Origin: a virus
IMG/VR virus record: IMGVR_UViG_3300027747_001183
Strand: one strand, 5' to 3'
Length of the DNA stretch: 64,000 nt
A program made the position numbers and the translations under genes. The notes below the pieces were generated by a model that saw only the letters and a list, made by a program, of their open reading frames with translations, ran no database searches and had not been told where the DNA came from. Every line of letters starts with the position of its first letter. Position 1 is the first letter of the stretch. Shown one piece after another: positions 1-64,000 of this stretch.

Positions 1-272
1 CGATCAAGCCGCGAAGGCTAGATCATATGCATTGTTGTCGTTTGCATTTACGATTTTGCGTCAGTCTCGATCTCGTCTTTACTGCACCCGTCGATCCTAT
101 TTCGCCCCCATCAAAGATACACAAATAAAACAAGTATTAGTTGCTGTTCTATTTCTTGTCACCCTACCCTAAAGCAACAATCTCGCAGGGTGTTTGTGTA
201 TCCATGGTGGAGGCGGCGGGTACTGCCCCCGCGTCCAGCATGCCTATTCCACTAGATGTCAACGACATCAGC
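1..272 (-). ncRNA. ssrA: Two-piece (circularly permuted) tmRNA, alphaproteobacterial type; 3' end of the coding piece runs off the window
   Basis: Minus strand reads acceptor piece ...GACGCGGGGGCAGTACCCGCCGCCTCCACCA (CCA ends at 205), an intervening segment 204-110, then GGGGGCGAAATAGGATCGAC from 109. G3:U70 pair present. Tag frame 45..4 = ANDNNAYDLAFAA*. Confidence 0.95.
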
Positions 273-277
273 AATTC

Positions 278-308
278 TATTTATACACTACTAGACGTTA
301 TATGTCAA
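278..308 (-). promoter_or_regulatory. Composite sigma70-like (TTGACA) and T4 late (TATAAATA) promoter for tmRNA
   Basis: Minus strand GTTGACATATAACGTCTAGTAGTGTATAAATAG directly upstream of the tmRNA. Confidence 0.7.
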
Positions 309-986
309 CCGGTATTTTTCGCGGATGTCTAGTAGGTCCTTGACATAGTCATTCCGCTTCTTTACGAAGATCTGGGGTTCCTCGTCGTCGACCATTATCA
401 TGATGACGATCTGCGGTACTGGGATTCCAGTGAGTTCTTCATACATGATCGCGTATGCAGTGGCTTGACAGAAGTAGTTCAGGATCCACTTCTCTTCTTT
501 CAGCTTCTTGGAAGTCTTGAAGTCGATGATCGAGAGCCTACCGTTGTACTCTGCTACGAGGTCGACCGTACCTGCGAGCTTCAGGTAGTCAGAGTAGAGA
601 CGTACTTCTTGCATGTGCACGTTGTCGACGCACGCATCGAGGTGCCTGCGAAGCATCTTGAACTGGAACTGGTCATTCCAGTCGTATTCCGATGGATTGA
701 TTGGGTCGCCGTTGATGTAGTCCTCGCAGAGCGTATGCATGCGAGTACCTCGAGTAGCAGCTTTGTTCGAGATGCGCTCGGCTTCTTCTGCGCCGACTCG
801 CTTCTTCCACTTCTCGATTGCTTCCTTACCGAGAAAGCCGACTACCGTAGTAGCCGATGGATATAGAGCTCCGGCAGGAGTCTTGTAGTACCTGCCGGAG
901 TCCGTATTGATCTGCTCTAGTTCTGATATCTCATGGTTCCTAAGAACCTTAGTGAAAGACTTTCGGCTGTCTAACCATTCCGCCAT
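291..986 (-). CDS. PD-(D/E)xK exonuclease (T4-like phage exonuclease)
   Basis: YPSATTV, RGTRMH and LAGTVDLV..IIDFKTS motifs. Confidence 0.85.
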   Translation of the reverse strand: MAEWLDSRKSFTKVLRNHEISELEQINTDSGRYYKTPAGALYPSATTVVGFLGKEAIEKWKKRVGAEEAERISNKAATRGTRMHTLCEDYINGDPINPSEYDWNDQFQFKMLRRHLDACVDNVHMQEVRLYSDYLKLAGTVDLVAEYNGRLSIIDFKTSKKLKEEKWILNYFCQATAYAIMYEELTGIPVPQIVIMIMVDDEEPQIFVKKRNDYVKDLLDIREKYRLTYNV

Positions 987-1737
987 CGCTCTGTACCACC
1001 ATCACTTTAGGATTTTCATAGTTTTCTTTGCGGATGATGAACTCCTTCACCAGTCCGGATCTAACGATGTCGTCGACCATCATCTCTACGCTAGAGAAGT
1101 AGCGCTTCATACTTGCAATGATCTTCATGAAGTGGAAGATACCGGAGCGCTCGTCGTCGTACTTAAGGTCAGTCTGCCTGTAGTCACCGCAGAAGATTAC
1201 CTTTGAGTTCTTGCCCATGCGAGTAACGATTGTGCAGAGCTCGTGGTATGTCATGTTCTGGCACTCGTCGACTATCACTATGGTATTGTCGATTGTAATG
1301 CCGCGAAGAAACGAGGATGTCTCAAAGCTGATGACTCCTTTCTGCTTTAAGATCTCATAGGCGTCTGCACGACCATACAGCTCAGCGCAGATGCCTGCAT
1401 ATGGTGCCTCGTATACCTTTGATTTTTCCTTGATAGATCCGGGCAGGAAGCCCATGTCTCTTGATGGTACCACCGACCTAATGATCATGATACTGTGGTG
1501 TTCTTTGAACTTCTCAATCTCATTCAGAGAGAGGTATAGCGAAAGGAATGACTTTCCGGTCCCTGGTAGACCGTGAATTAGAAGGTTCTTGCCGTTTACG
1601 AATTCCTTGAAGATCTGCTCTTGATTGTTTGTCTTAGGGGATATACTCTTTAGGACTAAGTTGTTCTTTTGTTGTTGTGACTCCTGACGCTTGCTCTGCT
1701 TGTTTTGTCTTTTTTCAGCGCGGGTTAGCTTGTCCAT
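949..1737 (-). CDS. phoH: PhoH-family ATPase
   Basis: GLPGTGKS Walker A, GFLPG, FLRGIT, IVDECQN, GDYRQTDL, DIVRSGLVK. Confidence 0.95.
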   Translation of the reverse strand: MDKLTRAEKRQNKQSKRQESQQQKNNLVLKSISPKTNNQEQIFKEFVNGKNLLIHGLPGTGKSFLSLYLSLNEIEKFKEHHSIMIIRSVVPSRDMGFLPGSIKEKSKVYEAPYAGICAELYGRADAYEILKQKGVISFETSSFLRGITIDNTIVIVDECQNMTYHELCTIVTRMGKNSKVIFCGDYRQTDLKYDDERSGIFHFMKIIASMKRYFSSVEMMVDDIVRSGLVKEFIIRKENYENPKVMVVQSDGGMVRQPKVFH

Positions 1738-1754
1738 GAGGGTTCCTTTATGGG

Positions 1755-1994
1755 TTACCAGGTATTGATCTTATTCGACCTCCCACTTGCCTTCTTCACT
1801 CTTTTCAAAACATCACGAAACCCCGCATCAGGCTTACGAAGGCCCAATCGGGTCGGGTCCGCCATAGCGGGAGCTCTTGATATGAATTGTTCTAGATGAG
1901 GGTTCTCAGCCTTGTATGCGTCGAGCTGAGATATAGGCATGTCCACTTCGAACTCTCTGTTCGTCTTAGTATCTCTGAATGAATAGTTAGCCAT
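1755..1994 (-). CDS. Conserved T4-like hypothetical protein (FmdB-like, upstream of phoH)
   Basis: ORF with RKPDAGFRDVLKRVK motif; position next to phoH. Confidence 0.6.
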   Translation of the reverse strand: MANYSFRDTKTNREFEVDMPISQLDAYKAENPHLEQFISRAPAMADPTRLGLRKPDAGFRDVLKRVKKASGRSNKINTW

Positions 1995-2181
1995 TCGTGT
2001 CTATGCCCTTAGACATCCAGTAAGCTGTGATGTCGTCTTTATTTATAGGATTAAAGCCTTGTAGAACCATCTCAGCTTTTACGTAGTCGCTTAGGTAGAC
2101 TGGACCGTCCATCTTGCCTTTCAGACTCTCCATCATCTCGTCGAACTGTTCCTTGTCGGTCTCAGTTAGCATTCGTTCCAT
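1987..2181 (-). CDS. Hypothetical protein
   Basis: Tightly packed ORF in operon. Confidence 0.6.
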   Translation of the reverse strand: MERMLTETDKEQFDEMMESLKGKMDGPVYLSDYVKAEMVLQGFNPINKDDITAYWMSKGIDTNG

Positions 2182-2356
2182 TGACTATTTCCTTTAGTTT
2201 TGGGTGCATCCTTACCAGCGCTTCTGGCTCAAACAAGTGGAACACGTATACTGTCTCCCTGACGCCAGCCTCACGGCCGGTCAGATAGTAGTACACCGCG
2301 ACTGGTATAAGTAAGGCAGTATAGAAGATAGCAAACAGTACCGTTTCAGTCGTCAT
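2162..2356 (-). CDS. Small membrane protein
   Basis: N-terminal hydrophobic helix; operon packing. Confidence 0.6.
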   Translation of the reverse strand: MTTETVLFAIFYTALLIPVAVYYYLTGREAGVRETVYVFHLFEPEALVRMHPKLKEIVNGTNAN

Positions 2357-2525
2357 ATGAGAGGAGCCTGTCTAGGTTCTTTGCCCTTAGTGCGTTGTCG
2401 TAGTTTCTAAGCTTCTTGCTGGATCTTTCTCTCTTTATTTCTTTGAAAGAAACTTGATTCTCATCAACAAAATTCTTCTTCTTATTCTTAGTAACCAACT
2501 TTTGAAGGTTAGCGTAGCGAGTCAT
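2346..2525 (-). CDS. Small basic hypothetical protein (59 aa, not in ORF track)
   Basis: Translated by hand: MTRYANLQKLVTKNKKK...RLLSYDD*; ATGA overlap with upstream gene. Confidence 0.6.
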   Translation of the reverse strand: MTRYANLQKLVTKNKKKNFVDENQVSFKEIKRERSSKKLRNYDNALRAKNLDRLLSYDD

Positions 2526-2935
2526 GCTGGAAATAGCTCCGGAAATGCTGCTACTGCGACGTCCTTGGTGAGACCCTTGTATGGACTCTTCTTGTCCTTC
2601 ATCGATAATAAGAGGTCTGCATCTTCTGGATGTATTGCCTCTAAGATCTGGATGAACAGAGACTCGCGCTTGAGCGGGTTCATGTCTGGGCTAAGACCCT
2701 CGATAAAGAGATAGAGCTTGCGAGCCTCGCGGTGCAGCATGTTGTGCTCGTCGAACTGCGAGTACTTGAACGGAGGCTTACCTTCTGGAAGAAGGAACTT
2801 AGCGTCCGGGTGAAACATGTACTGAAGGATGATCTTGCAGGGTTCGTTGCAGTTCTGGCGAAGGGCTTCTACGCGCTCTTCCTTCTTCTTGAACTCACTG
2901 CACTTCTTTAAGATCTCTGATACGCTCATTACCAT
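2522..2935 (-). CDS. Conserved T4-like hypothetical protein downstream of rnh
   Basis: LPEGKPP..KRESLFIQILEAIHPEDA motif; synteny. Confidence 0.75.
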   Translation of the reverse strand: MVMSVSEILKKCSEFKKKEERVEALRQNCNEPCKIILQYMFHPDAKFLLPEGKPPFKYSQFDEHNMLHREARKLYLFIEGLSPDMNPLKRESLFIQILEAIHPEDADLLLSMKDKKSPYKGLTKDVAVAAFPELFPA

Positions 2936-3774
2936 TAAAAGTCTCCCACGCTTTCCATCATGTTCTTTAGCTTGTACGATATGAAGTAGTTGAACAGCTT
3001 GCTCCTGTCCTTGCCACCCTCTTCATGGTATTTATCGATGACCGCTTTTCTGATGTCCTGTGGGATGAACCCAAGATCGATCAGCTGCTGGTTACGGTTC
3101 CAGTTGCGCTGCATCGCGATGGCCGACCGGTCAAAGAAGAACTCGTCCATCTTCTTCTGTGTCATAGGCTTCTGACGCTTGTCAGTGACGAAAGTATCGT
3201 CGTCTGACAAGATGTTAGGTACACCGTCGCCGGCATCACCCTTGAGGATGTGCTCAAAGAGGTAGCGGTTTGGATCGTCGCTTTGTATCATCTTCTTGCG
3301 TACTGGATCGTACTGCTTTACGTTAGGGTAGCGATGGAGCTGTATGAAGTCCTTATCGCCGGACAAGATAACGATTTCTTCAGTGCGGTCTTCGCTGAAC
3401 TCTACTACTAGAGTTGCAATGATGTCGTCTGCCTCGGCAGTGTCGATCTGGATCATGCGGTACGGGAAGTTCTCTCGGATCTCAGCCTTGAGCTTTCCGA
3501 AGTACTCAAAGATAGTCGTCCAGTCGAGCTCTGACTTGTCGCGAGCTTTCTTGCGATTTGCCTTATAGTACGGGAATACCTGACGACGCCAGAAGTTCTT
3601 GTCGTCGCATGCAATGACCATCTCACCGTAGTCCTTAAACTTAGTGCGGTACCCACGGAGTGAGTTGATGACCATGTGACGGAATAGGCTCTCTTCGATC
3701 TGGATGTTTGTATGGTTACCAATCTGAGCCATAAGATTGGAGATCATGACTTGCTGAAAGTCCACGATAATCAT
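2935..3774 (-). CDS. rnh: T4 RNase H (5'-3' exonuclease/FEN)
   Basis: IVDFQQ, WRR..YYKANRKK, EADDIIA, SGDKDFIQL, GDAGDGVPN. Confidence 0.95.
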   Translation of the reverse strand: MIIVDFQQVMISNLMAQIGNHTNIQIEESLFRHMVINSLRGYRTKFKDYGEMVIACDDKNFWRRQVFPYYKANRKKARDKSELDWTTIFEYFGKLKAEIRENFPYRMIQIDTAEADDIIATLVVEFSEDRTEEIVILSGDKDFIQLHRYPNVKQYDPVRKKMIQSDDPNRYLFEHILKGDAGDGVPNILSDDDTFVTDKRQKPMTQKKMDEFFFDRSAIAMQRNWNRNQQLIDLGFIPQDIRKAVIDKYHEEGGKDRSKLFNYFISYKLKNMMESVGDF

Positions 3775-3827
3775 TGTAAGGTTTCCACGTTTCTGATATA
3801 TGTATTATATATCTTTCAACTATAATG

Positions 3828-4178
3828 TCAACTTATATTGTCTTCTAGATTTTCAAGGTGCTTCTTTGCGGCGTCTGTGATGGTGATAGTCTGGTCTATG
3901 ATCGGGTGAAGCGAGTGCTCTAGGCCCTTGAACCTGTATGTGAACGCCTTGAGCGCTTCTTCTACGAAGACGATGTCCTTTATAGACTCCTGAGTAACAG
4001 CTCCGTTGAAGCCGAAGCTGGCTACTACTGCAGTGACTGCGTCCATCACGTCAGACACTACCTCGTCGCAGAAGTCCTGTCGGACCTGCATGAGATGCTC
4101 TTCCGTATCTGGAAATACGCCGTCGAAGCCCGTTCTGTTTGGGAATTGAATGATATTGGTCATGAAGACTCCTTTCAA
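3828..4178 (-). CDS. Hypothetical protein
   Basis: ORF preceded by TATAAATA (4185-4192). Confidence 0.65.
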   Translation of the reverse strand: MKGVFMTNIIQFPNRTGFDGVFPDTEEHLMQVRQDFCDEVVSDVMDAVTAVVASFGFNGAVTQESIKDIVFVEEALKAFTYRFKGLEHSLHPIIDQTITITDAAKKHLENLEDNIS

Positions 4179-4207
4179 GCTACCTATTTATAGCTATCTT
4201 GAGTCTA

Positions 4208-5299
4208 TCACTTGCTCGCCTTGAGTAGGATGGTATTCTCGTTGATCCTGCCGTTAGCCTCACCTTTCATCTCTTCGATTAGGCGCTTCTGCACGATCTT
4301 TCCGCCGGTAAGTACCGCCTGAAGCTTCTCGGCTGTTTTACGGCCGATCTTCATGGACTTAGAGGCTTCAGTATTAATACCGACCAAAGTAGTACCTCTA
4401 ATGCTAAGACCGCTAGGACCGTCAGCAACAAAGACGCTGAGAGTGCTGTACTTAGTGTTGAAAGTCCATAGGGTCTGTGCTCCGAGGACTGACTGCGGTG
4501 AGACTGACGTGAGCTTGTGTTCATTGCTGTCTTTCTGATACTTGAAGTTCTTTAGGATCTTGTCTGCAGAAGGTGCCTTGGTCTTGCGAGGTGCGCGTGC
4601 CTTCTTGACGTTGCCGCCGTACCGCAGCGCGTCATCGACTATCTTCTGGAGCATGGCTACCTTTGCGGCCAGCTGCTTCTTGGTGTAGTCAGAGTAGCCC
4701 TCGACCTTGCCGGCAGCTGCGAGCTGCATCTCTTCTAGGATCGGCTTATAGTACTCCACGATCTTAGAGGTGTACATGGCTGGGATCTCTTTTTTCTGCA
4801 GCCATGAGTACAGGTCAGTTGGCATATCAGCGTCGTAGAGGCACTCGATGTCACCGATGATGTCATAGCCGCGCTCTCTAATGCGGTCTTGGATAGAAGG
4901 CTTGTCAGCCTTTGGCTTCTCCTTTGGCTCGTCTGGAGTTGCCATCTTGATGGCCTCATGGATCATCTCCAGTGACCGCTGGTCGATCTTCTTTCCAAGG
5001 TTGGTGGCTATCCGACAGTTCCAAGCTGAGGTGAACGGGATCCAGTTGTCGGGAATGCGGGCCACCGGCTTAAGCAGCGATGGCTCGTTGACTGTAAGGT
5101 AGTCCTTGAGGTACTCGCGGGCCTCGTCCTTAGAGGCCATAGCGCCGTACCAAGAGTACGCCTTTGCAAAGTCAGAAACAGTCTTGAGCTTCTTAGAGTC
5201 AGGCTCGTCGCCGAGGTACTTGAAGTTTACGAGGTACGCCTCTGATCGAGTTACGCGCTGCTTCTTCTTTGTCTTGATGCTCAGTAGGGACTTAGCCAT
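4208..5299 (-). CDS. Conserved T4-like hypothetical protein
   Basis: Start reassigned to MAKSLL; C-terminal LWTFNTKY...NGRINENTILLK. Confidence 0.75.
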   Translation of the reverse strand: MAKSLLSIKTKKKQRVTRSEAYLVNFKYLGDEPDSKKLKTVSDFAKAYSWYGAMASKDEAREYLKDYLTVNEPSLLKPVARIPDNWIPFTSAWNCRIATNLGKKIDQRSLEMIHEAIKMATPDEPKEKPKADKPSIQDRIRERGYDIIGDIECLYDADMPTDLYSWLQKKEIPAMYTSKIVEYYKPILEEMQLAAAGKVEGYSDYTKKQLAAKVAMLQKIVDDALRYGGNVKKARAPRKTKAPSADKILKNFKYQKDSNEHKLTSVSPQSVLGAQTLWTFNTKYSTLSVFVADGPSGLSIRGTTLVGINTEASKSMKIGRKTAEKLQAVLTGGKIVQKRLIEEMKGEANGRINENTILLKASK

Positions 5300-5437
5300 T
5301 CTTACCTCTTTACCATTGTGATAGTGGTGCCGCCGTCCGGATGACGGTGCTGCTTGGATACGACGTACCCGAGCGACCTCCATTTGGCGATCGACTTATT
5401 TAAGTGTGTCTGAGACTTGCCCGTGAATGCGATTTTA

Positions 5438-5653
5438 TCAGACATCGACGTTACTCTCAAAGAACCGTACGTCTGCCGCCGTGGTGTAGTGGTCGAAGCG
5501 GTGTGCCAGCTCATCGGCAAGGCCGGTGATCTTGTCAAGGAAAGCGTTAGCCAATCCATAAGCCCTGCAGTCCATAGCTGCAGAGTAGTTGGCCTCCATG
5601 TGATCAAGAGCCGAGCGGATCTGATCGATGGTAAGGTAGTCGTACTTAGACAT
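5438..5653 (-). CDS. Early hypothetical protein
   Basis: Directly downstream of a repeated early promoter and GGAG RBS. Confidence 0.6.
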   Translation of the reverse strand: MSKYDYLTIDQIRSALDHMEANYSAAMDCRAYGLANAFLDKITGLADELAHRFDHYTTAADVRFFESNVDV

Positions 5654-5657
5654 GATG

Positions 5658-5880
5658 ATCTCCATTGCTTATATTATTAATATAAGCTTTTTTGATAAAA
5701 AAGTACACAAAAAAGTGAGCGGAATAAGAAAAAAAATTATGTAATCTTTTCAATGGCTTATAGAAACTTGCTCTAAGCCATTGAAAAGATTGACAAAAAA
5801 AAGTTCTTATTTTTTGAAAAAAACTGTGTACTTTTATTCGTAAATGTCGTATATTAATAATATAAGGAATGGAGTTAATC
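5658..5880. promoter_or_regulatory. Back-to-back pair of repeated early-promoter cassettes
   Basis: GTGTAC -35 / TATATT -10 / ATGGAG RBS on both strands; 18-bp inverted repeat at 5743-5760 and 5774-5791. Confidence 0.8.
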
Positions 5881-5881
5881 A

Positions 5882-6067
5882 ATGACTGATTTGGAACAGA
5901 CCCTCGAGTCTATCGAGTTTATCCAGCACAAGCTGGAACGAGACGTCGAGTGGATCCTGACGGAAAGCCTTCCCTACGAGGATGTCCGTCGCAAGGTAGT
6001 GGCAGCGCAGGTGGCCCTGAACGACCTGTATATCTACATCATGGACCAACAAAAGGAGAATGTCTAA
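5882..6067 (+). CDS. Early hypothetical protein
   Basis: Follows plus-strand cassette promoter and GGAG RBS. Confidence 0.65.
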   Translation: MTDLEQTLESIEFIQHKLERDVEWILTESLPYEDVRRKVVAAQVALNDLYIYIMDQQKENV

Positions 6068-6525
6068 TGATTACTTTCGCTAACTTTGCCGAAGCCACCA
6101 AGGACCTCGGTACCGCAGTAGAGCAGTCGAAGTCGGTGTACTTCATCAAGGCTGGCAAAGCTGGCCACGTGGAGTTCCACTCTAAGGATAACTACTTTGT
6201 GGCTGGTGCACGTGCTGGTAAGAACACAGCATCGGTAACTCAGGCCGCTAAAGAAGCCGGCTTCAAGGTCCTCCGCGAGCGGAAGGGCTGGACGGTGTTC
6301 GAGGGTGGATCTCTCGACGAGTACCGCAAGTTCTTCGGTGCGGTATCCTCGGCTTCGGTCTCCACTAAGACCGTCAAGATGTCCGACGTCGTCAAGCGCG
6401 TCGGTAAGGCTTTCGCCGAGAAGAAGACTGCCAAGGCAGCAGTCGACTCTGGTCTGATCAAGGCTAAGAACCTCGACACGATCAAGTCAGTAGCTGCTAA
6501 GCGCGCTGCCGCTCTGGTAGCTTAA
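6067..6525 (+). CDS. Basic Ala/Lys-rich early protein
   Basis: Start reassigned to MITFANF (AGGAG RBS); ends KRAAALVA. Confidence 0.7.
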   Translation: MITFANFAEATKDLGTAVEQSKSVYFIKAGKAGHVEFHSKDNYFVAGARAGKNTASVTQAAKEAGFKVLRERKGWTVFEGGSLDEYRKFFGAVSSASVSTKTVKMSDVVKRVGKAFAEKKTAKAAVDSGLIKAKNLDTIKSVAAKRAAALVA

Positions 6526-6670
6526 ATCCCCGAGAGGCTCGGGTCGCTGGTGGTCGAGTTCTGTGACTTAAAGAGTCTGGATCTCGACCATTACATCGAG
6601 GGTCTTACGTCGAGTGGACCGCTTGAGCCTTTCATAGTGGACAAGCTAGTCAAGTACCACCAAGAGTGGA

Positions 6671-7606
6671 TCAGGTAAGTAAGTTCCTCAGCAGGAACTC
6701 CCACTTAGTTGAGACGTTGCTGTCCCAGTTATAGGTGATATCAGTCCAAGTCTTCTGGAGTGCTAGGCGAGAGTCTGGCACTCCGTTCTTTGTTATGTGC
6801 TCGACTGTACCGTCCAGTACGCTGAAGAAGCGACTAGCATGATCGTTGTTGTCTTCTGACCACTGGTACATATTGGCAAAGTTACCGGTCGTCTCTGGCA
6901 GCGCAGCGTAGTTCGGGCAGACTACTATGTTCATGGCCGACATCGCCTCGATGGCTGCTAGGCAGCTGGTCTCAGGCCAAATGCTTGGATAAGCAAAGAC
7001 GTGGCTTCTCTTGAGCTCTTCTCTAATTCGCTCATTAGAGACGGCTCCATGGTAGTTAATCTTTGGGTGATTTCTGCAGCGTTCAAAAAGGTGTTCATAG
7101 GGAGCATCACGCTGGCTCCAGCCGTATATGCTAAAGCTCGAGAATACGTCCAGTACGACGTTGTCATGCCTTTCAGCAAGAGCCTCAAAAACTGGGACGA
7201 GGACTTCGAGTCCTCTGTGAGGCGTGGTGTGGTAGATGAAGCGGACTGTTCCATCGAACTCTTTCTTCTCAATGTCAATAGGAGTTATGGCATTCTTGAT
7301 GACGATCGACTCTTGGTAAGGTAGGCCGACGATTAGGTTGTACATCTGCATCTGCCAGTCAGACACGGCTACGATCTTCTTGAATCGCTTGCGAAGCTCT
7401 GGCTCTCTGAGGTGCTGGGACTCTGGGTCGTTTGGGAGGTCGTGAAGCCAGAGGATTGGAATTCGGTCGGGATCGATGTCCCTTACGCGACTCGGTATGA
7501 TCTGGAACTTATCCAGAAGGTCTGCAGGCAGCGTACCGTGGAGACGCTCGAGCATAAGCTCAGTGCCACCCCTTGAGTTCTTACTCAGCTCATTCACTTC
7601 AACCAT
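6671..7606 (-). CDS. Glycosyltransferase (GT-B, family 4-like)
   Basis: GGTE, LWLHD, YHTTPHRGL, YPSIWPETSCLAAIEAM. Confidence 0.9.
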   Translation of the reverse strand: MVEVNELSKNSRGGTELMLERLHGTLPADLLDKFQIIPSRVRDIDPDRIPILWLHDLPNDPESQHLREPELRKRFKKIVAVSDWQMQMYNLIVGLPYQESIVIKNAITPIDIEKKEFDGTVRFIYHTTPHRGLEVLVPVFEALAERHDNVVLDVFSSFSIYGWSQRDAPYEHLFERCRNHPKINYHGAVSNERIREELKRSHVFAYPSIWPETSCLAAIEAMSAMNIVVCPNYAALPETTGNFANMYQWSEDNNDHASRFFSVLDGTVEHITKNGVPDSRLALQKTWTDITYNWDSNVSTKWEFLLRNLLT

Positions 7607-7622
7607 AATAAAAAATCCTATT

Positions 7623-7958
7623 TCACTTCTTTGATTCTAAAAATCCAGGTAGCTTTATATTTACCTTCTCGTCTTGTACTCTCATGAGGAACCTAGCCGC
7701 TAGTGATAGGATACTCCATGAGCAGAAACCAAGCACTACTGAAGCAGCCATTTGGTTATCAGCAGTGCTTGTTATCTGAAAGTATTCGATGACGATTGGA
7801 GAGAAGACGATGGCCGCTGTAACGCTTAGACCAGATCTTATAGAAGCATCCCAGACGTTGCAGGGTCTATAAAAAGCCATGAAGGCAGCTCCACCGATTA
7901 GACCACCAAGTCCTGATAAAAGCTTTGCCATAAGTGGCGTAGTTAAAGGGTCAGACAT
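7623..7958 (-). CDS. Multi-pass membrane protein, holin-like
   Basis: Three hydrophobic segments and a charged C-terminus. Confidence 0.45.
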   Translation of the reverse strand: MSDPLTTPLMAKLLSGLGGLIGGAAFMAFYRPCNVWDASIRSGLSVTAAIVFSPIVIEYFQITSTADNQMAASVVLGFCSWSILSLAARFLMRVQDEKVNIKLPGFLESKK

Positions 7959-8066
7959 TGCACTCTCTTTTTTTGTTATTATTCTTATATATCAAAAAAA
8001 GTTACTCAGGCTTGTCAATATATTGACATTACTCTATGTGCCGAGTGTCAATTCCATTACAGTTAT

Positions 8067-8324
8067 TTATTGGATCTCAATTATCGAGTCCAGTCTGAAT
8101 GATCTCCAGCCCTCAGCCTCTACGTCCCACGCAGCTACTACTGAATCGTTCTCTCTGCGTTCCTTGACTGTATTGTTTGTCTCAGCCACAGTCTTAGTAG
8201 TCTGAGGTATCATCGACTGCATCAGCGTGCACTTCATTACTCGCTCAGAGCCGTCTGCTTTCTTGAACTTAACCGTCACGATCCTCTCGGAAAGCATATC
8301 GGTGATCTCAGCCTTAGATGTCAT
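8067..8324 (-). CDS. SH3/WYL-like beta-barrel protein (DUF2693-like)
   Basis: FKKADGSERVMKCT..WDVEAEGWRSFRLD. Confidence 0.75.
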   Translation of the reverse strand: MTSKAEITDMLSERIVTVKFKKADGSERVMKCTLMQSMIPQTTKTVAETNNTVKERRENDSVVAAWDVEAEGWRSFRLDSIIEIQ

Positions 8325-8562
8325 GCGCGTATCCTCCAGAAGTCTCTTCAACGTATTCTAACAACTCACCATATCCACCGACTTTCATGCCGTGTGCCAC
8401 CACGAGCGGTACCGTCTTCTGGTCTGGAAACTGCTCTAGAAACTCGTCCTTAGTAATGTCGATACCTAGCTGGATGTAGTTGTATGGGATCTTCCTGTAG
8501 TCTAGAAGCTGCTGAGCCTTTGTGCAGTACTCGCAGCCAGACCTACCGTATACGTCAATCAT
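8314..8562 (-). CDS. nrdC: Glutaredoxin
   Basis: CEYC, KTVP, VGGY. Confidence 0.9.
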   Translation of the reverse strand: MIDVYGRSGCEYCTKAQQLLDYRKIPYNYIQLGIDITKDEFLEQFPDQKTVPLVVAHGMKVGGYGELLEYVEETSGGYAHDI

Positions 8563-8839
8563 TTACTGTCGTCCTGTTCTTGCGATCATCTTGACGCTTC
8601 CATGGACCAAACGCACCAGAGTGGTTGCCTTCTACCTTAATAAAGCGCCTGTTAGTCTCATTCTTGTTTGGGTTTGGAATGGTTACCACCGTGCGCTTTC
8701 CGCGAGACCAGAACTTTAGCTGGTCCATTATCTTGTCGACTGCCGTACGGTCTTGACGTACTGACTTGAGAGTCTCTTTGCTGACACTCGGGTACTTACC
8801 CTTAGATACGTACTTAGCGCGCTTTGATTTACCTGCCAT
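8555..8839 (-). CDS. Conserved basic hypothetical protein
   Basis: TIPNPNKNETNRRFIKV motif. Confidence 0.65.
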   Translation of the reverse strand: MAGKSKRAKYVSKGKYPSVSKETLKSVRQDRTAVDKIMDQLKFWSRGKRTVVTIPNPNKNETNRRFIKVEGNHSGAFGPWKRQDDRKNRTTVND

Positions 8840-8842
8840 GAT

Positions 8843-9052
8843 CTAGTCCTCTGTTACATTATTAATGTTTGTCTGCCAGACGCCTACGCACTGTATACAC
8901 TTCATGTATATGGTGCTCTTGTCTGGGTGAACGGGGTTGTTTACGTAGTCTATTAAGACTAGACCTCTATTGCCGTTCTTACACCTTGGACACTCCCCGA
9001 CGATAACTGGAACGCTACCGTCGAGGTATACCCTTATATCGCCTTCACTCAT
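8843..9052 (-). CDS. Small zinc-ribbon protein
   Basis: CPRC...CIQC. Confidence 0.55.
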   Translation of the reverse strand: MSEGDIRVYLDGSVPVIVGECPRCKNGNRGLVLIDYVNNPVHPDKSTIYMKCIQCVGVWQTNINNVTED

Positions 9053-9375
9053 TTTTTCTTTCGATTAACGATCTTGGTGGCGAGCTTCTTTGTAGCTTCT
9101 TTCTTATCCTTAACAGCCTTCACTGCCATGGTCTCGACAGTATTGACCATGTCAGCAGTATCTTGATACGCCTTGCGAGCGCGCTTCTTTACTGCCGTTA
9201 CGTCTTTATCGATCTCAGCCTCGATCTTCTGACCGAGAGCCTCGATGTTCTCTAGAGACTGCTTGATAGCAGCGTCTGCTGCAGACGCTACTTTCTTCTC
9301 TGCTTCTTTCAAATCGGCGATCTCCTTAGCAGATGCGATGCCGATCCAGTCTTTAATTGCTTTCCACAATGACAT
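9049..9375 (-). CDS. Coiled-coil hypothetical protein
   Basis: Ala/Lys/Glu-rich helical ORF. Confidence 0.6.
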   Translation of the reverse strand: MSLWKAIKDWIGIASAKEIADLKEAEKKVASAADAAIKQSLENIEALGQKIEAEIDKDVTAVKKRARKAYQDTADMVNTVETMAVKAVKDKKEATKKLATKIVNRKKK

Positions 9376-9916
9376 TGTTTAACTCCTGTGTGTATCCATA
9401 CTTAGCTATATAATATGCGTCGATTACGTCAGACGATGGGTTCCACTGCTTCTCAGTCATATCCAGCATCTTCTTTACGTCTACTCCAGTCTCTTCTATG
9501 AAGCACTCCTGAAGTCTTTCTTTGTTCGCGTTTCCTTTGCCGGTAGCGAACTTCTTGATTACCGTGGGGGCGACTACGTGGTACTCGTTGCCCTTCATGA
9601 AGAGGTAGTGCTTCAGCAGGCCTGCATTCTCGGCAATGTTGAAGACCATGCCCGTAGAACCCATGGAGTACCCTTCCATGTAGACAACATCGCCTTCCTG
9701 TACCTTGAATAGCGCCCAGTTGGCGATGTTGTAGTACCTCTGCTCGTTCGACGTATAGTCTAAGTGGAGGTCGCCGTACATATTAGATATATCTATATCA
9801 TACTTCTTATTATTTGTCAAATAATAAAATTTGCACAGATCATACCTAAACTCTTCACCATCAAAGACACAGACGCACGGTGAACTCAGACTATAGTCGA
9901 CTCCAATGATCCTCAT
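9353..9916 (-). CDS. RuvC-like (RNase H fold) nuclease
   Basis: IIGVDYS, YMEGYS, IKKFATGKGNANK, DVIDAY. Confidence 0.75.
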   Translation of the reverse strand: MRIIGVDYSLSSPCVCVFDGEEFRYDLCKFYYLTNNKKYDIDISNMYGDLHLDYTSNEQRYYNIANWALFKVQEGDVVYMEGYSMGSTGMVFNIAENAGLLKHYLFMKGNEYHVVAPTVIKKFATGKGNANKERLQECFIEETGVDVKKMLDMTEKQWNPSSDVIDAYYIAKYGYTQELNNVIVESN

Positions 9917-10173
9917 TCGGAGTCTGTAGAATTCCAGTCAGCAGAAGAGTCTTCGTCGTCATCGTCGTAGTCTTCATCTTCTTCGAACTCTTCTTCTTCC
10001 TCGTCCGAGTGCATGTCTTCTACGAGCGCGTCGAGAACAGGGTCTACACCCTCTTCGATCTCGCCGATGTCCCACTGGTCCATGTCTTCTAGAATGCGAG
10101 TGTAGATCTCAGTCCTTACAGAGTCGTCCTTGACGAGATCTGCGAGTACTTCTGCAATGTGATTGATATCCAT
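9913..10173 (-). CDS. Highly acidic hypothetical protein
   Basis: D/E-rich C-terminus. Confidence 0.6.
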   Translation of the reverse strand: MDINHIAEVLADLVKDDSVRTEIYTRILEDMDQWDIGEIEEGVDPVLDALVEDMHSDEEEEEFEEDEDYDDDDEDSSADWNSTDSE

Positions 10174-10186
10174 GATCGTCTCCTGA

Positions 10187-10992
10187 TTAAAAAAAACTAC
10201 TGGCTATACCTAAAAGATCATCACTTGCAACATTGTCCAATCTATGGTCGAGATTAAATTCTCTCAATATTTCTAAGTTGGATTCCGAATTCTGCTTGAT
10301 TATAGGATATAGAGTCTCATTAAAAAAAAGATTGCTTCCAGTCAAGAGGTCATAGCAATCTATCATTATATATCTATCGCTGTAGCTCTCGTTTATGTTC
10401 CAGTTAAAGTCCCAAAAGTCAATCAACCCACGCTTGAGTCTCTCTCTATTGTTATCTAGACTCTTCTTATAGAAGTAAAGGAACTTAAATATCCATCGCT
10501 TCTCAGGTGGGCAGAATACGCTGTATATAGTAGAGTCCGGAAAGTATTCCTCTATCTTTATTTTATGAAAGTTATGGATTCTAGTTATAAAGTCATATTC
10601 CGGTTCTGAAGATTCTAGATATACGTTTTCATATCCACCTTTAAAGTATAAGTCATCTGCTCTTTCTTGCGGGTAGACGTTTCTCAACTTAGTCATATGG
10701 CTAAAGATATTTCTAGTATCTTCAACTCTACCCTGCATCATACACTCATACGCGCAAGTTCCAAACAGTCTATTCTGTATCTTTACAGACTCTGCTACCC
10801 TGTAAGTATCATACAGTAGAGAGTCTAGAGAACCATCGTATGGCATAAAGTTGTAGCTGTTGAGTTCTTTTTTTCTATGCTGTAAGACTGGCTCATAGAA
10901 AGTAGAGTGCAGCATAAGAGAGATAAACTCACCCATGCTGCCTCTATCATACTGTACTATCTTTAGGTCTTTATAGGTCGACAATCTCACAC
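10187..10992 (-). CDS. Hypothetical protein, possibly P-loop/sulfotransferase-like; start uncertain, overlaps nrdJ end
   Basis: AT-rich ORF; N-terminal YDRGSMGEFI resembles YPHSYGGDFL of 23493..24221. Confidence 0.55.
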
Positions 10993-12896
10993 CCGTCAGC
11001 AGCGCAGGCAAGCGTCTGGGATCCCTTAGTATTGTCTTCCTGCTCATACTCTGCTAGCTTAGACCAGTCAATCTCTTTAGGCATTAGAGACGCGAGCATT
11101 TCATAGTCATTCTTTCCACAGTCTTGGTACGGTGCCTGACGGTACACGTGGTCGAAGTGCGGAAGGAACGAGATTCCAGAGATCTCATCGAAGTTGTTGT
11201 AGACAAAAGCTCCGACATCCATCCACTCATTCTCCTTGACCGAGATGGTAACCGATGGCTTGTGCTCACACCAGTTCTGCTGGTAGATCATCCACATCTT
11301 TAGCTGCTCGATCGCAGACATCTCGTTTCTTGTAATTGCACCGTCCGGTGACTTTACTGGGAAAGAGAATACAGTAGTGGCGTCCGGCTTCATCACGTCC
11401 GGCTCATTAGGGAATCCCATGTCCTTCATGAGCTTAGTGAGTGGGTCCTTGTTGTCTCCACGTACCGTGCGGATGTAGTATGGGTTGTGGCGAGCATGGA
11501 TGCCGGAAGCAGTATCAGTGAGCTGAGACACGGTACCAGACGGCTTGACGCAGGTCACTGCAGCCGACTGCGGAATGCCGATCTTCTCAGCGTATTCTTT
11601 ATTGGCAGAGACTGCTACTTCGCGCAGTGTGTTGAGCGCCTCGACGAGCTTGTCCTCGCCGTCTTTTCCATTTGTTAAGGTGTTGTCCATAATGCCAGTC
11701 ATAGACACGCCAAGTAGTCTCTCTTCTTCAGTGTTTACCGTCCATGACTTGCGGAGATAAGGGAAGCGAGTCAGCGTTGACTGAAGCGTCCCGAGACGAG
11801 CTGCTAGTCTTACTTTACGAGTTAAGTCACCCAGACTGTCTGTACCGCGCACGACTACCTCAGTCAGGTTGCAGAACTGATTAGGGCGAAGGATGATCTC
11901 AGAGCATGGGTTCGTGCCAAACTCAAAGTCTGGATTACGACGACCGTACTTCTTTGCCTGCTTCTGAGAAGCAACGCGAGAGAAGATACCGCGCTCACCT
12001 GACTTGGAGTCGTAGAGTGACAGCCACTCTCTCATGAACGTGCCCATCTCTGGCTTCTCGGTGTATGCTGCCGAGTTGTTCGAGAGCGCGCGCTGTGGGT
12101 TGGTCTCCCACCATGAGCCGTTCTTCGCACCGCGCATGCGCTCGTCAGTGAGATTAGATAGCGAGATCATAGCTGAACGACGAACGCCGCCTACTACGAC
12201 TACCTCTCCGATCTTGCACATGATGTCGTGACACTCGAGTGAGTTGAGCTTGCGACCTGCCGCAGACTTGAACATCTTGACCGTGAACTTGAATAGGTCG
12301 TCGAGTGGGCCCGGGCCAGAAGAGCGGCCGCCGAAGGTCTTGAGGCGAGCACCGGCTGGACGAAGAAGCGAGAGGTCCCACTTTGGAATCTCACCCGAGT
12401 AGAGGAGCGCGATGAGCTGGCGGAATCCCTTTGCCCAGCCTTCCTTTGAGTCCTTGACTGTGATAGTCATCTCGTTGTCGAAAAGCTTCTCTGGTACTTC
12501 TGGAAGCTTATTGACGTACTGACGCTCTACCGAGAAGCCGACGCCGGTTCCGTTCATGAGGATGAGCAGCGTCTCATCGAACGCCTTTGCATCGTCTACT
12601 ACCACGTACGAGCAGTTGTAGGCGCAGGTATTGTCGCGCTCGAGTGCAGGACCCGCAGTCATGAGTGCACGCATGGAAGGCATGACTTCTAGTGCTAGTA
12701 CTGCGTCTTCTAGTTCCTTACGCTCTTCTTTAGAAAGGGTGTAGTCGTTGTTCTTCTGAAGAGAATTCTGCATGAAGTCAAAGTAACGGGCGACAGTCTC
12801 GTTCCAGTTCTCGCGGCGACCCTCCTTGTCGAGGAACTTAGCGTAGCGGCTCTTGTAGATGAATTCTTGGTATAGCGTTGGTAGGAAGTTGCTCAT
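10971..12896 (-). CDS. nrdJ: Class II (adenosylcobalamin-dependent) ribonucleotide reductase
   Basis: MPSMRA, YNCSY, GGVRRSAMI, TNPCSEI, TCVKPSGT, C-terminal CAADGC; start reassigned to MSNFLP. Confidence 0.93.
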   Translation of the reverse strand: MSNFLPTLYQEFIYKSRYAKFLDKEGRRENWNETVARYFDFMQNSLQKNNDYTLSKEERKELEDAVLALEVMPSMRALMTAGPALERDNTCAYNCSYVVVDDAKAFDETLLILMNGTGVGFSVERQYVNKLPEVPEKLFDNEMTITVKDSKEGWAKGFRQLIALLYSGEIPKWDLSLLRPAGARLKTFGGRSSGPGPLDDLFKFTVKMFKSAAGRKLNSLECHDIMCKIGEVVVVGGVRRSAMISLSNLTDERMRGAKNGSWWETNPQRALSNNSAAYTEKPEMGTFMREWLSLYDSKSGERGIFSRVASQKQAKKYGRRNPDFEFGTNPCSEIILRPNQFCNLTEVVVRGTDSLGDLTRKVRLAARLGTLQSTLTRFPYLRKSWTVNTEEERLLGVSMTGIMDNTLTNGKDGEDKLVEALNTLREVAVSANKEYAEKIGIPQSAAVTCVKPSGTVSQLTDTASGIHARHNPYYIRTVRGDNKDPLTKLMKDMGFPNEPDVMKPDATTVFSFPVKSPDGAITRNEMSAIEQLKMWMIYQQNWCEHKPSVTISVKENEWMDVGAFVYNNFDEISGISFLPHFDHVYRQAPYQDCGKNDYEMLASLMPKEIDWSKLAEYEQEDNTKGSQTLACAADGCEIVDL

Positions 12897-13051
12897 TTCT
12901 CTTCTTCTTTCTTCTTTAAGATTATTGTCTTGCCCTGTACAATCCACTCGAGATCGGTGTACACTGTCCACCCAAGCTCATCTATAATGTTCTCTGGTAA
13001 CTCAATATAGAACTCACCGTCAATGTCCTGCTTTACTTCTAGTATGTTCAT
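12893..13051 (-). CDS. AbrB/MazE/SpoVT-like small DNA-binding protein (52 aa, not in ORF track)
   Basis: MNILEVKQDIDGEFYIELPENIIDELGW...IILKK; ATGA overlaps with both neighbours. Confidence 0.7.
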   Translation of the reverse strand: MNILEVKQDIDGEFYIELPENIIDELGWTVYTDLEWIVQGKTIILKKKEEEK

Positions 13052-14082
13052 GCCTTACTCCATGTAGCGAGTCTCATCTTTGCAGAGAGGCCACTGAACG
13101 TATTTTGATCAATAATAGCTTGGACAACTGGTCCAGAAGAACCAGCCATCACCATGCCGTTAATGTCTTTCTCTTCTACGTGGTCTGGCCAGATGCAGAC
13201 GCTGTAGCCTCTATCAATGCATCGGGTGATCCGCTTGATGATCTCTTTGTTTCTCGGCTCGTTGTCGTATACCACGACGACGTTGCTTGGGTCTCCAAGG
13301 ACAGAAAAGTCCACGTCCGCTCCGGCCATCGCCGCGCAGTTTTCTAGGAATAGACTGTCTATTGGTCCCTCGACGATGTAGGTTCTCTTCTTCTTGTCGA
13401 CTGTGTCGAGCCCGAAGATCTTGTCCTTTGAGTCGTCGAGTATGATAGTAGCATATCGCACTTTAGAAGCTGGGCTGATGGAGCGCCCGGTAAAGCCAAA
13501 CACGTAGCCGTTGCTGTCGATGAATGGGAGTACGATTCTCGGTTCATCGTTCTTAAGCGCGTTCTCACTGAACTTGTTGGGTACCATGGAGTTAACCCAT
13601 GTGTAATATATATCGGAATAGTAGATTCGCCAGTGAGCGTTAGATGGTATCTTTCGAGATACCACGTATCTCTTTGCTGGATGGTTCTCCTTCAGCTGAG
13701 AGATCTTCGGCATGTCCTTGAACGGTTCGAACTTATCTATGCGTCGCTGAGAGAACTTAGAGATATCGGCTACGAAGGGCTGGGGAGCTTCCTGTCCGAG
13801 CTCTCGCATGACTTCTAGTCGATATTCAGTATATAGGGAGGGATTGTAGGTCTTGAGGAACTTCGAGAGTGAAGCCCCTGCTCCGCAGTTGAAGCACTTG
13901 AAGTTGATGTGACCGTTCTTCTCGTAGAAGTGACCTCTGGTCTTCAACTTGTTGTGGGCTGAGTCGCCACACACGTTACACCTGAACTTAGCATTGTACG
14001 GTGTAGACTTTACTACCTTGAACTGCTCCAGTTGGTTACCCATGATAGAAGCAAACTTTTGGTCAAGCCATAGAGTATTCAT
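13048..14082 (-). CDS. 61: DNA primase (T4 gp61)
   Basis: CNVCGDS..CFNC zinc finger, EPRIVLPF, VEGPIDSLF, YDNEPRN. Confidence 0.95.
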   Translation of the reverse strand: MNTLWLDQKFASIMGNQLEQFKVVKSTPYNAKFRCNVCGDSAHNKLKTRGHFYEKNGHINFKCFNCGAGASLSKFLKTYNPSLYTEYRLEVMRELGQEAPQPFVADISKFSQRRIDKFEPFKDMPKISQLKENHPAKRYVVSRKIPSNAHWRIYYSDIYYTWVNSMVPNKFSENALKNDEPRIVLPFIDSNGYVFGFTGRSISPASKVRYATIILDDSKDKIFGLDTVDKKKRTYIVEGPIDSLFLENCAAMAGADVDFSVLGDPSNVVVVYDNEPRNKEIIKRITRCIDRGYSVCIWPDHVEEKDINGMVMAGSSGPVVQAIIDQNTFSGLSAKMRLATWSKA

Positions 14083-14143
14083 TAACATTACCCTTTTTAA
14101 GTTGGTAATACCATTATACACATTCTGGCAGAGATGTACACAG

Positions 14144-14416
14144 TTATTTTGCTGCTACGGTCTTTTCTGCGTCATCATAGAATTTTTTTATTGAATCAAC
14201 GGAACTCTTGCAGGTAAGGTTGTTTCTCTGCAGCTTTAATATGAGTGTGCCGACTTCTTGGTCAGTCAGAGTCTCGTAGTTCGGGAATCTCTTGATTACT
14301 GGGCAGTCGTACATCTCGGCTGGAGCTTTTACTACCTTGTATTCAGCAGAGATTAAGTGAAGGGGTGTCTGGCAGCCGGCCAGAAGCAGACATGATAGTA
14401 TAAGTAGCTTCTTCAT
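14144..14416 (-). CDS. Outer-membrane spanin (Rz1-like lipoprotein)
   Basis: Lipobox LLAGC; ATGA overlap with upstream TM/coiled-coil gene. Confidence 0.7.
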   Translation of the reverse strand: MKKLLILSCLLLAGCQTPLHLISAEYKVVKAPAEMYDCPVIKRFPNYETLTDQEVGTLILKLQRNNLTCKSSVDSIKKFYDDAEKTVAAK

Positions 14417-14793
14417 TTCTTTTCACCGTATGCTTGATTCAGCTGCTTGACGATACTCTTTAGATAATCAGAAGACGGCGCTGAAGCCCTTCCCTCTGCT
14501 CCGTGCATTATGTCTACCAGAGTCTCGTGTGTGTCTTTCTTCGAGTCTGCTATTACTGCTCGAATCCTAGCAGCGCTGTCTTCTATCTCAGCAGACTTCT
14601 TTTCAAACTCTTGTTTCTGCTGCTGTACTATGGCGTCCTGCTTTGCATTGAACTCTTCTGTAGCCTTGTTCCAGACTTCATGGTCGTGTATCGCAAGCCA
14701 GCTAAAGAACGCTATTCCTGCAGCCACTACTCCGCCGATGAGCCATGGGATAGAAGAACCGCCCGTGAAGAGTGCGAGTACGAATCTTATCAT
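14413..14793 (-). CDS. Inner-membrane spanin (Rz-like)
   Basis: N-terminal TM helix followed by coiled coil; paired with lipoprotein. Confidence 0.7.
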   Translation of the reverse strand: MIRFVLALFTGGSSIPWLIGGVVAAGIAFFSWLAIHDHEVWNKATEEFNAKQDAIVQQQKQEFEKKSAEIEDSAARIRAVIADSKKDTHETLVDIMHGAEGRASAPSSDYLKSIVKQLNQAYGEKK

Positions 14794-16022
14794 GACAGAG
14801 ACAGTGCCTTGTCTCTGCGAGACTTCTGGTAGTCATCCATCTTGTCTAGGTATCCAGCATTTCTGAGATCTTTAAAGACTAGGTTACCGAAAGCAAACTC
14901 CCCATCTTTTCCAATAGAGTCGCCGCGCATGGTCTTTATCTTCTTCTTTATAGCGTCTATCGCGTCATCGTCTGCATTTGTCGATATTAAGTGATCGATC
15001 ATGTCTTTGTAGAACTGCACCTTGTCTTCTAGATGCTCGTCATTAGCAAACTCGAGTTCTAGATGCTGAGGCTCTTGAATCCATGCATTGTTTAAGATTG
15101 AGTATACTCCCTGATCCCTATGAGGAGCTTCCTGTATGTCTTGCGCGTATAGCTCTACTGGGTACCCATAGATGCTGATGTCTGGGTGAGTCAGAGTCCA
15201 TAGAATCTTCTTGTCTTGAAGGTACTCGTCTACTAGCTCACGGTCTGGGTTCATAGCGTCTCTAGATATTACGAGGTGCAGGTCTATGTCAGACATAGGT
15301 GTATAGTTGAAGTTTACGTTACCACCGGTAATGATGATGTCATGTACCATGGCGCGATCGATCTTTGCAAACTTCATCCACGTATCTGCTATCTGCATGA
15401 GTTTTCCGCGGACTTCTGTCTTTAGTCTGTTCTCTTGCCAGAGCTTCGAGTTTAGCTGGTCATGATACTCTAGACTGGTCTCTTTTAGTCCAGTCTGCGC
15501 TACGTGCTTGAGCGGCGTAAGCTTAGACCTTCTAAGAAGACCGGTAGAGTAATTCATGTTACTGCGCCTGTACTTGCGAGCAGCTTCTGGGTTGACTATC
15601 GGGATCTCGCCAGCTCTTGATCCCAGTGCGATTCCTGCGCCTGAAGTTGAGTTTGAAGGAGCGTCTTCGTATAGGTCGTAAACTTCGTTGAGTGTCTTCT
15701 GAAACTCTTCTTCTAGGTTGAAGAGCACGTTGTGTGGGTTCTGCTGGTATGACTCGTACGTCCTCGTAAGGAAGAGGGCTGCAGCGTAGCTAGCGAGCTT
15801 GCTCTTTCCACCTGGAACGAGCGCGATAAGACGCTTTAGGTTGATGACTAGGATGTCGAAGTATGTGCAGATGTTCTGCTCAGCTGGAGTAAACTGCGAC
15901 CTCTGCTTTAGGAACTTTCCGTTTCCATTTATGAGTCCTGCATGATATGCCGGCATCTCTGTGAACGGCGTCACCAGCTTCTTGATAAACTGGTATATCA
16001 TATAGATGTCCATGACTGCCAT
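14790..16022 (-). CDS. T4 61.1-like N-terminal domain fused to a Pol-beta-type nucleotidyltransferase domain
   Basis: N-term YQFIKKLVTPF..NLKRLI..SYAAALFL; C-term ITGGNVNFNY..SDIDLHLV..PVELYAQ. Confidence 0.7.
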   Translation of the reverse strand: MAVMDIYMIYQFIKKLVTPFTEMPAYHAGLINGNGKFLKQRSQFTPAEQNICTYFDILVINLKRLIALVPGGKSKLASYAAALFLTRTYESYQQNPHNVLFNLEEEFQKTLNEVYDLYEDAPSNSTSGAGIALGSRAGEIPIVNPEAARKYRRSNMNYSTGLLRRSKLTPLKHVAQTGLKETSLEYHDQLNSKLWQENRLKTEVRGKLMQIADTWMKFAKIDRAMVHDIIITGGNVNFNYTPMSDIDLHLVISRDAMNPDRELVDEYLQDKKILWTLTHPDISIYGYPVELYAQDIQEAPHRDQGVYSILNNAWIQEPQHLELEFANDEHLEDKVQFYKDMIDHLISTNADDDAIDAIKKKIKTMRGDSIGKDGEFAFGNLVFKDLRNAGYLDKMDDYQKSRRDKALSLS

Positions 16023-16023
16023 C

Positions 16024-16416
16024 TTAGATGTTCCTTAGTGCTCTTACTACGTTCTGGTCGATCTCTATGTCTGAAGTAAGTATAGTCCTGTTGTCTATAC
16101 CAATGCTCTCGACACGATCTGGTAGATTATTTAATGCAATTAAGAACGGGGCTAGACACTTTTCTAGCCCTTGGCACTTAAAAAATAGCATCCGCACAGA
16201 AGCCTGTACACCAAAGAGGTTGAACAGTACTACTATATGGTTTAGAATAAGACGCTCTTTCAGGTCCCCGTCTTCGACGTACCTGTTGAGCAGTCTCTTT
16301 ATGTACTTGAATCTCTTGAGGTCCTCATAGAACTCGATAGTGTCAAAGCACTGCGGATTGTCATAGTGCTTTGCCGCGTAGAGGAGGAAGTTTGATGCGT
16401 CCAGCTTTTCAATCAT
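16024..16416 (-). CDS. Conserved T4-like hypothetical protein
   Basis: YAAKHYDNPQC..EDLKRFKYIKRL..ERLILNH. Confidence 0.75.
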   Translation of the reverse strand: MIEKLDASNFLLYAAKHYDNPQCFDTIEFYEDLKRFKYIKRLLNRYVEDGDLKERLILNHIVVLFNLFGVQASVRMLFFKCQGLEKCLAPFLIALNNLPDRVESIGIDNRTILTSDIEIDQNVVRALRNI

Positions 16417-16417
16417 G

Positions 16418-16768
16418 TTAGAAAGCTGTCAGCGCGACTCTCTTGATGGTATTGTTTGCCGTAGCAACGTAGATGTAGTTTGAGTCGAACCAGATCTTAC
16501 CACGAGTAACAGTATCCCCAGAAGTGGAAGGGGTAGTGTTGTATATTAAAAATAGATTGTTCGCCGTAAAGTTTTGAGACGCTACAGCGTTAGCTGCAAG
16601 AGTAACTGTATTAGAGAATCTAGCGCTGACCACTACGTTAGCGTAGAAGTTAGTCAGCGTTATCTTGACTGTAGTAGGTGAGCCAGCTGGGTCATGGACT
16701 ATTGGAATCACGTCGTTTGCAGATATATAACTTATTGCGTTTAGTCCAGTTATCTTAGTCGCAGTCAT
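16418..16768 (-). CDS. Virion/fibre-associated structural protein
   Basis: KITGL N-terminus; GKIWFDSNYIYVATA..KRVAL C-terminal module. Confidence 0.6.
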   Translation of the reverse strand: MTATKITGLNAISYISANDVIPIVHDPAGSPTTVKITLTNFYANVVVSARFSNTVTLAANAVASQNFTANNLFLIYNTTPSTSGDTVTRGKIWFDSNYIYVATANNTIKRVALTAF

Positions 16769-16790
16769 GCTGGCTCACCTTTACTCGTTA

Positions 16791-17804
16791 TTATGCGTCT
16801 GGGAAGACGTTGTCGTCGTTAGCGTCGCCGGAGATCGAACCCATAGCTACGAGAGTCTCGTAGGTTACGCGTCCTGCGCGGCCGCCGGTGCCTATGGTCC
16901 TCTTTATCCAACCAGCATGAGTACTTGTATGCACGCCGGAAAGGAAAGGTACCGCAGCTGCAGTCACACCGGTAATTGAGTGTCCAGTCTCAGAAACACT
17001 CGCAGTAAGGTCGATGTTAGCGCCACCGCTAGTTGCTGCTAGAGCGATAGTGGTAGTGTTTGCAAACGAGACGTAGTAGCTGGTGTTGTTAGCAAGACCG
17101 CCGACGGCTGTGTTGCCTGTAGCAACTAGATAAGTTAGGCGATCACCGACTGCCCATGTAGTGTTGGCAGTAGAGATCGAGATGGTGTCGTTTGTGTTCG
17201 ATACTGCAGTCAGAGCGTTGAAAGTGATCGCAGTAGGTGCCGAGATAGATAGCGTAGGAGGAGTCAAGAAGCCTGCGCCGTTGTTGGCGAACAGGATCGC
17301 GTCTACCTTACCTGCAGTCACGTGAGCGTTTCCAGATACCGCCACCGTGTTGCCAGTGCCGCCGGTAAATGTAGCAGTAGCATTTGCAGTGTAGCCAGTA
17401 CCGTAGCTGGTGAATGTTACTTCACGTACGGCACCATTAGCTACAGAAGCCTCAGTCGTGTCTAGGCCGTATACAGTGTTTGAGTAGTTGTCGTACAGGT
17501 CAGAAGCATACGCCGCGTTGGAATTGTAGTTTGCGTCCATCACGTAGAACCTAGGCTTCTCGCTGAGAACGTATGCTGCGTTTGCCTGTGCAGTAACAGT
17601 AGTATTCTGGTACTGTCCGACTACCTGAGCAGCCGTGTTTGAAGTGATCGAGCGGATCATGTAGTCGTTGTTGGCCATAAGAATGAAGTCGCCAACCTTT
17701 GCTTCTGTCTGAAATGATGTCGATGTTCCGTTGACAAAGCCGTTCGAACTGATGTTCGCGTAGCCAGAAGCTGTCTTGGAATCTGCATTGCCCCAAAGTG
17801 CCAT
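16791..17804 (-). CDS. Virion structural protein (beta-rich, Thr/Asn/Ala-rich)
   Basis: MALWG start; GTGYT..PTLSI modules; HAGW..GGRAGRV..ETLVAM end. Confidence 0.7.
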   Translation of the reverse strand: MALWGNADSKTASGYANISSNGFVNGTSTSFQTEAKVGDFILMANNDYMIRSITSNTAAQVVGQYQNTTVTAQANAAYVLSEKPRFYVMDANYNSNAAYASDLYDNYSNTVYGLDTTEASVANGAVREVTFTSYGTGYTANATATFTGGTGNTVAVSGNAHVTAGKVDAILFANNGAGFLTPPTLSISAPTAITFNALTAVSNTNDTISISTANTTWAVGDRLTYLVATGNTAVGGLANNTSYYVSFANTTTIALAATSGGANIDLTASVSETGHSITGVTAAAVPFLSGVHTSTHAGWIKRTIGTGGRAGRVTYETLVAMGSISGDANDDNVFPDA

Positions 17805-17805
17805 T

Positions 17806-18291
17806 TTATTTTTCCTCTCCTATAAGGTCTTTAAGATACCCAGATAATTTGTAAAGAATATGCTCACTCTTGATGTGACTAGGTCTGATAGTATCTTTAT
17901 TTATATTCTTGCCGACAGTAGGAGCTGGAAATGCCTTTTCTACTACTTCTGGAAGCGTCTTCAGCTCATTCTTCTTTTGCTTTATGGTCTTTTCAGTCAG
18001 AGAATCTCTAATGTCTGCAAAAGATGTACCTTCTTCAGGCTCGATTGTGGCTACTTCGTTCTTTACTATCAGTCTGCTCTGCTGCTTTATCTCAGTATCA
18101 TGAACTGAGTTTCTCAGATCTGCAAAGGAGACTCCCTCATCTTTTACCTGTTCTTCTACTTTATTTACTACGAGTCTAGACGTCTGCTTTACCACTGTGT
18201 CCGTGACAGACCTGCGCAGGTCTGCAAACGAGACTCCCTCTTCTCTTTCTGAATCTTCAGTCTTGGTGACTTGGTTCTTTACAAGAAGCAT
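17806..18291 (-). CDS. Hypothetical protein with three internal repeats
   Basis: EGVSFADLR / EGVSFADLR / EGTSFADIR. Confidence 0.6.
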   Translation of the reverse strand: MLLVKNQVTKTEDSEREEGVSFADLRRSVTDTVVKQTSRLVVNKVEEQVKDEGVSFADLRNSVHDTEIKQQSRLIVKNEVATIEPEEGTSFADIRDSLTEKTIKQKKNELKTLPEVVEKAFPAPTVGKNINKDTIRPSHIKSEHILYKLSGYLKDLIGEEK

Positions 18292-18725
18292 TACTTGCTC
18301 GTAGCCCTCAGCATCCAACCATGCTTCTTGTGAATATCAGTACGGTCTTGAAGGAAGTTCGACAGCCCGATCTCGCCTGCAGCCTCGGCCGCATCGTATG
18401 CGGTCTTGATGGCTGCAAGTAGAATATTATTATCTGCTAGAGCCATCTTGATCATCTCCGGAGCTGGGATCGGCTCCACCTGATCTTTAATCTTGGTCAT
18501 GTCTAGATAGCGGCTGAGTGAGCCGGGTGCGTACCCCTCGATGGCCCTGATATGCTCAGCGATTGCGTCGTGCGCTTCCCATACCTCGTTGTATAGGGTA
18601 TCTAGGAAACCATGATACTGAGGAAAGTCAGACCCCTCGATGTTCCAGTGAAAGAAGTGCAGCTTTAGGTAAAACGAGAAGTTCGTCGCTAGGTATACTT
18701 TCATAGCGTCCATTAGGTTAGCCAT
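18291..18725 (-). CDS. dps: Dps family ferritin-like protein
   Basis: HFFHWNIEG..FPQYH..DAIAEHIR..HKKHGWML. Confidence 0.92.
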   Translation of the reverse strand: MANLMDAMKVYLATNFSFYLKLHFFHWNIEGSDFPQYHGFLDTLYNEVWEAHDAIAEHIRAIEGYAPGSLSRYLDMTKIKDQVEPIPAPEMIKMALADNNILLAAIKTAYDAAEAAGEIGLSNFLQDRTDIHKKHGWMLRATSK

Positions 18726-18765
18726 TATGCCCCTCCAGCTGACTTAGTGTACAATATATTAATCA

Positions 18766-19107
18766 TTAGCAGTTCCACTTTCTTAGTGCTTTATTGATTC
18801 TTGAGTCCGGGTCATGTGCTGTCTTAGAAGAAGTCAGTCTCTTCTTCATCCCACCCATGCGCGCGCAGAATGACTTGCGGCGATTGGCTGCCTTAGAGCC
18901 CTTCTTAAGCTTCGACGGCTTAGTAGTAACTGGTGCCTTGAGGTGGCTTCCAGTAGTATGGTTGTAGTGGTCGCGACCCTTCTGAGTCAGCCCACCAGTA
19001 GAGCTCTTGAAACCCTTGGAGTCTACTGCAGCCTCGTCGATCGACGATTGAATGCAGGTGCATCCCTCTCCACAACCCACTTCTCTAAATTCTCTGAAAG
19101 TCTTCAT
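18766..19107 (-). CDS. Putative internal head protein (DUF6321-like)
   Basis: MKTFREFRE N-terminus; GGLTQKGR..RRKSFCARM..LRKWNC. Confidence 0.65.
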   Translation of the reverse strand: MKTFREFREVGCGEGCTCIQSSIDEAAVDSKGFKSSTGGLTQKGRDHYNHTTGSHLKAPVTTKPSKLKKGSKAANRRKSFCARMGGMKKRLTSSKTAHDPDSRINKALRKWNC

Positions 19108-19328
19108 GGCCTTAGCTCCGGATACTTTTTATGAAGCTCTTCTTTAGGAAGCTCATGAATGTCTTTCCACATGTTAGCTTCTTTTTTAGTCTTAGTCGAG
19201 CGTATGTGTCTGCCGTTCTCATCGTGAACGTGCCATTCAGTATCGCCTGTAGTATTCCCGCGATAGCTCACGTTCTTAGTGATTACGGCTTTCTTTTCTT
19301 CACCCATGAATTCTTTGAAAGTCTTCAT
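19104..19328 (-). CDS. Putative internal head protein
   Basis: MKTFKEFMGE resembles T4 capsid-targeting sequence MKTYQEFIAE. Confidence 0.6.
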   Translation of the reverse strand: MKTFKEFMGEEKKAVITKNVSYRGNTTGDTEWHVHDENGRHIRSTKTKKEANMWKDIHELPKEELHKKYPELRP

Positions 19329-21190
19329 TGTGAGTCCTTAAAGTCTTTATTAGTAGGGGCGCCCTTGGAACCCGGCTTTCTCATGTGCTCGCCAGAACCA
19401 TTCTTGATTCTCTTGCGCTTTGCCCAGATGTTGTCCCATAGACCGCGCTTTTCCTGTACTACTTCTTCTTTCATATTCTCGTGGCATGCACCGCAGTTCA
19501 TGCCCTTCTTCTCTACCGGAGCACCACACTCCGGACACTTGTACATCTTCTTGTCTTCTTTTAATTTTGCACGAACAGCTTTCTGAGCGCCATCGAGCGT
19601 CCTATACTTTACCGGGTCACGATCATTACCGTGCATTATTGTATATGATTTGCTGTCTCCACCGTAATGAATTGAAGAATCGCCAGTGTGATGCCTCCAC
19701 ATTCCTGGTCTAACGAGTTTAAATTCTTCTTCATCCCATTTTGGTGCTTTTGCTTCAGTCCTAACGTTATCTTCTTTCATACCAATGCCAGGAGGTACTT
19801 TATCAACGTCAGGAAGCACATAAGGTCCTGGTTTTTTTATACCTGCAGCTTTTCTGACAGCATTTTTTACTGTGTTATAAGCAGCTTTAGATTTGTATGG
19901 AACATTATCTATTTCATGGCGTCTATGTACAGCACCAACTAATCGTGGCGAGAGTTCAAATAGTTGTTCAAAATCTTCATTAGTTTTCTTTTTAATTGCA
20001 TCATATGCAGCAGAATTTTTTTCCATCTCTTGGCGATATTTGTCGCTAGAGTTAGGCTCTACGCCTTTTGCTTTCATAGCTTTTTTAATTTTAGAAGCAG
20101 CAGAAACATATCCTTTACCGTATTTTTCATCAATAACTTTCTTTACGATTGATTGCTGACGATATGGTCTATCATCTTTTTTACGATCTTTATCATTACG
20201 AACAGTTAAATCGATAGTGTGTCTATCTTGACCTGAGCGAGGTACCGCCTCGCGGTGCTTTCCAAACTTCTCACCGGGAGTATCACCCCTGTATGTCTTG
20301 GTAAGTGAAGTAGTACCCCACTCGCGCTTGCTTGTGTCTGCTCTATTGTAAGCTTCTTCTATCGCGTCGAGTAGACTGTGGGTGTCGTCTGTGTCGATCA
20401 TCATGGCAGCACTGAAGAGGTCGTCTATGTCTTCCTTTACCTTCTTCTTGCTTGCCTTGTTGATGTCGCTCATCATCTCTTCGGCGTGCTTGTGAAGCTC
20501 AGTCGGAAGACCCGACTTGAACGCGGAGATGTTTCCATTCTTTGCATGCTCGCGCATCTTGGTGCCAGAAATACCCTTTGTACCTTCAGCGTCTGGGTCG
20601 CGATCGATCTTCTTTACTGTAATAGACTTAAAGTTGTAGTGGATCTTACCGCTCTTATCCGGCTTTCCGTTGTACCTATGAAGCAGCTTCTCATATTCAT
20701 CAGCCCTGTCAGCTCCAGCCACGACAACTAAGTGGTGGGCGTGTCTGTTAAGCCTAGCAGCAGTATCTATGATGCTGGGGGCTTCCCTAGAAGTGGATGA
20801 AACGTGAGTACTAGGTAAAGCTACTTTCTTTAGGTACTCAACTTTCTTTGACGTTGGAATCGGATTCTTTTCGTCTTCCTCAGAGTGTGATGTCACGACG
20901 TGTGCAGAACCACCGACTCTCTTGGCCTCGGCTTCTACCGCCCTGATGACCTTTACGTGACCCTTGTGGACCGGCTGCGCCCTCATGTTAAGGTTGGTCA
21001 CGGCAGTGTGCTCTGCGGCTTCCTGTACTGGGTTCATCTCGATCTTGTCGATAGGTGACCCAGTCATGGCAACTCCGCCCTTGACGATCTCATCGTTGAC
21101 CTTGGTGTTCTTAAGTCTCTTCTTCGAGACTCCGACCTTGTTCTCGTCGGCTGCAGTAGTGTTGCTCGTGGTATTATTGGTCTCTGCCAT
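19325..21190 (-). CDS. HIGH-family cytidylyltransferase-like domain within a probable protease-processed virion polyprotein
   Basis: RAQPVHKGH, VVAGADR, ISGTKMR; many hydrophobic-x-E sites; TATAAATA at 21212-21219. Confidence 0.7.
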   Translation of the reverse strand: MAETNNTTSNTTAADENKVGVSKKRLKNTKVNDEIVKGGVAMTGSPIDKIEMNPVQEAAEHTAVTNLNMRAQPVHKGHVKVIRAVEAEAKRVGGSAHVVTSHSEEDEKNPIPTSKKVEYLKKVALPSTHVSSTSREAPSIIDTAARLNRHAHHLVVVAGADRADEYEKLLHRYNGKPDKSGKIHYNFKSITVKKIDRDPDAEGTKGISGTKMREHAKNGNISAFKSGLPTELHKHAEEMMSDINKASKKKVKEDIDDLFSAAMMIDTDDTHSLLDAIEEAYNRADTSKREWGTTSLTKTYRGDTPGEKFGKHREAVPRSGQDRHTIDLTVRNDKDRKKDDRPYRQQSIVKKVIDEKYGKGYVSAASKIKKAMKAKGVEPNSSDKYRQEMEKNSAAYDAIKKKTNEDFEQLFELSPRLVGAVHRRHEIDNVPYKSKAAYNTVKNAVRKAAGIKKPGPYVLPDVDKVPPGIGMKEDNVRTEAKAPKWDEEEFKLVRPGMWRHHTGDSSIHYGGDSKSYTIMHGNDRDPVKYRTLDGAQKAVRAKLKEDKKMYKCPECGAPVEKKGMNCGACHENMKEEVVQEKRGLWDNIWAKRKRIKNGSGEHMRKPGSKGAPTNKDFKDSQ

Positions 21191-21214
21191 CTGAATCTCT
21201 TCTTTTATTTTTAT

Positions 21215-21850
21215 TTATAAAGGCTTCATTACTGTGTCTGCACCAGATCGAGCGACTACGTGGTACTCAAAGTCGGCTAGGTAGTTGATAGGACCAGCAT
21301 GCGCGTTCTCGCATATGATGACTGGCTTATGCTTCTTGATACTATTTATTAGACCCATGAGTGCAAAGTGCTCTCCGCCCTCGATGTCTAGATATATCAA
21401 GTCCAGCTTCTCGTACTCAAAGGTGTCTCCACGCATCATTATAGAGTCACCGCCGTACGTCCTCTCGAAGGCTACGCTTCCAGTCCCGCGGTTATTGTTT
21501 GCTGGGTGGTTGAACGTGCACCACTTGTTCTCGTTCCCGAGTGCAGCATTGAACTTGATGATCCTCTTAGACTCACAGTTCTGCGCTAGGCAGAAGAAGT
21601 TTACTGGGTCCGGCTCAAACGTCACTACTCTCTCAAAGATGTCAGACAGCAGTCTCGGGTACATACCCGCCCCTCCGCCTGCCTGTATGACGGTATGTCG
21701 TGACTTGCAATGGTCGAGTATGATGTCCCTTATAGCTCCCCACTCTTGACTCGGGCCTGCCCACAGACCTGAGTCTTCCCACGGCCATACCCAGTCCCCT
21801 ACGCCGTCTATAGTACGCGCTTCTATCTTAGTCTCGAAACCTGGCTTCAT
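21215..21850 (-). CDS. FkbM-family SAM methyltransferase
   Basis: VIQAGGGAGMYP, TFEPDP, LIYLDIEGGE, KPVIICE. Confidence 0.85.
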   Translation of the reverse strand: MKPGFETKIEARTIDGVGDWVWPWEDSGLWAGPSQEWGAIRDIILDHCKSRHTVIQAGGGAGMYPRLLSDIFERVVTFEPDPVNFFCLAQNCESKRIIKFNAALGNENKWCTFNHPANNNRGTGSVAFERTYGGDSIMMRGDTFEYEKLDLIYLDIEGGEHFALMGLINSIKKHKPVIICENAHAGPINYLADFEYHVVARSGADTVMKPL

Positions 21851-22956
21851 GCTACTACTCCTCTAGACTTTGGTATCTTAGAGTCTGCAGATGATACGCA
21901 CGACTTAGATATGCATACCGTAGGCTTATCAAACAGCTTGAAGCCAGTCTCTATGTTTCCGAGCGGCTTGTCCGAGCAGCTGTAGCTTCTCTTGATGTTG
22001 CCGTCTGGTTCTCTGATAACGATGCTCTGGTAACCGGAGTTACAGGACCAACCTTTGAACTGGTTGAAGTTGAAAGCATTGAATCTTTCAGCCTGATCCA
22101 TATACCACTTTTTACCCGTGTTATCTTCAAGCTCGACATTGAACTGCTGAGGAACATTTGCGCCATCCTTTTCTAGGTCTAGTATAGGCTCTAAGTCTAT
22201 CGGCCTGATTATCTTTGTCTTTGACTCCGTATACGCTCTCTGGGGCATGCCGTTATGGAGCTTAGACATCATCTCTTCTGTATATCCAGAGACTACGTAG
22301 GAAGCCTTTGGGTCTGACTGAGGCTTGAGCGTGACATTGATTCCACGGTCGTGAAAGTACAGCGCTTCTTCATAGAGCATGTCAAACCACTCTGGAACCA
22401 TTACCATGTTGATAGTAACGCTTACGCCGTATGTCTGTAGAAACTCAAGCTTGTCTGCAAATAGAGACATCTTCTCCGGAGTGTTGATGTACTCACGGTG
22501 ATAGCTAGCCGTGATCATTGCCTTGCTGAACTTTACAGATAAGTCCACATACTTCTGAAACCACTTCATGTTCTGAGACAGATTAGTAGTCATATGTATC
22601 GAAGTGTAGTTTGTATTTTGAACGTCGTCTGCTAGGTGCTGAAGTATGTCCAGATAGCCTGGATGAAAAGTAGGCTCTCCACCACTAAGGCTAAAGTGAA
22701 AGCTGTTGAATCCATTTTCCCTCGCTTGTCTCTTTATCTCGTCTACAGTTCTAAGGCATAGCTCTGTCGGTCTATGATCTTTCTGTTGACTGTGAGCATA
22801 CGGCCAGCAGTATGAGCAGTTGTAGTTGCAGAATCTTCCTAGAATCCAGCTTACTGTAAACATGTCGCGATAGAGCATAGACATCTGGCCGATCTTTACT
22901 ATTCGGTCAAACGGTATCTTAGAGAAGTCGTAGCTGCTTAGTTCAAGTTCATTCAT
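21847..22956 (-). CDS. Radical SAM protein with C-terminal SPASM/Twitch-like cysteines
   Basis: CNYNCSYC, SGGEPT, WSCNSG..SYSC..CISKSC. Confidence 0.9.
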   Translation of the reverse strand: MNELELSSYDFSKIPFDRIVKIGQMSMLYRDMFTVSWILGRFCNYNCSYCWPYAHSQQKDHRPTELCLRTVDEIKRQARENGFNSFHFSLSGGEPTFHPGYLDILQHLADDVQNTNYTSIHMTTNLSQNMKWFQKYVDLSVKFSKAMITASYHREYINTPEKMSLFADKLEFLQTYGVSVTINMVMVPEWFDMLYEEALYFHDRGINVTLKPQSDPKASYVVSGYTEEMMSKLHNGMPQRAYTESKTKIIRPIDLEPILDLEKDGANVPQQFNVELEDNTGKKWYMDQAERFNAFNFNQFKGWSCNSGYQSIVIREPDGNIKRSYSCSDKPLGNIETGFKLFDKPTVCISKSCVSSADSKIPKSRGVVA

Positions 22957-23515
22957 GCCACATGTCACCCTGCATCGGGTCGATGCTTAACTCATTGATG
23001 TTTAAGTGTCTAGGTTGTTCTATAACCCACTTAATATATAAAGCGATCTCGTCTATAGGTATACACTTTCTAGTAGGGTGCTTTTCTTGATTGTTTGACA
23101 GCGTACCAAAGCTTATGTAAGAAACCTTACAAGGGGGTGCAGAAGACCAAACGGACGATCTAGTTATATCGTTGCTCAGGTCCCTTAGTGCCCTCTTCTC
23201 AGAACCGTATAGCCATACTCTACCACCGGCAACCCTGTCTATAGTACTACCAATGTTTATTATGTGGGTCTCAGCGTTCCACTCCATGCACTTAGCGTAC
23301 ATTTCCTGCAGCATCAGCGTCTGGTTAAAGTTATGAAGCGCGGAGTTGTTTATAAACACGTCATGCTGGCACGCTTCCTGCGCTACCCTCTCGCGATCTT
23401 TCTTAGTCGTAAGATCGTATCCGCTGCTCTTACTAAAGAAAGTAGCTTCAGGGTATATCTTGTATATAGAAGCTGCGAGACCTTTCTTTGGATTACCAGT
23501 CAAACATAGTTTCAT
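22949..23515 (-). CDS. Short-chain dehydrogenase/reductase-like protein
   Basis: LTGNPKKGLA, FINNSA, IINIGS, YGSEK (YxxxK). Confidence 0.75.
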   Translation of the reverse strand: MKLCLTGNPKKGLAASIYKIYPEATFFSKSSGYDLTTKKDRERVAQEACQHDVFINNSALHNFNQTLMLQEMYAKCMEWNAETHIINIGSTIDRVAGGRVWLYGSEKRALRDLSNDITRSSVWSSAPPCKVSYISFGTLSNNQEKHPTRKCIPIDEIALYIKWVIEQPRHLNINELSIDPMQGDMWHE

Positions 23516-24221
23516 ATCTTAATCCATTATCTATTAGTAGCTTCTTGTGAAATTCTCTATATGAGTCTATATCAGATAGTCTAAATTCAACGCCAAACAT
23601 ATCTTCTAGTTCGTGCACATATCTATAGCCGTTCTCAAATAGAAGTCTATCCATGTAGACTATAGTCTCATTATTCATGTACTCAGGAGATCGATTCCTA
23701 TAGAAACTATATACAGACGTATTATTATAGTGATCGAGTGCTTTCTTCTTTAGTAAGAACTTATATATCTTCTCGTTGTCGCGATTGTCTATGTCAAGCG
23801 CTATGTTTATAGACCCGGGAAATATATCATGCAGTGGAAGAAAAAGCTGGTTTCCATACGTATGGTGAGTGTTAAAGACTGCGAGAGTCTCTCTGAGATG
23901 ATTCATCTGGCCACGAAGATCGTCTACTATGTTTCTCTTGAATTGAGTCTCTTCATTGTCAAATACTATCTCAAAGTACTTTATCTGCCTTCTTGCAAAC
24001 AGCGTATTTTCATTAAAAAAGTGAGCCCTGTAAAGCTCACTTCTCCAGAGTCCAACTATTATGTCTAGATTCTTTACGCCATGAGAAGAGGTAATACCCG
24101 GAGTAGTATACGTGGTAGTCAGACCCTCGGATATGACCATATCATTTCTCATTATAAGATTAGCTAGAAAGTCACCACCATAGGAGTGTGGATAGTTTAT
24201 AGTAATGAGCTTATCGAACAT
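23493..24221 (-). CDS. Hypothetical protein, possibly P-loop/sulfotransferase-like
   Basis: AT-rich ORF; YPHSYGGDFL N-terminal motif. Confidence 0.55.
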   Translation of the reverse strand: MFDKLITINYPHSYGGDFLANLIMRNDMVISEGLTTTYTTPGITSSHGVKNLDIIVGLWRSELYRAHFFNENTLFARRQIKYFEIVFDNEETQFKRNIVDDLRGQMNHLRETLAVFNTHHTYGNQLFLPLHDIFPGSINIALDIDNRDNEKIYKFLLKKKALDHYNNTSVYSFYRNRSPEYMNNETIVYMDRLLFENGYRYVHELEDMFGVEFRLSDIDSYREFHKKLLIDNGLRYETMFDW

Positions 24222-25360
24222 TACTCCGGCTTCTTGAACCTCGTGTTATTCAAGATAGCGTTTGATACTTTCTTGGGTACTAGCTTCGCGATAGGACGAT
24301 TATTCCTCTGTAGAACTATTCCCTCACCCGGCGACTTCTTACCGTCGATGCTGGTGTGCATGTCTGGATGCTCTACACCCCTGAGTACGTGCTCAGTAGC
24401 CTGCTCAAGGTGGTGATGGATATCGAGCGACCTCTGGAAGTGATGGGCGTGCTTGTCGACGTGCGCAATGAGGGCAGCGTGCTCGGCTACTTTTCTCTCT
24501 TTTGCAGCAGGAGTCTTTACCTTGCTAGCAGCCTTGGCACCCTCGCTCTCTAGGTGCTTCTTGTATCCCTCGACAGACGGCGTCTCACCCTTGCGAGTGG
24601 TACGGTTAATGTAGGTAGCGAAGTGAACTTGATGCTCTGGAGTCAGGTGATGGGACGTATGACCGGCCAGCAGAGCCTTGGCCGCGTTTAGGTGGTGTTC
24701 AGTAGCAGCCCTGTCTTTCTCAGAGTAGGTGCTCGGATCTGGATGGTACTCGTGCTCAGGAGTAAAGATCTTAGAAGACTTCTTGGTAGCACCCTTTGAG
24801 AGCGCCTGAGCCTTTCCACCCTTGTACTCAGTATGGAGTGCAACTCCGAGAGGAGCCCTAGTCCTAGCCTTGTACGTGATCCTGTTAGGGGTCATCGAGG
24901 TGTTCTCACCGCTCTTCTTAGTCTCATCTGAAGGTGTATACAGCATGTCGCCCTGTACGTGGTGACCCCTGTTGACTACCTCGTGTCCGTGCGCAAGTAC
25001 GTGCTTGAGTGCGGCCGCGTAGCCCGGTGCGTGCCCGAAGTGCTTGTCGACTTCTTCTGGAGTACGAGCGACTACACCCCTAGCAAACCTGTGCTTATCA
25101 GACACCGCCACGCCGTGCTCGTCGTGGATGATGTGAATGGAAGCTCCGCCGTCGGTCTTCAGCGAGGCCTTGATCGGACTGGACTTACCCATCCTAGAAT
25201 TATGGAACTGACGGATCAAGTCGTGTCCTAGGTTGGCGTGCTCCGGAGACTCGTGAGCTATAGCTTTAGCGTGAGTAAGGTGACCGAGCTGCTCAGTATC
25301 GATCGAAGTTCCTACAGCTTTAGTCTTGGCTTCTGTGATGAATGATGCGAATGTTAACAT
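24221..25360 (-). CDS. His-rich putative internal head protein with RNA-ligase-like motifs (DUF6267-like)
   Basis: MLTFASFITE; LKTDG, VQGDML, EGIVL, AKLV; about 10% His by hand count. Confidence 0.65.
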   Translation of the reverse strand: MLTFASFITEAKTKAVGTSIDTEQLGHLTHAKAIAHESPEHANLGHDLIRQFHNSRMGKSSPIKASLKTDGGASIHIIHDEHGVAVSDKHRFARGVVARTPEEVDKHFGHAPGYAAALKHVLAHGHEVVNRGHHVQGDMLYTPSDETKKSGENTSMTPNRITYKARTRAPLGVALHTEYKGGKAQALSKGATKKSSKIFTPEHEYHPDPSTYSEKDRAATEHHLNAAKALLAGHTSHHLTPEHQVHFATYINRTTRKGETPSVEGYKKHLESEGAKAASKVKTPAAKERKVAEHAALIAHVDKHAHHFQRSLDIHHHLEQATEHVLRGVEHPDMHTSIDGKKSPGEGIVLQRNNRPIAKLVPKKVSNAILNNTRFKKPE

Positions 25361-25361
25361 G

Positions 25362-26336
25362 TTAATTCTTTGTCTCGTAGTCCATCTTTACATTGCCTGG
25401 ACGATTTTCGTCGCTTTTTTTCTTGTTTTTCTTGCCTTTTGGAAGTGCAATTCTAGGTATTCCTACCTTGATCGGCTGATTGTTAGTCTCAGTATCGTGG
25501 ATGTGCGGTGCCTGACCAGCAATAGTAGTTACTAGGTGAGTAGCAGTACCAGTCTCACCGTGGCCAAACTTACCGTGACCAGTGGCAGCCTCGTGCGCTA
25601 CGTGCTGTAGTAGACCCGGGTGCTTCTCATGTATATCATTCATGTGCTGCTGAGCTTCGTCTCTCAGCCTATGCAATTCATTCCTGTCATTAGTATACTG
25701 CATGGCATTTAGATTTGACTGGATCTTTTCTACGTGACCCATCACTTCTCTATGATGCTGAGCAGTAAATCCCCTGTTAGCTTTTGCGTGCTGAGCAAGT
25801 GCGTGGGAATACGTAGCACGAAATTCATTTGGCTCTGCCGACATCAGCTGCGAATCACCCTTCTTAAGCGAAATTGATATTCTCTCTTTGGGGTTTTTCG
25901 GGTGAGACAGCACTATGTCTGCCTTAGATGTCTTATTTGTTGCACCAGAACTCTTCCACGTATCAGAAAGTTTTCCTGTTTCTCTACCAGCCACATGAGC
26001 CTGATACTTCTGAGCTACTGCCTTTTTGAAAGAAGGATGATTGGCCATGCCGTGCACTGCATGAGCAGCGTGACGTAGCTCATTGTAGTATGCAGCTTCA
26101 TGTTCTGGCTTCTTTCCGCCAGTAAATCCGTCCTGGGCGTTTGCAAAGTTTAGTGGATGATTCTTGTCTTTCTTTGCAGCCTCTATCTCTCTGTGAAGGT
26201 GCTCTGGACTGGATAGTAGTCTAGAAGCTTCTGGGTGTTTTACTGCATGGTTCCACAGTGATGACAGTGCATATTCGTCACTGTATCCAGACTTAGTAGC
26301 TTCTTGTAGGGATTGGTAGTCGCTGAAGGTTAGCAT
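25362..26336 (-). CDS. His-rich putative internal head protein, PD-(D/E)xK nuclease-like
   Basis: MLTFSDYQSLQE; TSKADIVL..ISISLKK; late-like TAATAAATA at 26358-26366. Confidence 0.55.
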   Translation of the reverse strand: MLTFSDYQSLQEATKSGYSDEYALSSLWNHAVKHPEASRLLSSPEHLHREIEAAKKDKNHPLNFANAQDGFTGGKKPEHEAAYYNELRHAAHAVHGMANHPSFKKAVAQKYQAHVAGRETGKLSDTWKSSGATNKTSKADIVLSHPKNPKERISISLKKGDSQLMSAEPNEFRATYSHALAQHAKANRGFTAQHHREVMGHVEKIQSNLNAMQYTNDRNELHRLRDEAQQHMNDIHEKHPGLLQHVAHEAATGHGKFGHGETGTATHLVTTIAGQAPHIHDTETNNQPIKVGIPRIALPKGKKNKKKSDENRPGNVKMDYETKN

Positions 26337-26356
26337 ATCTGATCTCCGCTTTTCTT

Positions 26357-27745
26357 TTATTTATTAAATATGCTCTGCATCTCTGGGAATGTTTCGTAGA
26401 AGCTGTTGCCTCGAGTCTTGTCGCAGAGCTCTAGGAACTCTTTCATCTCAGGAAGTCGTACAGACCAGTCTTCAGACTCCATGAACTGCACCATTCCCAT
26501 GAGCCTGTCGATCCCGTACTCAGCCCTGCGCCAGTTGTCGTAGCTGACCTTACCGCCGGCCATCTTCTCCCAGTTCTCTTCTAGCCAAGGGATAAACTCC
26601 TCGTACTTCTTTCTGACCTCGGCCTTGAACCACTTGGGTAGCACTTTTACGTTGAGGTGCGCCGGATAGTAGACAAAGTGGAAGCTGACCATTCCGCCGC
26701 CGTGTGGCCATACATTGATCTTCTTGAAGTTCTGCTCAACCTTCCACTTGATAAAGTCAGGTATGTAGAAAATGTTGAGCGCCTGCACTGCACATGCGAT
26801 CGTCACCTCGACATTGTCTGTCGTCTGGGTATCTAGTATGCGCATGACTTCGGCTGTGCGTTGCCACTTAGACGGGTATCTAATGTATTCGTTGCGCTCA
26901 AAGACATCGTCTACCGAATAGTGAAAGCGTACGAACTTAAAATGAGACCAGAGCTCAAACAGGTCTTCTCTCCACTCAACGCCGTTTGAGTTGTAGCGCA
27001 GCTCTAGGTTCTTAGCATACCCAAGCTCTATACACTTCTCTAATATGTCGTAGTGCTCTTCGATAATGAGGCTCTCGCCACCGGCAAAGTATATCTGCTG
27101 CATGTTGGGTATCTGGTCATAGAACTGCTCCCAGAACTTTGGGTTGTTCTTGTGCCAGTTATACGAAGAACCATTATTGCTTCCTTTGTTATCCCACTTA
27201 GAATTCTCTCTTAGATTGGCGTTCTTGATCTGAGGGAATATCTCTTTCCATTCTTTTAACCAACCGGAGCTATCGTGAGGGCTGCACATTACGCATGCCA
27301 GCTGACACTTAGTTCCAAAGCGAAGGTCGATGTATGGAAGATATGGAGGAACTGTACCATCCCATTCAGTGTTTTCTATGAGCTTATCTACGTCTACTCT
27401 CTGAGACCAATATGCGGTCTCCCACATTCTCTTGCTCTTATGTCCAGCTGCTTCTTCTTTGAAGCACTTTATGCAGCTTAGAGGTTTCTCTCCGTCAAGC
27501 ATCTGAGTGCGAACGTTCTTCATGTACTTCGAGTTCCAACTCGAGAGTAGGTCAGAAACGTTTAGGTTATTAGGCTTGCCATCATCAGTCTTTAATATGC
27601 CAACCTGACCACCCTTGCTGCTGTCTTGAGTTGGGCCTACACCAGATGCATTAGCAGTACAGCAAACGCGCATGGATCCATCTGGGCGAGTGCTCAGATG
27701 GATCCATGGCAGTATGCACCAAGTATCTGATGGTGGGTTGTTCAC
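26357..27745 (-). CDS. Radical SAM protein with N-terminal Twitch-like domain
   Basis: CILPW..RVCC..CIKC; DLRFGTKCQLACVMC; FAGGES. Confidence 0.9.
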   Translation of the reverse strand: MNNPPSDTWCILPWIHLSTRPDGSMRVCCTANASGVGPTQDSSKGGQVGILKTDDGKPNNLNVSDLLSSWNSKYMKNVRTQMLDGEKPLSCIKCFKEEAAGHKSKRMWETAYWSQRVDVDKLIENTEWDGTVPPYLPYIDLRFGTKCQLACVMCSPHDSSGWLKEWKEIFPQIKNANLRENSKWDNKGSNNGSSYNWHKNNPKFWEQFYDQIPNMQQIYFAGGESLIIEEHYDILEKCIELGYAKNLELRYNSNGVEWREDLFELWSHFKFVRFHYSVDDVFERNEYIRYPSKWQRTAEVMRILDTQTTDNVEVTIACAVQALNIFYIPDFIKWKVEQNFKKINVWPHGGGMVSFHFVYYPAHLNVKVLPKWFKAEVRKKYEEFIPWLEENWEKMAGGKVSYDNWRRAEYGIDRLMGMVQFMESEDWSVRLPEMKEFLELCDKTRGNSFYETFPEMQSIFNK

Positions 27746-28399
27746 TTAGAACTTTACAGTGAACGAGCCAGTTACAGAGTCACCGGTAGTGACGTACGCA
27801 GAGTCGAAGCTCCGAGCGATCTTTGCAGATACGCTGTACGCAGGGGTGATGTCGTACGTAATGCCGGTTGAGAGCTGGTGGCTCTGGTAGCTGTACGTAG
27901 AAGCGTCGATCGCGTTGCGGAAGCGGTACCCAACGGCGTTGATCGTTAGGCCGTTGCCTACTGCGTAGTCAGCGTTACCGTACGCTGCGTAGTATGGGAA
28001 GTTACCCGAGTCTACGAAGCGCTCACCGACGCCGACTTTACCAGAAAGCGTAATGCCGTAGACTGCTGGAAGTGCGTATCCAGCCTGTACTTCAAGGTTC
28101 TGCTTGAGGTTTGCGCCGGAAACCTGAGTCGTAGCGGCTAGACCGCCGACCGAGAATCCTGCACCGAGGCTGTGCTTGTAAGATACCTGATACGCGTCGT
28201 CTACCTTTGCGCCGAAGTTGGTGCCGAGGTCTTGACCGTACTGCACTGAAAGACTGTCGGCTGAAGCAGGAGCAGCAGGTGCTGCAGCTACTGGAGCTGG
28301 AGTCGGCAGTGGAGCCTTCTTCTTGTTTGGCAAGTCAGTTGCGAAAGCGCTGGTAGCAAGCAGTGCTGCAGCCGCAGTCGTGATAAGTAGCTTATTCAT
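27746..28399 (-). CDS. Outer-membrane beta-barrel/porin, alphaproteobacterial type
   Basis: Signal peptide then ATDLPNKKKAP; amphipathic beta strands; terminal VKF. Confidence 0.8.
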   Translation of the reverse strand: MNKLLITTAAAALLATSAFATDLPNKKKAPLPTPAPVAAAPAAPASADSLSVQYGQDLGTNFGAKVDDAYQVSYKHSLGAGFSVGGLAATTQVSGANLKQNLEVQAGYALPAVYGITLSGKVGVGERFVDSGNFPYYAAYGNADYAVGNGLTINAVGYRFRNAIDASTYSYQSHQLSTGITYDITPAYSVSAKIARSFDSAYVTTGDSVTGSFTVKF

Positions 28400-28422
28400 T
28401 TTCTTCTCCTAGTTATAGATGA

Positions 28423-28911
28423 CTAGCCTTCCACCACGAGGTTCTCGTGAGTGAGCTTATTCTTTTGTGCCCACTGGACGACTAGTCCGATTGCACGCCC
28501 ATGGGCTTCTATCTCCCACGGCGTATCCCAATAGTCAACCTTCGACGTATCAAAGCGCTGACCGTTAAACTTGTACACTTTCCGCTCACGCTGAAGCTCA
28601 AAGATCTCACCCTTAGCCCACTGCTTCACGTGAACGAGCTCATGCGCTAAGCTATTTAACAAGAGGTTAAGGCGCTGGTCTGGATCGATCTGGATCGTAA
28701 ACTCTTTAGGACGGTAGTGATTGTCCTCCCAGATGCAGTTTGCATGCTGGTCCGTATTCTTAAAGAGATCTTTCTCGAAGTAGACGTCTATCTTCAGCTT
28801 GTCACGCTTTGGCTTTGTGAAGAACTTCTCAAGCACGAACTCGCCTAGGCTCTTCATGCGCTTGAGGTCCATCCTGTTCCAGACATGCTTAGTGCCGTGA
28901 TAGTGTATCAT
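28423..28911 (-). CDS. Zincin-like metallopeptidase
   Basis: LAHELVHVKQ..PWEIEAH. Confidence 0.75.
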   Translation of the reverse strand: MIHYHGTKHVWNRMDLKRMKSLGEFVLEKFFTKPKRDKLKIDVYFEKDLFKNTDQHANCIWEDNHYRPKEFTIQIDPDQRLNLLLNSLAHELVHVKQWAKGEIFELQRERKVYKFNGQRFDTSKVDYWDTPWEIEAHGRAIGLVVQWAQKNKLTHENLVVEG

Positions 28912-29102
28912 GCTCGATATACCTTATTTGTCTCAAACACCGTGATCTTATGGTAGACTCCGCGGTCCTTCATGGACTCACTCAGTCGCGACTCCGTGAT
29001 CTTACGGGCATCAAAGGCAGCGTCTTCGCTATCAAAGACTGCCACGACATGAGACTCGCGATAGGTAGGATCTACCTCAATGATGACGTATGACTGCATC
29101 AT
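28908..29102 (-). CDS. Early hypothetical protein
   Basis: Operon packing downstream of cassette promoter. Confidence 0.55.
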   Translation of the reverse strand: MMQSYVIIEVDPTYRESHVVAVFDSEDAAFDARKITESRLSESMKDRGVYHKITVFETNKVYRA

Positions 29103-29404
29103 GCTACTTCCCTTCCAACTGGACGACCTGCGTATTTTTCCATAGTATCATAGTACCAATCTTCGTTCTTATCGCGGAGAATTGCAAGAGGAGCTTTACC
29201 TTGGTCCAGAGCCATAAAGTAGCTTTCGACCGTGTGGTTAGCGATCAGCTCTTTCATGAATACAGCTTTAGTGAAAGCGCCTTTGTACTTAAAGCGAGCA
29301 ACGAACTTCTTACGCTTACCATTTTCTTCGCTACCATACATGAGATAGCCACCATGATACGAGAAGAGCTTCTTGTCGAAGCGGGTCGTGGGGATCAATT
29401 CCAT
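29099..29404 (-). CDS. Early hypothetical protein
   Basis: First gene after cassette promoter; FSYHGGYLMY..FVARFKY. Confidence 0.65.
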   Translation of the reverse strand: MELIPTTRFDKKLFSYHGGYLMYGSEENGKRKKFVARFKYKGAFTKAVFMKELIANHTVESYFMALDQGKAPLAILRDKNEDWYYDTMEKYAGRPVGREVA

Positions 29405-29414
29405 GTTCGTTCCT

Positions 29415-29515
29415 TTCCATTCCTTATATTATTAATATAAGCTAGATCGGAATAAAAGTACACAGTTTTTTTGAAAAAATAAGAACTTTTTTTTCTCAAT
29501 CTTTTCAAGGACTTA
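29415..29515 (-). promoter_or_regulatory. Repeated early-promoter cassette
   Basis: Near-identical to 5774-5873, including TAAGTCCTTGAAAAGATT and CTTATATT-att-AATATAAG. Confidence 0.8.
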
Positions 29516-30170
29516 TCAGGTCTAGGTCTTTCAGGGATGGGAACTGGTCCATCAGGAGGTACCAGCAGTCGGTGGCTACCATCCGGTGCTCTTTCTGTGT
29601 CCCAGCGGTCATCCGAAGCTGACAGTAGTGGATCCAAGAGCGGAGGGATCCAGCCATGTACATTCTGGAGACTGTAAGGCCTTCTGGAAGAACTGCACGC
29701 GCTTGTTCTTTTGCAATACCGTTTCTAATAGCCCAATCATATTCTTTTTGTGCATATTCTATTACTATCTTTTGACGCTCATTCCACATGTGTTTGAGCT
29801 CTGGATCGTCTTCAACTTCAATTGAGTTTTGTCTGTTCTTTGTATCTTGGAGACGGGCTTCACGAGTGACGAATCCAAGGTCCTTCGTAGGGTCTGCGTA
29901 CCTCTGAGAGAACTCTTGGAACGAGAAGCTACGGTGGCGTAGGATCTGACGAGCGATGTCTCGAGTCGTATTGATCTCCATCGTCACATGGACCATCTCG
30001 AACGGTGACCAGTGCTTGTTCTTGATCAGGTACTTGAGCAGCTTAGAAGCCGTCTCTGAGTTGTTCTGGTTAGACGGGTTGGATACCCGCGCCACGTAAG
30101 CGATGAACTCGTCGATTGTCATCGACTCATCGGTTGGCTTGCTGACTGCTATGACTCTCGCTGCGCTCAT
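29505..30170 (-). CDS. thyX: Flavin-dependent thymidylate synthase
   Basis: HWSPFE, RQILRHRSFSFQEFSQRY, EQARAVLP, TQKEH. Confidence 0.95.
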   Translation of the reverse strand: MSAARVIAVSKPTDESMTIDEFIAYVARVSNPSNQNNSETASKLLKYLIKNKHWSPFEMVHVTMEINTTRDIARQILRHRSFSFQEFSQRYADPTKDLGFVTREARLQDTKNRQNSIEVEDDPELKHMWNERQKIVIEYAQKEYDWAIRNGIAKEQARAVLPEGLTVSRMYMAGSLRSWIHYCQLRMTAGTQKEHRMVATDCWYLLMDQFPSLKDLDLISP

Positions 30171-30188
30171 GATAATTCCTTGAAAAGA

Positions 30189-30265
30189 TGGTGCGCACGG
30201 TGGGACTCGAACCCACAACCTCCGAATTTTAAGTCCGGTGACTCTACCGATTGGCCCACGTGCTC
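30189..30265 (-). tRNA. tRNA-Leu(TAA), short variable loop
   Basis: CCGGA-CT-TAA-AA-TTCGG; GGTTCGAGTCC; encoded CCA; A2:G71 mismatch. Confidence 0.85.
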
Positions 30266-30269
30266 ATAG

Positions 30270-30346
30270 TGGCGATCCCAGGTCGACTCGAACGACCAAC
30301 CTGCTGCTTAGAAGGCAGCTGCTCTGTCCAGTTGAGCTATGGGACC
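30270..30346 (-). tRNA. tRNA-Arg(TCT)
   Basis: GCTGC-CT-TCT-AA-GCAGC; full cloverleaf with CCA. Confidence 0.92.
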
Positions 30347-30386
30347 ATATTGATATATATTATAACCAGTCGCGAAAAATGTTAAC

Positions 30387-31088
30387 ATGTTTATAGATGA
30401 ACTAACTATAGTCAGTGCCTACTACTGTTTTTCACAGGATGAAGACACTTTCTTCTCAAAGCGAGTAAACGACTTTCTATTATTAAGAGATAAGTTCAAG
30501 CGACTTGAGATGATCGTGGTAGATGACGGCTCACCTTTTCCACTAGAGAATCCAAACATAGAAGGCGTAAGGATCTTTAGGGTAAAAGAAGACCTAGGAT
30601 TCAACTCACATGGATGCCGTAATCTAGGCATGAGTCAGATCAATACGGAATGGGGTCTACTAGTAGACCTTGATATTGACCTGATGTCACTCTATCCAGA
30701 GATAACTCAGATGGACTCTTCTAGAGACATCGTGCACCACTTTGCGCACAACGCTTTTTCTATACACATAGAAGCATTTAACAGCTGCCGTGGTTATGAC
30801 GAAGAGTTTGTCAACATGCACGACGGTGACAGGGTATTCATGGAGTACCTAAAGAAGAACTTTACATACAAGAGATCTAATGCGTCTACCGTCTTTATGA
30901 GAAACAAGAGAATGGTAGTTGCTATCGATATAGAAAAGACAAACTACGACGATCTTGAATACATATTTGAGCCGATAGAAAGAAGAAAGAGCTATAAGTT
31001 TTATGAGAGACTGGCCAAAGATAGATATGAAAAGAAAGACTTCTCTCAAAAGAAGACTATATGCTTTAAATGGGAAGAGGTGTTCTAG
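30387..31088 (+). CDS. Glycosyltransferase (GT-A, family 2/7-like)
   Basis: IVVDDGS, GFNSHGCRNLG, LVDLDID, GYDEEF. Confidence 0.8.
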   Translation: MFIDELTIVSAYYCFSQDEDTFFSKRVNDFLLLRDKFKRLEMIVVDDGSPFPLENPNIEGVRIFRVKEDLGFNSHGCRNLGMSQINTEWGLLVDLDIDLMSLYPEITQMDSSRDIVHHFAHNAFSIHIEAFNSCRGYDEEFVNMHDGDRVFMEYLKKNFTYKRSNASTVFMRNKRMVVAIDIEKTNYDDLEYIFEPIERRKSYKFYERLAKDRYEKKDFSQKKTICFKWEEVF

Positions 31089-31321
31089 TAAATACTAACA
31101 TCTAGATGTTCACGAAAGAACCTCTTTAGTTCTTTCTCAAAGAACTCAGGGGGCATAGTCTGATACGTCGTATACAATTCTCCTATAGTTGATTTAGGAG
31201 TGCTGACGTCTTCATCTTTACTATATACGATAAATCCACGATCTTCAAGTTCATTGATCAACTCATCGTCATCGCAGTCGCCTAGTTCTAGATCATCTAC
31301 CCAGACTTCTTGATACGGCAT
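31085..31321 (-). CDS. Hypothetical protein
   Basis: DDELINELEDRG motif; operon packing. Confidence 0.6.
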   Translation of the reverse strand: MPYQEVWVDDLELGDCDDDELINELEDRGFIVYSKDEDVSTPKSTIGELYTTYQTMPPEFFEKELKRFFREHLDVSIY

Positions 31322-31465
31322 TACTTATATCTCCTGTCGATCTCGCGTATCCTCTTTCTCAGGTACGCTACCACTACCTTGTCGACGAAGCCGTCCGGTG
31401 AGTGCAGGACGTTGTTTAGCTCGTCGGTGAACGCAGCTTTCTTGAGGGCATCTACTGAGTAGTTG

Positions 31466-31987
31466 TTAGTCCCAGAGTGCCTCGTAGTACTTACCAAAGA
31501 GTCTGAATCCATTAGACTTTCTAGCATTCCATTTCTCCCAACCCTCATGATCGAAGACGTGCGTATCGTTTGGTCCGCGCTTCATCTCAAACGCCTGCTT
31601 CTCTTCATCAGTCTCTTCTGGGTTCACTTTGACCCACTTGATGTCGTGCTCACCAGAATGGAACTGGTCCTCAGCTTTGTCGTCAAGCTTCTGCGCAAAC
31701 GCCCAGATCATCTCATCCAGTACCCACTTCCAGCGATCGTGATGAAGGGCATCTGTATCGTAGTCGTTTTCTTTAGGAGGTGCCGACGTTGAGCGGAACT
31801 CTTCAGGGACGTCCTCGTCGTCTACCCATGGAGAACCGTGCTTGTCTTCCTTGAGCTGCAGCAGGGCCGGATGGATAATGTAGGCGAGAGTATGGTCGAG
31901 AGACCACGTATCAAAGGGCTCGATCTTGACGGAGACCTTGCGCTCTCCGTTTATCTTCTTTGGGTACTTGCCGATGTTTACCTTCAT
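31466..31987 (-). CDS. Conserved T4-like hypothetical protein
   Basis: MKVNIG..DTWSLDHTLA..WVLDEMIWAF..GFRLFGKYYEALWD. Confidence 0.75.
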   Translation of the reverse strand: MKVNIGKYPKKINGERKVSVKIEPFDTWSLDHTLAYIIHPALLQLKEDKHGSPWVDDEDVPEEFRSTSAPPKENDYDTDALHHDRWKWVLDEMIWAFAQKLDDKAEDQFHSGEHDIKWVKVNPEETDEEKQAFEMKRGPNDTHVFDHEGWEKWNARKSNGFRLFGKYYEALWD

Positions 31988-32547
31988 TTGTAGAGCCTCG
32001 CTAGCGTGTGTCCGACTTTCTCTGCCTTCGAGAAGTGCCTGACTGCCCATGCATACCACTTCTCACGACCGTAGTAGTCATGGATGAAGATGACTGGGTC
32101 TTCTTTCGTTGAGAGGAACTTCATGAGGAATGCGGTAGCGCCGCGGGCAATACCGTCTACTAAGAAGATGTCGGCATCTAGGATCTTCTTGTTAGGAACC
32201 ATGTAGTCGTCTAGACCGTGCGGGTGCTCTTCCGTAATCGTAGCGTAGCCGTGCTCGAAGCCGTAGAGTTCTGGCTTGAAGAGGAACGTGAACCGCTTGT
32301 TGATGTCCGGCCGAGTATTGATGTACTCAGACACCTTCATCTGCCAAGAAGGGTTGTGCTCGATCGACGTGAGTGTCTGATCGCCAGTCATGGTTTCTAG
32401 CCACTTGACCGTTGATCCGCCGCAGCCCCACTCTACCATCTTGCCGTCCGACGGCATGTTCTTGATGCAGCCGGTGATGTACTCGACCTCGTCCGGCTGC
32501 ATCTGTATCTCTGTCATTGGACCATAGTTTACTGGAATGCTCATCAT
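31984..32547 (-). CDS. Class I SAM-dependent methyltransferase-like protein
   Basis: VEWGCGGST, SIEHN, FLVDGIAR, FIHDY. Confidence 0.75.
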   Translation of the reverse strand: MMSIPVNYGPMTEIQMQPDEVEYITGCIKNMPSDGKMVEWGCGGSTVKWLETMTGDQTLTSIEHNPSWQMKVSEYINTRPDINKRFTFLFKPELYGFEHGYATITEEHPHGLDDYMVPNKKILDADIFLVDGIARGATAFLMKFLSTKEDPVIFIHDYYGREKWYAWAVRHFSKAEKVGHTLARLYK

Positions 32548-32562
32548 TATCACTTTCTTTTT

Positions 32563-32636
32563 TGGTTGCGCAGCTAGGAGTTGCACCTAGAATTTTAGGG
32601 TATGAGCCTAATGTGATACTGTTTCACTACCGCGCG
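32563..32636 (-). tRNA. tRNA-Met(CAT), initiator-like
   Basis: C1:A72 mismatch; TTAGG-CT-CAT-AC-CCTAA; T-loop TGCAACT; CCA. Confidence 0.8.
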
Positions 32637-32643
32637 TCAATCT

Positions 32644-33009
32644 TTAGGCATCACGGGAGATAAAGTGCTGCCTGATCTTCTGTGGCTTAAAGTACTCATT
32701 GACCAAATCAATCACCGTATTTACATCATAAGGCTTGCAGCTGAAAATGTCAATATAAAAGTTGCCGTCGTTCTCACAGAAGTGTCCAGTGATGTTCGAC
32801 GTCTCGATCATCTGGCAGAAGCTGATACCAGCCTTGTCTGCTGCGTGAGTAGCGAAGCGCTCGATCCATGGCTCGCCAAACGCGACCATGTCGATGTCGT
32901 ATACGAGAGTCGTGATGAATTCTTTGACGTTCTGCTTCGATGAGATTAGGTCTTTGTCTCCGGCAGTGCAGTCGAGAAGTAGGTGGTAGCCCCATGTGCT
33001 AGTTGACAT
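32644..33009 (-). CDS. speD: S-adenosylmethionine decarboxylase proenzyme
   Basis: WGYHLLLD, IETSNITGH cleavage-site region, YIDIFSCK. Confidence 0.85.
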   Translation of the reverse strand: MSTSTWGYHLLLDCTAGDKDLISSKQNVKEFITTLVYDIDMVAFGEPWIERFATHAADKAGISFCQMIETSNITGHFCENDGNFYIDIFSCKPYDVNTVIDLVNEYFKPQKIRQHFISRDA

Positions 33010-33041
33010 ATCGTTGTTTCCTTTTAAAGATAGGGTGTAAT

Positions 33042-33845
33042 TTATTTGTTACAGACTGTCTTCTTGTCGGCCGCTACCTTACCGGTATCCACCTTAGGGA
33101 ATTCATTCTTATTAGTCTTAGAGTCGGGTGTAGGAAAAGTGATGCCGGAAGCCTTCTCAACGTCGGCTACCGTAACTTGATATTTAATGTAGTCTGCATC
33201 GATGTTTACGATGTTCGGCATAATAAACGCGTATGACTGTCGAGTATTGTTATCGACTAAGATCTTATACAGTGAGTCCGGAACGACTACCTTGTTCTTT
33301 CCGATGGTCTTAGAAGATGCGGTATAGATGTTGCCGGCATAGATAGTTACTATATGGTTGAGGTCGTGGGATACGGCGCGCTCTTGAGTCTCGAGCATCT
33401 TCCATGTTCCTCGATTTACTGTAGGTAGCTGCGGTGACATGTTCGACATGATGAAGGACTCTCGAGCTACTGCTGGGTCCCACGACATGTCGGCGTTGTT
33501 TGCTAGGTGTCCTTGATCATAGCCAGAACCAGCGTAGTCCTGAGGAGTAGAGCGCTGGTCTTCAGGAAGAGACTGGTCAGCGGCAAAGGCGTCGTCGCGC
33601 TCTACACATCCTATGGAGTGCTTAGGAGTGAGCGTCCATGCTACCCAGCGAGGGATCTTTGCGGCTGGATCGTGCATGAGAATGTAGGCTCTCCTGCAGA
33701 TGACCGGGTTCTTGGCCACCATGGTAGGCATACCATAAGGCAGCTGATCAGCACATGCAGCTTGCATTCTAGGTGGCGCTTGTTCTGCGGCAATTGAAAT
33801 TGCAGGAAATAACGCTGCAATTAGCACGAACAGTAACTTCATCAT
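33042..33845 (-). CDS. Secreted DNA/RNA non-specific endonuclease (NucA/EndA-like)
   Basis: Signal peptide; YDQGHLA, SNMSPQ..NRGTW..E. Confidence 0.9.
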   Translation of the reverse strand: MMKLLFVLIAALFPAISIAAEQAPPRMQAACADQLPYGMPTMVAKNPVICRRAYILMHDPAAKIPRWVAWTLTPKHSIGCVERDDAFAADQSLPEDQRSTPQDYAGSGYDQGHLANNADMSWDPAVARESFIMSNMSPQLPTVNRGTWKMLETQERAVSHDLNHIVTIYAGNIYTASSKTIGKNKVVVPDSLYKILVDNNTRQSYAFIMPNIVNIDADYIKYQVTVADVEKASGITFPTPDSKTNKNEFPKVDTGKVAADKKTVCNK

Positions 33846-33864
33846 TTTTTTTATTCTCCATGAT

Positions 33865-33892
33865 GAAAGAGGGGAGTACTGCTCCCCTCTTC
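33865..33892 (-). terminator. Intrinsic terminator
   Basis: AGAGGGGAG/CTCCCCTCT stem after SLT gene. Confidence 0.7.
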
Positions 33893-33896
33893 ACGA

Positions 33897-34325
33897 TTAA
33901 TTCATTAACTTGAGAACACGCTTACAATAAGCAGTAGGTCTCTTAGGTTTAGCAGTGCTTCCACTGCTGTATATGGCTAAAGCGTAGCATACGTCGTTTT
34001 CGGCGATGTCTAGCGCTTCTCTCAGGTACAACATACTGTAGGTGAGGTTGATTTCAGGGTCACTCAACCCATCACACTTACCGTTGTAACCCATCTTCTT
34101 TGCAGTACTGCAGAGAATCTGACCAAGCCCATATTCTCCCCTCTGGCCTCTCACCTTTGGATTGTTTGTAGACTCAATATGTACAATTGCTTCTGCTAGC
34201 TTGTATGGAACGCTGTATCTTTCGGAGTATGTCTTTACTAGATTTTCGATGTCTGCGGCGTATGTGTTTGATGCAGAAACAAACATACTAAACCCTATAG
34301 CTAGGGTCAATAGTAGTTTCTTCAT
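33897..34325 (-). CDS. Lytic transglycosylase (SLT) with signal peptide
   Basis: AIVHIES, GEYGLGQI, DPEINL. Confidence 0.85.
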   Translation of the reverse strand: MKKLLLTLAIGFSMFVSASNTYAADIENLVKTYSERYSVPYKLAEAIVHIESTNNPKVRGQRGEYGLGQILCSTAKKMGYNGKCDGLSDPEINLTYSMLYLREALDIAENDVCYALAIYSSGSTAKPKRPTAYCKRVLKLMN

Positions 34326-34403
34326 TTCTTCTCCTTAGTGTTGACGACGGGACTACTTAGTCCGGCCGCTTCTCGCATCGAAGAAAAGATGCGGTAACTT
34401 TAT

Positions 34404-35309
34404 TTATAACCACTTTTCTACCTTGATGTCATCTGCGCATGGACATTCTTTCATCCTGCAGACGGTAGGTTTTAGATCGAATATATCAGTATCAAATACT
34501 ATATTTCCAATCTTTGGGTCGTTGGAACATGAAGCCCTATATATGTCTCCATTTGCTCTTATATAGAAACGAGTAACTCCGGCATTGCAGGTCCAGCCTT
34601 TAAACTTATAGTCTTCGTTGTACATGATGCTAATCATATCTAGCTTTTGTTCATCTAGATAGATCTCAGTTACTTTTTTTGTGGGAGGGTGCTTGGCATT
34701 ATTATATGAGAACTCATGAAATTCTTCTATTGGTAACTTTGACTTATTGCTTATTACTCGATCTTTAACGGAGTTGCCTGCTCTGGAATCGATTACTTTT
34801 AGCTTGCATGTCAGATGCAAGCTATTGTCTTTTATAAAAGACAGCAGTTCTTTGTTCCTATCATGTATATCGGCATCTCCTAGTAGAAAAACGTGAACGC
34901 TTATTTCACCCGTTGCTATAGTGCTTAGTACTCGTTTAAAGTGTTCTATATCGGCTTCTGGATGAAATGATAGAGTTACGTGATTTAGCTTCTCGTAGTT
35001 TCTCTTCCACCACTCGACTGTTCGACTCCCATTTGATGACAGTTCAATCTCTAGGTTGTCTGGCTTTGCGTCTATAAAATCTTGAAGCTTTGGCCAGAGA
35101 GAAGGCTCTCCACCCTGTATATCAAGGACTACGTGCTCTTTATTCTCACACATGGCCTTAAAGAAGTCGATCGACGCCTGTAAGTCTGGCCAACGATATC
35201 TACCATTATGAAAGTAGTCATCGCAGTACCAGCATGAGTAGTTACACACGGTGGTGAGTTCCCATGTGACTAGCGTAGTTTTAGGTCTGTTGACTCTAAG
35301 GCGTCTCAG
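34404..35309 (-). CDS. Radical SAM protein (probable CTG start)
   Basis: VTWELTTVCNYSCWYC, QGGEPS, SSNGSR, LSFH, WTCNAG..C..CPC. Confidence 0.85.
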   Translation of the reverse strand: MRRLRVNRPKTTLVTWELTTVCNYSCWYCDDYFHNGRYRWPDLQASIDFFKAMCENKEHVVLDIQGGEPSLWPKLQDFIDAKPDNLEIELSSNGSRTVEWWKRNYEKLNHVTLSFHPEADIEHFKRVLSTIATGEISVHVFLLGDADIHDRNKELLSFIKDNSLHLTCKLKVIDSRAGNSVKDRVISNKSKLPIEEFHEFSYNNAKHPPTKKVTEIYLDEQKLDMISIMYNEDYKFKGWTCNAGVTRFYIRANGDIYRASCSNDPKIGNIVFDTDIFDLKPTVCRMKECPCADDIKVEKWL

Positions 35310-35327
35310 AGTTAACTCTCCAATTTT

Positions 35328-35404
<77 letters not shown>

Positions 35405-35534
35405 TTGTTTAGAGTAGAACTTATTGTAGAAGTAGATCTTTGCCATGTCAGCAGACAGGTACCAAAAGCGGTTCTTCTCATCCTTATTTAAGGAGTCGAA
35501 CCACTTCCAGAATGCGCTGTTGAAAGCTGGATCT

Positions 35535-35807
35535 TTATCCATAAGTAAAGTAGTCATCGTAGTACCGATGAATGTAGATATCGAAGTGCTGAGAGTGCTC
35601 ATGGAGAACTGAGTAGCAGCTTCGGCCGCGGTATAGCTCACTGAAAGGATTGTTCTTTCCGAGGCGTCCCTTGATAGAGACTCTCCAGCGGTACTGTGGA
35701 TTTGAGTTTTCAGCATTCAGTTGCCGGACTTGATTCCGAACTTGTTGTACTAGAGAGTCATCTTTAGAGAAGACTGTACCTTTATATGCTGGAGTCCGTT
35801 GTTTCAT
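35535..35807 (-). CDS. Early hypothetical protein
   Basis: First gene after cassette promoter. Confidence 0.6.
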   Translation of the reverse strand: MKQRTPAYKGTVFSKDDSLVQQVRNQVRQLNAENSNPQYRWRVSIKGRLGKNNPFSELYRGRSCYSVLHEHSQHFDIYIHRYYDDYFTYG

Positions 35808-35819
35808 GTGATGTATCCT

Positions 35820-35902
35820 TTCCATTCCTTATATTCTTAATATAAGCTAAAATAGAATAAAAGTACACAGTTTTTTTCAAAAAATAAGCCATTGAAAAGA
35901 TT
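35820..35902 (-). promoter_or_regulatory. Repeated early-promoter cassette
   Basis: GTGTAC/TATATT; TAAGCCATTGAAAAGATT at 35885-35902. Confidence 0.8.
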
Positions 35903-35913
35903 AGGCTTTTTGT

Positions 35914-35988
35914 TGGAGCGGGCAAAGGGATTTGAACCCTCGACATTCAGTTTGGAAGACTGACGCTCTACCCCTGAGCTATACCCGC
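35914..35988 (-). tRNA. tRNA-Gly(TCC)
   Basis: TCAGT-CT-TCC-AA-ACTGA; CCA. Confidence 0.92.
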
Positions 35989-35991
35989 GAA

Positions 35992-36756
35992 TTATTTTTC
36001 TATTTTATGTCCATCGATTATAGGCTTGCGGGCAATCTTTGATATCTCAAGTAAATGCCCAGAACCTATTGTATATAGTCCGTTGGGTGATTGAGTTACA
36101 ACCCATTTATCTCGAAAGTCGTTTGCCTTTTTAGCAACCTTGCCAGCAGGGTTTGGATAACTATCCCAATTAGAAGGCCACATTTCACTATCACCTAGTT
36201 TAAGAAATGCCACAGCATTTTCACTAGTCGCCATTGTTTTTTTTGCTATATCTAAAAAATCTATTTTTTTACTAGGGTTACTAATACTTTTTAAAAACTT
36301 ATCAACAGTTGTTCGTGTTGGTGGGATTTTTTTCATAGAAGATATTTTATAACCAGCTTTAACCATAGCTTCATATAAGGTTAATTTGGGGTTTGTAATA
36401 TAACTACTAATCGATTCTGGTGGTTTGTTTGAAAACAAAGCGTATAAAAACTCTGGTGGGTGTGTTGATAAAGATTTAACAGCCATATCATCAAAACCAT
36501 TTTTGTATTTGCCAAATAAAGGTTCTATAATTTTTTGATCTGGTCCACCAGCAGGACCTTCATAGTACATACCAAGCTTTACTATAGGCAACAACCTATC
36601 AATCAAATCTTCTGATAATAAAGGCAATGTGCCATGATCCATACCAACAAATGCTTTGTTATCTGATATAAAAATAACACCTTGAGGTGCAAATTTAAAT
36701 TTACCAGAAAGATTGTTATTTTTTAAATATTTGGTTAAGCCAGTACTAAGTGCCAT
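35992..36756 (-). CDS. AT-rich hypothetical protein, possibly TraB/TIKI/EreA superfamily
   Basis: FVGMDHG, YYEG, FRD, IGSGHL. Confidence 0.5.
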   Translation of the reverse strand: MALSTGLTKYLKNNNLSGKFKFAPQGVIFISDNKAFVGMDHGTLPLLSEDLIDRLLPIVKLGMYYEGPAGGPDQKIIEPLFGKYKNGFDDMAVKSLSTHPPEFLYALFSNKPPESISSYITNPKLTLYEAMVKAGYKISSMKKIPPTRTTVDKFLKSISNPSKKIDFLDIAKKTMATSENAVAFLKLGDSEMWPSNWDSYPNPAGKVAKKANDFRDKWVVTQSPNGLYTIGSGHLLEISKIARKPIIDGHKIEK

Positions 36757-36909
36757 AACATTTTCCTTTAAAAATTATCGGTTGAAAGATAAAAACTCAT
36801 TGAATAAGGTGCGCGTCGTCTACTAGCCACTTGATGAGTAGCACCAACCATAGGATCTTCACTAGGTTGTCTATAACGAACGTGTACCTTTTATATAGCT
36901 TTCTAAACA

Positions 36910-37335
36910 TTACCCGATAGCCGCCCTCTTTCTAAGGTCAGTCGTAGAGAATCGATGCTTTCTGCTGTTGTAGAAGATCGATATGTTTTTGTCCATGCAG
37001 AACTGCTTGCCCGTAAAGTCGCGACCCGTGTACTCCTCACCGACGAATCGGATGTTGATAGGGAGGGCCGCGAGCAGGTCCAGAAGGTCCTGCTCAGTCG
37101 TGTAGGGGATCACCTCGTCTACCGGAGCGCATGCCCGCACTTGGATGAACCGCTCTACTATAGACTGAGCAGGCTTGTTCTTGGTGTCTGGCCGGTCGAT
37201 AGTAGGATCAGTCTGCAGTCCTACGATCAGCCAGTCACAGTAGTTCTTGCACTCCTCGAGCATGAGGACGTGGCCTGCATGCAGAAGGTCAAAGGTCGAG
37301 CACGTAAAGCCCACAGTAACATTCTCTATTCTCAT
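36910..37335 (-). CDS. Glycerol-3-phosphate cytidylyltransferase-like protein (TagD family)
   Basis: TFDLLHAGH, IVGLQTD, RKHRFSTT. Confidence 0.85.
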   Translation of the reverse strand: MRIENVTVGFTCSTFDLLHAGHVLMLEECKNYCDWLIVGLQTDPTIDRPDTKNKPAQSIVERFIQVRACAPVDEVIPYTTEQDLLDLLAALPINIRFVGEEYTGRDFTGKQFCMDKNISIFYNSRKHRFSTTDLRKRAAIG

Positions 37336-37350
37336 CTCACTTCTCCATAA

Positions 37351-37827
37351 TCACGCAGCTAGTATGCTCTTTAACCTATCAGCAGCATAAGAAGCAGCAA
37401 AAGCGTTTGGCTTAACAAGAGGCACCACATTACACATACCACGAATATATCCTGTTGATTCATTGATGACACAGCTAGAGCCGTGGTGCTCATCAGGGTT
37501 AATATCGAGATGTACTTCGACATATCGATCCTCCAGTACGTCTGCGAGCTTCATGTAGAGCTCGGCGATCTTATATACCTCGTTCATCAGGCGAAAGCGT
37601 GGCTTGTCTTTCTGCTGGTCAAAGTCCCTCTCGCGGACTACCTCGCCAAAGATCTTACAGCCGCGGTTACCGTTGTAGTGGATAACGACTGCCAGTGTAT
37701 AGTCAGCATGCCAGACGCCGTCTATCATGAATCGTTCCGAGTCCCCACCGAGATAGATCTTTGTCTCTGGTGACTGTGCATTGATAAACTCTGCAACTTC
37801 TTGGATGTTCATCTCTTGGCGTAGCAT
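37351..37827 (-). CDS. RNase H-like YkuK family protein
   Basis: IYLGGDS, RLMNEV, EVHLDIN, KPNAFAASYAAD. Confidence 0.8.
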   Translation of the reverse strand: MLRQEMNIQEVAEFINAQSPETKIYLGGDSERFMIDGVWHADYTLAVVIHYNGNRGCKIFGEVVRERDFDQQKDKPRFRLMNEVYKIAELYMKLADVLEDRYVEVHLDINPDEHHGSSCVINESTGYIRGMCNVVPLVKPNAFAASYAADRLKSILAA

Positions 37828-37832
37828 ATTTT

Positions 37833-38033
37833 TTACTCTTTTAACATTCTATTTATAGTTACATTTTTTTGTATTCTTATTTCTCTATTACTCCAAGTCC
37901 AGCATTCGCTTGAATCATCTTGAAAGCAAACCCATAATAGATCATGTTCCATACCGTAGTCTATAATAAAATGAGCCCAAGCATTTCCCTTGGGGGTAGT
38001 TAGAGGAAGAGGAGATGATAGCTGAATAATCAT
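37833..38033 (-). CDS. Hypothetical protein
   Basis: TPKG..IDYG..WVCF..CWTW..IRIQKN. Confidence 0.65.
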   Translation of the reverse strand: MIIQLSSPLPLTTPKGNAWAHFIIDYGMEHDLLWVCFQDDSSECWTWSNREIRIQKNVTINRMLKE

Positions 38034-38047
38034 ATATTATCCTGAAT

Positions 38048-38121
38048 TGGCTGGGGATCAAGGACTCGAACCTCAAATAACGGAGTCAGAGTCCGCTGTT
38101 ATACCATTTAACTAATCCCCA
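38048..38121 (-). tRNA. tRNA-Gln(CTG)
   Basis: GCGGA-CT-CTG-AC-TCCGT; CCA. Confidence 0.92.
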
Positions 38122-38127
38122 AAGTAT

Positions 38128-38202
38128 TGGAGCGGAGAATGGGGGTCGAACCCACGACATTCTGCTTGGCAAGCAGATGCTCTACCACTGAGCTACCTCC
38201 GC
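38128..38202 (-). tRNA. tRNA-Gly(GCC)
   Basis: TCTGC-TT-GCC-AA-GCAGA; CCA. Confidence 0.92.
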
Positions 38203-38218
38203 ATATTCTATTTAATAT

Positions 38219-38295
38219 TGGTGCCCTAGGAGAGACTCGAACTCCCAACATCCGGAACCTAAACCCGGCGCCTCTACCAATTGGACTACTAGGGC
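38219..38295 (-). tRNA. tRNA-Leu(TAG), short variable loop
   Basis: CCGGG-TT-TAG-GT-TCCGG; CCA. Confidence 0.88.
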
Positions 38296-38300
38296 ATTGA

Positions 38301-38376
38301 TGGTAGCCGGTGACGGGTTCGAACCGCCGACAATCTCGGTGTAAACGAGGCGCTCTACCAACTGAGCTATGGATCC
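38301..38376 (-). pseudogene. tRNA-Val(TAC) with non-pairing acceptor stem (chimeric or pseudo-tRNA)
   Basis: D, anticodon and T arms essentially intact, but 5' GGATCCA cannot pair with 3' ACCGGCT. Confidence 0.75.
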
Positions 38377-38382
38377 AATATC

Positions 38383-38550
38383 TTAGACTACAATATAGTA
38401 CTTCTTTGCTTCTTTGTCAACTAGTAAGTGCGCTCTAGGATCGGTGACTTTCTTGTCGTTGATCCGAATGGCACCTGACTCGATCGCGCGTCTAGCCTCT
38501 GACTTAGACTTGCAGAAGCCGACTGCTACGCATATCTCAGCGATTTCCAT
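38383..38550 (-). CDS. Stand-alone S4 RNA-binding domain (55 aa, TyrRS C-terminal-like; not in ORF track)
   Basis: MEIAEICVAVGFCKSKSEARRAIESGAIRINDKKVTDP; GAGGAG RBS. Confidence 0.8.
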   Translation of the reverse strand: MEIAEICVAVGFCKSKSEARRAIESGAIRINDKKVTDPRAHLLVDKEAKKYYIVV

Positions 38551-38552
38551 GA

Positions 38553-39203
38553 CTATCTCCTCATCAACTCGTCTACAAACTCAAGCAAGAGCTTCTGGTT
38601 GTGAGTAGCCCTGTCTTGATCCCAAACCCTACGCATCCAGCTGTACTCTGAGTACCAGTGATACTCGGCTTCTGGATGTGATCCTATGAGCCCGACTCTG
38701 CCCTGAAAAGCAGCCATAGGGTCACCGTTAGGGTAAGTAGCAATAACGTCGAGAGGGCCAGACCCAACAACTGAGCATCCGTCATACCAGAACATCCTCT
38801 CTTTTTTTCCGTTCCAAGTTATCTCTAGATCTTTTGCGTGAGGCCTGCGCGTGTCCGAGTTCGGGCGGGCAAGGTACTGAACGCAGTCTATGTCCTGCAG
38901 AAGGTTCAAGTAGTGCTGACCGGCCCAGTAGGCGCCCATGCATATGCCAAGGTATCGGCCACCTCTATTGACGAAGTCTCGTATCTTTGGAATGTGCTGG
39001 CGCATTACCTTGTGAAAGGTCTCGGCGTCACCAATCCCACCTGGGATCAGTATCATGTCGACGTCGTCGAACCAGTCGTCGAAGTACAAGTCGTGCTTCG
39101 TGAAGACTTTAAACTGGTAGTAGGGCTGCAGGATATTCAACACCGCATTGATGCTCGGTACTGAGCACCTGGGGTGATCGACGAATATCGCTACCTTACC
39201 CAC
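38553..39203 (-). CDS. Class I glutamine amidotransferase-like (BPL_N) protein
   Basis: LIPGG, YLGICMGAY, GSHPE. Confidence 0.8.
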   Translation of the reverse strand: MGKVAIFVDHPRCSVPSINAVLNILQPYYQFKVFTKHDLYFDDWFDDVDMILIPGGIGDAETFHKVMRQHIPKIRDFVNRGGRYLGICMGAYWAGQHYLNLLQDIDCVQYLARPNSDTRRPHAKDLEITWNGKKERMFWYDGCSVVGSGPLDVIATYPNGDPMAAFQGRVGLIGSHPEAEYHWYSEYSWMRRVWDQDRATHNQKLLLEFVDELMRR

Positions 39204-39219
39204 ACGACCCTCCGCAAAA

Positions 39220-39293
39220 TGGCACCAGTGTAGGGAGTCGAACCCTAGCCCGCGGTTTTGGAGACCGCTGTGCTACCGTAACACTTCACTGAT
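39220..39293 (-). tRNA. tRNA-Trp(CCA)
   Basis: GCGGT-CT-CCA-AA-ACCGC; CCA. Confidence 0.9.
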
Positions 39294-39309
39294 ATTGTAT
39301 ATTTATTAT

Positions 39310-39384
39310 TGGCGATCCGTAGGGGTTTCGAACCCCTCTAACTCGTTAGACAGACGAGGATCCACACCAGCTGATTCACGGACC
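39310..39384 (-). tRNA. tRNA-Asp(GTC), atypical (G8, U37)
   Basis: CTCGT-CT-GTC-TA-ACGAG; G73 CCA. Confidence 0.85.
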
Positions 39385-39390
39385 GAATAT

Positions 39391-39467
39391 TGGAGAGGAA
39401 GATGGGACTCGAACCCACATGAAAAGGTTTTGCAGACCTTGTAGTAACCATTCCTACGCACTTCCTC
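39391..39467 (-). tRNA. tRNA-Cys(GCA)
   Basis: AAGGT-CT-GCA-AA-ACCTT; U73 CCA. Confidence 0.88.
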
Positions 39468-39472
39468 ATTAA

Positions 39473-39548
39473 TGGTGCTGCCTGTCGGATTCGAACTGAC
39501 GACCTACGCATTACTAGTGCGTTGCTCTACCAACTGAGCTAAGGCAGC
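39473..39548 (-). tRNA. tRNA-Thr(AGT)
   Basis: ACGCA-CT-AGT-AA-TGCGT; CCA. Confidence 0.9.
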
Positions 39549-39553
39549 AAAAC

Positions 39554-39613
39554 TGGGCGGGAGCAAAAGAGTGACCTTTTGTTACAATCATATATTTCTA
39601 TATGACTCTCCCG
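39554..39613 (-). ncRNA. Putative 60-nt three-way-junction RNA ending in CCCA
   Basis: CGGGAG/CTCCCG closing stem, two internal hairpins, 3' CCCA. Confidence 0.45.
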
Positions 39614-39616
39614 ATA

Positions 39617-39654
39617 TGGTGCCCAAAGAGAGGATTGAACTCCCGACCTGATGG
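39617..39654 (-). pseudogene. Isolated 3' half of a tRNA
   Basis: CCATCAGGTCGGGAGTTCAATCCTCTCTTTGGGCACCA with no matching 5' half upstream. Confidence 0.75.
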
Positions 39655-39690
39655 AACACATAATTTTAATCAATCGTAAAATATAAATTA

Positions 39691-39803
39691 GTGATAGTTT
39701 TTCTTGTGTCAGGAAAACTATCAAACCCCGCATACGCAGCCCATCCCACTTTTCGCGTATGGCGGAGGCAGTAATCGTGTCACGAGGCCACGGTGGGTCT
39801 GCC
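39691..39803 (-). ncRNA. Putative structured RNA directly 3' of tRNA-Pro (manA-like outline)
   Basis: GGCAG/CTGCC, CATACGC/GCGTATG and TGATAGTTTT/AAAACTATCA stems; CCCAC/GTGGG loop-loop complementarity. Confidence 0.55.
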
Positions 39804-39807
39804 TTAA

Positions 39808-39886
39808 TGGTCAAAGTGGGTGGATTTGAACCACCGAGCTCCTCCTTCCAAGGGAGGCGGGAACGACCAGACTTCCCCACACTCTG
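39808..39886 (-). tRNA. tRNA-Pro(TGG) with A37
   Basis: C1:G72, A73; CCTCC-CT-TGG-AA-GGAGG. Confidence 0.85.
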
Positions 39887-39962
39887 ATATATAATAGGTA
39901 TGATGTTAAGGTGGCACGACGAGGATAGTAGATCAGAATTTTTTCCACCTTTCAATTCTGAG

Positions 39963-40313
39963 CTATGCTCCATCTTTTGACTTAACAAGATCCCATTGCC
40001 TCTTTGCATCTGGATGTGGATTGTCTGACTTACGGTATATTGTGTGCCCAAGGATCTTACCGCGATGGGTAATAGTAACATGCATCTTGTGCTTATTGCC
40101 AGAGTTAGTTAATATCACACTTCTTGTTTTTCCAGGTCCCTGATCAAACCCACTTTCTTCTTTGCCATAGATGTCAGGATGATCGTATGAATTTACATAT
40201 GTATTGAATGATGGGTGTTTATGGAGAGCATTCATTTGAGACTTATTTAAGATTTCATGCATCTTTTTTGGTCGAGTTGTGTTTTCATTTATAAAATCTA
40301 AAAAGTTTTTCAT
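39963..40313 (-). CDS. Putative internal head protein
   Basis: MKNFLDFINE N-terminus; late-like TAATAAATA at 40332-40340; AT-rich. Confidence 0.6.
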   Translation of the reverse strand: MKNFLDFINENTTRPKKMHEILNKSQMNALHKHPSFNTYVNSYDHPDIYGKEESGFDQGPGKTRSVILTNSGNKHKMHVTITHRGKILGHTIYRKSDNPHPDAKRQWDLVKSKDGA

Positions 40314-40344
40314 TTGTATACTCCTTTTAGATATTTATTATCAG

Positions 40345-40402
40345 TTGAACCTGCGACCTCGATGTTAAAAGCATCTTGCTCTACCTATTGAGCTATGGGT
40401 CC
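40345..40402 (-). pseudogene. Truncated tRNA-Lys(TTT)
   Basis: GGACCCATAGCTCAA...CT-TTT-AA...GCAGGTTCAA, then breaks off in the T-loop. Confidence 0.8.
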
Positions 40403-40406
40403 AAAT

Positions 40407-40435
40407 AAAACAGGGGAGCCACTAAGCTCCCCTGT
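40407..40435 (-). terminator. Intrinsic terminator
   Basis: ACAGGGGAGC/GCTCCCCTGT stem plus T tract. Confidence 0.75.
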
Positions 40436-40460
40436 ACATCCGAGGTAGAGCCTAGTCCGA

Positions 40461-40682
40461 TTAGACTGCCATTGCAGACTGACGGTGCGTCCCTAGACGG
40501 TACTTCATGAGCTTAGAGCCGTCGTAGCCCTTGCGGGCGTTGAGGTAGATTGCATGGCCTTGTTCGCGAAGGTTGTAGATCGTGGATGCTGGGTTAGCGA
40601 CCTTGTAGCGAGTAGCGATCTGCTTTGCTGTAAGCTCTTGACCGTTGGCGAGTGCTGCGAGTACGCGTTGTGCTTTAGACAT
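40461..40682 (-). CDS. Winged helix-turn-helix protein
   Basis: LTAKQIA..NPASTIYNLREQG..YRLG. Confidence 0.75.
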   Translation of the reverse strand: MSKAQRVLAALANGQELTAKQIATRYKVANPASTIYNLREQGHAIYLNARKGYDGSKLMKYRLGTHRQSAMAV

Positions 40683-40764
40683 TCATTTTCTCCATGACAA
40701 AAACGGGAATCATTCCCACAATCTTTATATTATAACAGTGTTGCATATTTGTCAACGACTATTT

Positions 40765-42153
40765 TCACTGGAGCATGTCTTTTATTCGCTTTTTCTTGTC
40801 CTCGTCCATCTGCCGGCCTCCGAAGCTGGACTTGTTGAATACTGGGGCGTTCTCGTTCATGATCCCGTCCTGTGCAGAGTCCTCTGCATTGTAGAGTCGC
40901 ATCTTGGCTCGGTCGATGCCGACGACGAAACGGCGATGGATAGTAGGGTCGTTGTAGCGATTCTTGAGCTGCTTGATCATGAGTTGGTTGAGGTCTTCAA
41001 GCTCCTCGGTAGAGATGAGCGCGAACATCAAGTCAGCGGTGGCAGGTAGGCCAAAAGACTCTGAGGTATCAGTGAGCTCCACGTCAGAGTTTCCGTAGCC
41101 GCCTCTAGTAGTTTGAGTAGCAGAAACCACAGGAACGTTAAACTCAACGGCAAGACCACGTAGCTCCTCAGCGATTGCCTTAATGTACGTGTACGAGTTG
41201 ACATTAGCTCCAGACTTAATGCGGCTAGAAGAACAGATGTTGAGATAGTCGATATAGATAACATCAGGAACAAAGTTTCGCTTGATACGAAGTTCGTTAA
41301 GAAGATGACGGAAGTGAGCGCTGCCAGCAGAGGCAGTTGGGTATTCCTTAACGATGAGCTTTCCAACAGTCTTCTCCTTGAGTCGGTTTATCTTCTTGTC
41401 GTATGCGTCCTTAGGAAGCGTGGCGAGTTCGTCGACGGTCACGTTGAGCAGGTTGGCGTCGATGCGCTCGGCGATCTTCTCCTCGGCCATCTCCATCGTG
41501 ATGTAGAGTACGTTCTTGCCGTTCACGAGGTTATTCGAAGCACAGTGACACATAAAAAGAGATTTCCCAACACCAGTGCCTGCAAGGGCAATGTTGAGAG
41601 TCTTTCGAACAAGACCACCCTTAGTGATCGTATTAAGGTAGTCAAGGTCAAAGGGAATATGTTCTTCCTTGCGATGATAGAAGTCAAACCGATCATCAGC
41701 ATTAAGGAAATAATCGTGACCGATGCTGACATCAAAGCTGACGCCAAGAGCGTCTGAGAGCAGAGTAGGAATAGCTCCCGTAGAGCTCGATCCAGTCTTG
41801 TCGTCAAGGATCTTAATCGATGCCATGATCGCATTGTAGATAGCCTTCTCTTGACAGAACTTCTCGGTGCTGTCGAGAAGCCACTTGATCTCCGTATTGT
41901 CTACCTGCAGGTCCTCGATCATTCGCTTCGAGTCCTTGAACGTGCCTTCGCTGAGTCCGTCAAGGTTCTGGAGCTCGATCTGCAGTACCTCCTTGGTAGG
42001 AGTGTTGTTGTACTTCTTTACGTACTCGTCGATCAGCTTATAGACTGTCTTGTCAGATAAGTTCTGAAAGTACTCGTCCTTCAAGAACGGGAGGATCTTT
42101 CTAGCATACGCCTCGTTGAATACCAGGTGCGATAGGATTGTCTTCTCGATCAT
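40765..42153 (-). CDS. 41: Replicative DNA helicase (T4 gp41)
   Basis: AGTGVGKS, YITMEM, IDYLNI, SATQTTR, SESFGLP. Confidence 0.97.
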   Translation of the reverse strand: MIEKTILSHLVFNEAYARKILPFLKDEYFQNLSDKTVYKLIDEYVKKYNNTPTKEVLQIELQNLDGLSEGTFKDSKRMIEDLQVDNTEIKWLLDSTEKFCQEKAIYNAIMASIKILDDKTGSSSTGAIPTLLSDALGVSFDVSIGHDYFLNADDRFDFYHRKEEHIPFDLDYLNTITKGGLVRKTLNIALAGTGVGKSLFMCHCASNNLVNGKNVLYITMEMAEEKIAERIDANLLNVTVDELATLPKDAYDKKINRLKEKTVGKLIVKEYPTASAGSAHFRHLLNELRIKRNFVPDVIYIDYLNICSSSRIKSGANVNSYTYIKAIAEELRGLAVEFNVPVVSATQTTRGGYGNSDVELTDTSESFGLPATADLMFALISTEELEDLNQLMIKQLKNRYNDPTIHRRFVVGIDRAKMRLYNAEDSAQDGIMNENAPVFNKSSFGGRQMDEDKKKRIKDMLQ

Positions 42154-42299
42154 TTCCAGTACCTCTTAATCATAAGTGGACCAATTCTCCAGTAGTAGTA
42201 TGGATACCCGCTGTTAAAGCGGGCACCATTCCATGCGAACAGCGATCCACGCCATCCTATCCATAATATACTGATCTGATTTTTTGTCAACCACTTCAT
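42150..42299 (-). CDS. Small Trp/Tyr-rich protein (49 aa, not in ORF track)
   Basis: MKWLTKNQISILWIGWRG...KRYWK*; ATGA overlaps at both ends. Confidence 0.55.
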   Translation of the reverse strand: MKWLTKNQISILWIGWRGSLFAWNGARFNSGYPYYYWRIGPLMIKRYWK

Positions 42300-42505
42300 T
42301 TGTTGAAAGTGTCCACTAGTGCCTTGCGTCCGTCGGCGCTGTACTGGTTCTCGAATATCATTATTGCTTTTCTAAGCATGCCGACAGCCAGAAGCAGTAC
42401 GTCGTTTACGTCGTCACACATCAGTATCTGAGTCTCGACCGGAAGCATCAGCTTCTGGATCTTTCTCTCTTGCTTTTCTCTGTCCATCTTGAAACTCCAC
42501 ACCAT
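42296..42505 (-). CDS. Hypothetical protein
   Basis: Operon packing. Confidence 0.6.
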   Translation of the reverse strand: MVWSFKMDREKQERKIQKLMLPVETQILMCDDVNDVLLLAVGMLRKAIMIFENQYSADGRKALVDTFNK

Positions 42506-42797
42506 TGCTGATAGCGTTGTGAATATCCATGTAGCCTGAGTCCATGCCGACTAGGTATGCGTCCATGTCGAACTCAAATACGTCGTAGAGTACGTAGCGG
42601 AATGAACCCTGATCTACAACGTCGCCCTTGTGAATCCGCTTAGTGATGATATAGAAGGCCTTCAACTTATCATTGTAGGACAGGTCTTTCCACCAATCCT
42701 CGCACTCGACGTCGTAGATGTCTCTACCTTCTTTGTAGATCCTACGTATCTCTTCCATCTCTGGGCTGTTAAGCCAATCTTTGAGAGTATCAGTCAT
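42414..42797 (-). CDS. Hypothetical protein
   Basis: GSFRYVLYDVF..GMDSGYMDIHN motif. Confidence 0.6.
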   Translation of the reverse strand: MTDTLKDWLNSPEMEEIRRIYKEGRDIYDVECEDWWKDLSYNDKLKAFYIITKRIHKGDVVDQGSFRYVLYDVFEFDMDAYLVGMDSGYMDIHNAISNGVEFQDGQRKAREKDPEADASGRDSDTDV

Positions 42798-43830
42798 CTT
42801 CTTCACTCACTAGGTTGCCGCCGACTAGGGTGTACTTGCTCTTGATCCAGTCAGCAAAGTCAGTTGTCGAGAGTAGCTCTTTCCAGACGTCTCCGTTGTC
42901 TTCTACCTCAGAAGCTTTGAACTTCTGTCCAGTGACCTCGCCAGTAGCGCGGTCGACGAACTGATAAGACTGAGTGGTAGGCTTTGCGATATAGCCACCC
43001 TCAAGGGCCAGATCCAAGAGTCCGGACCATTTCTTGATCCCACCCTCATAGGAGACAGTAATAGGTATCTTAGACTTTTCCTTGACATAGCGTGACTTCT
43101 CTACGTTGATTACGAAGTTGTAGCCGGTGATCTCCTTGCCGTCTTTCTCCTGCTGACGACCGAGGATCCAGATCGTGTCAGCAGAGTAGTAGATACCGGT
43201 ACCGCCGGAGACGATGTCGCGTGGATAGAGTGCCATCTCCTTGTAGGTATGGTTGACCACGATCAGAGGGATGTCCTTGAGGGACAGGTGCGGAGTAACC
43301 ATGCGAAAGAGGGACTTGAGTGCCTTAGCGCGAGACATGTCGGCTACCGACTTACCCTCGAGTGCGTCCTCAGTCTCTTTCTTAGATGCTAGGTTGCCGA
43401 CTGAGTCGATCACCATCACTACTTTGTCGTCGCGTTTAATCTCTTGAAGCTGCTGCACGATGTCGAACTTAAGCTTCTCGATGTCGGTGATGGGCGTATG
43501 GATGACTCGGTTCATGTCGATGCCGAACGACGTGAAGTAGCCCTGAGGCGTACCGAACTCTGAGTCGTAGAATAAAAGGACGCTCTCGGGATACTGCTTC
43601 ATATATGCGGCTGCCATAAGGAGAGAAAAGGCAGACTTGAAGTGCTTCGACGGACCGGCCAGTACTGTAAGACCGGGTGTAAGTCCACCGTCGATGCGAC
43701 CCGAGAGCGCTACGTTCACCATTGGAACGCTAGTTGGAATTATGTCTTTGCGGTTGTAGATCTTGCTATCTACGAGAAGAGACGTCTCATCGATCGTAGA
43801 GTTCTTGATTAAGCGGTTCAGTAGCGACAT
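42790..43830 (-). CDS. uvsX: RecA-like recombinase UvsX
   Basis: AGPSKHFKS, YDSEFG, IDSVGNLAS, SGGTG, VEKSR. Confidence 0.97.
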   Translation of the reverse strand: MSLLNRLIKNSTIDETSLLVDSKIYNRKDIIPTSVPMVNVALSGRIDGGLTPGLTVLAGPSKHFKSAFSLLMAAAYMKQYPESVLLFYDSEFGTPQGYFTSFGIDMNRVIHTPITDIEKLKFDIVQQLQEIKRDDKVVMVIDSVGNLASKKETEDALEGKSVADMSRAKALKSLFRMVTPHLSLKDIPLIVVNHTYKEMALYPRDIVSGGTGIYYSADTIWILGRQQEKDGKEITGYNFVINVEKSRYVKEKSKIPITVSYEGGIKKWSGLLDLALEGGYIAKPTTQSYQFVDRATGEVTGQKFKASEVEDNGDVWKELLSTTDFADWIKSKYTLVGGNLVSEEDD

Positions 43831-43846
43831 ATAAAACTCCGATGTG

Positions 43847-44080
43847 TCATTGATTTAGTATATTATTGATCTTTTCTATAAAAATGTCAATCTTTTTTAC
43901 GCGGTCTGGCCAAACAATATTCGGCTTCTCAGGATTCTTCTTTAGATTATTAAGAAGAGGCATGATAGCATCGTACATCTTCTGAGCTTTGCTCTCAGCA
44001 GAGTCTACTGCTACAGATAAGTCGTCTGCAAAATCAAAGCCAAAGTCGTGACTATTTTCTATCTCTACTCTATTCTTCAT
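43847..44080 (-). CDS. Conserved hypothetical protein
   Basis: DFGF..PLLNNLKKNPEK..WPDR. Confidence 0.65.
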   Translation of the reverse strand: MKNRVEIENSHDFGFDFADDLSVAVDSAESKAQKMYDAIMPLLNNLKKNPEKPNIVWPDRVKKIDIFIEKINNILNQ

Positions 44081-44736
44081 TATAGTCTCCCAAATCCCCA
44101 CTTTCTCTCTAGACACCACCAGCAACCAGTACCGCAGTGTGGTTCAGTATGAGGTACACTTACGTTTTCACAGCTTCTAGTTATTGGAAAAAGATTTTCC
44201 ATAAGATCGTAGTTTCTATAGAGCTCAGCTACTCCGCGCTTGTTTATATTTGCTAGTGGAGTAAATGATCTTCCACGAGGACTCACTGTAGGCTTTATAG
44301 TACCGTCAGGATCTCTCTCATCATCTCTTATAAACAAGTTTTCAATATCGACTTCATCTTTAGGGGGATTAAGAGTAATACCTGCAAAGTGACAGTCAAC
44401 GACGTTTGTTTTATACAGACTCTTCATAAGTGTATTCTGTGAAATTGAATAGTCTTCAGGAGATACCCACTCATCTGGTATAACATGTTCTGAAAACTTA
44501 ATCTTTAACTGATCTTCAATGAATGATACTATAGCCTTAGCATATATGTCTTGCCATGGCTTTATTGAGTTTATAACAGTAATTGGTACTATATTAATGT
44601 CTCTAACTTGCTTCTTATATAATCCAATCATGTATGCAAGTACTGCGCTGTCGACGCCGCCAGATAATTTTATTCCGACGTTATTTTCAGCTGGGTTTAT
44701 TATAACTTCACCTTGAGATGTTTGAGATACTATCAT
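44080..44736 (-). CDS. QueC-like PP-loop ATPase
   Basis: LSGGVDSAVL; TRSC..HCGTGCWWCLERKWG. Confidence 0.75.
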   Translation of the reverse strand: MIVSQTSQGEVIINPAENNVGIKLSGGVDSAVLAYMIGLYKKQVRDINIVPITVINSIKPWQDIYAKAIVSFIEDQLKIKFSEHVIPDEWVSPEDYSISQNTLMKSLYKTNVVDCHFAGITLNPPKDEVDIENLFIRDDERDPDGTIKPTVSPRGRSFTPLANINKRGVAELYRNYDLMENLFPITRSCENVSVPHTEPHCGTGCWWCLERKWGFGRL

Positions 44737-47261
44737 TAGAAAAAGTCCTCCAGTGAGCTCTGCTTAGATACACTCCAGCCAATGGCATCGAGGATGGATT
44801 TAATTGGCTCGACGAACGCCTTGTCGTACTGGGTATCGTAATCTATATATCTGTTAAGGCCGAACTCTGGGGGCATGCTGGTAGGGCAGGCAAACACGTT
44901 CTCTCGCATCGGGTTGGGCAGCTTCATGTAGCAGAACTTTATCTTGTCGCCGTCCTTGATCATCTCGTATCTGTTCTCGAGTTTCTTGTCCCTGATCATC
45001 TTGTTGTAGAGAAGAGCTGCTCGGATGTGAATGGGAAGAGACTTGTCACCGAGCTCATACTGGCTTATTCCCTTGCAACCGCGAGGGAAAGCAACTTGGT
45101 CGAACGGGAGCTTCATGAACTCTGACTTAAAGTCGCTGATGAACTCGATAACGGAGTCCTCATCTTTCTCGAGGATCACCTTCAGGCACTTCTTAATGCT
45201 CTCGCGACAAGATGCAGGAGTAGAGGAGCGCACTGCCTCGATGCCGGTGAGCTTGATCTTCGGCTCAGTGTAGGCTACACCCTCGTTATTCCAAACGCTG
45301 AGAACGCATCGCTTCTTGGCCATCCAGATCCCCTTATCGGCGATGGCCTCGCGCTTCATCTTCATCTTCTGTGAGAAGGCATTAACATATTCGCCAAGCT
45401 GTTCGTAACAGCTATCAATAAATGGTTCAACGCGATGCTCACAGAAGTGATCGATGAGCTTGACGATCTCTTGAGTTTCTCTATTCTCAAGACCGCACTG
45501 ACTGACCAGCGGGTCAAGCGTAATGTACATAGAATCCGTATCGCAAGCAATGACATAGTCTTTCTTCTCCGTCTTGAATAGCTTATTTAAGTAGACGTTC
45601 ATGTCACGCTCGATCCACTTAATCGAGAGTTGTCCGGAGAGAGTGATCGACTCAGCTATCTGGTCATCGTACCAGCGAAAGTACTTATTGGATAGAGCAC
45701 CGTAAGCTGAGTTCAACTGGATCTTCTTGGCGAGCTGCATATTGTGGTTCTGCGCGATGGCCTTCTCAGTCTCATACGACGGGCTTATCTCGTGCTGCTG
45801 CTTTGCCTCGAGCATCTTCTTCTTGTAGACGACTCGGTCGTTGTACATCTTCTCCATGAGATTTGGAAGAAAGCCATGAGTATCTTTTTGAAAGAGAACG
45901 CCGGATCCAGTGCACGTTAAGTTCTCTGACAAGAGAGACTCTCTTCTTGAGTCGAGATATCCAGACATGATCTTCTCGACTGACTCATCTGGACCGAGAT
46001 CGAAGCTGCCGTAGTAGGTCTCAGGCGAGATGTTGTACTGCATGATAAGGTGCGGGTACAGTGAGTTTAAGTCGAATGACACTACCCACTTGTGCATGCC
46101 GATTATCGGGTCCTTGACCCAGCCACCGAGAATGCTCTTGCTCTTCTTAAGAGACTTCTTCTGTGGTATGACTATGCGCTGGTCTAGAAGATAGTTGTGT
46201 ATGATGACGTCCCAGATCCTCACCGAAGTCATGGCATCTGGGTAGAGAACCTTGGCGTCGTAGGCGATGGCGTATACCTGCTCAATGAGCTTGAGCTTAT
46301 CATCGAGTTTCTTAACGAGCTCAACGTCCCTGATGTTGTACTCTATGAACTTCTGGTAGTCCTGGCGGTACAGGTCCAAGAGAGACCCGTACTCGGAGTA
46401 GTCGATCTTCTTTACGCCGAGCTCAACTTGAGAGATGTAGTCGAGCCGGTACGACTCTTGGTTAGAGAAAGAGAACTTCTTGTAGAGCTCCAAGTAATCG
46501 AGAGATGAGATGCCGTAGATATCGTAGACCTTATCAACTCTATCATCGATGCCCTTGCCACCGCGAGCAACTGACTTGCCGCGTATGATCTCGCGCTCCT
46601 CGACCATGCTCCATGGCGAGAGCTTCTTGACCATCTCATCACCGAGAAGAGACCTGATGCGGTTCACTAAGTAGGGGATGTCGAAGTGCTCGATGTTCCA
46701 ACCCGTCACGATATCTGGGTTGATAGCTCGCCAAGCGTCGAGGAACTTCAGGAGTAGCTTGAGTTCGTTCTCGCACTTGATGTACTTGATATTCTCATCA
46801 CTTGAGACGAAGTCGCCGCACCCGAGCACGACGTATAAGTCACCCGCTTGCATCGTGATGGCAGTGATCTTCTTGTCAGCGAGGTGGGGGTCCGGGAACC
46901 CCTCATCAGCTGCGACCTCGATATCGATGTTGACGGTCGTGATCGTTCTCGGATCGTAGTCGATGGCTCCGGGATACTCATCGTTCAAGAAAGTATAGAG
47001 GTAGTTCGTCATGCCGTACACGTCGAAGCCGCTGACGTTCTCGTATCTCTTAACGAAGTCCCTAGCTTCCGCGTGGCTGCTGAAGTCCACCCTCTCAACC
47101 GGAGCGCCCTTGAGAGTCCGGTAGACTGTGTTGTCGCTCTTTGAGTTCACGAAGAGGTAGGGCTTGCATGGGAGCTTGCGCTGTACGCGCTTTCCGTTCT
47201 CATAGCCGCGGAGGTGGATCTCATTTCGATATAGGAATGCAGAAGTATAAAATTTGCTCAT
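44736..47261 (-). CDS. 43: Family B DNA polymerase (T4 gp43)
   Basis: DIEV, GWNIEHFDIPY, SFDLNSLYP, KIQLNSAYG, CDTDS. Confidence 0.97.
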   Translation of the reverse strand: MSKFYTSAFLYRNEIHLRGYENGKRVQRKLPCKPYLFVNSKSDNTVYRTLKGAPVERVDFSSHAEARDFVKRYENVSGFDVYGMTNYLYTFLNDEYPGAIDYDPRTITTVNIDIEVAADEGFPDPHLADKKITAITMQAGDLYVVLGCGDFVSSDENIKYIKCENELKLLLKFLDAWRAINPDIVTGWNIEHFDIPYLVNRIRSLLGDEMVKKLSPWSMVEEREIIRGKSVARGGKGIDDRVDKVYDIYGISSLDYLELYKKFSFSNQESYRLDYISQVELGVKKIDYSEYGSLLDLYRQDYQKFIEYNIRDVELVKKLDDKLKLIEQVYAIAYDAKVLYPDAMTSVRIWDVIIHNYLLDQRIVIPQKKSLKKSKSILGGWVKDPIIGMHKWVVSFDLNSLYPHLIMQYNISPETYYGSFDLGPDESVEKIMSGYLDSRRESLLSENLTCTGSGVLFQKDTHGFLPNLMEKMYNDRVVYKKKMLEAKQQHEISPSYETEKAIAQNHNMQLAKKIQLNSAYGALSNKYFRWYDDQIAESITLSGQLSIKWIERDMNVYLNKLFKTEKKDYVIACDTDSMYITLDPLVSQCGLENRETQEIVKLIDHFCEHRVEPFIDSCYEQLGEYVNAFSQKMKMKREAIADKGIWMAKKRCVLSVWNNEGVAYTEPKIKLTGIEAVRSSTPASCRESIKKCLKVILEKDEDSVIEFISDFKSEFMKLPFDQVAFPRGCKGISQYELGDKSLPIHIRAALLYNKMIRDKKLENRYEMIKDGDKIKFCYMKLPNPMRENVFACPTSMPPEFGLNRYIDYDTQYDKAFVEPIKSILDAIGWSVSKQSSLEDFF

Positions 47262-47298
47262 AGTTCATAGTACTCCACATTCACAAAAATGTCAACAT

Positions 47299-47323
47299 AA
47301 AAAGAGGGGGAAGATCCCCCTCT
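47299..47323 (-). terminator. Intrinsic terminator
   Basis: AGAGGGGG/CCCCCTCT stem plus T tract. Confidence 0.75.
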
Positions 47324-47366
47324 GTATTACTTGCAGCCATCATTGATTATGATGAGCTCGTCTTCA

Positions 47367-47546
47367 TTATAGGGCCACATTGACTGCCCCTGAATTTTCT
47401 CTAGCGACCCTGTCAATATCGCACCTGTTGATGCCGATATCGTTTAAGTCTCGGTCTGTCAACAGAGACAACTCTCTACGAGTACGGTTGATACGCTCCT
47501 GCTGCTTCATCCAGCGGCGCGTGTCTTTTACGATCTTATTGAACAT
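47367..47546 (-). CDS. DUF1127 (YjiS-like) small protein (59 aa, not in ORF track)
   Basis: RTRRELSLLTDRDLNDIGINRCDI. Confidence 0.85.
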   Translation of the reverse strand: MFNKIVKDTRRWMKQQERINRTRRELSLLTDRDLNDIGINRCDIDRVARENSGAVNVAL

Positions 47547-48043
47547 TACTTCTTTCCTTCTGCTAAGAATGTCTTTTCAGACTTTACTTCTTCAGTCGGA
47601 TCGACGATCTCGACTTTCTTTGGCTTCTTTGACTCTGGTATGATGTTCTCAAGCCAGATCTTCAACATGCCATTGAAGAGTTCGGCGTTCTTGATCTCAA
47701 TAGTATCTGATATGTTGAATAGACGCTTGAAAGAACGGTCTGCAATACCCTTATACAGGTAGTGATTGTTCAGACCTTCTTTTTCTAGGTCACCGATGTC
47801 TGTAAACCCAGAAACTGAAAGGGTTCCATCATTGATCTCGATGTCTAGATTGTGCTTGCCAAATCCCGCTACGGCCATCTCGATCACGTACTTGTTGTCG
47901 TCTACCTTGACGATGTTGTACGGTGGATAGTTAGGGATCGACTTAGAGATTGATTGTGAGAGCTCGTTCATTCTCTTTACCATCGGCTCATAGCCGACAA
48001 AGAACTTTGCATCGAGCATGTTGAATGGGTCGAAAGTAGTCAT
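47546..48043 (-). CDS. Small heat-shock protein Hsp20/IbpA family
   Basis: YPPYNI, EMAVAGF, YKGIADRSF, NGMLKIWL..PESKKP. Confidence 0.93.
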   Translation of the reverse strand: MTTFDPFNMLDAKFFVGYEPMVKRMNELSQSISKSIPNYPPYNIVKVDDNKYVIEMAVAGFGKHNLDIEINDGTLSVSGFTDIGDLEKEGLNNHYLYKGIADRSFKRLFNISDTIEIKNAELFNGMLKIWLENIIPESKKPKKVEIVDPTEEVKSEKTFLAEGKK

Positions 48044-48103
48044 GTAGTCCTCCTAGTTATAGCAAGGTTTGTAGGTATGTCGTACCGTTATGGCTACGAC
48101 ATT
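48044..48103 (-). promoter_or_regulatory. ROSE-like RNA thermometer in hsp20 5' UTR
   Basis: Hairpin ATGTCGTA/TACGACAT, then CCTTGCT-ataact-AGGAGG (UUGCU opposite the SD). Confidence 0.7.
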
Positions 48104-48197
48104 ATTATATATAGTACTTTCTGCTAGAAATGTCAACAGTTATTGTATACCAGCTATTCAGATATAAATAGAAGATCCTAATGGGCCTCTGCGTCAG

Positions 48198-48314
48198 ATG
48201 TATAAGATCATTGAGTGGCATACGCGTCGGGGTAAGAGGCTGTACAGCGTCTACCTCAACGGTAAGCTGATCATTATTACTGGACAGAAGTATGTAGCAG
48301 AAAGCTATAAATAA
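48198..48314 (+). CDS. Small late protein (38 aa, not in ORF track)
   Basis: MYKIIEWHTRRGKRLY...; TATAAATA at 48163-48170. Confidence 0.45.
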   Translation: MYKIIEWHTRRGKRLYSVYLNGKLIIITGQKYVAESYK

Positions 48315-48378
48315 TAAGAATTGATCTTTGACGTTAACCTTTTTGAAATGTTTTGTAATATCAAAAAGGAACTAATCA

Positions 48379-48876
48379 ATGATGGATCCAAAATCAGCAG
48401 CAAAGTTCGGCAACGCCCTTGGTAAGGGTCTCAGCGACCAGGTGTTCGGCATCGTCGACGACGTGCGCAATGCTAAGAACGTCAAGGCTGCCAACAACCA
48501 GAGAATAATTAATCAGAACAAGATTACCGAGATCAATAATCAGGTAGTCAAGAACAACAATGCCCTGCGTGAGCAGGCAATGCGAGAGATAGCTGCAGAG
48601 CAGGAAGCAGACATGATATCTCGCATGTCACCTGCTCAGCGCAAGGCTTTCTACGAGGCGAGGAATGCCGCTGCCCATGAGGCACACATGGCAAAGGTGA
48701 GAGCCGAGAGAAAGAGAGAAGAGTTCTGGGAAGCTTTCTGGGCGCTCTTTACCATATTCATAGTCTTACCATTCATTGTATGGATTGGTCTGATGATCTG
48801 GGGAATTTCTGACGTCATGGCCTGCTACAGCATGAAAGGAATAGTTCCCTTAATGAAGGCGCTGTGTGGAAGATGA
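48379..48876 (+). CDS. Coiled-coil membrane protein
   Basis: C-terminal TM helix; TATAAATA at 48306-48313. Confidence 0.65.
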   Translation: MMDPKSAAKFGNALGKGLSDQVFGIVDDVRNAKNVKAANNQRIINQNKITEINNQVVKNNNALREQAMREIAAEQEADMISRMSPAQRKAFYEARNAAAHEAHMAKVRAERKREEFWEAFWALFTIFIVLPFIVWIGLMIWGISDVMACYSMKGIVPLMKALCGR

Positions 48877-49139
48877 AGAAGCATCACGAGACCAAGGATG
48901 ACGAGCATCCTTGGTTGAATGGGTTTGAAAAGAAGCACGGAAACGAGAAGATAGATATACTAAAGAAGAGGATCAAGGAGCTCGACAACCTAGTCGGTAC
49001 TGCATCTGTGATCATCGTCTGTCAGCTAATACTGTTTCTAGGTCTGATTATCGGCTTAGTATTTTCAGGTGCAGTCTCAGTAAGTTCAGACGCTGCCAGC
49101 AGTATGATAGGATTCGTGAAGTCAAACTTTAAGAAGTGA
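48864..49139 (+). CDS. Membrane protein
   Basis: TM helix. Confidence 0.55.
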   Translation: MWKMKKHHETKDDEHPWLNGFEKKHGNEKIDILKKRIKELDNLVGTASVIIVCQLILFLGLIIGLVFSGAVSVSSDAASSMIGFVKSNFKK

Positions 49140-49146
49140 TTTTTTA

Positions 49147-50436
49147 ATGACAGAAGTTTTTTGTCCACTACCATGGTATCATCTCGCTACTAAAGCAAAC
49201 GGCGATCTAAGAATCTGCTGTCAGTCTAATCAAGGACCGACAAGAGGTATTCTTAAGAACGAGAGCGGCGATACGTACAATCTAAATAAACACGGAATTA
49301 TGGATTCTAGAAACGCACCTCTAGCTAAAGAAGTGCGCGCAGCGATGCTCAATGGTATTAAGCACCCAGAGTGCTCTAGGTGTTGGAAAGAAGAGAGCAG
49401 TGGAATACGTAGCAAAAGAATAGGCTCAATCGAGCTTCATAGCATGTATGACTCATACGGCGAAGCTATTCAGGTTACTCAGCCAGATGGTACAATACCG
49501 CAAGACTTTCCATATAGAGACTACGATCTTAGATTTGGAAACTTATGCAACTTAAAGTGTAGAATGTGCGGACCGACTGAAAGTTCAATGTGGTATGACG
49601 ACTACTTTGAACAGCACGGTAAAAAGTTCGATGATACGGGTTATAGATGGCACGAGAGACCGGAGATATGGAGAGACTTAGAATCTCAGATGGAATATTC
49701 AGAGTACGTCTATATTATTGGAGGCGAGCCTACTCTAATACAGAAGCATTTTGAATTTTTAGAGAAGTGTATTAAGAACGATCACTCTAAACGCATGAGA
49801 CTTGAGTACGCATCTAACATAACTAACATTCATCAAAAGTACTTTGATATATGGAGTCAGTTCAAGAAAGTACATATAGCGTGCTCAATAGACGGTGTTG
49901 GAGCGGTGAATGACTACATACGATTTCCAAGTAAGTGGAAAGTCATTGAAAAAAACTTAGAGAAGCTAGTAGCATATTCGTCTAAGAAAATAAGAATTAC
50001 GATATCACTTACGGTGAACGCCTATAACGTGTACTATCTAGACGACGTATATAAGTGGAATCTTCAGAACCTAGAATGTAAGATTAATCCACACCCTCTC
50101 CATGGCCCGCGACTAATGAGCACAAAGATATTTCCTAAATACATTAAAGATGATATAGCTAAGAAGATAAGGTCTCTTTATCAGTGGATGAAAAATAACG
50201 GTCATGGTGATAAAGTGGAGAATATATCAAGACAAATAGAAAGTCATATACACTTTATGATGAGTGAAGATCTGTCTCAACTCATGCCAGAATTCTGGAA
50301 AGAGACAGACAAACTAGATGCAATTAGGAGACAGAATATATCAAATTCTCTCCCAGAGCTCTATGATTTGATAAAAGATACTCGAAATTTATTAAACATA
50401 GGAGACTACAATGGCATCAAAGAGCCTTCAGCCTGA
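49147..50436 (+). CDS. Radical SAM protein with N-terminal Twitch-like domain
   Basis: CPLPW..RICC..CSRC; DLRFGNLCNLKCRMC; IGGEPT. Confidence 0.9.
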   Translation: MTEVFCPLPWYHLATKANGDLRICCQSNQGPTRGILKNESGDTYNLNKHGIMDSRNAPLAKEVRAAMLNGIKHPECSRCWKEESSGIRSKRIGSIELHSMYDSYGEAIQVTQPDGTIPQDFPYRDYDLRFGNLCNLKCRMCGPTESSMWYDDYFEQHGKKFDDTGYRWHERPEIWRDLESQMEYSEYVYIIGGEPTLIQKHFEFLEKCIKNDHSKRMRLEYASNITNIHQKYFDIWSQFKKVHIACSIDGVGAVNDYIRFPSKWKVIEKNLEKLVAYSSKKIRITISLTVNAYNVYYLDDVYKWNLQNLECKINPHPLHGPRLMSTKIFPKYIKDDIAKKIRSLYQWMKNNGHGDKVENISRQIESHIHFMMSEDLSQLMPEFWKETDKLDAIRRQNISNSLPELYDLIKDTRNLLNIGDYNGIKEPSA

Positions 50437-50728
50437 CTCAAAATACAATAAGTTTGACATAGACCACGACGGCGTAGTGACGGACGATGAGATGAAGAAA
50501 GTGGAGGAGATGATTGAGTTTGAGAACAAAGACAAGAAAGAAGACCAGCTGCGTCAGATGGCTTGGATGGCTATGGGCAGCATGGTACTGTTTACTGGTA
50601 TTCTGTTCTCACCTATCGTCGACGTCGCTAGGATAACTGCTCTCGGCAGCATTCTGCAGATGTTCTACATCGCACAGGCGGGAGTAGTTGCAACTTTCTT
50701 TGGCGCCAATGCGTACTTAAGTAAGTAA
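50411..50728 (+). CDS. EF-hand-like two-TM membrane protein
   Basis: DIDHDGVVTDDE followed by two hydrophobic helices. Confidence 0.65.
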   Translation: MASKSLQPDSKYNKFDIDHDGVVTDDEMKKVEEMIEFENKDKKEDQLRQMAWMAMGSMVLFTGILFSPIVDVARITALGSILQMFYIAQAGVVATFFGANAYLSK

Positions 50729-51772
50729 TTACCTTAAGAACTGGTCTTCGAAGTGGTCATGCTCTACTGAGCAAGTCTTTGCACACATTCGCAGTTTTCC
50801 TTCTGCGAGTGACGGCGCGCTCCATGACTTCTCAATCTTATCAAAGAATCCGCTCTCGAAGACGCCGTTTATACCGTGCACCTTTGCATCTATATCTGAT
50901 TTATCACTTATTATGTGCTTAAACAGGTGACTGTCTTTATATTTTGATACTTCGGGATCATACATCTCGGAGCCACCTATCCAGCAGCAAGGTACCACTA
51001 GCCCTTCTGCACTAACGTACATTGAATTCTGCTTAACGACCCTGCACCCAATCTCAGTCTTATCTAAGAACTTATCCCAGCCCCCAAACTTCTGCTTAGC
51101 GCGCTCTCTAAAGTCGTTTACGTCGTGTACGTATTCTTTCTTTTCCGGCTGAGATAGGTGTTTATATACTGACATGCCGTTCTGCCAGCGCGATGTACGC
51201 TTTGGTATAAAAGCCTTGAACCCTAGCTTCTTAGCCAGTGCTCGAGCTTCTTCTACCTGATGCTCGTTGTGCTTGAACACTAGAAAGTGCCACTCGGCTT
51301 GGCCGCCAGCACCTATGAAAGACTCCATCGCATTCATTACCCTGTCCCACTGGACGTTTTCTCTGTAGATATGGTTCGTATCTTCCAGTCCATCGACCGA
51401 GAAGGTAACTCGACCTTCATACAGCACCGATGCTAGGTCTCTCCACCACTCTGAGCTGCGCGCTCCTCCGTTGGTGAACATGCTCAGCTTCATAGATAGA
51501 TTAGTATACCTAAAATACTCAAACACTTCAAGCGTGTCTCTAGCCATTATAGGATCGCCGAAGTTTCCACACATGTACATGGCATGGAGCTGCTTGATAA
51601 AGTCTTTCTCAAAGATGTTCTTGCAGTCTTCTAGAGAAAGCTCAGCGTTCGTTAGGTGGTGCATTAGCTTTCCGCTACCGCTGCTGTCGTGTCTAGGACA
51701 CATGGCGCAGCCGGCCTGACACTTCTCAGTTATCTCTAGGTGTACCTTGCGTATATCCCTGTACTTATACAT
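50729..51772 (-). CDS. Radical SAM/SPASM protein
   Basis: HLEITEKCQAGCAMC, GNFGDP, TNGG, VPCCW, CAKTC. Confidence 0.9.
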   Translation of the reverse strand: MYKYRDIRKVHLEITEKCQAGCAMCPRHDSSGSGKLMHHLTNAELSLEDCKNIFEKDFIKQLHAMYMCGNFGDPIMARDTLEVFEYFRYTNLSMKLSMFTNGGARSSEWWRDLASVLYEGRVTFSVDGLEDTNHIYRENVQWDRVMNAMESFIGAGGQAEWHFLVFKHNEHQVEEARALAKKLGFKAFIPKRTSRWQNGMSVYKHLSQPEKKEYVHDVNDFRERAKQKFGGWDKFLDKTEIGCRVVKQNSMYVSAEGLVVPCCWIGGSEMYDPEVSKYKDSHLFKHIISDKSDIDAKVHGINGVFESGFFDKIEKSWSAPSLAEGKLRMCAKTCSVEHDHFEDQFLR

Positions 51773-51987
51773 CAGATGGTCGTCGGTGACTTCATCGGAT
51801 CGTAAGGGTCGATCTTCTCTATGCGGCTGAGAGCGTCTTTCTCGTAGCGAAGAACTTGATACCATCCGAGGAAGGCAGTAAAGTCTGCAAACATGGCCGA
51901 GTAGTTCTGGTTGAAGATCTCAATGATAAAAGAAACCGCGACTACTGCTAGGATCGCGTACGAGAGCTTAATAAAGGTATGTATCAT
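51772..51987 (-). CDS. Small membrane protein
   Basis: Two hydrophobic segments. Confidence 0.55.
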   Translation of the reverse strand: MIHTFIKLSYAILAVVAVSFIIEIFNQNYSAMFADFTAFLGWYQVLRYEKDALSRIEKIDPYDPMKSPTTI

Positions 51988-52187
51988 GCCGCCCTCACTT
52001 TAAAGTTAAAGAATTTTCCATCGCGGTTGAGCTTTGAGACTGCATCTACCCAGTCTCTCGCATCGCGCTCGTCGATGAAGTGTAGACGATCCTTGACCGT
52101 CAGACCATTCAGACGACCCTTCTTGATGAGCTTTTCAAACTCAACTACGTACTTGTATGAACCAGGGTATACAGACATTCCATTCAC
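51984..52187 (-). CDS. Early hypothetical protein
   Basis: Preceded by TTGACA-16-TATAAT; ends KVRAA. Confidence 0.65.
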   Translation of the reverse strand: MNGMSVYPGSYKYVVEFEKLIKKGRLNGLTVKDRLHFIDERDARDWVDAVSKLNRDGKFFNFKVRAA

Positions 52188-52241
52188 TCCACTGCTATAG
52201 ACTAATTATACACTATTCTACAGACTTGTCAACAAGAGAAT

Positions 52242-52317
52242 TGGTGGGGGATGAGGGACTCGAACCCCCGATCAGACCGTTATGAGCAGCCGGCTTTTGC
52301 CACTAAGCTAATCCCCC
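52242..52317 (-). tRNA. tRNA with CAT anticodon (Ile2 or elongator Met)
   Basis: GGCTG-CT-CAT-AA-CGGTC; G1:C72; CCA. Confidence 0.85.
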
Positions 52318-52324
52318 GAATTTA

Positions 52325-53969
52325 TTATTTCTTAGTCCGCAGTGGGAACGTAGCCATGTAGGACTCGAACTCCTCGTGGACCATGAAGTACTCGATTACC
52401 CGCTCAAAGCTCGCGAGCGTATGCTCGAATTCTTCCTTGGTATCATATACCAAGACGTCTTTTGCGTAGTCTTGCAGTAGACCCTCGTAGCAGTACTTTA
52501 GTTCCTGCAGGACGATCGCGTCTACCTGCTCGTATTCCATATCGAACGTTACCTTTGGCATATATCACCTCTTAATGTAGCAGACCCATTCTTTGTCGCC
52601 GATCTTGTACCGAGCATAGGAGTTCTTGTCCATGTCGGCACACCGGCCCTGATCCATGGAGAGGATAGCTCTAAATTCGTTGCGTGCACCAATATAGACA
52701 CCATCCACACCATCGTCTCTCTTAGCAAACTGACACGTCTCATGTCGTACCCATGCTGTATTATCCCACTGCACTGCTAGGTAGTCGCAGCTGACTGGCA
52801 TTCCTTATTTATGGACTCTGCCTGCATCTTGACGTTCTCTTTTACCTGCTCAAGATAAGACTGCTTCCAAGTATCTGCTTGTACTTTCAGGATATCAAGC
52901 TCACGCTTTACCCTACTAAGTTCATTAGCAAGAGAACATAACTTTGTCTCAGTTCTTCCTGCAAGTGTGTACAAATACATGTGAATACCACTAATAGGAT
53001 CACTCTTTGACCATTCATTGAATAGCTCATCACATAGATGTTTTACTTCTTCATCCATCACTCTACTCCAAAATATTTCTTTATATCATCACGAATCTGT
53101 TGAGCAGTGCCATCAATCGTAGCATGAGCATCACACGATTCCAAGCATTCACGCACAATCAACTTGGCAAACTTCTCGACATCTTCTTGTTCGGCATGGC
53201 CATTAATGAAGTAGTGTCTAGGTGTTTCATGATCTACATAGTTCAACAACCCAGCATCAAGTGCGAGTTTTATAAATCTATCGTTCATCACTCTACTCCC
53301 TTGATGGTTAGTGTGGCTTCTCTGAGGCGGTATTCATTGTCTAACTCCTTGATTAGGTCGCGTATGAACTGACGCCAGTGCTCTTTCTGATCTTCATTGT
53401 AGTGGGTGGCCCACTTGCCACCGTTGTTACCCAGAGCAACTCGAATAGCAAACTCCTCGATCTTATCGTCGCTCATCACGCCACCTTCCATGTATACTCA
53501 TCCTGCGTCATGACAGTCTCCCTGCCGTCGTACTCGTCGATGCGGTACAGAGTCCCCTCTGGGATCTCGCGTATATACAGGTCAGAGAAAGCACTGTCTG
53601 CCTCCTCACCCAGCTCCTCGACTACCTGCACCAAGATAGGGTCTGCACGATCTTCCTCCAGATCATACCGAGTAAAGGCGTCGTGCACTGGCAGTCCCTT
53701 GAGCTCCCAGTAGCGAGCGACTGCCTTGTCAGACAGCCCAAAGCCGCCGTAGCAGCCGTTGTATACGATCTTAGTCATCACTTCCCTCCAAACAAGTTCT
53801 TGCCCTCGATGCAGATCGTGTGGTCGATATAGACACCACCCAGAGTCTCACACGCAAACTTTAAGCTGGCGCTGCGCTGATAGTCGTCATAGACTAATAA
53901 ACCCATCAGCAAGAAGGGGCCTACCATTACCAACGGCATTAGTACGTAGTCAACTATGATCTTCTTCAT
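52325..53969 (-). other. Run of seven small early hypothetical ORFs (52325, 52565, 52777, 53058, 53288, 53476, 53778)
   Basis: Contiguous or overlapping minus-strand ORFs downstream of a cassette promoter. Confidence 0.6.
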
Positions 53970-53970
53970 C

Positions 53971-54903
53971 TCAGGCCCCCGCAAATTCGAGGGCCTTCTG
54001 GAGCGCCTGCACCTTGCGGTTGCGATTGCCGCCGAACCAAGCCGACTGAAGCCGAGTATCTGCACTGTGGCCTAGAATGTGGTCAGTGGTATACGTGACC
54101 GCATTGAATGCCTGCCACCACGTACCCCTGCCGAACTCTGCACCCGGCTGTGTCTCGAGCACCTCGAACGCCTGAGTCGCAGGGCGCGAGAGGATGTCGT
54201 TGTCCTTCTTCGTCATCGCTGGGAAGATGGTGCGCAGGTAGTCCACGACGGTGTCGGCAGTGAAGTTCTTGCTCGAGAGGAACTCAGCGGCCTCTTGATA
54301 GGTGCCGAGAGACTTACGAGCGATGCCGAGAGTGCGCTTGACCATCTCAGGGTTGAACTCACGACGGTGGTTGAGTCGCACCATCATGTCGAACTGGCCA
54401 GCCAGCGAGAGAGTCAGCGTGTTGTTGCAGACCACTCGGATGGCGGTGAAGCGGATGTCGATGCACTTGCCGTACTGGTGCGGGTTGGAGAAGAGGAGGT
54501 AGGGCTCTACGCGGTCCTCGCCTAGGATGGTAAAGGAGTCCTTCACCTTCGCGAGTGCCCAGATGTTGGTGCCGCCCTTGAGTGAGCCGGCAGTGTGCAT
54601 CTCCATGTCGCCTTCCATGACGAACTCGTTGAAGAACTCAAATGCCTCGTGGTTCTGCACTGGGTTCCAGTCTTCAGAGACCATCGTGAGGATCTTGTTG
54701 TCGGACGAGCGGACGAGAGCCTGAGAGGGAGTAGGTACTTTCTCGCCGGCTACCTCGACGAATGTCTGGTACTTGTCGACCGTCCAGTCGAGTCCAGCCT
54801 TCTCAAGCATCTGGGCCGGTGTGAGGTCGTTGTGGACGGGAACTCCGAGGCCGTGCCAAGGGGTCTCGCCTGCGTATGCCATAGTCTCAACTTCGTGTGC
54901 CAT
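53971..54903 (-). CDS. DUF932 / LGT_TIGR03299-like protein
   Basis: MAYAGETPWHGLG, PVQN, TAGSL, IRVVCNNTL, GTWWQAFNAVT. Confidence 0.85.
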   Translation of the reverse strand: MAHEVETMAYAGETPWHGLGVPVHNDLTPAQMLEKAGLDWTVDKYQTFVEVAGEKVPTPSQALVRSSDNKILTMVSEDWNPVQNHEAFEFFNEFVMEGDMEMHTAGSLKGGTNIWALAKVKDSFTILGEDRVEPYLLFSNPHQYGKCIDIRFTAIRVVCNNTLTLSLAGQFDMMVRLNHRREFNPEMVKRTLGIARKSLGTYQEAAEFLSSKNFTADTVVDYLRTIFPAMTKKDNDILSRPATQAFEVLETQPGAEFGRGTWWQAFNAVTYTTDHILGHSADTRLQSAWFGGNRNRKVQALQKALEFAGA

Positions 54904-54904
54904 T

Positions 54905-54967
54905 GTGTATCTCCGTTTGGTTTAGCTTGTATTCTGATATTAGTACTTTTTTCAAAAAATGTCAACC
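54905..54967 (-). promoter_or_regulatory. Early-promoter cassette (TTGACA variant)
   Basis: TTGACA..TAATAT..AAGCTAAACCAAA..GGAG; similar to 55470-55527. Confidence 0.7.
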
Positions 54968-55156
54968 GTTGTTTTCAACTGGCTGAGAAAAAAGTACAGT
55001 CTCGTGGATCTGAAAGTCGCTCTTGCCGTACTCGACATTGTGTCGGCCGTACTCGTGAGCGCCGGCCCACGAGTCAAACACCATCGGCTTTCCGATCATG
55101 CGACCAGTCGTACCATCGTGGTTGACTTTATGAAACGTGAGGACGAAGTAGCTCAT
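54962..55156 (-). CDS. Early hypothetical protein
   Basis: Start MSYFVL; ATGA overlap. Confidence 0.5.
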   Translation of the reverse strand: MSYFVLTFHKVNHDGTTGRMIGKPMVFDSWAGAHEYGRHNVEYGKSDFQIHETVLFSQPVENNG

Positions 55157-55467
55157 GCTGCCACCAGCATGTTGAGTGGAACGTTGTAGAGCGCAGTCGC
55201 TGGAACTCGCTGCATCTTGGCGTTGTAGGCCGTGCCAGCCACTGGACACTCGACCACGGCTTTCTTGATCTTGATCGACTTGATCACGCCGGTGTAGTCC
55301 ACTCCGCGGCTGGAGAAATTGACCTTCGTACCTGCCGTGAGTGCGCGGCGGTTCATGCGAGCCAGACGATCCCGACCGATCAGGAGAGCCTGATAGATTT
55401 GGTCGATGTCGGCTTGGGTGGCTGAGTTGCAGATGAACTCTACAGAGGACTTGAGCTTGGCATTCAT
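55153..55467 (-). CDS. Early hypothetical protein
   Basis: First gene after cassette; ends MLVAA. Confidence 0.65.
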   Translation of the reverse strand: MNAKLKSSVEFICNSATQADIDQIYQALLIGRDRLARMNRRALTAGTKVNFSSRGVDYTGVIKSIKIKKAVVECPVAGTAYNAKMQRVPATALYNVPLNMLVAA

Positions 55468-55469
55468 GG

Positions 55470-55572
55470 TAGACTCCTTTGGTTTAGCTTATATTCTTAT
55501 ATTAGTATTTTTTTGATAAAATGTCAACAAAAAAATGGCATTTTTATGAAAAAAATGCCATTGAAAAGATTG
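55470..55572 (-). promoter_or_regulatory. Early-promoter cassette
   Basis: TTGACA/TAATAT plus GCCATTGAAAAGATT. Confidence 0.75.
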
Positions 55573-55578
55573 AGTTTT

Positions 55579-55788
55579 TTATAGGAAGACGTTTTGGTGT
55601 GGATAGCCAATTTCGTCAAGTGCGGCGAGTGCCGATTTTTGGTTAGGGAATTCGAGGGTTACAGTTTGGTTGGGTAGGTCGATGTTGAGGTTGTGAGATG
55701 ATACGAGTTTGGCAGAATAGGCGTTTAAGAAGTCGAGGAAGTCGAAGAGGTCGGTGGTGGTGGGGAGGTCGATTTTGATGAATGTCAT
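55579..55788 (-). CDS. Early hypothetical protein
   Basis: Single gene between two cassettes. Confidence 0.6.
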   Translation of the reverse strand: MTFIKIDLPTTTDLFDFLDFLNAYSAKLVSSHNLNIDLPNQTVTLEFPNQKSALAALDEIGYPHQNVFL

Positions 55789-55789
55789 T

Positions 55790-55890
55790 TTGTATCTCCA
55801 TTGGTTATATTATTAATATAAGCTTTTTTGATAAAAAAGTACACAAAAAAACAGCACTTTTAACAAAAAAAGTGCCGTTGAAAAGATTGA
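55790..55890 (-). promoter_or_regulatory. Early-promoter cassette
   Basis: Near-identical to 5658-5714; GCCGTTGAAAAGATT. Confidence 0.8.
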
Positions 55891-55900
55891 GTTTTTTCTG

Positions 55901-56986
55901 TCACAATCGGGGTAGGGAGCCTCCCCTGTGAAGCTCCGTGGTATTGCAGTGGATTCCACCATCAAAAAAGAATCTGTGTCTCAGGGGTGATATGTGTGGC
56001 ACTATGCCATGCTTCTCAAAGGCATCAAAAGCCTGCTTGTTATAAGAAGAAACTATGACGTTCTTCTCATCTATTGTCAAAATATTGACATCAAATATGT
56101 TTTCTCTGATATGCTTAGACCAGTCATTCATCCACTTCTCTACGTACTCTACGAGCTCGTCATCGTCCTGAGCTCTAGGCATGTACCACTTTCCATGGTT
56201 CTTCTTCTTTGAAGCAAGAAAATCATTCATTGAATTTAGTCTGCTGTTCTTGAAGTAGATGACTTCCCATCCGGGGAACGTCTTACTATAAGTGTCTGGG
56301 CTATAGACTGAGAATATAAGACCCGGCTTTACTGGATTAAAGCAGCCATCTGTATGACCACCACTCGTTACAGGAATGACGCTGTAGTCTCTAAGCCAGT
56401 TCTCCCACACGTAGTCTACAGCGTCTATCATCTCAAAGTCGGTAAGCTTCTTGCTCGATCCAAAGAGTATATCTTTGCCAGTTCTCCATATACCGTTTAG
56501 CCTAATTAGGCTTAAAACATCATCGCTCTCACCTCGAATTATCTTATTTCCGTTTGACTCAACATAGTCAAATACATTATCAAAGCACGAACTTAAGTTT
56601 TCTTTTTTGATGTCTTCAAGACTTAGCTTTATAGCACACTGTCTATTCTGCTTTATAACAATCTGATCGGGTGGAAATGAAAAGAACTTATCTCCTATCA
56701 TTATTATCTGGTCTCTAGGTACAGCGGAGACTGCAGGTGGTATGCTTATACCCTTTGATATATACTTTTCTGTATCTACTAGCGGCACCCTAGGGCGCAA
56801 TACGTCTATGTTAAACGTCTTTAAGATGGAGATTAGTTTCTGCTTGTCTTCTTCCACCTCTATCGCAATCTGCTCAAACAGATTGCGAAGCCTACGGTTC
56901 TTCATAAAGCTAAAGAACTCAGGTGGGTAGCTTCTTCCTACCACGCATACCTTGAGTGGGTCCCACTCTTGATTCACTGTTAACAT
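55901..56986 (-). CDS. Amidinotransferase (glycine/inosamine-phosphate amidinotransferase family)
   Basis: EWDPLKVCVVG, PRDQ, GHTDGCF, FDVNIL, DGGIHCNT. Confidence 0.85.
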   Translation of the reverse strand: MLTVNQEWDPLKVCVVGRSYPPEFFSFMKNRRLRNLFEQIAIEVEEDKQKLISILKTFNIDVLRPRVPLVDTEKYISKGISIPPAVSAVPRDQIIMIGDKFFSFPPDQIVIKQNRQCAIKLSLEDIKKENLSSCFDNVFDYVESNGNKIIRGESDDVLSLIRLNGIWRTGKDILFGSSKKLTDFEMIDAVDYVWENWLRDYSVIPVTSGGHTDGCFNPVKPGLIFSVYSPDTYSKTFPGWEVIYFKNSRLNSMNDFLASKKKNHGKWYMPRAQDDDELVEYVEKWMNDWSKHIRENIFDVNILTIDEKNVIVSSYNKQAFDAFEKHGIVPHISPLRHRFFFDGGIHCNTTELHRGGSLPRL

Positions 56987-56988
56987 GT

Positions 56989-57606
56989 CTAAGCGGTGTA
57001 CCTCTTCATTGATCCGTCTGGTCTGACGTGATACGCATGGAACTGAGTGTGTGGGTATTCTCTCTTGAGTCCTAAGAAAGCATCCAAGTTCTCGTGGCTG
57101 TCATCATACATCCTAACGTGAGTGTAGGGATGATTTGCGAGGTGCTGTCTAATGAATGTAAGCTTCTTGTTAGCCGGCTTCTCGTTACCCGGAATGTTTC
57201 CAGCTCGATGCACATGGATGTCGTGCATGTTATGAATGCCATGCGCAGTGAGAGTATTTAAGAACCTGTGCTTGTCATCGAAGTCTGCTCGAGCCGTGTT
57301 GATGATGACCCTGTTCTTTGGGTTCTTCTTCCTAGTCGCAGAAGTAGCATTGATCGTGTTGATCATGCGATGGATCGGCTTTGACTTACTAAACACGCGA
57401 GAGCTCTTGAACTCATGATAGTCGTAGTGGTGTCCGGGTGGAAGCCTATGGCTGTTGTACTCAGACGTAGTCAGCTTCTGGACAGTATGCCCGTGTGGGT
57501 CCTTTACGTGCACCTTCGCGTTCGAGTGGACTAGCGTATCGTCCACGTCGAACACGTGCAGTGTAGATGACTCTGATATGAACTCTGAGAAGGGCTTCAG
57601 TTGCAT
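56989..57606 (-). CDS. His-rich HAD-family phosphatase with capsid-targeting-like N-terminus
   Basis: MQLKPFSEFISE; LHVFDVDDTL, NTARA, K, YDD; about 11% His by hand count. Confidence 0.75.
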   Translation of the reverse strand: MQLKPFSEFISESSTLHVFDVDDTLVHSNAKVHVKDPHGHTVQKLTTSEYNSHRLPPGHHYDYHEFKSSRVFSKSKPIHRMINTINATSATRKKNPKNRVIINTARADFDDKHRFLNTLTAHGIHNMHDIHVHRAGNIPGNEKPANKKLTFIRQHLANHPYTHVRMYDDSHENLDAFLGLKREYPHTQFHAYHVRPDGSMKRYTA

Positions 57607-57896
57607 ATTCTTTGATACTGTTCTACCCAAGCGTATCCATTCCACTGACGACCCATGAATACTATCTGACACTGGCGATCGTAGATCGAAGGCTCTTGAA
57701 TGTAGGTACGCTGCTGGTTAGCCATGATGCCGCCGAGGATCATGCCGCCGATGAGTCCGCCGAAGAGTGCTGCTCCAGCGTCACCGCCACGGTTGTAGTA
57801 GTTGCGCTGCTCGAAGCGACGCTGTTCCCATCCATGGGCTGAGGCTACCGATGTCATCGCCATCGTTGCTGCTAGCGCTATTGCGATCTTTCTCAT
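57597..57896 (-). CDS. Secreted Gly-zipper protein (alphaproteobacterial style)
   Basis: Signal peptide ASA; GAALFGGLIGGMILGG. Confidence 0.65.
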   Translation of the reverse strand: MRKIAIALAATMAMTSVASAHGWEQRRFEQRNYYNRGGDAGAALFGGLIGGMILGGIMANQQRTYIQEPSIYDRQCQIVFMGRQWNGYAWVEQYQRICN

Positions 57897-57897
57897 A

Positions 57898-57952
57898 TCA
57901 ATCTCCATTGCTTATATTATTAATATAGCGGTTTTATTAAAAAAGGTCAACA
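57898..57952 (-). promoter_or_regulatory. Early-promoter cassette
   Basis: TTGACC..TATATTAATAATATAAGCAATGGAG. Confidence 0.75.
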
Positions 57953-57958
57953 GTTATT

Positions 57959-58192
57959 TTAGCTGTTATCTCCATTAAAAGCATTGGCATAATCGTTGAG
58001 TTGGGAAGGTGTCAAGCTAGCCAAGAAAGGATCAACCTTCTGAGGACGACGAACAGAAGATAGGCTAGCCCATGGGCTAACACGACGAACAGCATCCTGG
58101 ATATCTGCATCATTGCAGCCATCTGGCAAGCGAACTGTTACCGTACCACCAAAGTCTGCGTAACCCTTAGGCCAAACTTCCAGAAGAATCAT
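57959..58192 (-). CDS. Early hypothetical protein
   Basis: Single gene between two cassettes. Confidence 0.6.
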   Translation of the reverse strand: MILLEVWPKGYADFGGTVTVRLPDGCNDADIQDAVRRVSPWASLSSVRRPQKVDPFLASLTPSQLNDYANAFNGDNS

Positions 58193-58194
58193 TT

Positions 58195-58274
58195 GTATCT
58201 CTCCATTGCTTATATTATTAATATAGTCTTTTTTTGAAAAAATGTCAACAGAAAAATAAGCCATTGAAAAGATT
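58195..58274 (-). promoter_or_regulatory. Early-promoter cassette
   Basis: TTGACA/TATATT; TAAGCCATTGAAAAGATT overlapping upstream stop codon. Confidence 0.8.
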
Positions 58275-59043
58275 AAGCTTTTCCCCACATCACGACCTCG
58301 AACCGACCGTCCAGATGCTCGACCACAGCCGAGCAAGTCTCGACCCAGTCGCCGCAGTTAATGTAAGTAGTCCCCGAGATATCTCTAAGGTTAGGATGGT
58401 GGATATGACCACAAACAATGCCTTGTACGCCCTTAGATACTGCATAATTACTGAGATTCTCTTCATACTGACTTATAAAGTTCACTGCTTTCTTTACCTT
58501 GTACTTGGCCCACGCTGATAGCGACCAGTGAGGTAGATTGAGCAGGTTCCTGATCTTGACTACGGCTACATTGATATAGATGAGAAAGTCATATGCCCAA
58601 CTACCGAGATGTGCTAGCCACTTCATCTTGTTAATCACGACGTCAAACTGGTCGCCGTGCATTACTATGTACTTCTTGCCGTCCGGACCTAAGTGCACTA
58701 TAGTATCGGTAAGTGAGATGTTGCCGAACTCGTGGTCGCCGAACGACCTCAAGAACTCATCGTGGTTACCCGGAAGGTAGACTACTCGAGTACCCTTGCG
58801 AGCCCTTCTCAGGATCTTCTGTATAACGTCGTTGTGGTCCTGCGGCCAGTAGAAGCCAGAGTTGAGCGCCCAGCCGTCGACTATATCGCCGACTAGGTAT
58901 AGGTTATCACACTCGAATGTCTTGAAGAATTCTAAGAGAAAGTCGGCACGGCTCATTTTGGTACCGAGGTGCACGTCGGAGATGAATACGGAGCGGTACC
59001 TCAGTACCTGTTGCCGATCGTGTACTTCGTCACTAGGTTCCAC
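58273..59043 (-). CDS. UDP-2,3-diacylglucosamine diphosphatase-like metallophosphoesterase (LpxH family)
   Basis: FISDVHLG, LVGDIVDGW, PGNHDE, HGD, CGHIHHP, NCGDW. Confidence 0.85.
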   Translation of the reverse strand: MEPSDEVHDRQQVLRYRSVFISDVHLGTKMSRADFLLEFFKTFECDNLYLVGDIVDGWALNSGFYWPQDHNDVIQKILRRARKGTRVVYLPGNHDEFLRSFGDHEFGNISLTDTIVHLGPDGKKYIVMHGDQFDVVINKMKWLAHLGSWAYDFLIYINVAVVKIRNLLNLPHWSLSAWAKYKVKKAVNFISQYEENLSNYAVSKGVQGIVCGHIHHPNLRDISGTTYINCGDWVETCSAVVEHLDGRFEVVMWGKA

Positions 59044-59396
59044 TGAGACTTCTCTTTATAAGGAATGATCTTGACTTGATTGATAGGTGCTATTGGATCT
59101 TTGACCTGATCCTTGTCGACAATCTCTACGAGGTTCCACTCGTCCAGCAGCAGCACTATCTTGTTTCTTCTAGCAACGTCGCTCTCAGAGAAGTCTGCCT
59201 GCTTTCCATCGAGCATAAAGAGCTCTTTGAAGTGCACGATGTAGTACCTACCCTGCTTGTGCAGGATGTGGCAAGATTGATACAGCGTATTGTCTTTTTT
59301 GGAAGCTAGCCCTATGCGAGACAGTGTCTCTTTAACTTTTAGAAAATCTTCAGAGCTTCTAAGACGAACTTCCACCAGTTGACTTAGATTGAACAT
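59001..59396 (-). CDS. regA: Translational repressor RegA
   Basis: DFLKVKETLSRIG..LYQSCHILHKQGRYYIVHFKE. Confidence 0.97.
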   Translation of the reverse strand: MFNLSQLVEVRLRSSEDFLKVKETLSRIGLASKKDNTLYQSCHILHKQGRYYIVHFKELFMLDGKQADFSESDVARRNKIVLLLDEWNLVEIVDKDQVKDPIAPINQVKIIPYKEKSQWNLVTKYTIGNRY

Positions 59397-59781
59397 CAGT
59401 ACCGCCTTTTATTATTCTTGTTCTTATAAGGTCGATCTGCTCTTTAGTAAGGATCTTAGATAACTCCAGCGCTCTCGCATAATTTATCTTGTAGTATTCC
59501 TGTACACATTGAACGTCGGGATCCTCAACGTGCTTAGCCCACTTTGAGAACCTCTTTCCTTTTCTGACTATATTTATAAAATAGTCGTTTTGCAGTCGAT
59601 TTTCTAGCAAATGGTTAACGTTCATCTCGTTTGCGTGGTATATCGTCTCAGGAAAGTAGGAGAGAGCCTTGTTTGTAAGGAACGGGTTGTAAGACTTCTC
59701 CGCGAGCACAGGGTTGTCTGAGTCGCGGATCAAGTCTTTCTTCGTGGTATTGATTGCAGTGACAAAGTCAAAAGGGTTCAT
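59359..59781 (-). CDS. 62: Clamp loader small subunit (T4 gp62)
   Basis: YNPFLTNKALS..ANEMN..RKGKRFSKW; synteny 45-44-62-regA. Confidence 0.92.
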   Translation of the reverse strand: MNPFDFVTAINTTKKDLIRDSDNPVLAEKSYNPFLTNKALSYFPETIYHANEMNVNHLLENRLQNDYFINIVRKGKRFSKWAKHVEDPDVQCVQEYYKINYARALELSKILTKEQIDLIRTRIIKGGTDVQSKSTGGSSS

Positions 59782-60719
59782 TTGAACTCCACTGTCATCA
59801 TGACCTCAGTCAAGAAGGCTGCAAGGTTGACTTCTTGGTCGGCGACGAACGCTGCCTGATACTGGTAGCGAGCAAGCAGGATTACGAGGTCTGCAATAGA
59901 CCCAGCCTTCATGTACTCGTGTGCCGTATCGTAGAACTTACGAAACATCGAGGTAGAGTCCATGTCAGAGTTCTCACCGACCCACTTACGCATCTCAGTG
60001 AACTTCTTTTCTTTCAAGAGACCGATGAGGTTGCGGAAGTTATCCTCGCCGAGGTTGGCGAAGATGCCGGTATCGATGTGACCGTTTACGGAGTATCTCT
60101 GTAGTTCATTAAGTACCCGACGCCAATCAGGCACGTGACGCTGAATAAGCTCAGCAATAGTAGCTTTATCATATCCGATTCCCTCTGAGTTGAGGATCTT
60201 TAGAGTGCGCTTGAAGAACTCACCGGCGAGAAGCGGAAGAGAGCTCTTAGGGATCTTGAACTCTACGACAGAGCACCGAGAATGTAGTGGTTCGATAATT
60301 CTGTTCTTGAAGTTACAGGTAAGGATAAATCCGCAGTTCCTAGAATACTCTTCCATGAAGTTTCTAAGTGCGGGCTGGGTGGAATTGGCATTAAGGTAGT
60401 CAGCCTCATCGAGGATGACGTATTTGCGTCCACCAGTGAGAGAGACGCTTGAGGCGAACTGCTGTATATCGTTGCGAAGCGTGTCGATGTTTCCATTCAT
60501 ACTCCCGTTGATTACGATGTAGTCTGCACCGACCTGCTCGAGCATGGCTCGGGCCACCGTCGTCTTACCGACGCCGGGGCCACCAGTCAAGAGGAGGTTC
60601 GGGATCTCCTTCATGTCCACGAACTTCTGAAAGGTACTCTTTAGTTCTTCAGGAAGCACGCAGTCACTTATAGTCTTTGGGCGATACTTCTCCACCCACA
60701 AGAATTCATCACGAACCAT
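59778..60719 (-). CDS. 44: Clamp loader large subunit (T4 gp44)
   Basis: LWVEKYRP, GGPGVGKTT, ILDEAD, PLHSRC. Confidence 0.97.
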   Translation of the reverse strand: MVRDEFLWVEKYRPKTISDCVLPEELKSTFQKFVDMKEIPNLLLTGGPGVGKTTVARAMLEQVGADYIVINGSMNGNIDTLRNDIQQFASSVSLTGGRKYVILDEADYLNANSTQPALRNFMEEYSRNCGFILTCNFKNRIIEPLHSRCSVVEFKIPKSSLPLLAGEFFKRTLKILNSEGIGYDKATIAELIQRHVPDWRRVLNELQRYSVNGHIDTGIFANLGEDNFRNLIGLLKEKKFTEMRKWVGENSDMDSTSMFRKFYDTAHEYMKAGSIADLVILLARYQYQAAFVADQEVNLAAFLTEVMMTVEFK

Positions 60720-60728
60720 TATATCACC

Positions 60729-61391
60729 TTAGTTGTTGAAAGTGCTGTTGGACTCAGTAGGCACGTAGTAGTTAATTGTACTCGACGTAAAGAGTGCGAG
60801 ACCCTTTGAAGAGATCTTGACGTTGTATCCAGTCGAGATCAGCTTCATGATGTTCTCAGCCTTGAACACCATGTTGAACGACTTGTCAGTCGTACCGACG
60901 TCTACCATGAAGGTATCGGCCGATGGGTTCTTTGAGTTGTCAGCGCATAGGCGGATGACGCTGCCGTCACCGACCACGGTGATCTCAGGGAGTTGAAGAA
61001 CGCCGGTAGCGCGTACTACTCGCTGCAGCTCTTCCTGAGTGATGTCGAACTCGATGTCAGGAGAAGGAAAGGTGATGTCCTTCTCAGGAGGAGTAACGAT
61101 CATCGATGGGTCTGCATACGTATAGAGCAGAGACTGCTTGCCTGAGCTGATCTTCATGTTCTTCTCGCCGAACTCGATCTCAGGGTCGCTGAAGAGCGAG
61201 AGAACGCCGAGGAACTTAGAGAGCTCATAGATGGCGAACTGTGAAGGAAAAGTCTCCTCTACAGTCACCTTAGCGAAGATCGTCTTCATCTCTGAGATTG
61301 TAGAGAGGACGCTTCCGGGCTTCACCAAGATCGACTTGTTGATAGTGGCGAAGTTCTTGAAGATTGCGATTGTATTTTCACTGATTTTCAT
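60729..61391 (-). CDS. 45: Sliding clamp (T4 gp45)
   Basis: KNFATINKSI..FAIYELSKFL; synteny. Confidence 0.93.
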   Translation of the reverse strand: MKISENTIAIFKNFATINKSILVKPGSVLSTISEMKTIFAKVTVEETFPSQFAIYELSKFLGVLSLFSDPEIEFGEKNMKISSGKQSLLYTYADPSMIVTPPEKDITFPSPDIEFDITQEELQRVVRATGVLQLPEITVVGDGSVIRLCADNSKNPSADTFMVDVGTTDKSFNMVFKAENIMKLISTGYNVKISSKGLALFTSSTINYYVPTESNSTFNN

Positions 61392-61406
61392 AATGTATGT
61401 TTCCAA

Positions 61407-62387
61407 TTACTTCTTTTTCTTCATTGCTTCTAGCTGAGAAGGGTCTGCAGTAGCAGACGCGCCTATAGACGCGAGTGCAGCGAGCTTGCCGCCGAACGTA
61501 TAGAAGCCTGCATGCTGAAGGTGCATCCAAGGGCAGAGCCAGATCTTCATGCCGATCTTGCGGACCAGCTGACAGAACCAGTAGTCCTCAGAGAGGTAGC
61601 GCTCAGACGATGCATCCTGCTTAGCCTTAGCGTCTTCCATGATAGTCTTGATAGACGTCGGGTCGATGGTCTCACCGTTTGCGATGCGAGCAAGGATAGC
61701 CTCGTATTCCTTGGCTGGGTTGTAGCGGTCGACCTCAGCTTGGAAGTACTGGCCGATGCGACGAGTGCCGTCGAACTCAGCTGTACGAACGTGATCAGGC
61801 TTATACATGATCTCAGGGTATTCCTTCACGAAGTTCATAAATGTATCGCGACGAACCATCATGAAGCCGGTACCGAGTTCGAGAACTTCTGCAGGCTCGT
61901 CGAGCTTGATGCTCTTAGAAGACTCACCCGGTTCCATGACTGGGTTGAACACGAAGTCGCCGACGAAGTCTTCGAGGTTTGCTGGGTTCTCTTCAGCGAC
62001 GCCGCGGTCGACTGCCATCTTGATCTTTTCCCAAGTGATGCACTTCTTAGGATACGCACCGCCGATTACGTCGTACGGAGACTCTTCAGTCTGCAGGGCT
62101 AATAGAGCCAGTACGTCCTGAGGGTTGAAGCCGATGTCGGAATCGATGAATAATAGATGAGTATATCCTGAACGCAGGAATTCGTCAACACAATAGTTGC
62201 GAGCGCGAGTGATAAGTGACTCATTGAATAGGAAGTACGAGCGCATCTCGATGCCGTACTTCAAGCACATTGCAGTAAGGTCGCACATTGCTCGGGCATA
62301 CATGCCGTTACAAGCGCCGCCGTACATAGGAGTCGCTACGAAGAGCTTGTTCTTCTGCAGAGCCTCGATGTTGATTTGAATTTCCAT
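61407..62387 (-). CDS. GT-A fold glycosyltransferase-like conserved phage protein
   Basis: ATPMYGG, NESLITRARN, LLFIDSDI, GTGFMM, LSEDYWFC. Confidence 0.7.
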   Translation of the reverse strand: MEIQINIEALQKNKLFVATPMYGGACNGMYARAMCDLTAMCLKYGIEMRSYFLFNESLITRARNYCVDEFLRSGYTHLLFIDSDIGFNPQDVLALLALQTEESPYDVIGGAYPKKCITWEKIKMAVDRGVAEENPANLEDFVGDFVFNPVMEPGESSKSIKLDEPAEVLELGTGFMMVRRDTFMNFVKEYPEIMYKPDHVRTAEFDGTRRIGQYFQAEVDRYNPAKEYEAILARIANGETIDPTSIKTIMEDAKAKQDASSERYLSEDYWFCQLVRKIGMKIWLCPWMHLQHAGFYTFGGKLAALASIGASATADPSQLEAMKKKK

Positions 62388-62391
62388 TGTA

Positions 62392-62580
62392 TTACCACCT
62401 TTCGTCGTCGATAATGATTGTTATTTTAATGAGACCTGCTCTTAGTACTGCGCTTAGTATTAGTCCAGGGTCGTGATCGCTTACAGTAGAATAGTCTAAA
62501 TAGAACCTCCACTTAAGTGGGTTCAGAAAAAGTGTAATGACGATGTCAGACTGTCTTAGATATGATAGGAACTTCTTCAC
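62392..62580 (-). CDS. Hypothetical protein
   Basis: Operon packing. Confidence 0.55.
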   Translation of the reverse strand: MKKFLSYLRQSDIVITLFLNPLKWRFYLDYSTVSDHDPGLILSAVLRAGLIKITIIIDDERW

Positions 62581-62897
62581 TTGTCGTCCTCAAACTGTTC
62601 ATCGTGTACGTAGAGCTGCATGACTGCGTAGTGAATGACCTTCATCATGTCCTTACGCCAGTCATCGGGACTGCCCTTACGGCCGTAGCGCTGGGCGTAC
62701 TTGAGTACGTTGCCAACGCAGAAGCCAGTGCCGTGACCGGAGTCGATGATGAACTCCGTGGCCTGAAACTTGTTCTTTGAGTAGTGCTCACCGTACGTAT
62801 TGTTAATATAATCTAAGATCTGATTAATGTACACATCTTCTTTGTACTTATACTTTGGCGCGTTCTGCTGGTCAACACCGAACTTAACAAAAGACAT
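62577..62897 (-). CDS. DUF3310-like protein
   Basis: HY..GFCVGNVLKYAQRYGRKG..DMMKVIHY. Confidence 0.75.
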   Translation of the reverse strand: MSFVKFGVDQQNAPKYKYKEDVYINQILDYINNTYGEHYSKNKFQATEFIIDSGHGTGFCVGNVLKYAQRYGRKGSPDDWRKDMMKVIHYAVMQLYVHDEQFEDDK

Positions 62898-64000
62898 TAG
62901 AAGAACTCCTCGAGTGTTAGAGCTTTGGCTCCGGGTGTCTCGATCCTGTGATCGAAGTTGTACTGGAAAGTATACGTAGAGTTGATCATCGGTCTCTGCC
63001 CGTTGAGATAAGCGAGGACCTCAGTGGCCATGTCCTCTGCTGTCTGCACCGGTACGTTCTGACACATGTGATTGACGCTCTTCTCTGGATCTAGAAGCTC
63101 GAAGTTATCTGGGAGACCCATGATCGATAGGCCCTCGCGGTACGTGATATACCTGTCCTCGACTGGATGAGTCAGCGATGTTGGGTAGTGACCGACGAAA
63201 GCACCGATGTAGTCCTTAGGAATAACCGTGCCGCGGCGCATGATGTTGGCTCCTGTAGCCAGCTTATCGAACTTTCTCTTGCATCCGGCTACTTCTTTCT
63301 CATAGCCATGACGAGCCATCCACTCACCGACCTGCTCGTAGTTCCTACCCATCTTCTCTATGTATGAGAACGCATCATTGCCTCTAGCTCTCGATGGCTC
63401 AACGATCTTAGCGAACTCAGCGTGAGTTATCCCACCGTGAATGTCCTCGAGGATGTATCGGTAGTAGGGGTCCTGAGATGGAGTCTTCTTGTTGATGGGA
63501 TCCTGCAGGGTATTTCCCCTAGCATCTAAGATCGTCTGCTCGATTGACTTGTAAGGTCGATTGTACCAGCTGAGCTGGGGAGTCTCATCTCCCTCCCAGA
63601 AGAAGTAGAACGACCTCTCTCGAACTTGAGGGACGCCGTGGAGCATCGAGCGAGTGCGGTACACAGTCATTGAGTACTTGTTCTCTCTGGCTATGTCGTA
63701 CATCTGCGTCCTGATGTTCTCACCGATCTTGCCAGCAAATCCTGGAGCGTTCTCACCCCAGAAAACTTTTGGCTTGAGCTCACCGAGAACTAGCTTCGTG
63801 GTCTCGAGCATCCACTTGTTGTTTGGATTGTGATCACCGAAGCCGTGAGACATCTGAGATAGGCCGGCGCAGGGGCACACTGAGGCTATGACGTCAACTT
63901 TCTTCGGAGCAGATTGGTTCTTATCTAGAACGTAGTAGGGCACCTCGTTGTTGTAGTGATTAACGATGTGCCGGTCATTTGGCCAGAATGTCTCGTATGA
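62897..64000 (-). CDS. C5-cytosine DNA methyltransferase (N-terminus outside window)
   Basis: CPCAGLS (IV), GENAP (VI), GVPQVRER (VIII), RYITYRE..MGLP, QNVP; frame open to window end. Confidence 0.85.
   Translation of the reverse strand, partial: SYETFWPNDRHIVNHYNNEVPYYVLDKNQSAPKKVDVIASVCPCAGLSQMSHGFGDHNPNNKWMLETTKLVLGELKPKVFWGENAPGFAGKIGENIRTQMYDIARENKYSMTVYRTRSMLHGVPQVRERSFYFFWEGDETPQLSWYNRPYKSIEQTILDARGNTLQDPINKKTPSQDPYYRYILEDIHGGITHAEFAKIVEPSRARGNDAFSYIEKMGRNYEQVGEWMARHGYEKEVAGCKRKFDKLATGANIMRRGTVIPKDYIGAFVGHYPTSLTHPVEDRYITYREGLSIMGLPDNFELLDPEKSVNHMCQNVPVQTAEDMATEVLAYLNGQRPMINSTYTFQYNFDHRIETPGAKALTLEEFF

What the first reader, a model, noticed from the sequence alone, without database searches (positions are those of the whole stretch)
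14790..57606. Candidate new system: His-rich, capsid-targeted enzyme cargo resembling an injected RNA repair/counter-defence kit
Seen: six dispersed genes start with variants of the T4 capsid-targeting sequence MKTYQEFIAE: MKTFREFRE (18766), MKTFKEFMGE (19104), MLTFASFITE (24221), MLTFSDYQSLQE (25362), MKNFLDFINE (39963) and MQLKPFSEFISE (56989). Several follow TATAAATA/TAATAAATA late motifs. Three are about 9-11% His by hand count. Their bodies carry enzyme motifs: KTDG/QGD/EGIVL/AKL (ligase-type covalent nucleotidyltransferase motifs I, III, IV, V), KADI..SLKK (PD-(D/E)xK) and DVDDT/TAR/YDD (HAD, as in RNA end-healing phosphatases). The Pol-beta (14790) and HIGH (19325) NTases have internal cleavage-like sites. 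Known: T4 internal proteins are injected with the DNA, and Pnkp/Rnl repair tRNA cut by anticodon nucleases. Inference: heal, seal and tail enzymes pre-packaged so they act before host toxins block translation. His enrichment may serve as a pH/metal-dependent packing or ejection switch.
Basis: partly seen in the sequence, partly recalled or inferred. Interest (0 to 1): 0.8.

Follow-up and report, generated by a model that had tools for sequence, protein, structure and literature searches.

The report
Capsid-loading tags on phage enzymes
In this uncultured T4-like phage, six late genes, three of them unusually rich in histidine, begin with a peptide very like the tag phage T4 uses to load proteins into its head, so they are probably packed into the virus particle; the proposed RNA-repair role is not supported.

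Summary
Six minus-strand genes start with M-x-x-F-x-x-F-(I/L)-x-E leaders. Five fit a strict pattern, against 0.25 expected by shuffling. C, D and F have 8.6-11.2% His, against a window median of 2.25%.

The window is the replication region of a T4-like phage. Structure models support the enzyme calls:
- C (DUF6267) has a ligase nucleotidyltransferase fold (Z 9.5 to Naegleria RNA ligase).
- D is an MspI/HinP1I-like restriction-endonuclease fold (Z 10.1).
- F keeps all four HAD motifs.
- H is a HIGH nucleotidyltransferase.

The leader is kept across hundreds of diverged homologues, with L/I at P3 and Glu at P1. The same junction reappears as a linker in fusion proteins. Near-complete relatives encode the gp21-type head protease.

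In the cultured cyanophage S-CREM2, the homologue of H carries the leader. It and the homologue of G were both found in purified virions. Head loading is therefore well supported, but only indirectly.

The RNA heal-seal-tail reading is weak. D looks like a DNA nuclease, no kinase is present, and HIGH enzymes do not tail RNA. The His charge-switch idea is untested.

This scan found the same tag-plus-enzyme theme before on other DNA. I class it as a new variant of the known T4 capsid-targeting system.

The parts
25362..26336 (-). D: leader MLTFSDYQSLQE|A plus an MspI/HinP1I-like PD-(D/E)xK nuclease-fold protein, 324 aa, 8.6% His, pI 9.5
   Evidence: Model pLDDT 91. MspI Z 10.1 over 211 aa, HinP1I Z 8.6, HhaI Z 5.5, next unrelated row 5.0. 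D140, S156 and K158 are invariant. The family has 753 representatives, 94 of 141 with the leader.
24221..25360 (-). C: leader MLTFASFITE|A plus DUF6267, a ligase-type covalent nucleotidyltransferase fold with a helical insert, 379 aa, 10.3% His
   Evidence: Pfam DUF6267, E 3.3e-30. Model pLDDT 89. NgrRnl Z 9.5 over 186 aa, T4 Rnl2 Z 7.8, then REL1 and DNA ligases. The top seven Foldseek hits are DNA ligases. K68, D70, Q136, E346, G347 and K359 are invariant.
26358..26366 (-). TAATAAATA late-promoter-like motif 22 nt upstream of D, heading the run D-C
19325..21190 (-). H: HIGH-signature nucleotidyltransferase (H75-K-G-H, S208-G-T-K-M-R), then a zinc ribbon and a basic DUF6321-like tail. It has no N-terminal leader but carries V55-Q-E57|A just before the domain.
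   Evidence: phrog_3041 cytidyltransferase, E 3.6e-44. Pfam CTP_transf_like scores 19.8 bits against a cut-off of 21. The junction aligns with leaders and linkers of relatives. Homologue S-CREM2 gp154 is a virion protein.
21212..21219 (-). Exact T4-type late promoter motif TATAAATA, 22 nt upstream of H, heading the run H-B-A
19104..19328 (-). B: leader MKTFKEFMGE plus a 64-aa basic protein of unknown function, 6.8% His
   Evidence: The leader shares 7 of 10 residues with the T4 CTS MKTYQEFIAE (PMC8442874). No family match.
18766..19107 (-). A: leader MKTFREFRE plus DUF6321, a very basic domain (pI 10.1) that in relatives forms the C-terminus of large proteins
   Evidence: Pfam DUF6321, E 6.2e-23. 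PHROG matches fall at C-termini of 99-928 aa families. A stand-alone homologue in L014 has the leader MITFKEYLQE.
39963..40313 (-). E: leader MKNFLDFINE plus a 106-aa basic protein of unknown function, 7.8% His
   Evidence: No family match.
40332..40340 (-). TAATAAATA motif 19 nt upstream of E
56989..57606 (-). F: leader MQLKPFSEFISE|S plus a HAD-type phosphatase, 205 aa, 11.2% His
   Evidence: HAD motifs I-IV are invariant in 20 homologues. phrog_415, E 2.1e-7. Atlas relatives carry Acid_phosphat_B or DUF2608 on 10-19% of members. 100 of 116 homologues have the leader.
14790..16022 (-). G: two-module protein, acidic (pI 5.9), no N-terminal leader. The N-terminal module matches phrog_18642. 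After L179-K-E181|T comes a Pol-beta-type nucleotidyltransferase-like module (G233-G ... D245-I-D247).
   Evidence: phrog_36119, E 7.6e-73, over residues 181-409. Residues 183-409 are 45% identical to S-CREM2 gp156, which was detected in virions. The atlas lead to NTP_transf_2 scores 0.90.

Best explanation
These genes encode internal head cargo of a T4-like phage.

Proposed mechanism:
- Each protein is made late.
- Its roughly 10-12-residue N-terminal leader (M-x-x-F-x-x-F-(I/L)-x-E) docks it to the scaffolding core of the prohead, as the T4 capsid targeting sequence does.
- The gp21-type prohead protease then cuts after the Glu.
- The basic mature enzyme stays with the packaged DNA and probably enters the host with it.

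The cargo here is:
- a ligase-fold nucleotidyltransferase (DUF6267);
- an MspI-like nuclease;
- a HAD phosphatase;
- a basic DUF6321 protein;
- two small basic proteins.

The HIGH nucleotidyltransferase H and the Pol-beta-like protein G are probably loaded and processed at internal phi-x-E sites.

Shown: the sequence features, the folds, the conservation, and virion detection of the homologues of H and G in another phage.

Inferred: loading, cleavage and ejection in this phage, and any activity in the host. The most likely activity is early processing of nucleic acids or nucleotides, for takeover or counter-defence.
For: 1. T4-like backbone: gp43 polymerase, UvsX, gp41 helicase and a primase-like ORF.
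2. Leader B shares 7 of 10 residues with the T4 CTS MKTYQEFIAE (PMC8442874). One D-family member starts MKTFQEFLAEA.
3. The leader is kept while the protein bodies diverge to about 30% identity. It is present in 91 of 118 DUF6267 homologues, 100 of 116 HAD homologues and 94 of 141 D-family representatives. P3 is L or I in over 95%, P1 is E, and P1' is mostly A or S. This matches cleavage after Glu by T4-type head proteases (PMC5694885).
4. A phi-x-E junction sits before the nucleotidyltransferase strand (10-17 residues before it where the distance can be read). It appears as an N-terminal leader, as an interdomain linker in DUF6267-NTase fusions, or after H's extension.
5. Relatives G001 (99% complete) and G002 encode Peptidase_S77, the gp21 family, at E 6.6e-41 and 4.3e-34.
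6. Late promoter motifs precede H, D and E.
7. All six leader proteins and H have pI above 9.2, against a window median of 6.3. T4 internal proteins are also highly basic.
8. S-CREM2 gp154, a cytidylyltransferase with leader MKNFSSFLTE|A, was detected in purified virions. So was gp156, which is 45% identical to G (PMC10665884).
9. NMNAT-like or cytidylyltransferase proteins were also found in S-SM1 and S-SCSM1 virions (PMC3037559, PMC9602691).
10. The leaderless DUF6267 of S-CREM2 (gp87) is not in that paper's virion table.
Against: - There is no virion proteome for this phage or its His-rich clade. No homologue of C, D or F has been shown in a virion.
- The authors of the cyanophage proteomes warn that abundant late proteins may co-purify with virions (PMC10665884, PMC9602691).
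- The head module and gp21 are not in the window. They were seen only in relatives.
- H and G lack an N-terminal leader.
- DUF6267 is leaderless in S-PM2 and S-CREM2, so the family is not cargo by nature.
- Some HAD homologues end the leader in F-V-G, without Glu.
- An active restriction-like nuclease packed with the genome would need the genome protected or the enzyme kept inactive. Neither was tested.
Confidence: 0.6

Rival explanations
1. One reading: the cargo is an RNA repair kit. A phosphatase heals, a ligase seals and nucleotidyltransferases tail broken tRNA or rRNA. The kit is injected so that it acts before host anticodon nucleases block translation.
For: - The best structural neighbours of C are RNA ligases: NgrRnl Z 9.5, T4 Rnl2 Z 7.8, REL1 Z 7.2.
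- No OB domain was seen in the C model, as in RNA ligases.
- F weakly matches a PHROG named polynucleotide kinase (E 2.1e-7).
- D-family domains occur fused to HIGH and Pol-beta nucleotidyltransferases and a PAP2 phosphatase, so nuclease, transferase and phosphatase travel together.
- The phage carries 14 tRNA genes.
Against: - D has the fold of the dsDNA restriction enzymes MspI, HinP1I and HhaI.
- None of the eight proteins has a Walker A kinase motif, so 5' ends could not be healed.
- The HIGH domain profile matches only MJ0951 (2.9e-4), NMNAT, PPAT and RibF, all weakly. These mostly adenylylate small molecules.
- The HAD profile did not match T4 Pnkp or any solved HAD.
- F lies 32 kb from C, and relative G001 lacks D, F, E and B.
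Confidence: 0.12
2. These are replication or repair enzymes of the infected cell, not cargo. DUF6267 would be the phage's DNA ligase, standing in for the missing gp30. The fused or neighbouring NMNAT-like enzyme would supply or recycle its nucleotide cofactor. The leader would then serve another purpose.
For: - The genes lie in the replication module, between the gp41 helicase and the primase.
- The 99%-complete relative G001 has no PF01068, PF01653 or PF09414 ligase. DUF6267 is its only ligase-superfamily gene found.
- DUF6267 is fused to a HIGH nucleotidyltransferase in S-PM2 and in many metagenomic forms. The two are linked in 77 of 84 loci.
- Cyanophage DUF6267 proteins lack the leader.
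Against: - Late promoter motifs, not early or middle ones, precede the runs.
- The leader with its protease-type junction is conserved in three unrelated families.
- The NTase partner is found in virions (PMC10665884, PMC3037559).
- No OB domain was seen in the model. Replicative DNA ligases use one.
- This reading does not explain D, F, A, B or E.
Confidence: 0.15
3. The shared N-terminus is not a capsid signal. It could be a generic amphipathic start kept for translation efficiency or folding, or a tag for another site such as the membrane or a replication factory.
For: - No direct packaging data exist for these proteins.
- The leader is short and of simple composition.
- Some homologues lack the terminal Glu.
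Against: - The pattern is absent from 444 internal Met positions and rare in shuffles.
- P3 and P1 are conserved exactly as for the head protease.
- The same junction recurs inside polyproteins, where translation cannot be the reason.
- The leader closely resembles the experimentally proven T4 CTS (PMC8442874).
- A leader-bearing homologue was detected in virions.
Confidence: 0.1

Closest known systems
[quoted passage not shown]
   Same: - A roughly 10-residue N-terminal leader of nearly the same sequence, ending in (I/L)-x-E.
- A T4-like phage whose relatives encode a gp21-family protease.
- Late expression and basic cargo.
- A cargo set that varies between relatives, like the hypervariable IP loci.
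   Different: - The cargo here is mostly 200-380-aa enzymes (ligase fold, restriction-endonuclease fold, HAD) rather than small inhibitors such as IPI*.
- The genes lie in the replication module.
- The same junction is also used inside fusion proteins.
- Three cargo proteins have 9-11% His.
- Packaging has not been shown.
Virion-associated NMNAT-like/cytidylyltransferase proteins of T4-like cyanophages (S-SM1 T4-GC190, S-SCSM1 ORF91, S-CREM2 gp154)
   Same: - H is homologous to S-CREM2 gp154 (blastp E 3.9e-12). By tblastn its NTase domain matches genes annotated as cytidylyltransferase in 551 phage records, mostly cyanophages.
- S-CREM2 gp154 carries the same leader.
   Different: - Those papers do not mention a targeting leader or cleavage.
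- H here has a 57-residue extension in place of an N-terminal leader, plus a zinc ribbon and a DUF6321-like tail.
ATP-dependent RNA/DNA ligases (Naegleria Rnl5, T4 Rnl2, T4 Rnl1, Chlorella virus ligase)
   Same: - The nucleotidyltransferase fold.
- Motifs I, III, IIIa, IV and V in the usual order, with an invariant motif I lysine.
   Different: - No sequence-level match to any solved ligase.
- Motif III reads Q-G-D.
- A helical insert of about 110 residues lies between motifs IIIa and IV.
- No OB or Rnl-type C-terminal domain was seen in the model.
- The substrate is unknown.
Monomeric type II restriction endonucleases MspI, HinP1I and HhaI
   Same: - The overall fold (Z 10.1 and 8.6, covering most of both proteins).
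- A D-x15-S-x-K motif, which resembles the D...(N/Q)-x-K variants that I recall for these enzymes.
   Different: - Only 7-8% sequence identity.
- No methyltransferase pairing was tested.
- A leader at the N-terminus.
- A phage protein family of at least 753 clusters.
- Residue-level superposition of the active site was not examined.
T4 Pnkp/Rnl1 tRNA repair pathway
   Same: - A ligase-fold enzyme and a DxDxT phosphatase occur in one phage.
   Different: - No kinase domain.
- The genes are unlinked.
- The T4 enzymes are not packaged.
- No significant match to Pnkp.

Membership tests
T4 CTS / internal head protein system | N-terminal leader of about 10 residues resembling MKTYQEFIAE | tested here: met
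   All six genes have it. B shares 7 of 10 residues with the T4 CTS (PMC8442874). Five match a strict pattern against 0.245 expected.
T4 CTS / internal head protein system | Leader ends in a prohead-protease site, hydrophobic-x-Glu | tested here: met
   The endings are ITE, LQE, INE, ISE, MGE and FRE. Across the families P3 is L or I in over 95% and P1 is E.
T4 CTS / internal head protein system | Phage encodes a gp21-type (Peptidase_S77) prohead protease | tested here: inconclusive
   The head module is not in the window and no genome is held. Relatives G001 and G002 have it, at E 6.6e-41 and 4.3e-34.
T4 CTS / internal head protein system | Late transcription | tested here: inconclusive
   TATAAATA or TAATAAATA lies 19-22 nt upstream of H, D and E. 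This is a motif only. There are no transcript data, and F has no motif.
T4 CTS / internal head protein system | Protein present in virions with the leader removed | not testable with these tools
   Only homologues of H and G were detected in S-CREM2 virions (PMC10665884). Cleavage was not examined there.
Covalent nucleotidyltransferases (ATP-dependent ligases and capping enzymes) | Motif I K-x-D-G with a conserved lysine | tested here: met
   K68-T-D70-G71. K68 and D70 are invariant in 20 sequences down to 31% identity.
Covalent nucleotidyltransferases (ATP-dependent ligases and capping enzymes) | Motifs III, IIIa, IV and V in order on the nucleotidyltransferase fold | tested here: met
   Q136-G-D138, P158-N-x-I-x-Y163, E346-G-x-V349 and K359-x-V361. 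Fold: Z 9.5 to 5cot and Z 7.8 to 2hvq, and the top 11 rows are all ligases.
Covalent nucleotidyltransferases (ATP-dependent ligases and capping enzymes) | OB domain with motif VI (DNA ligases, capping enzymes) or an Rnl-type C-terminal domain | tested here: inconclusive
   The model ends about 20 residues after motif V. It has a helical insert at residues 214-325 instead. No OB domain was seen, but none was searched for on its own.
Covalent nucleotidyltransferases (ATP-dependent ligases and capping enzymes) | Self-nucleotidylylation and strand joining | not testable with these tools
   Needs a biochemical assay.
PD-(D/E)xK nucleases, MspI/HinP1I type | Restriction-endonuclease fold | tested here: met
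   1sa3 Z 10.1 over 211 aa and 1ynm Z 8.6 over 192 aa. The next unrelated row scores 5.0. The Foldseek top three are the same enzymes.
PD-(D/E)xK nucleases, MspI/HinP1I type | Catalytic D ... (E/Q/N/S)-x-K residues at the active site | tested here: inconclusive
   D140, S156 and K158 are invariant in the alignment. Their superposition on the catalytic residues of MspI or HinP1I was not examined.
HAD phosphatases | Motifs I (DxDxT), II (T/S), III (K) and IV (DD) | tested here: met
   D20, D22, T24, T104, K148, D168 and D169 are invariant in 20 homologues.
HAD phosphatases | Rossmann-like HAD fold or a family-model match | tested here: inconclusive
   Pfam gave only DUF2608, at E 0.071. The PDB profile search found no HAD. 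Atlas relatives carry Acid_phosphat_B or DUF2608 on 10-19% of members.
T4 Pnkp-type end-healing enzyme | P-loop polynucleotide kinase domain | tested here: not met
   None of the eight proteins contains G-x4-G-K-[ST].
HIGH-signature nucleotidyltransferases (cytidylyltransferase/NMNAT-like) | H-x-G-H motif and a second [IS]-S-x-x-x-R-type motif on a Rossmann fold | tested here: met
   H75-K-G-H78 and S208-G-T-K-M-R. phrog_3041, E 3.6e-44. Pfam CTP_transf_like scores 19.8 bits, just under its cut-off of 21. The domain profile weakly matches MJ0951, NMNAT, PPAT and RibF.
Pol-beta-type nucleotidyltransferases (G) | G-[GS]-x9-13-D-x-D motif and a family-model match | tested here: inconclusive
   G233-G ... 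D245-I-D247 is present. There is no Pfam or NCBIfam match. The atlas lead to NTP_transf_2 scores only 0.90.

The most novel reading that the evidence does not exclude
A large clade of uncultured T4-like phages packs and injects a kit of enzymes that process nucleic-acid ends. The kit comprises a restriction-like nuclease, a ligase-fold enzyme, a HAD phosphatase, and HIGH and Pol-beta nucleotidyltransferases. All are addressed by one protease-removable tag, sometimes as polyproteins. In this clade the cargo has evolved 8-14% histidine as a charge switch: cationic and DNA-bound inside the capsid, then released at cytoplasmic pH. The kit acts in the first seconds of infection, to cut host DNA and to repair or modify phage or host nucleic acids.
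Probability: 0.12. Interest if true: 0.8.

Novelty: new variant of a known kind. Interest (0 to 1): 0.55.

Why it matters
T4's internal proteins are the textbook case of proteins delivered with phage DNA, but the known cargo is small inhibitors plus the Alt enzyme.

If the leaders found here work the same way, abundant aquatic T4-like phages deliver whole enzymes ahead of any gene expression. These would include a ligase-fold protein, a restriction-like nuclease, a phosphatase and nucleotidyltransferases.

That would explain why cytidylyltransferase or NMNAT-like proteins keep turning up in cyanophage virion proteomes. It would give three uncharacterised families a testable role: DUF6267, DUF6321 and a nuclease family with no Pfam model and at least 753 clusters.

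It would also give a simple sequence rule for predicting virion cargo from metagenomes: an N-terminal M-x-x-F-x-x-F-(I/L)-x-E, or an internal phi-x-E junction.

The His-rich clade adds an unexplained compositional signal that can be tested on purified proteins.

Tried and rejected
- Near-identical phage search: megablast of 20 kb against 50,697 phage records found nothing. No whole genome is held for the window.
- Sequence-profile searches of PDB: no match for C. Only chance-level rows for D and F. No match for the single H domain. Only the fold searches were informative.
- NCBIfam gave nothing useful for any of the eight proteins.
- DUF6267 does not appear in the held literature. No held paper links capsid targeting to cyanophage enzymes.
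- I could not confirm which S-SM1 gene is T4-GC190, because the supplementary table is cut in the held copy. The link to H rests on the shared annotation and homology.
- The record behind L002 (NCBI contig, 166 kb) is not held for whole-record searches. IMG/VR relatives were used instead.
- The idea that His-richness is a property of the families was rejected. Melnitz, DLP6 and S-CREM2 homologues have 1-4% His, and D-family members range from 0.4 to 14%.
- The idea that H is an RNA-tailing enzyme was rejected as unsupported.
- A seventh candidate leader (6067-6525 +, MITFANFAE|A) has no family match and lies on the minority strand. It is left open.

Full report
**What the window is.**
The window is a co-directional (minus-strand) stretch of a T4-like phage. 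It encodes:
- gp43 DNA polymerase (44736-47261), UvsX (42790-43830) and gp41 helicase (40765-42153);
- a class I ribonucleotide reductase (10971-12971) (all);
- a primase-like ORF (13048-14121) and a ThyX-like ORF (29505-30218);
- 14 tRNA genes.

It has no near-identical relative among 50,697 phage records, and no whole genome is held. Its homologues come from many metagenomes. They include contigs of 118-178 kb.

**The observation.**
All six quoted N-termini are there. Five fit a strict pattern, against 0.245 expected from 2000 shuffles. None of 444 internal Met positions fits.

F's leader starts at an ATG inside a longer GTG frame. Its homologues start at the same place.

C, D and F are the three most His-rich of 98 ORFs, at 10.3, 8.6 and 11.2% against a median of 2.25%.

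TATAAATA is enriched in the window, with 10 copies against 1.5 expected.
- The exact motif precedes only H and heads the overlapping run H-B-A.
- D (heading D-C) and E have TAATAAATA 19-22 nt upstream.
- F has no such motif.

**What the proteins are.**

C is Pfam DUF6267.
- A model with pLDDT 89 aligns best to ligases: Naegleria RNA ligase (Z 9.5, 186 residues), T4 Rnl2 (7.8), REL1 and DNA ligases (about 7). The top 11 rows are all ligases. Foldseek agrees weakly.
- A helical insert lies between motifs IIIa and IV. No OB domain was seen in the model.

D has no family model.
- Its model (pLDDT 91) matches the restriction enzymes MspI (Z 10.1, 211 of 262 residues) and HinP1I (Z 8.6). The next unrelated row scores 5.0.
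- D140, S156 and K158 are invariant.
- So the PD-(D/E)xK call is right, but the relatives are dsDNA enzymes.

F keeps all four HAD motifs. It gave no convincing family or PDB match, only leads.

H is the 'cytidylyltransferase' of T4-like cyanophages.
- It matches phrog_3041 at E 3.6e-44. By tblastn its NTase domain matches 551 phage records.
- A domain profile matches only MJ0951, NMNAT, PPAT and RibF, all weakly.

G is a fusion of two modules.
- The second module carries a Pol-beta-like G-G...D-x-D motif.

A is a stand-alone DUF6321. This very basic module forms the C-terminus of large proteins in relatives.

B and E are small basic proteins with no family.

**Is the leader a capsid-targeting signal?**
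Several independent lines say probably yes.

(a) Sequence.
- The T4 CTS is MKTYQEFIAE (PMC8442874).
- B reads MKTFKEFMGE, and one D-family member starts MKTFQEFLAEA.

(b) Conservation.
- The leader is present in 91 of 118 DUF6267 homologues, 100 of 116 HAD homologues and 94 of 141 D-family representatives.
- Most apparent exceptions are mis-called starts or have longer spacing.
- P3 is L or I in over 95%, P1 is Glu, and P1' is mostly Ala or Ser.
- T4-type head proteases cut after Glu (PMC5694885).

(c) The junction moves with the domain.
- A phi-x-E-(A/S) junction sits before the first strand of the HIGH domain (10-17 residues before it where the distance can be read).
- It is an N-terminal leader in G001 and Melnitz.
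- It is an interdomain linker in DUF6267-NTase fusions (AINE|S, LQE|AA).
- It follows a 57-residue extension in H (VQE|AA).
- Longer DUF6267 forms keep an internal leader remnant before the conserved L-G-H-L-T-H block.
- In G, L179-K-E181|T lies two residues before the homology with the separate S-CREM2 gene begins.

(d) Protease. The near-complete relatives G001 and G002 encode the gp21-family protease.

(e) Charge. All six leader proteins and H have pI above 9.2, against a median of 6.3. T4 internal proteins are likewise basic.

(f) Published proteomics.
- In S-CREM2 the cytidylyltransferase gp154 was detected in purified virions (PMC10665884). I find that it starts MKNFSSFLTE|A.
- gp156 was also detected. 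I find that it is 45% identical to G residues 183-409.
- The leaderless DUF6267 of that phage (gp87) is not in its virion table.
- Similar enzymes were found in S-SM1 (PMC3037559) and S-SCSM1 virions (PMC9602691).
- The authors of the two recent papers caution that abundant late proteins might co-purify.

**Cultured relatives.**
- Methylophilales phage Melnitz has the same block between its helicase and structural genes. It comprises a D-like protein (MQGFKTFLSE|A), DUF6267 (xINFSKYITE|D), a 130-aa basic protein (MKKFSELTSE) and a 650-aa HIGH enzyme (MKKFSEIIE|A).
- Stenotrophomonas phage DLP6 has DUF6267 with MMKFTQFLAE|S.
- Their His content is 1-3%. His-richness therefore belongs to one clade, not to the families. 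Within that clade it persists down to about 32% identity.

**How the enzymes relate to each other.**
- DUF6267 and the HIGH enzyme are neighbours in 77 of 84 loci. They are fused in S-PM2 and in many metagenomic proteins.
- D-family domains occur fused to a HIGH NTase with SET and HNH domains, to a PAP2 phosphatase, and (weakly) to a Pol-beta palm.
- The cargo set varies. G001 has C, an H-like enzyme, the N-terminal module of G and DUF6321, but lacks D, F, E and B.
- This fits a shuffled repertoire of nucleic-acid and nucleotide enzymes that share one address tag. It does not fit a fixed pathway.

**The RNA-repair reading.**
For:
- The ligase fold scores best against RNA ligases, and no OB domain was seen.
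- A DxDxT phosphatase is present.

Against:
- D resembles DNA restriction enzymes.
- There is no kinase.
- HIGH enzymes are not known to extend RNA (my own knowledge), and the profile points to small-molecule adenylyltransferases.
- F is unlinked and did not match Pnkp.
- DNA ligases are tied with RNA ligases by the aligner's own rule.

I give this reading about 0.12.

**A rival worth keeping.**
G001 has no canonical DNA or RNA ligase. DUF6267 is its only ligase-superfamily gene. The genes also sit in the replication module.

DUF6267 may therefore be, or once have been, the phage's DNA ligase, with an NMNAT-like partner. Packaging may be a later addition in the leader-bearing lineages. The two readings are not exclusive.

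**Verdict.**
The capsid-cargo reading is supported indirectly (about 0.6). The specific RNA-repair function and the His switch are not supported by anything tested here.

The system is a new variant of the known T4 CTS and internal-protein mechanism. The same theme was found earlier in this scan on other DNA (e1-5379382, e1-5403599, e1-5787524). The His enrichment in this genome was noted in e1-5764365.

Noticed in passing
window 18291-18725 (-): A ferritin/Dps-like DNA-binding protein (Pfam Ferritin, E 1.4e-20; phrog_3636 'DNA binding protein') directly follows A in the late H-B-A run. It has no leader. A Dps-like protein in a late, virion-associated gene block is unusual.
   Followed up: partly
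window 21847-22968, 26357-27745, 49147-50436, 50729-51865: Four radical SAM genes. One has a SPASM domain and a weak, below-cut-off match to amino acid:DNA transferase (ADDT, E 0.001). Nearby are an FkbM-type methyltransferase (21215-21850) and a DNA methyltransferase (62897-63943). Together they may point to DNA or other hypermodification, which would bear on how a packaged nuclease spares the phage genome.
   Followed up: partly
window 27746-28399 (-): A 217-aa ORF starts with a signal-peptide-like sequence (MNKLLITTAAAALLATSAFA). Its composition looks like that of a beta-barrel outer-membrane protein. It has no family match.
   Followed up: no
window 17806-18318 (-): A 170-aa acidic protein with three copies of a repeat of about 35 residues that contains EGVSFADLR. 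A TATAAATA motif lies inside it at 17898-17905, ahead of the fibre-like gene 16791-17804.
   Followed up: no
window 6067-6525 (+): A possible seventh leader: MITFANFAE|ATKDLGT, on the minority strand, pI about 9.8, with no PHROG match. It could be a real cargo gene or a chance ORF.
   Followed up: partly
window 30189-39886 and 52242-52317 (-): Fourteen tRNA genes, most in a cluster at 38-40 kb just downstream of E.
   Followed up: no
P0441 (1264 aa) and P0420 (743 aa), D-family representatives: Large fusion proteins join the MspI-like domain to other domains. P0441 adds CTP_transf_like, SET and HNH domains. P0420 adds a PAP2 phosphatase. These may be polyprotein cargo in other phages.
   Followed up: partly
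L001 (S-PM2) 3995-5770: S-PM2 gene d138 is a DUF6267-HIGH nucleotidyltransferase fusion annotated only as a hypothetical protein. It starts directly at the conserved H-L-E-H block, without a leader.
   Followed up: yes
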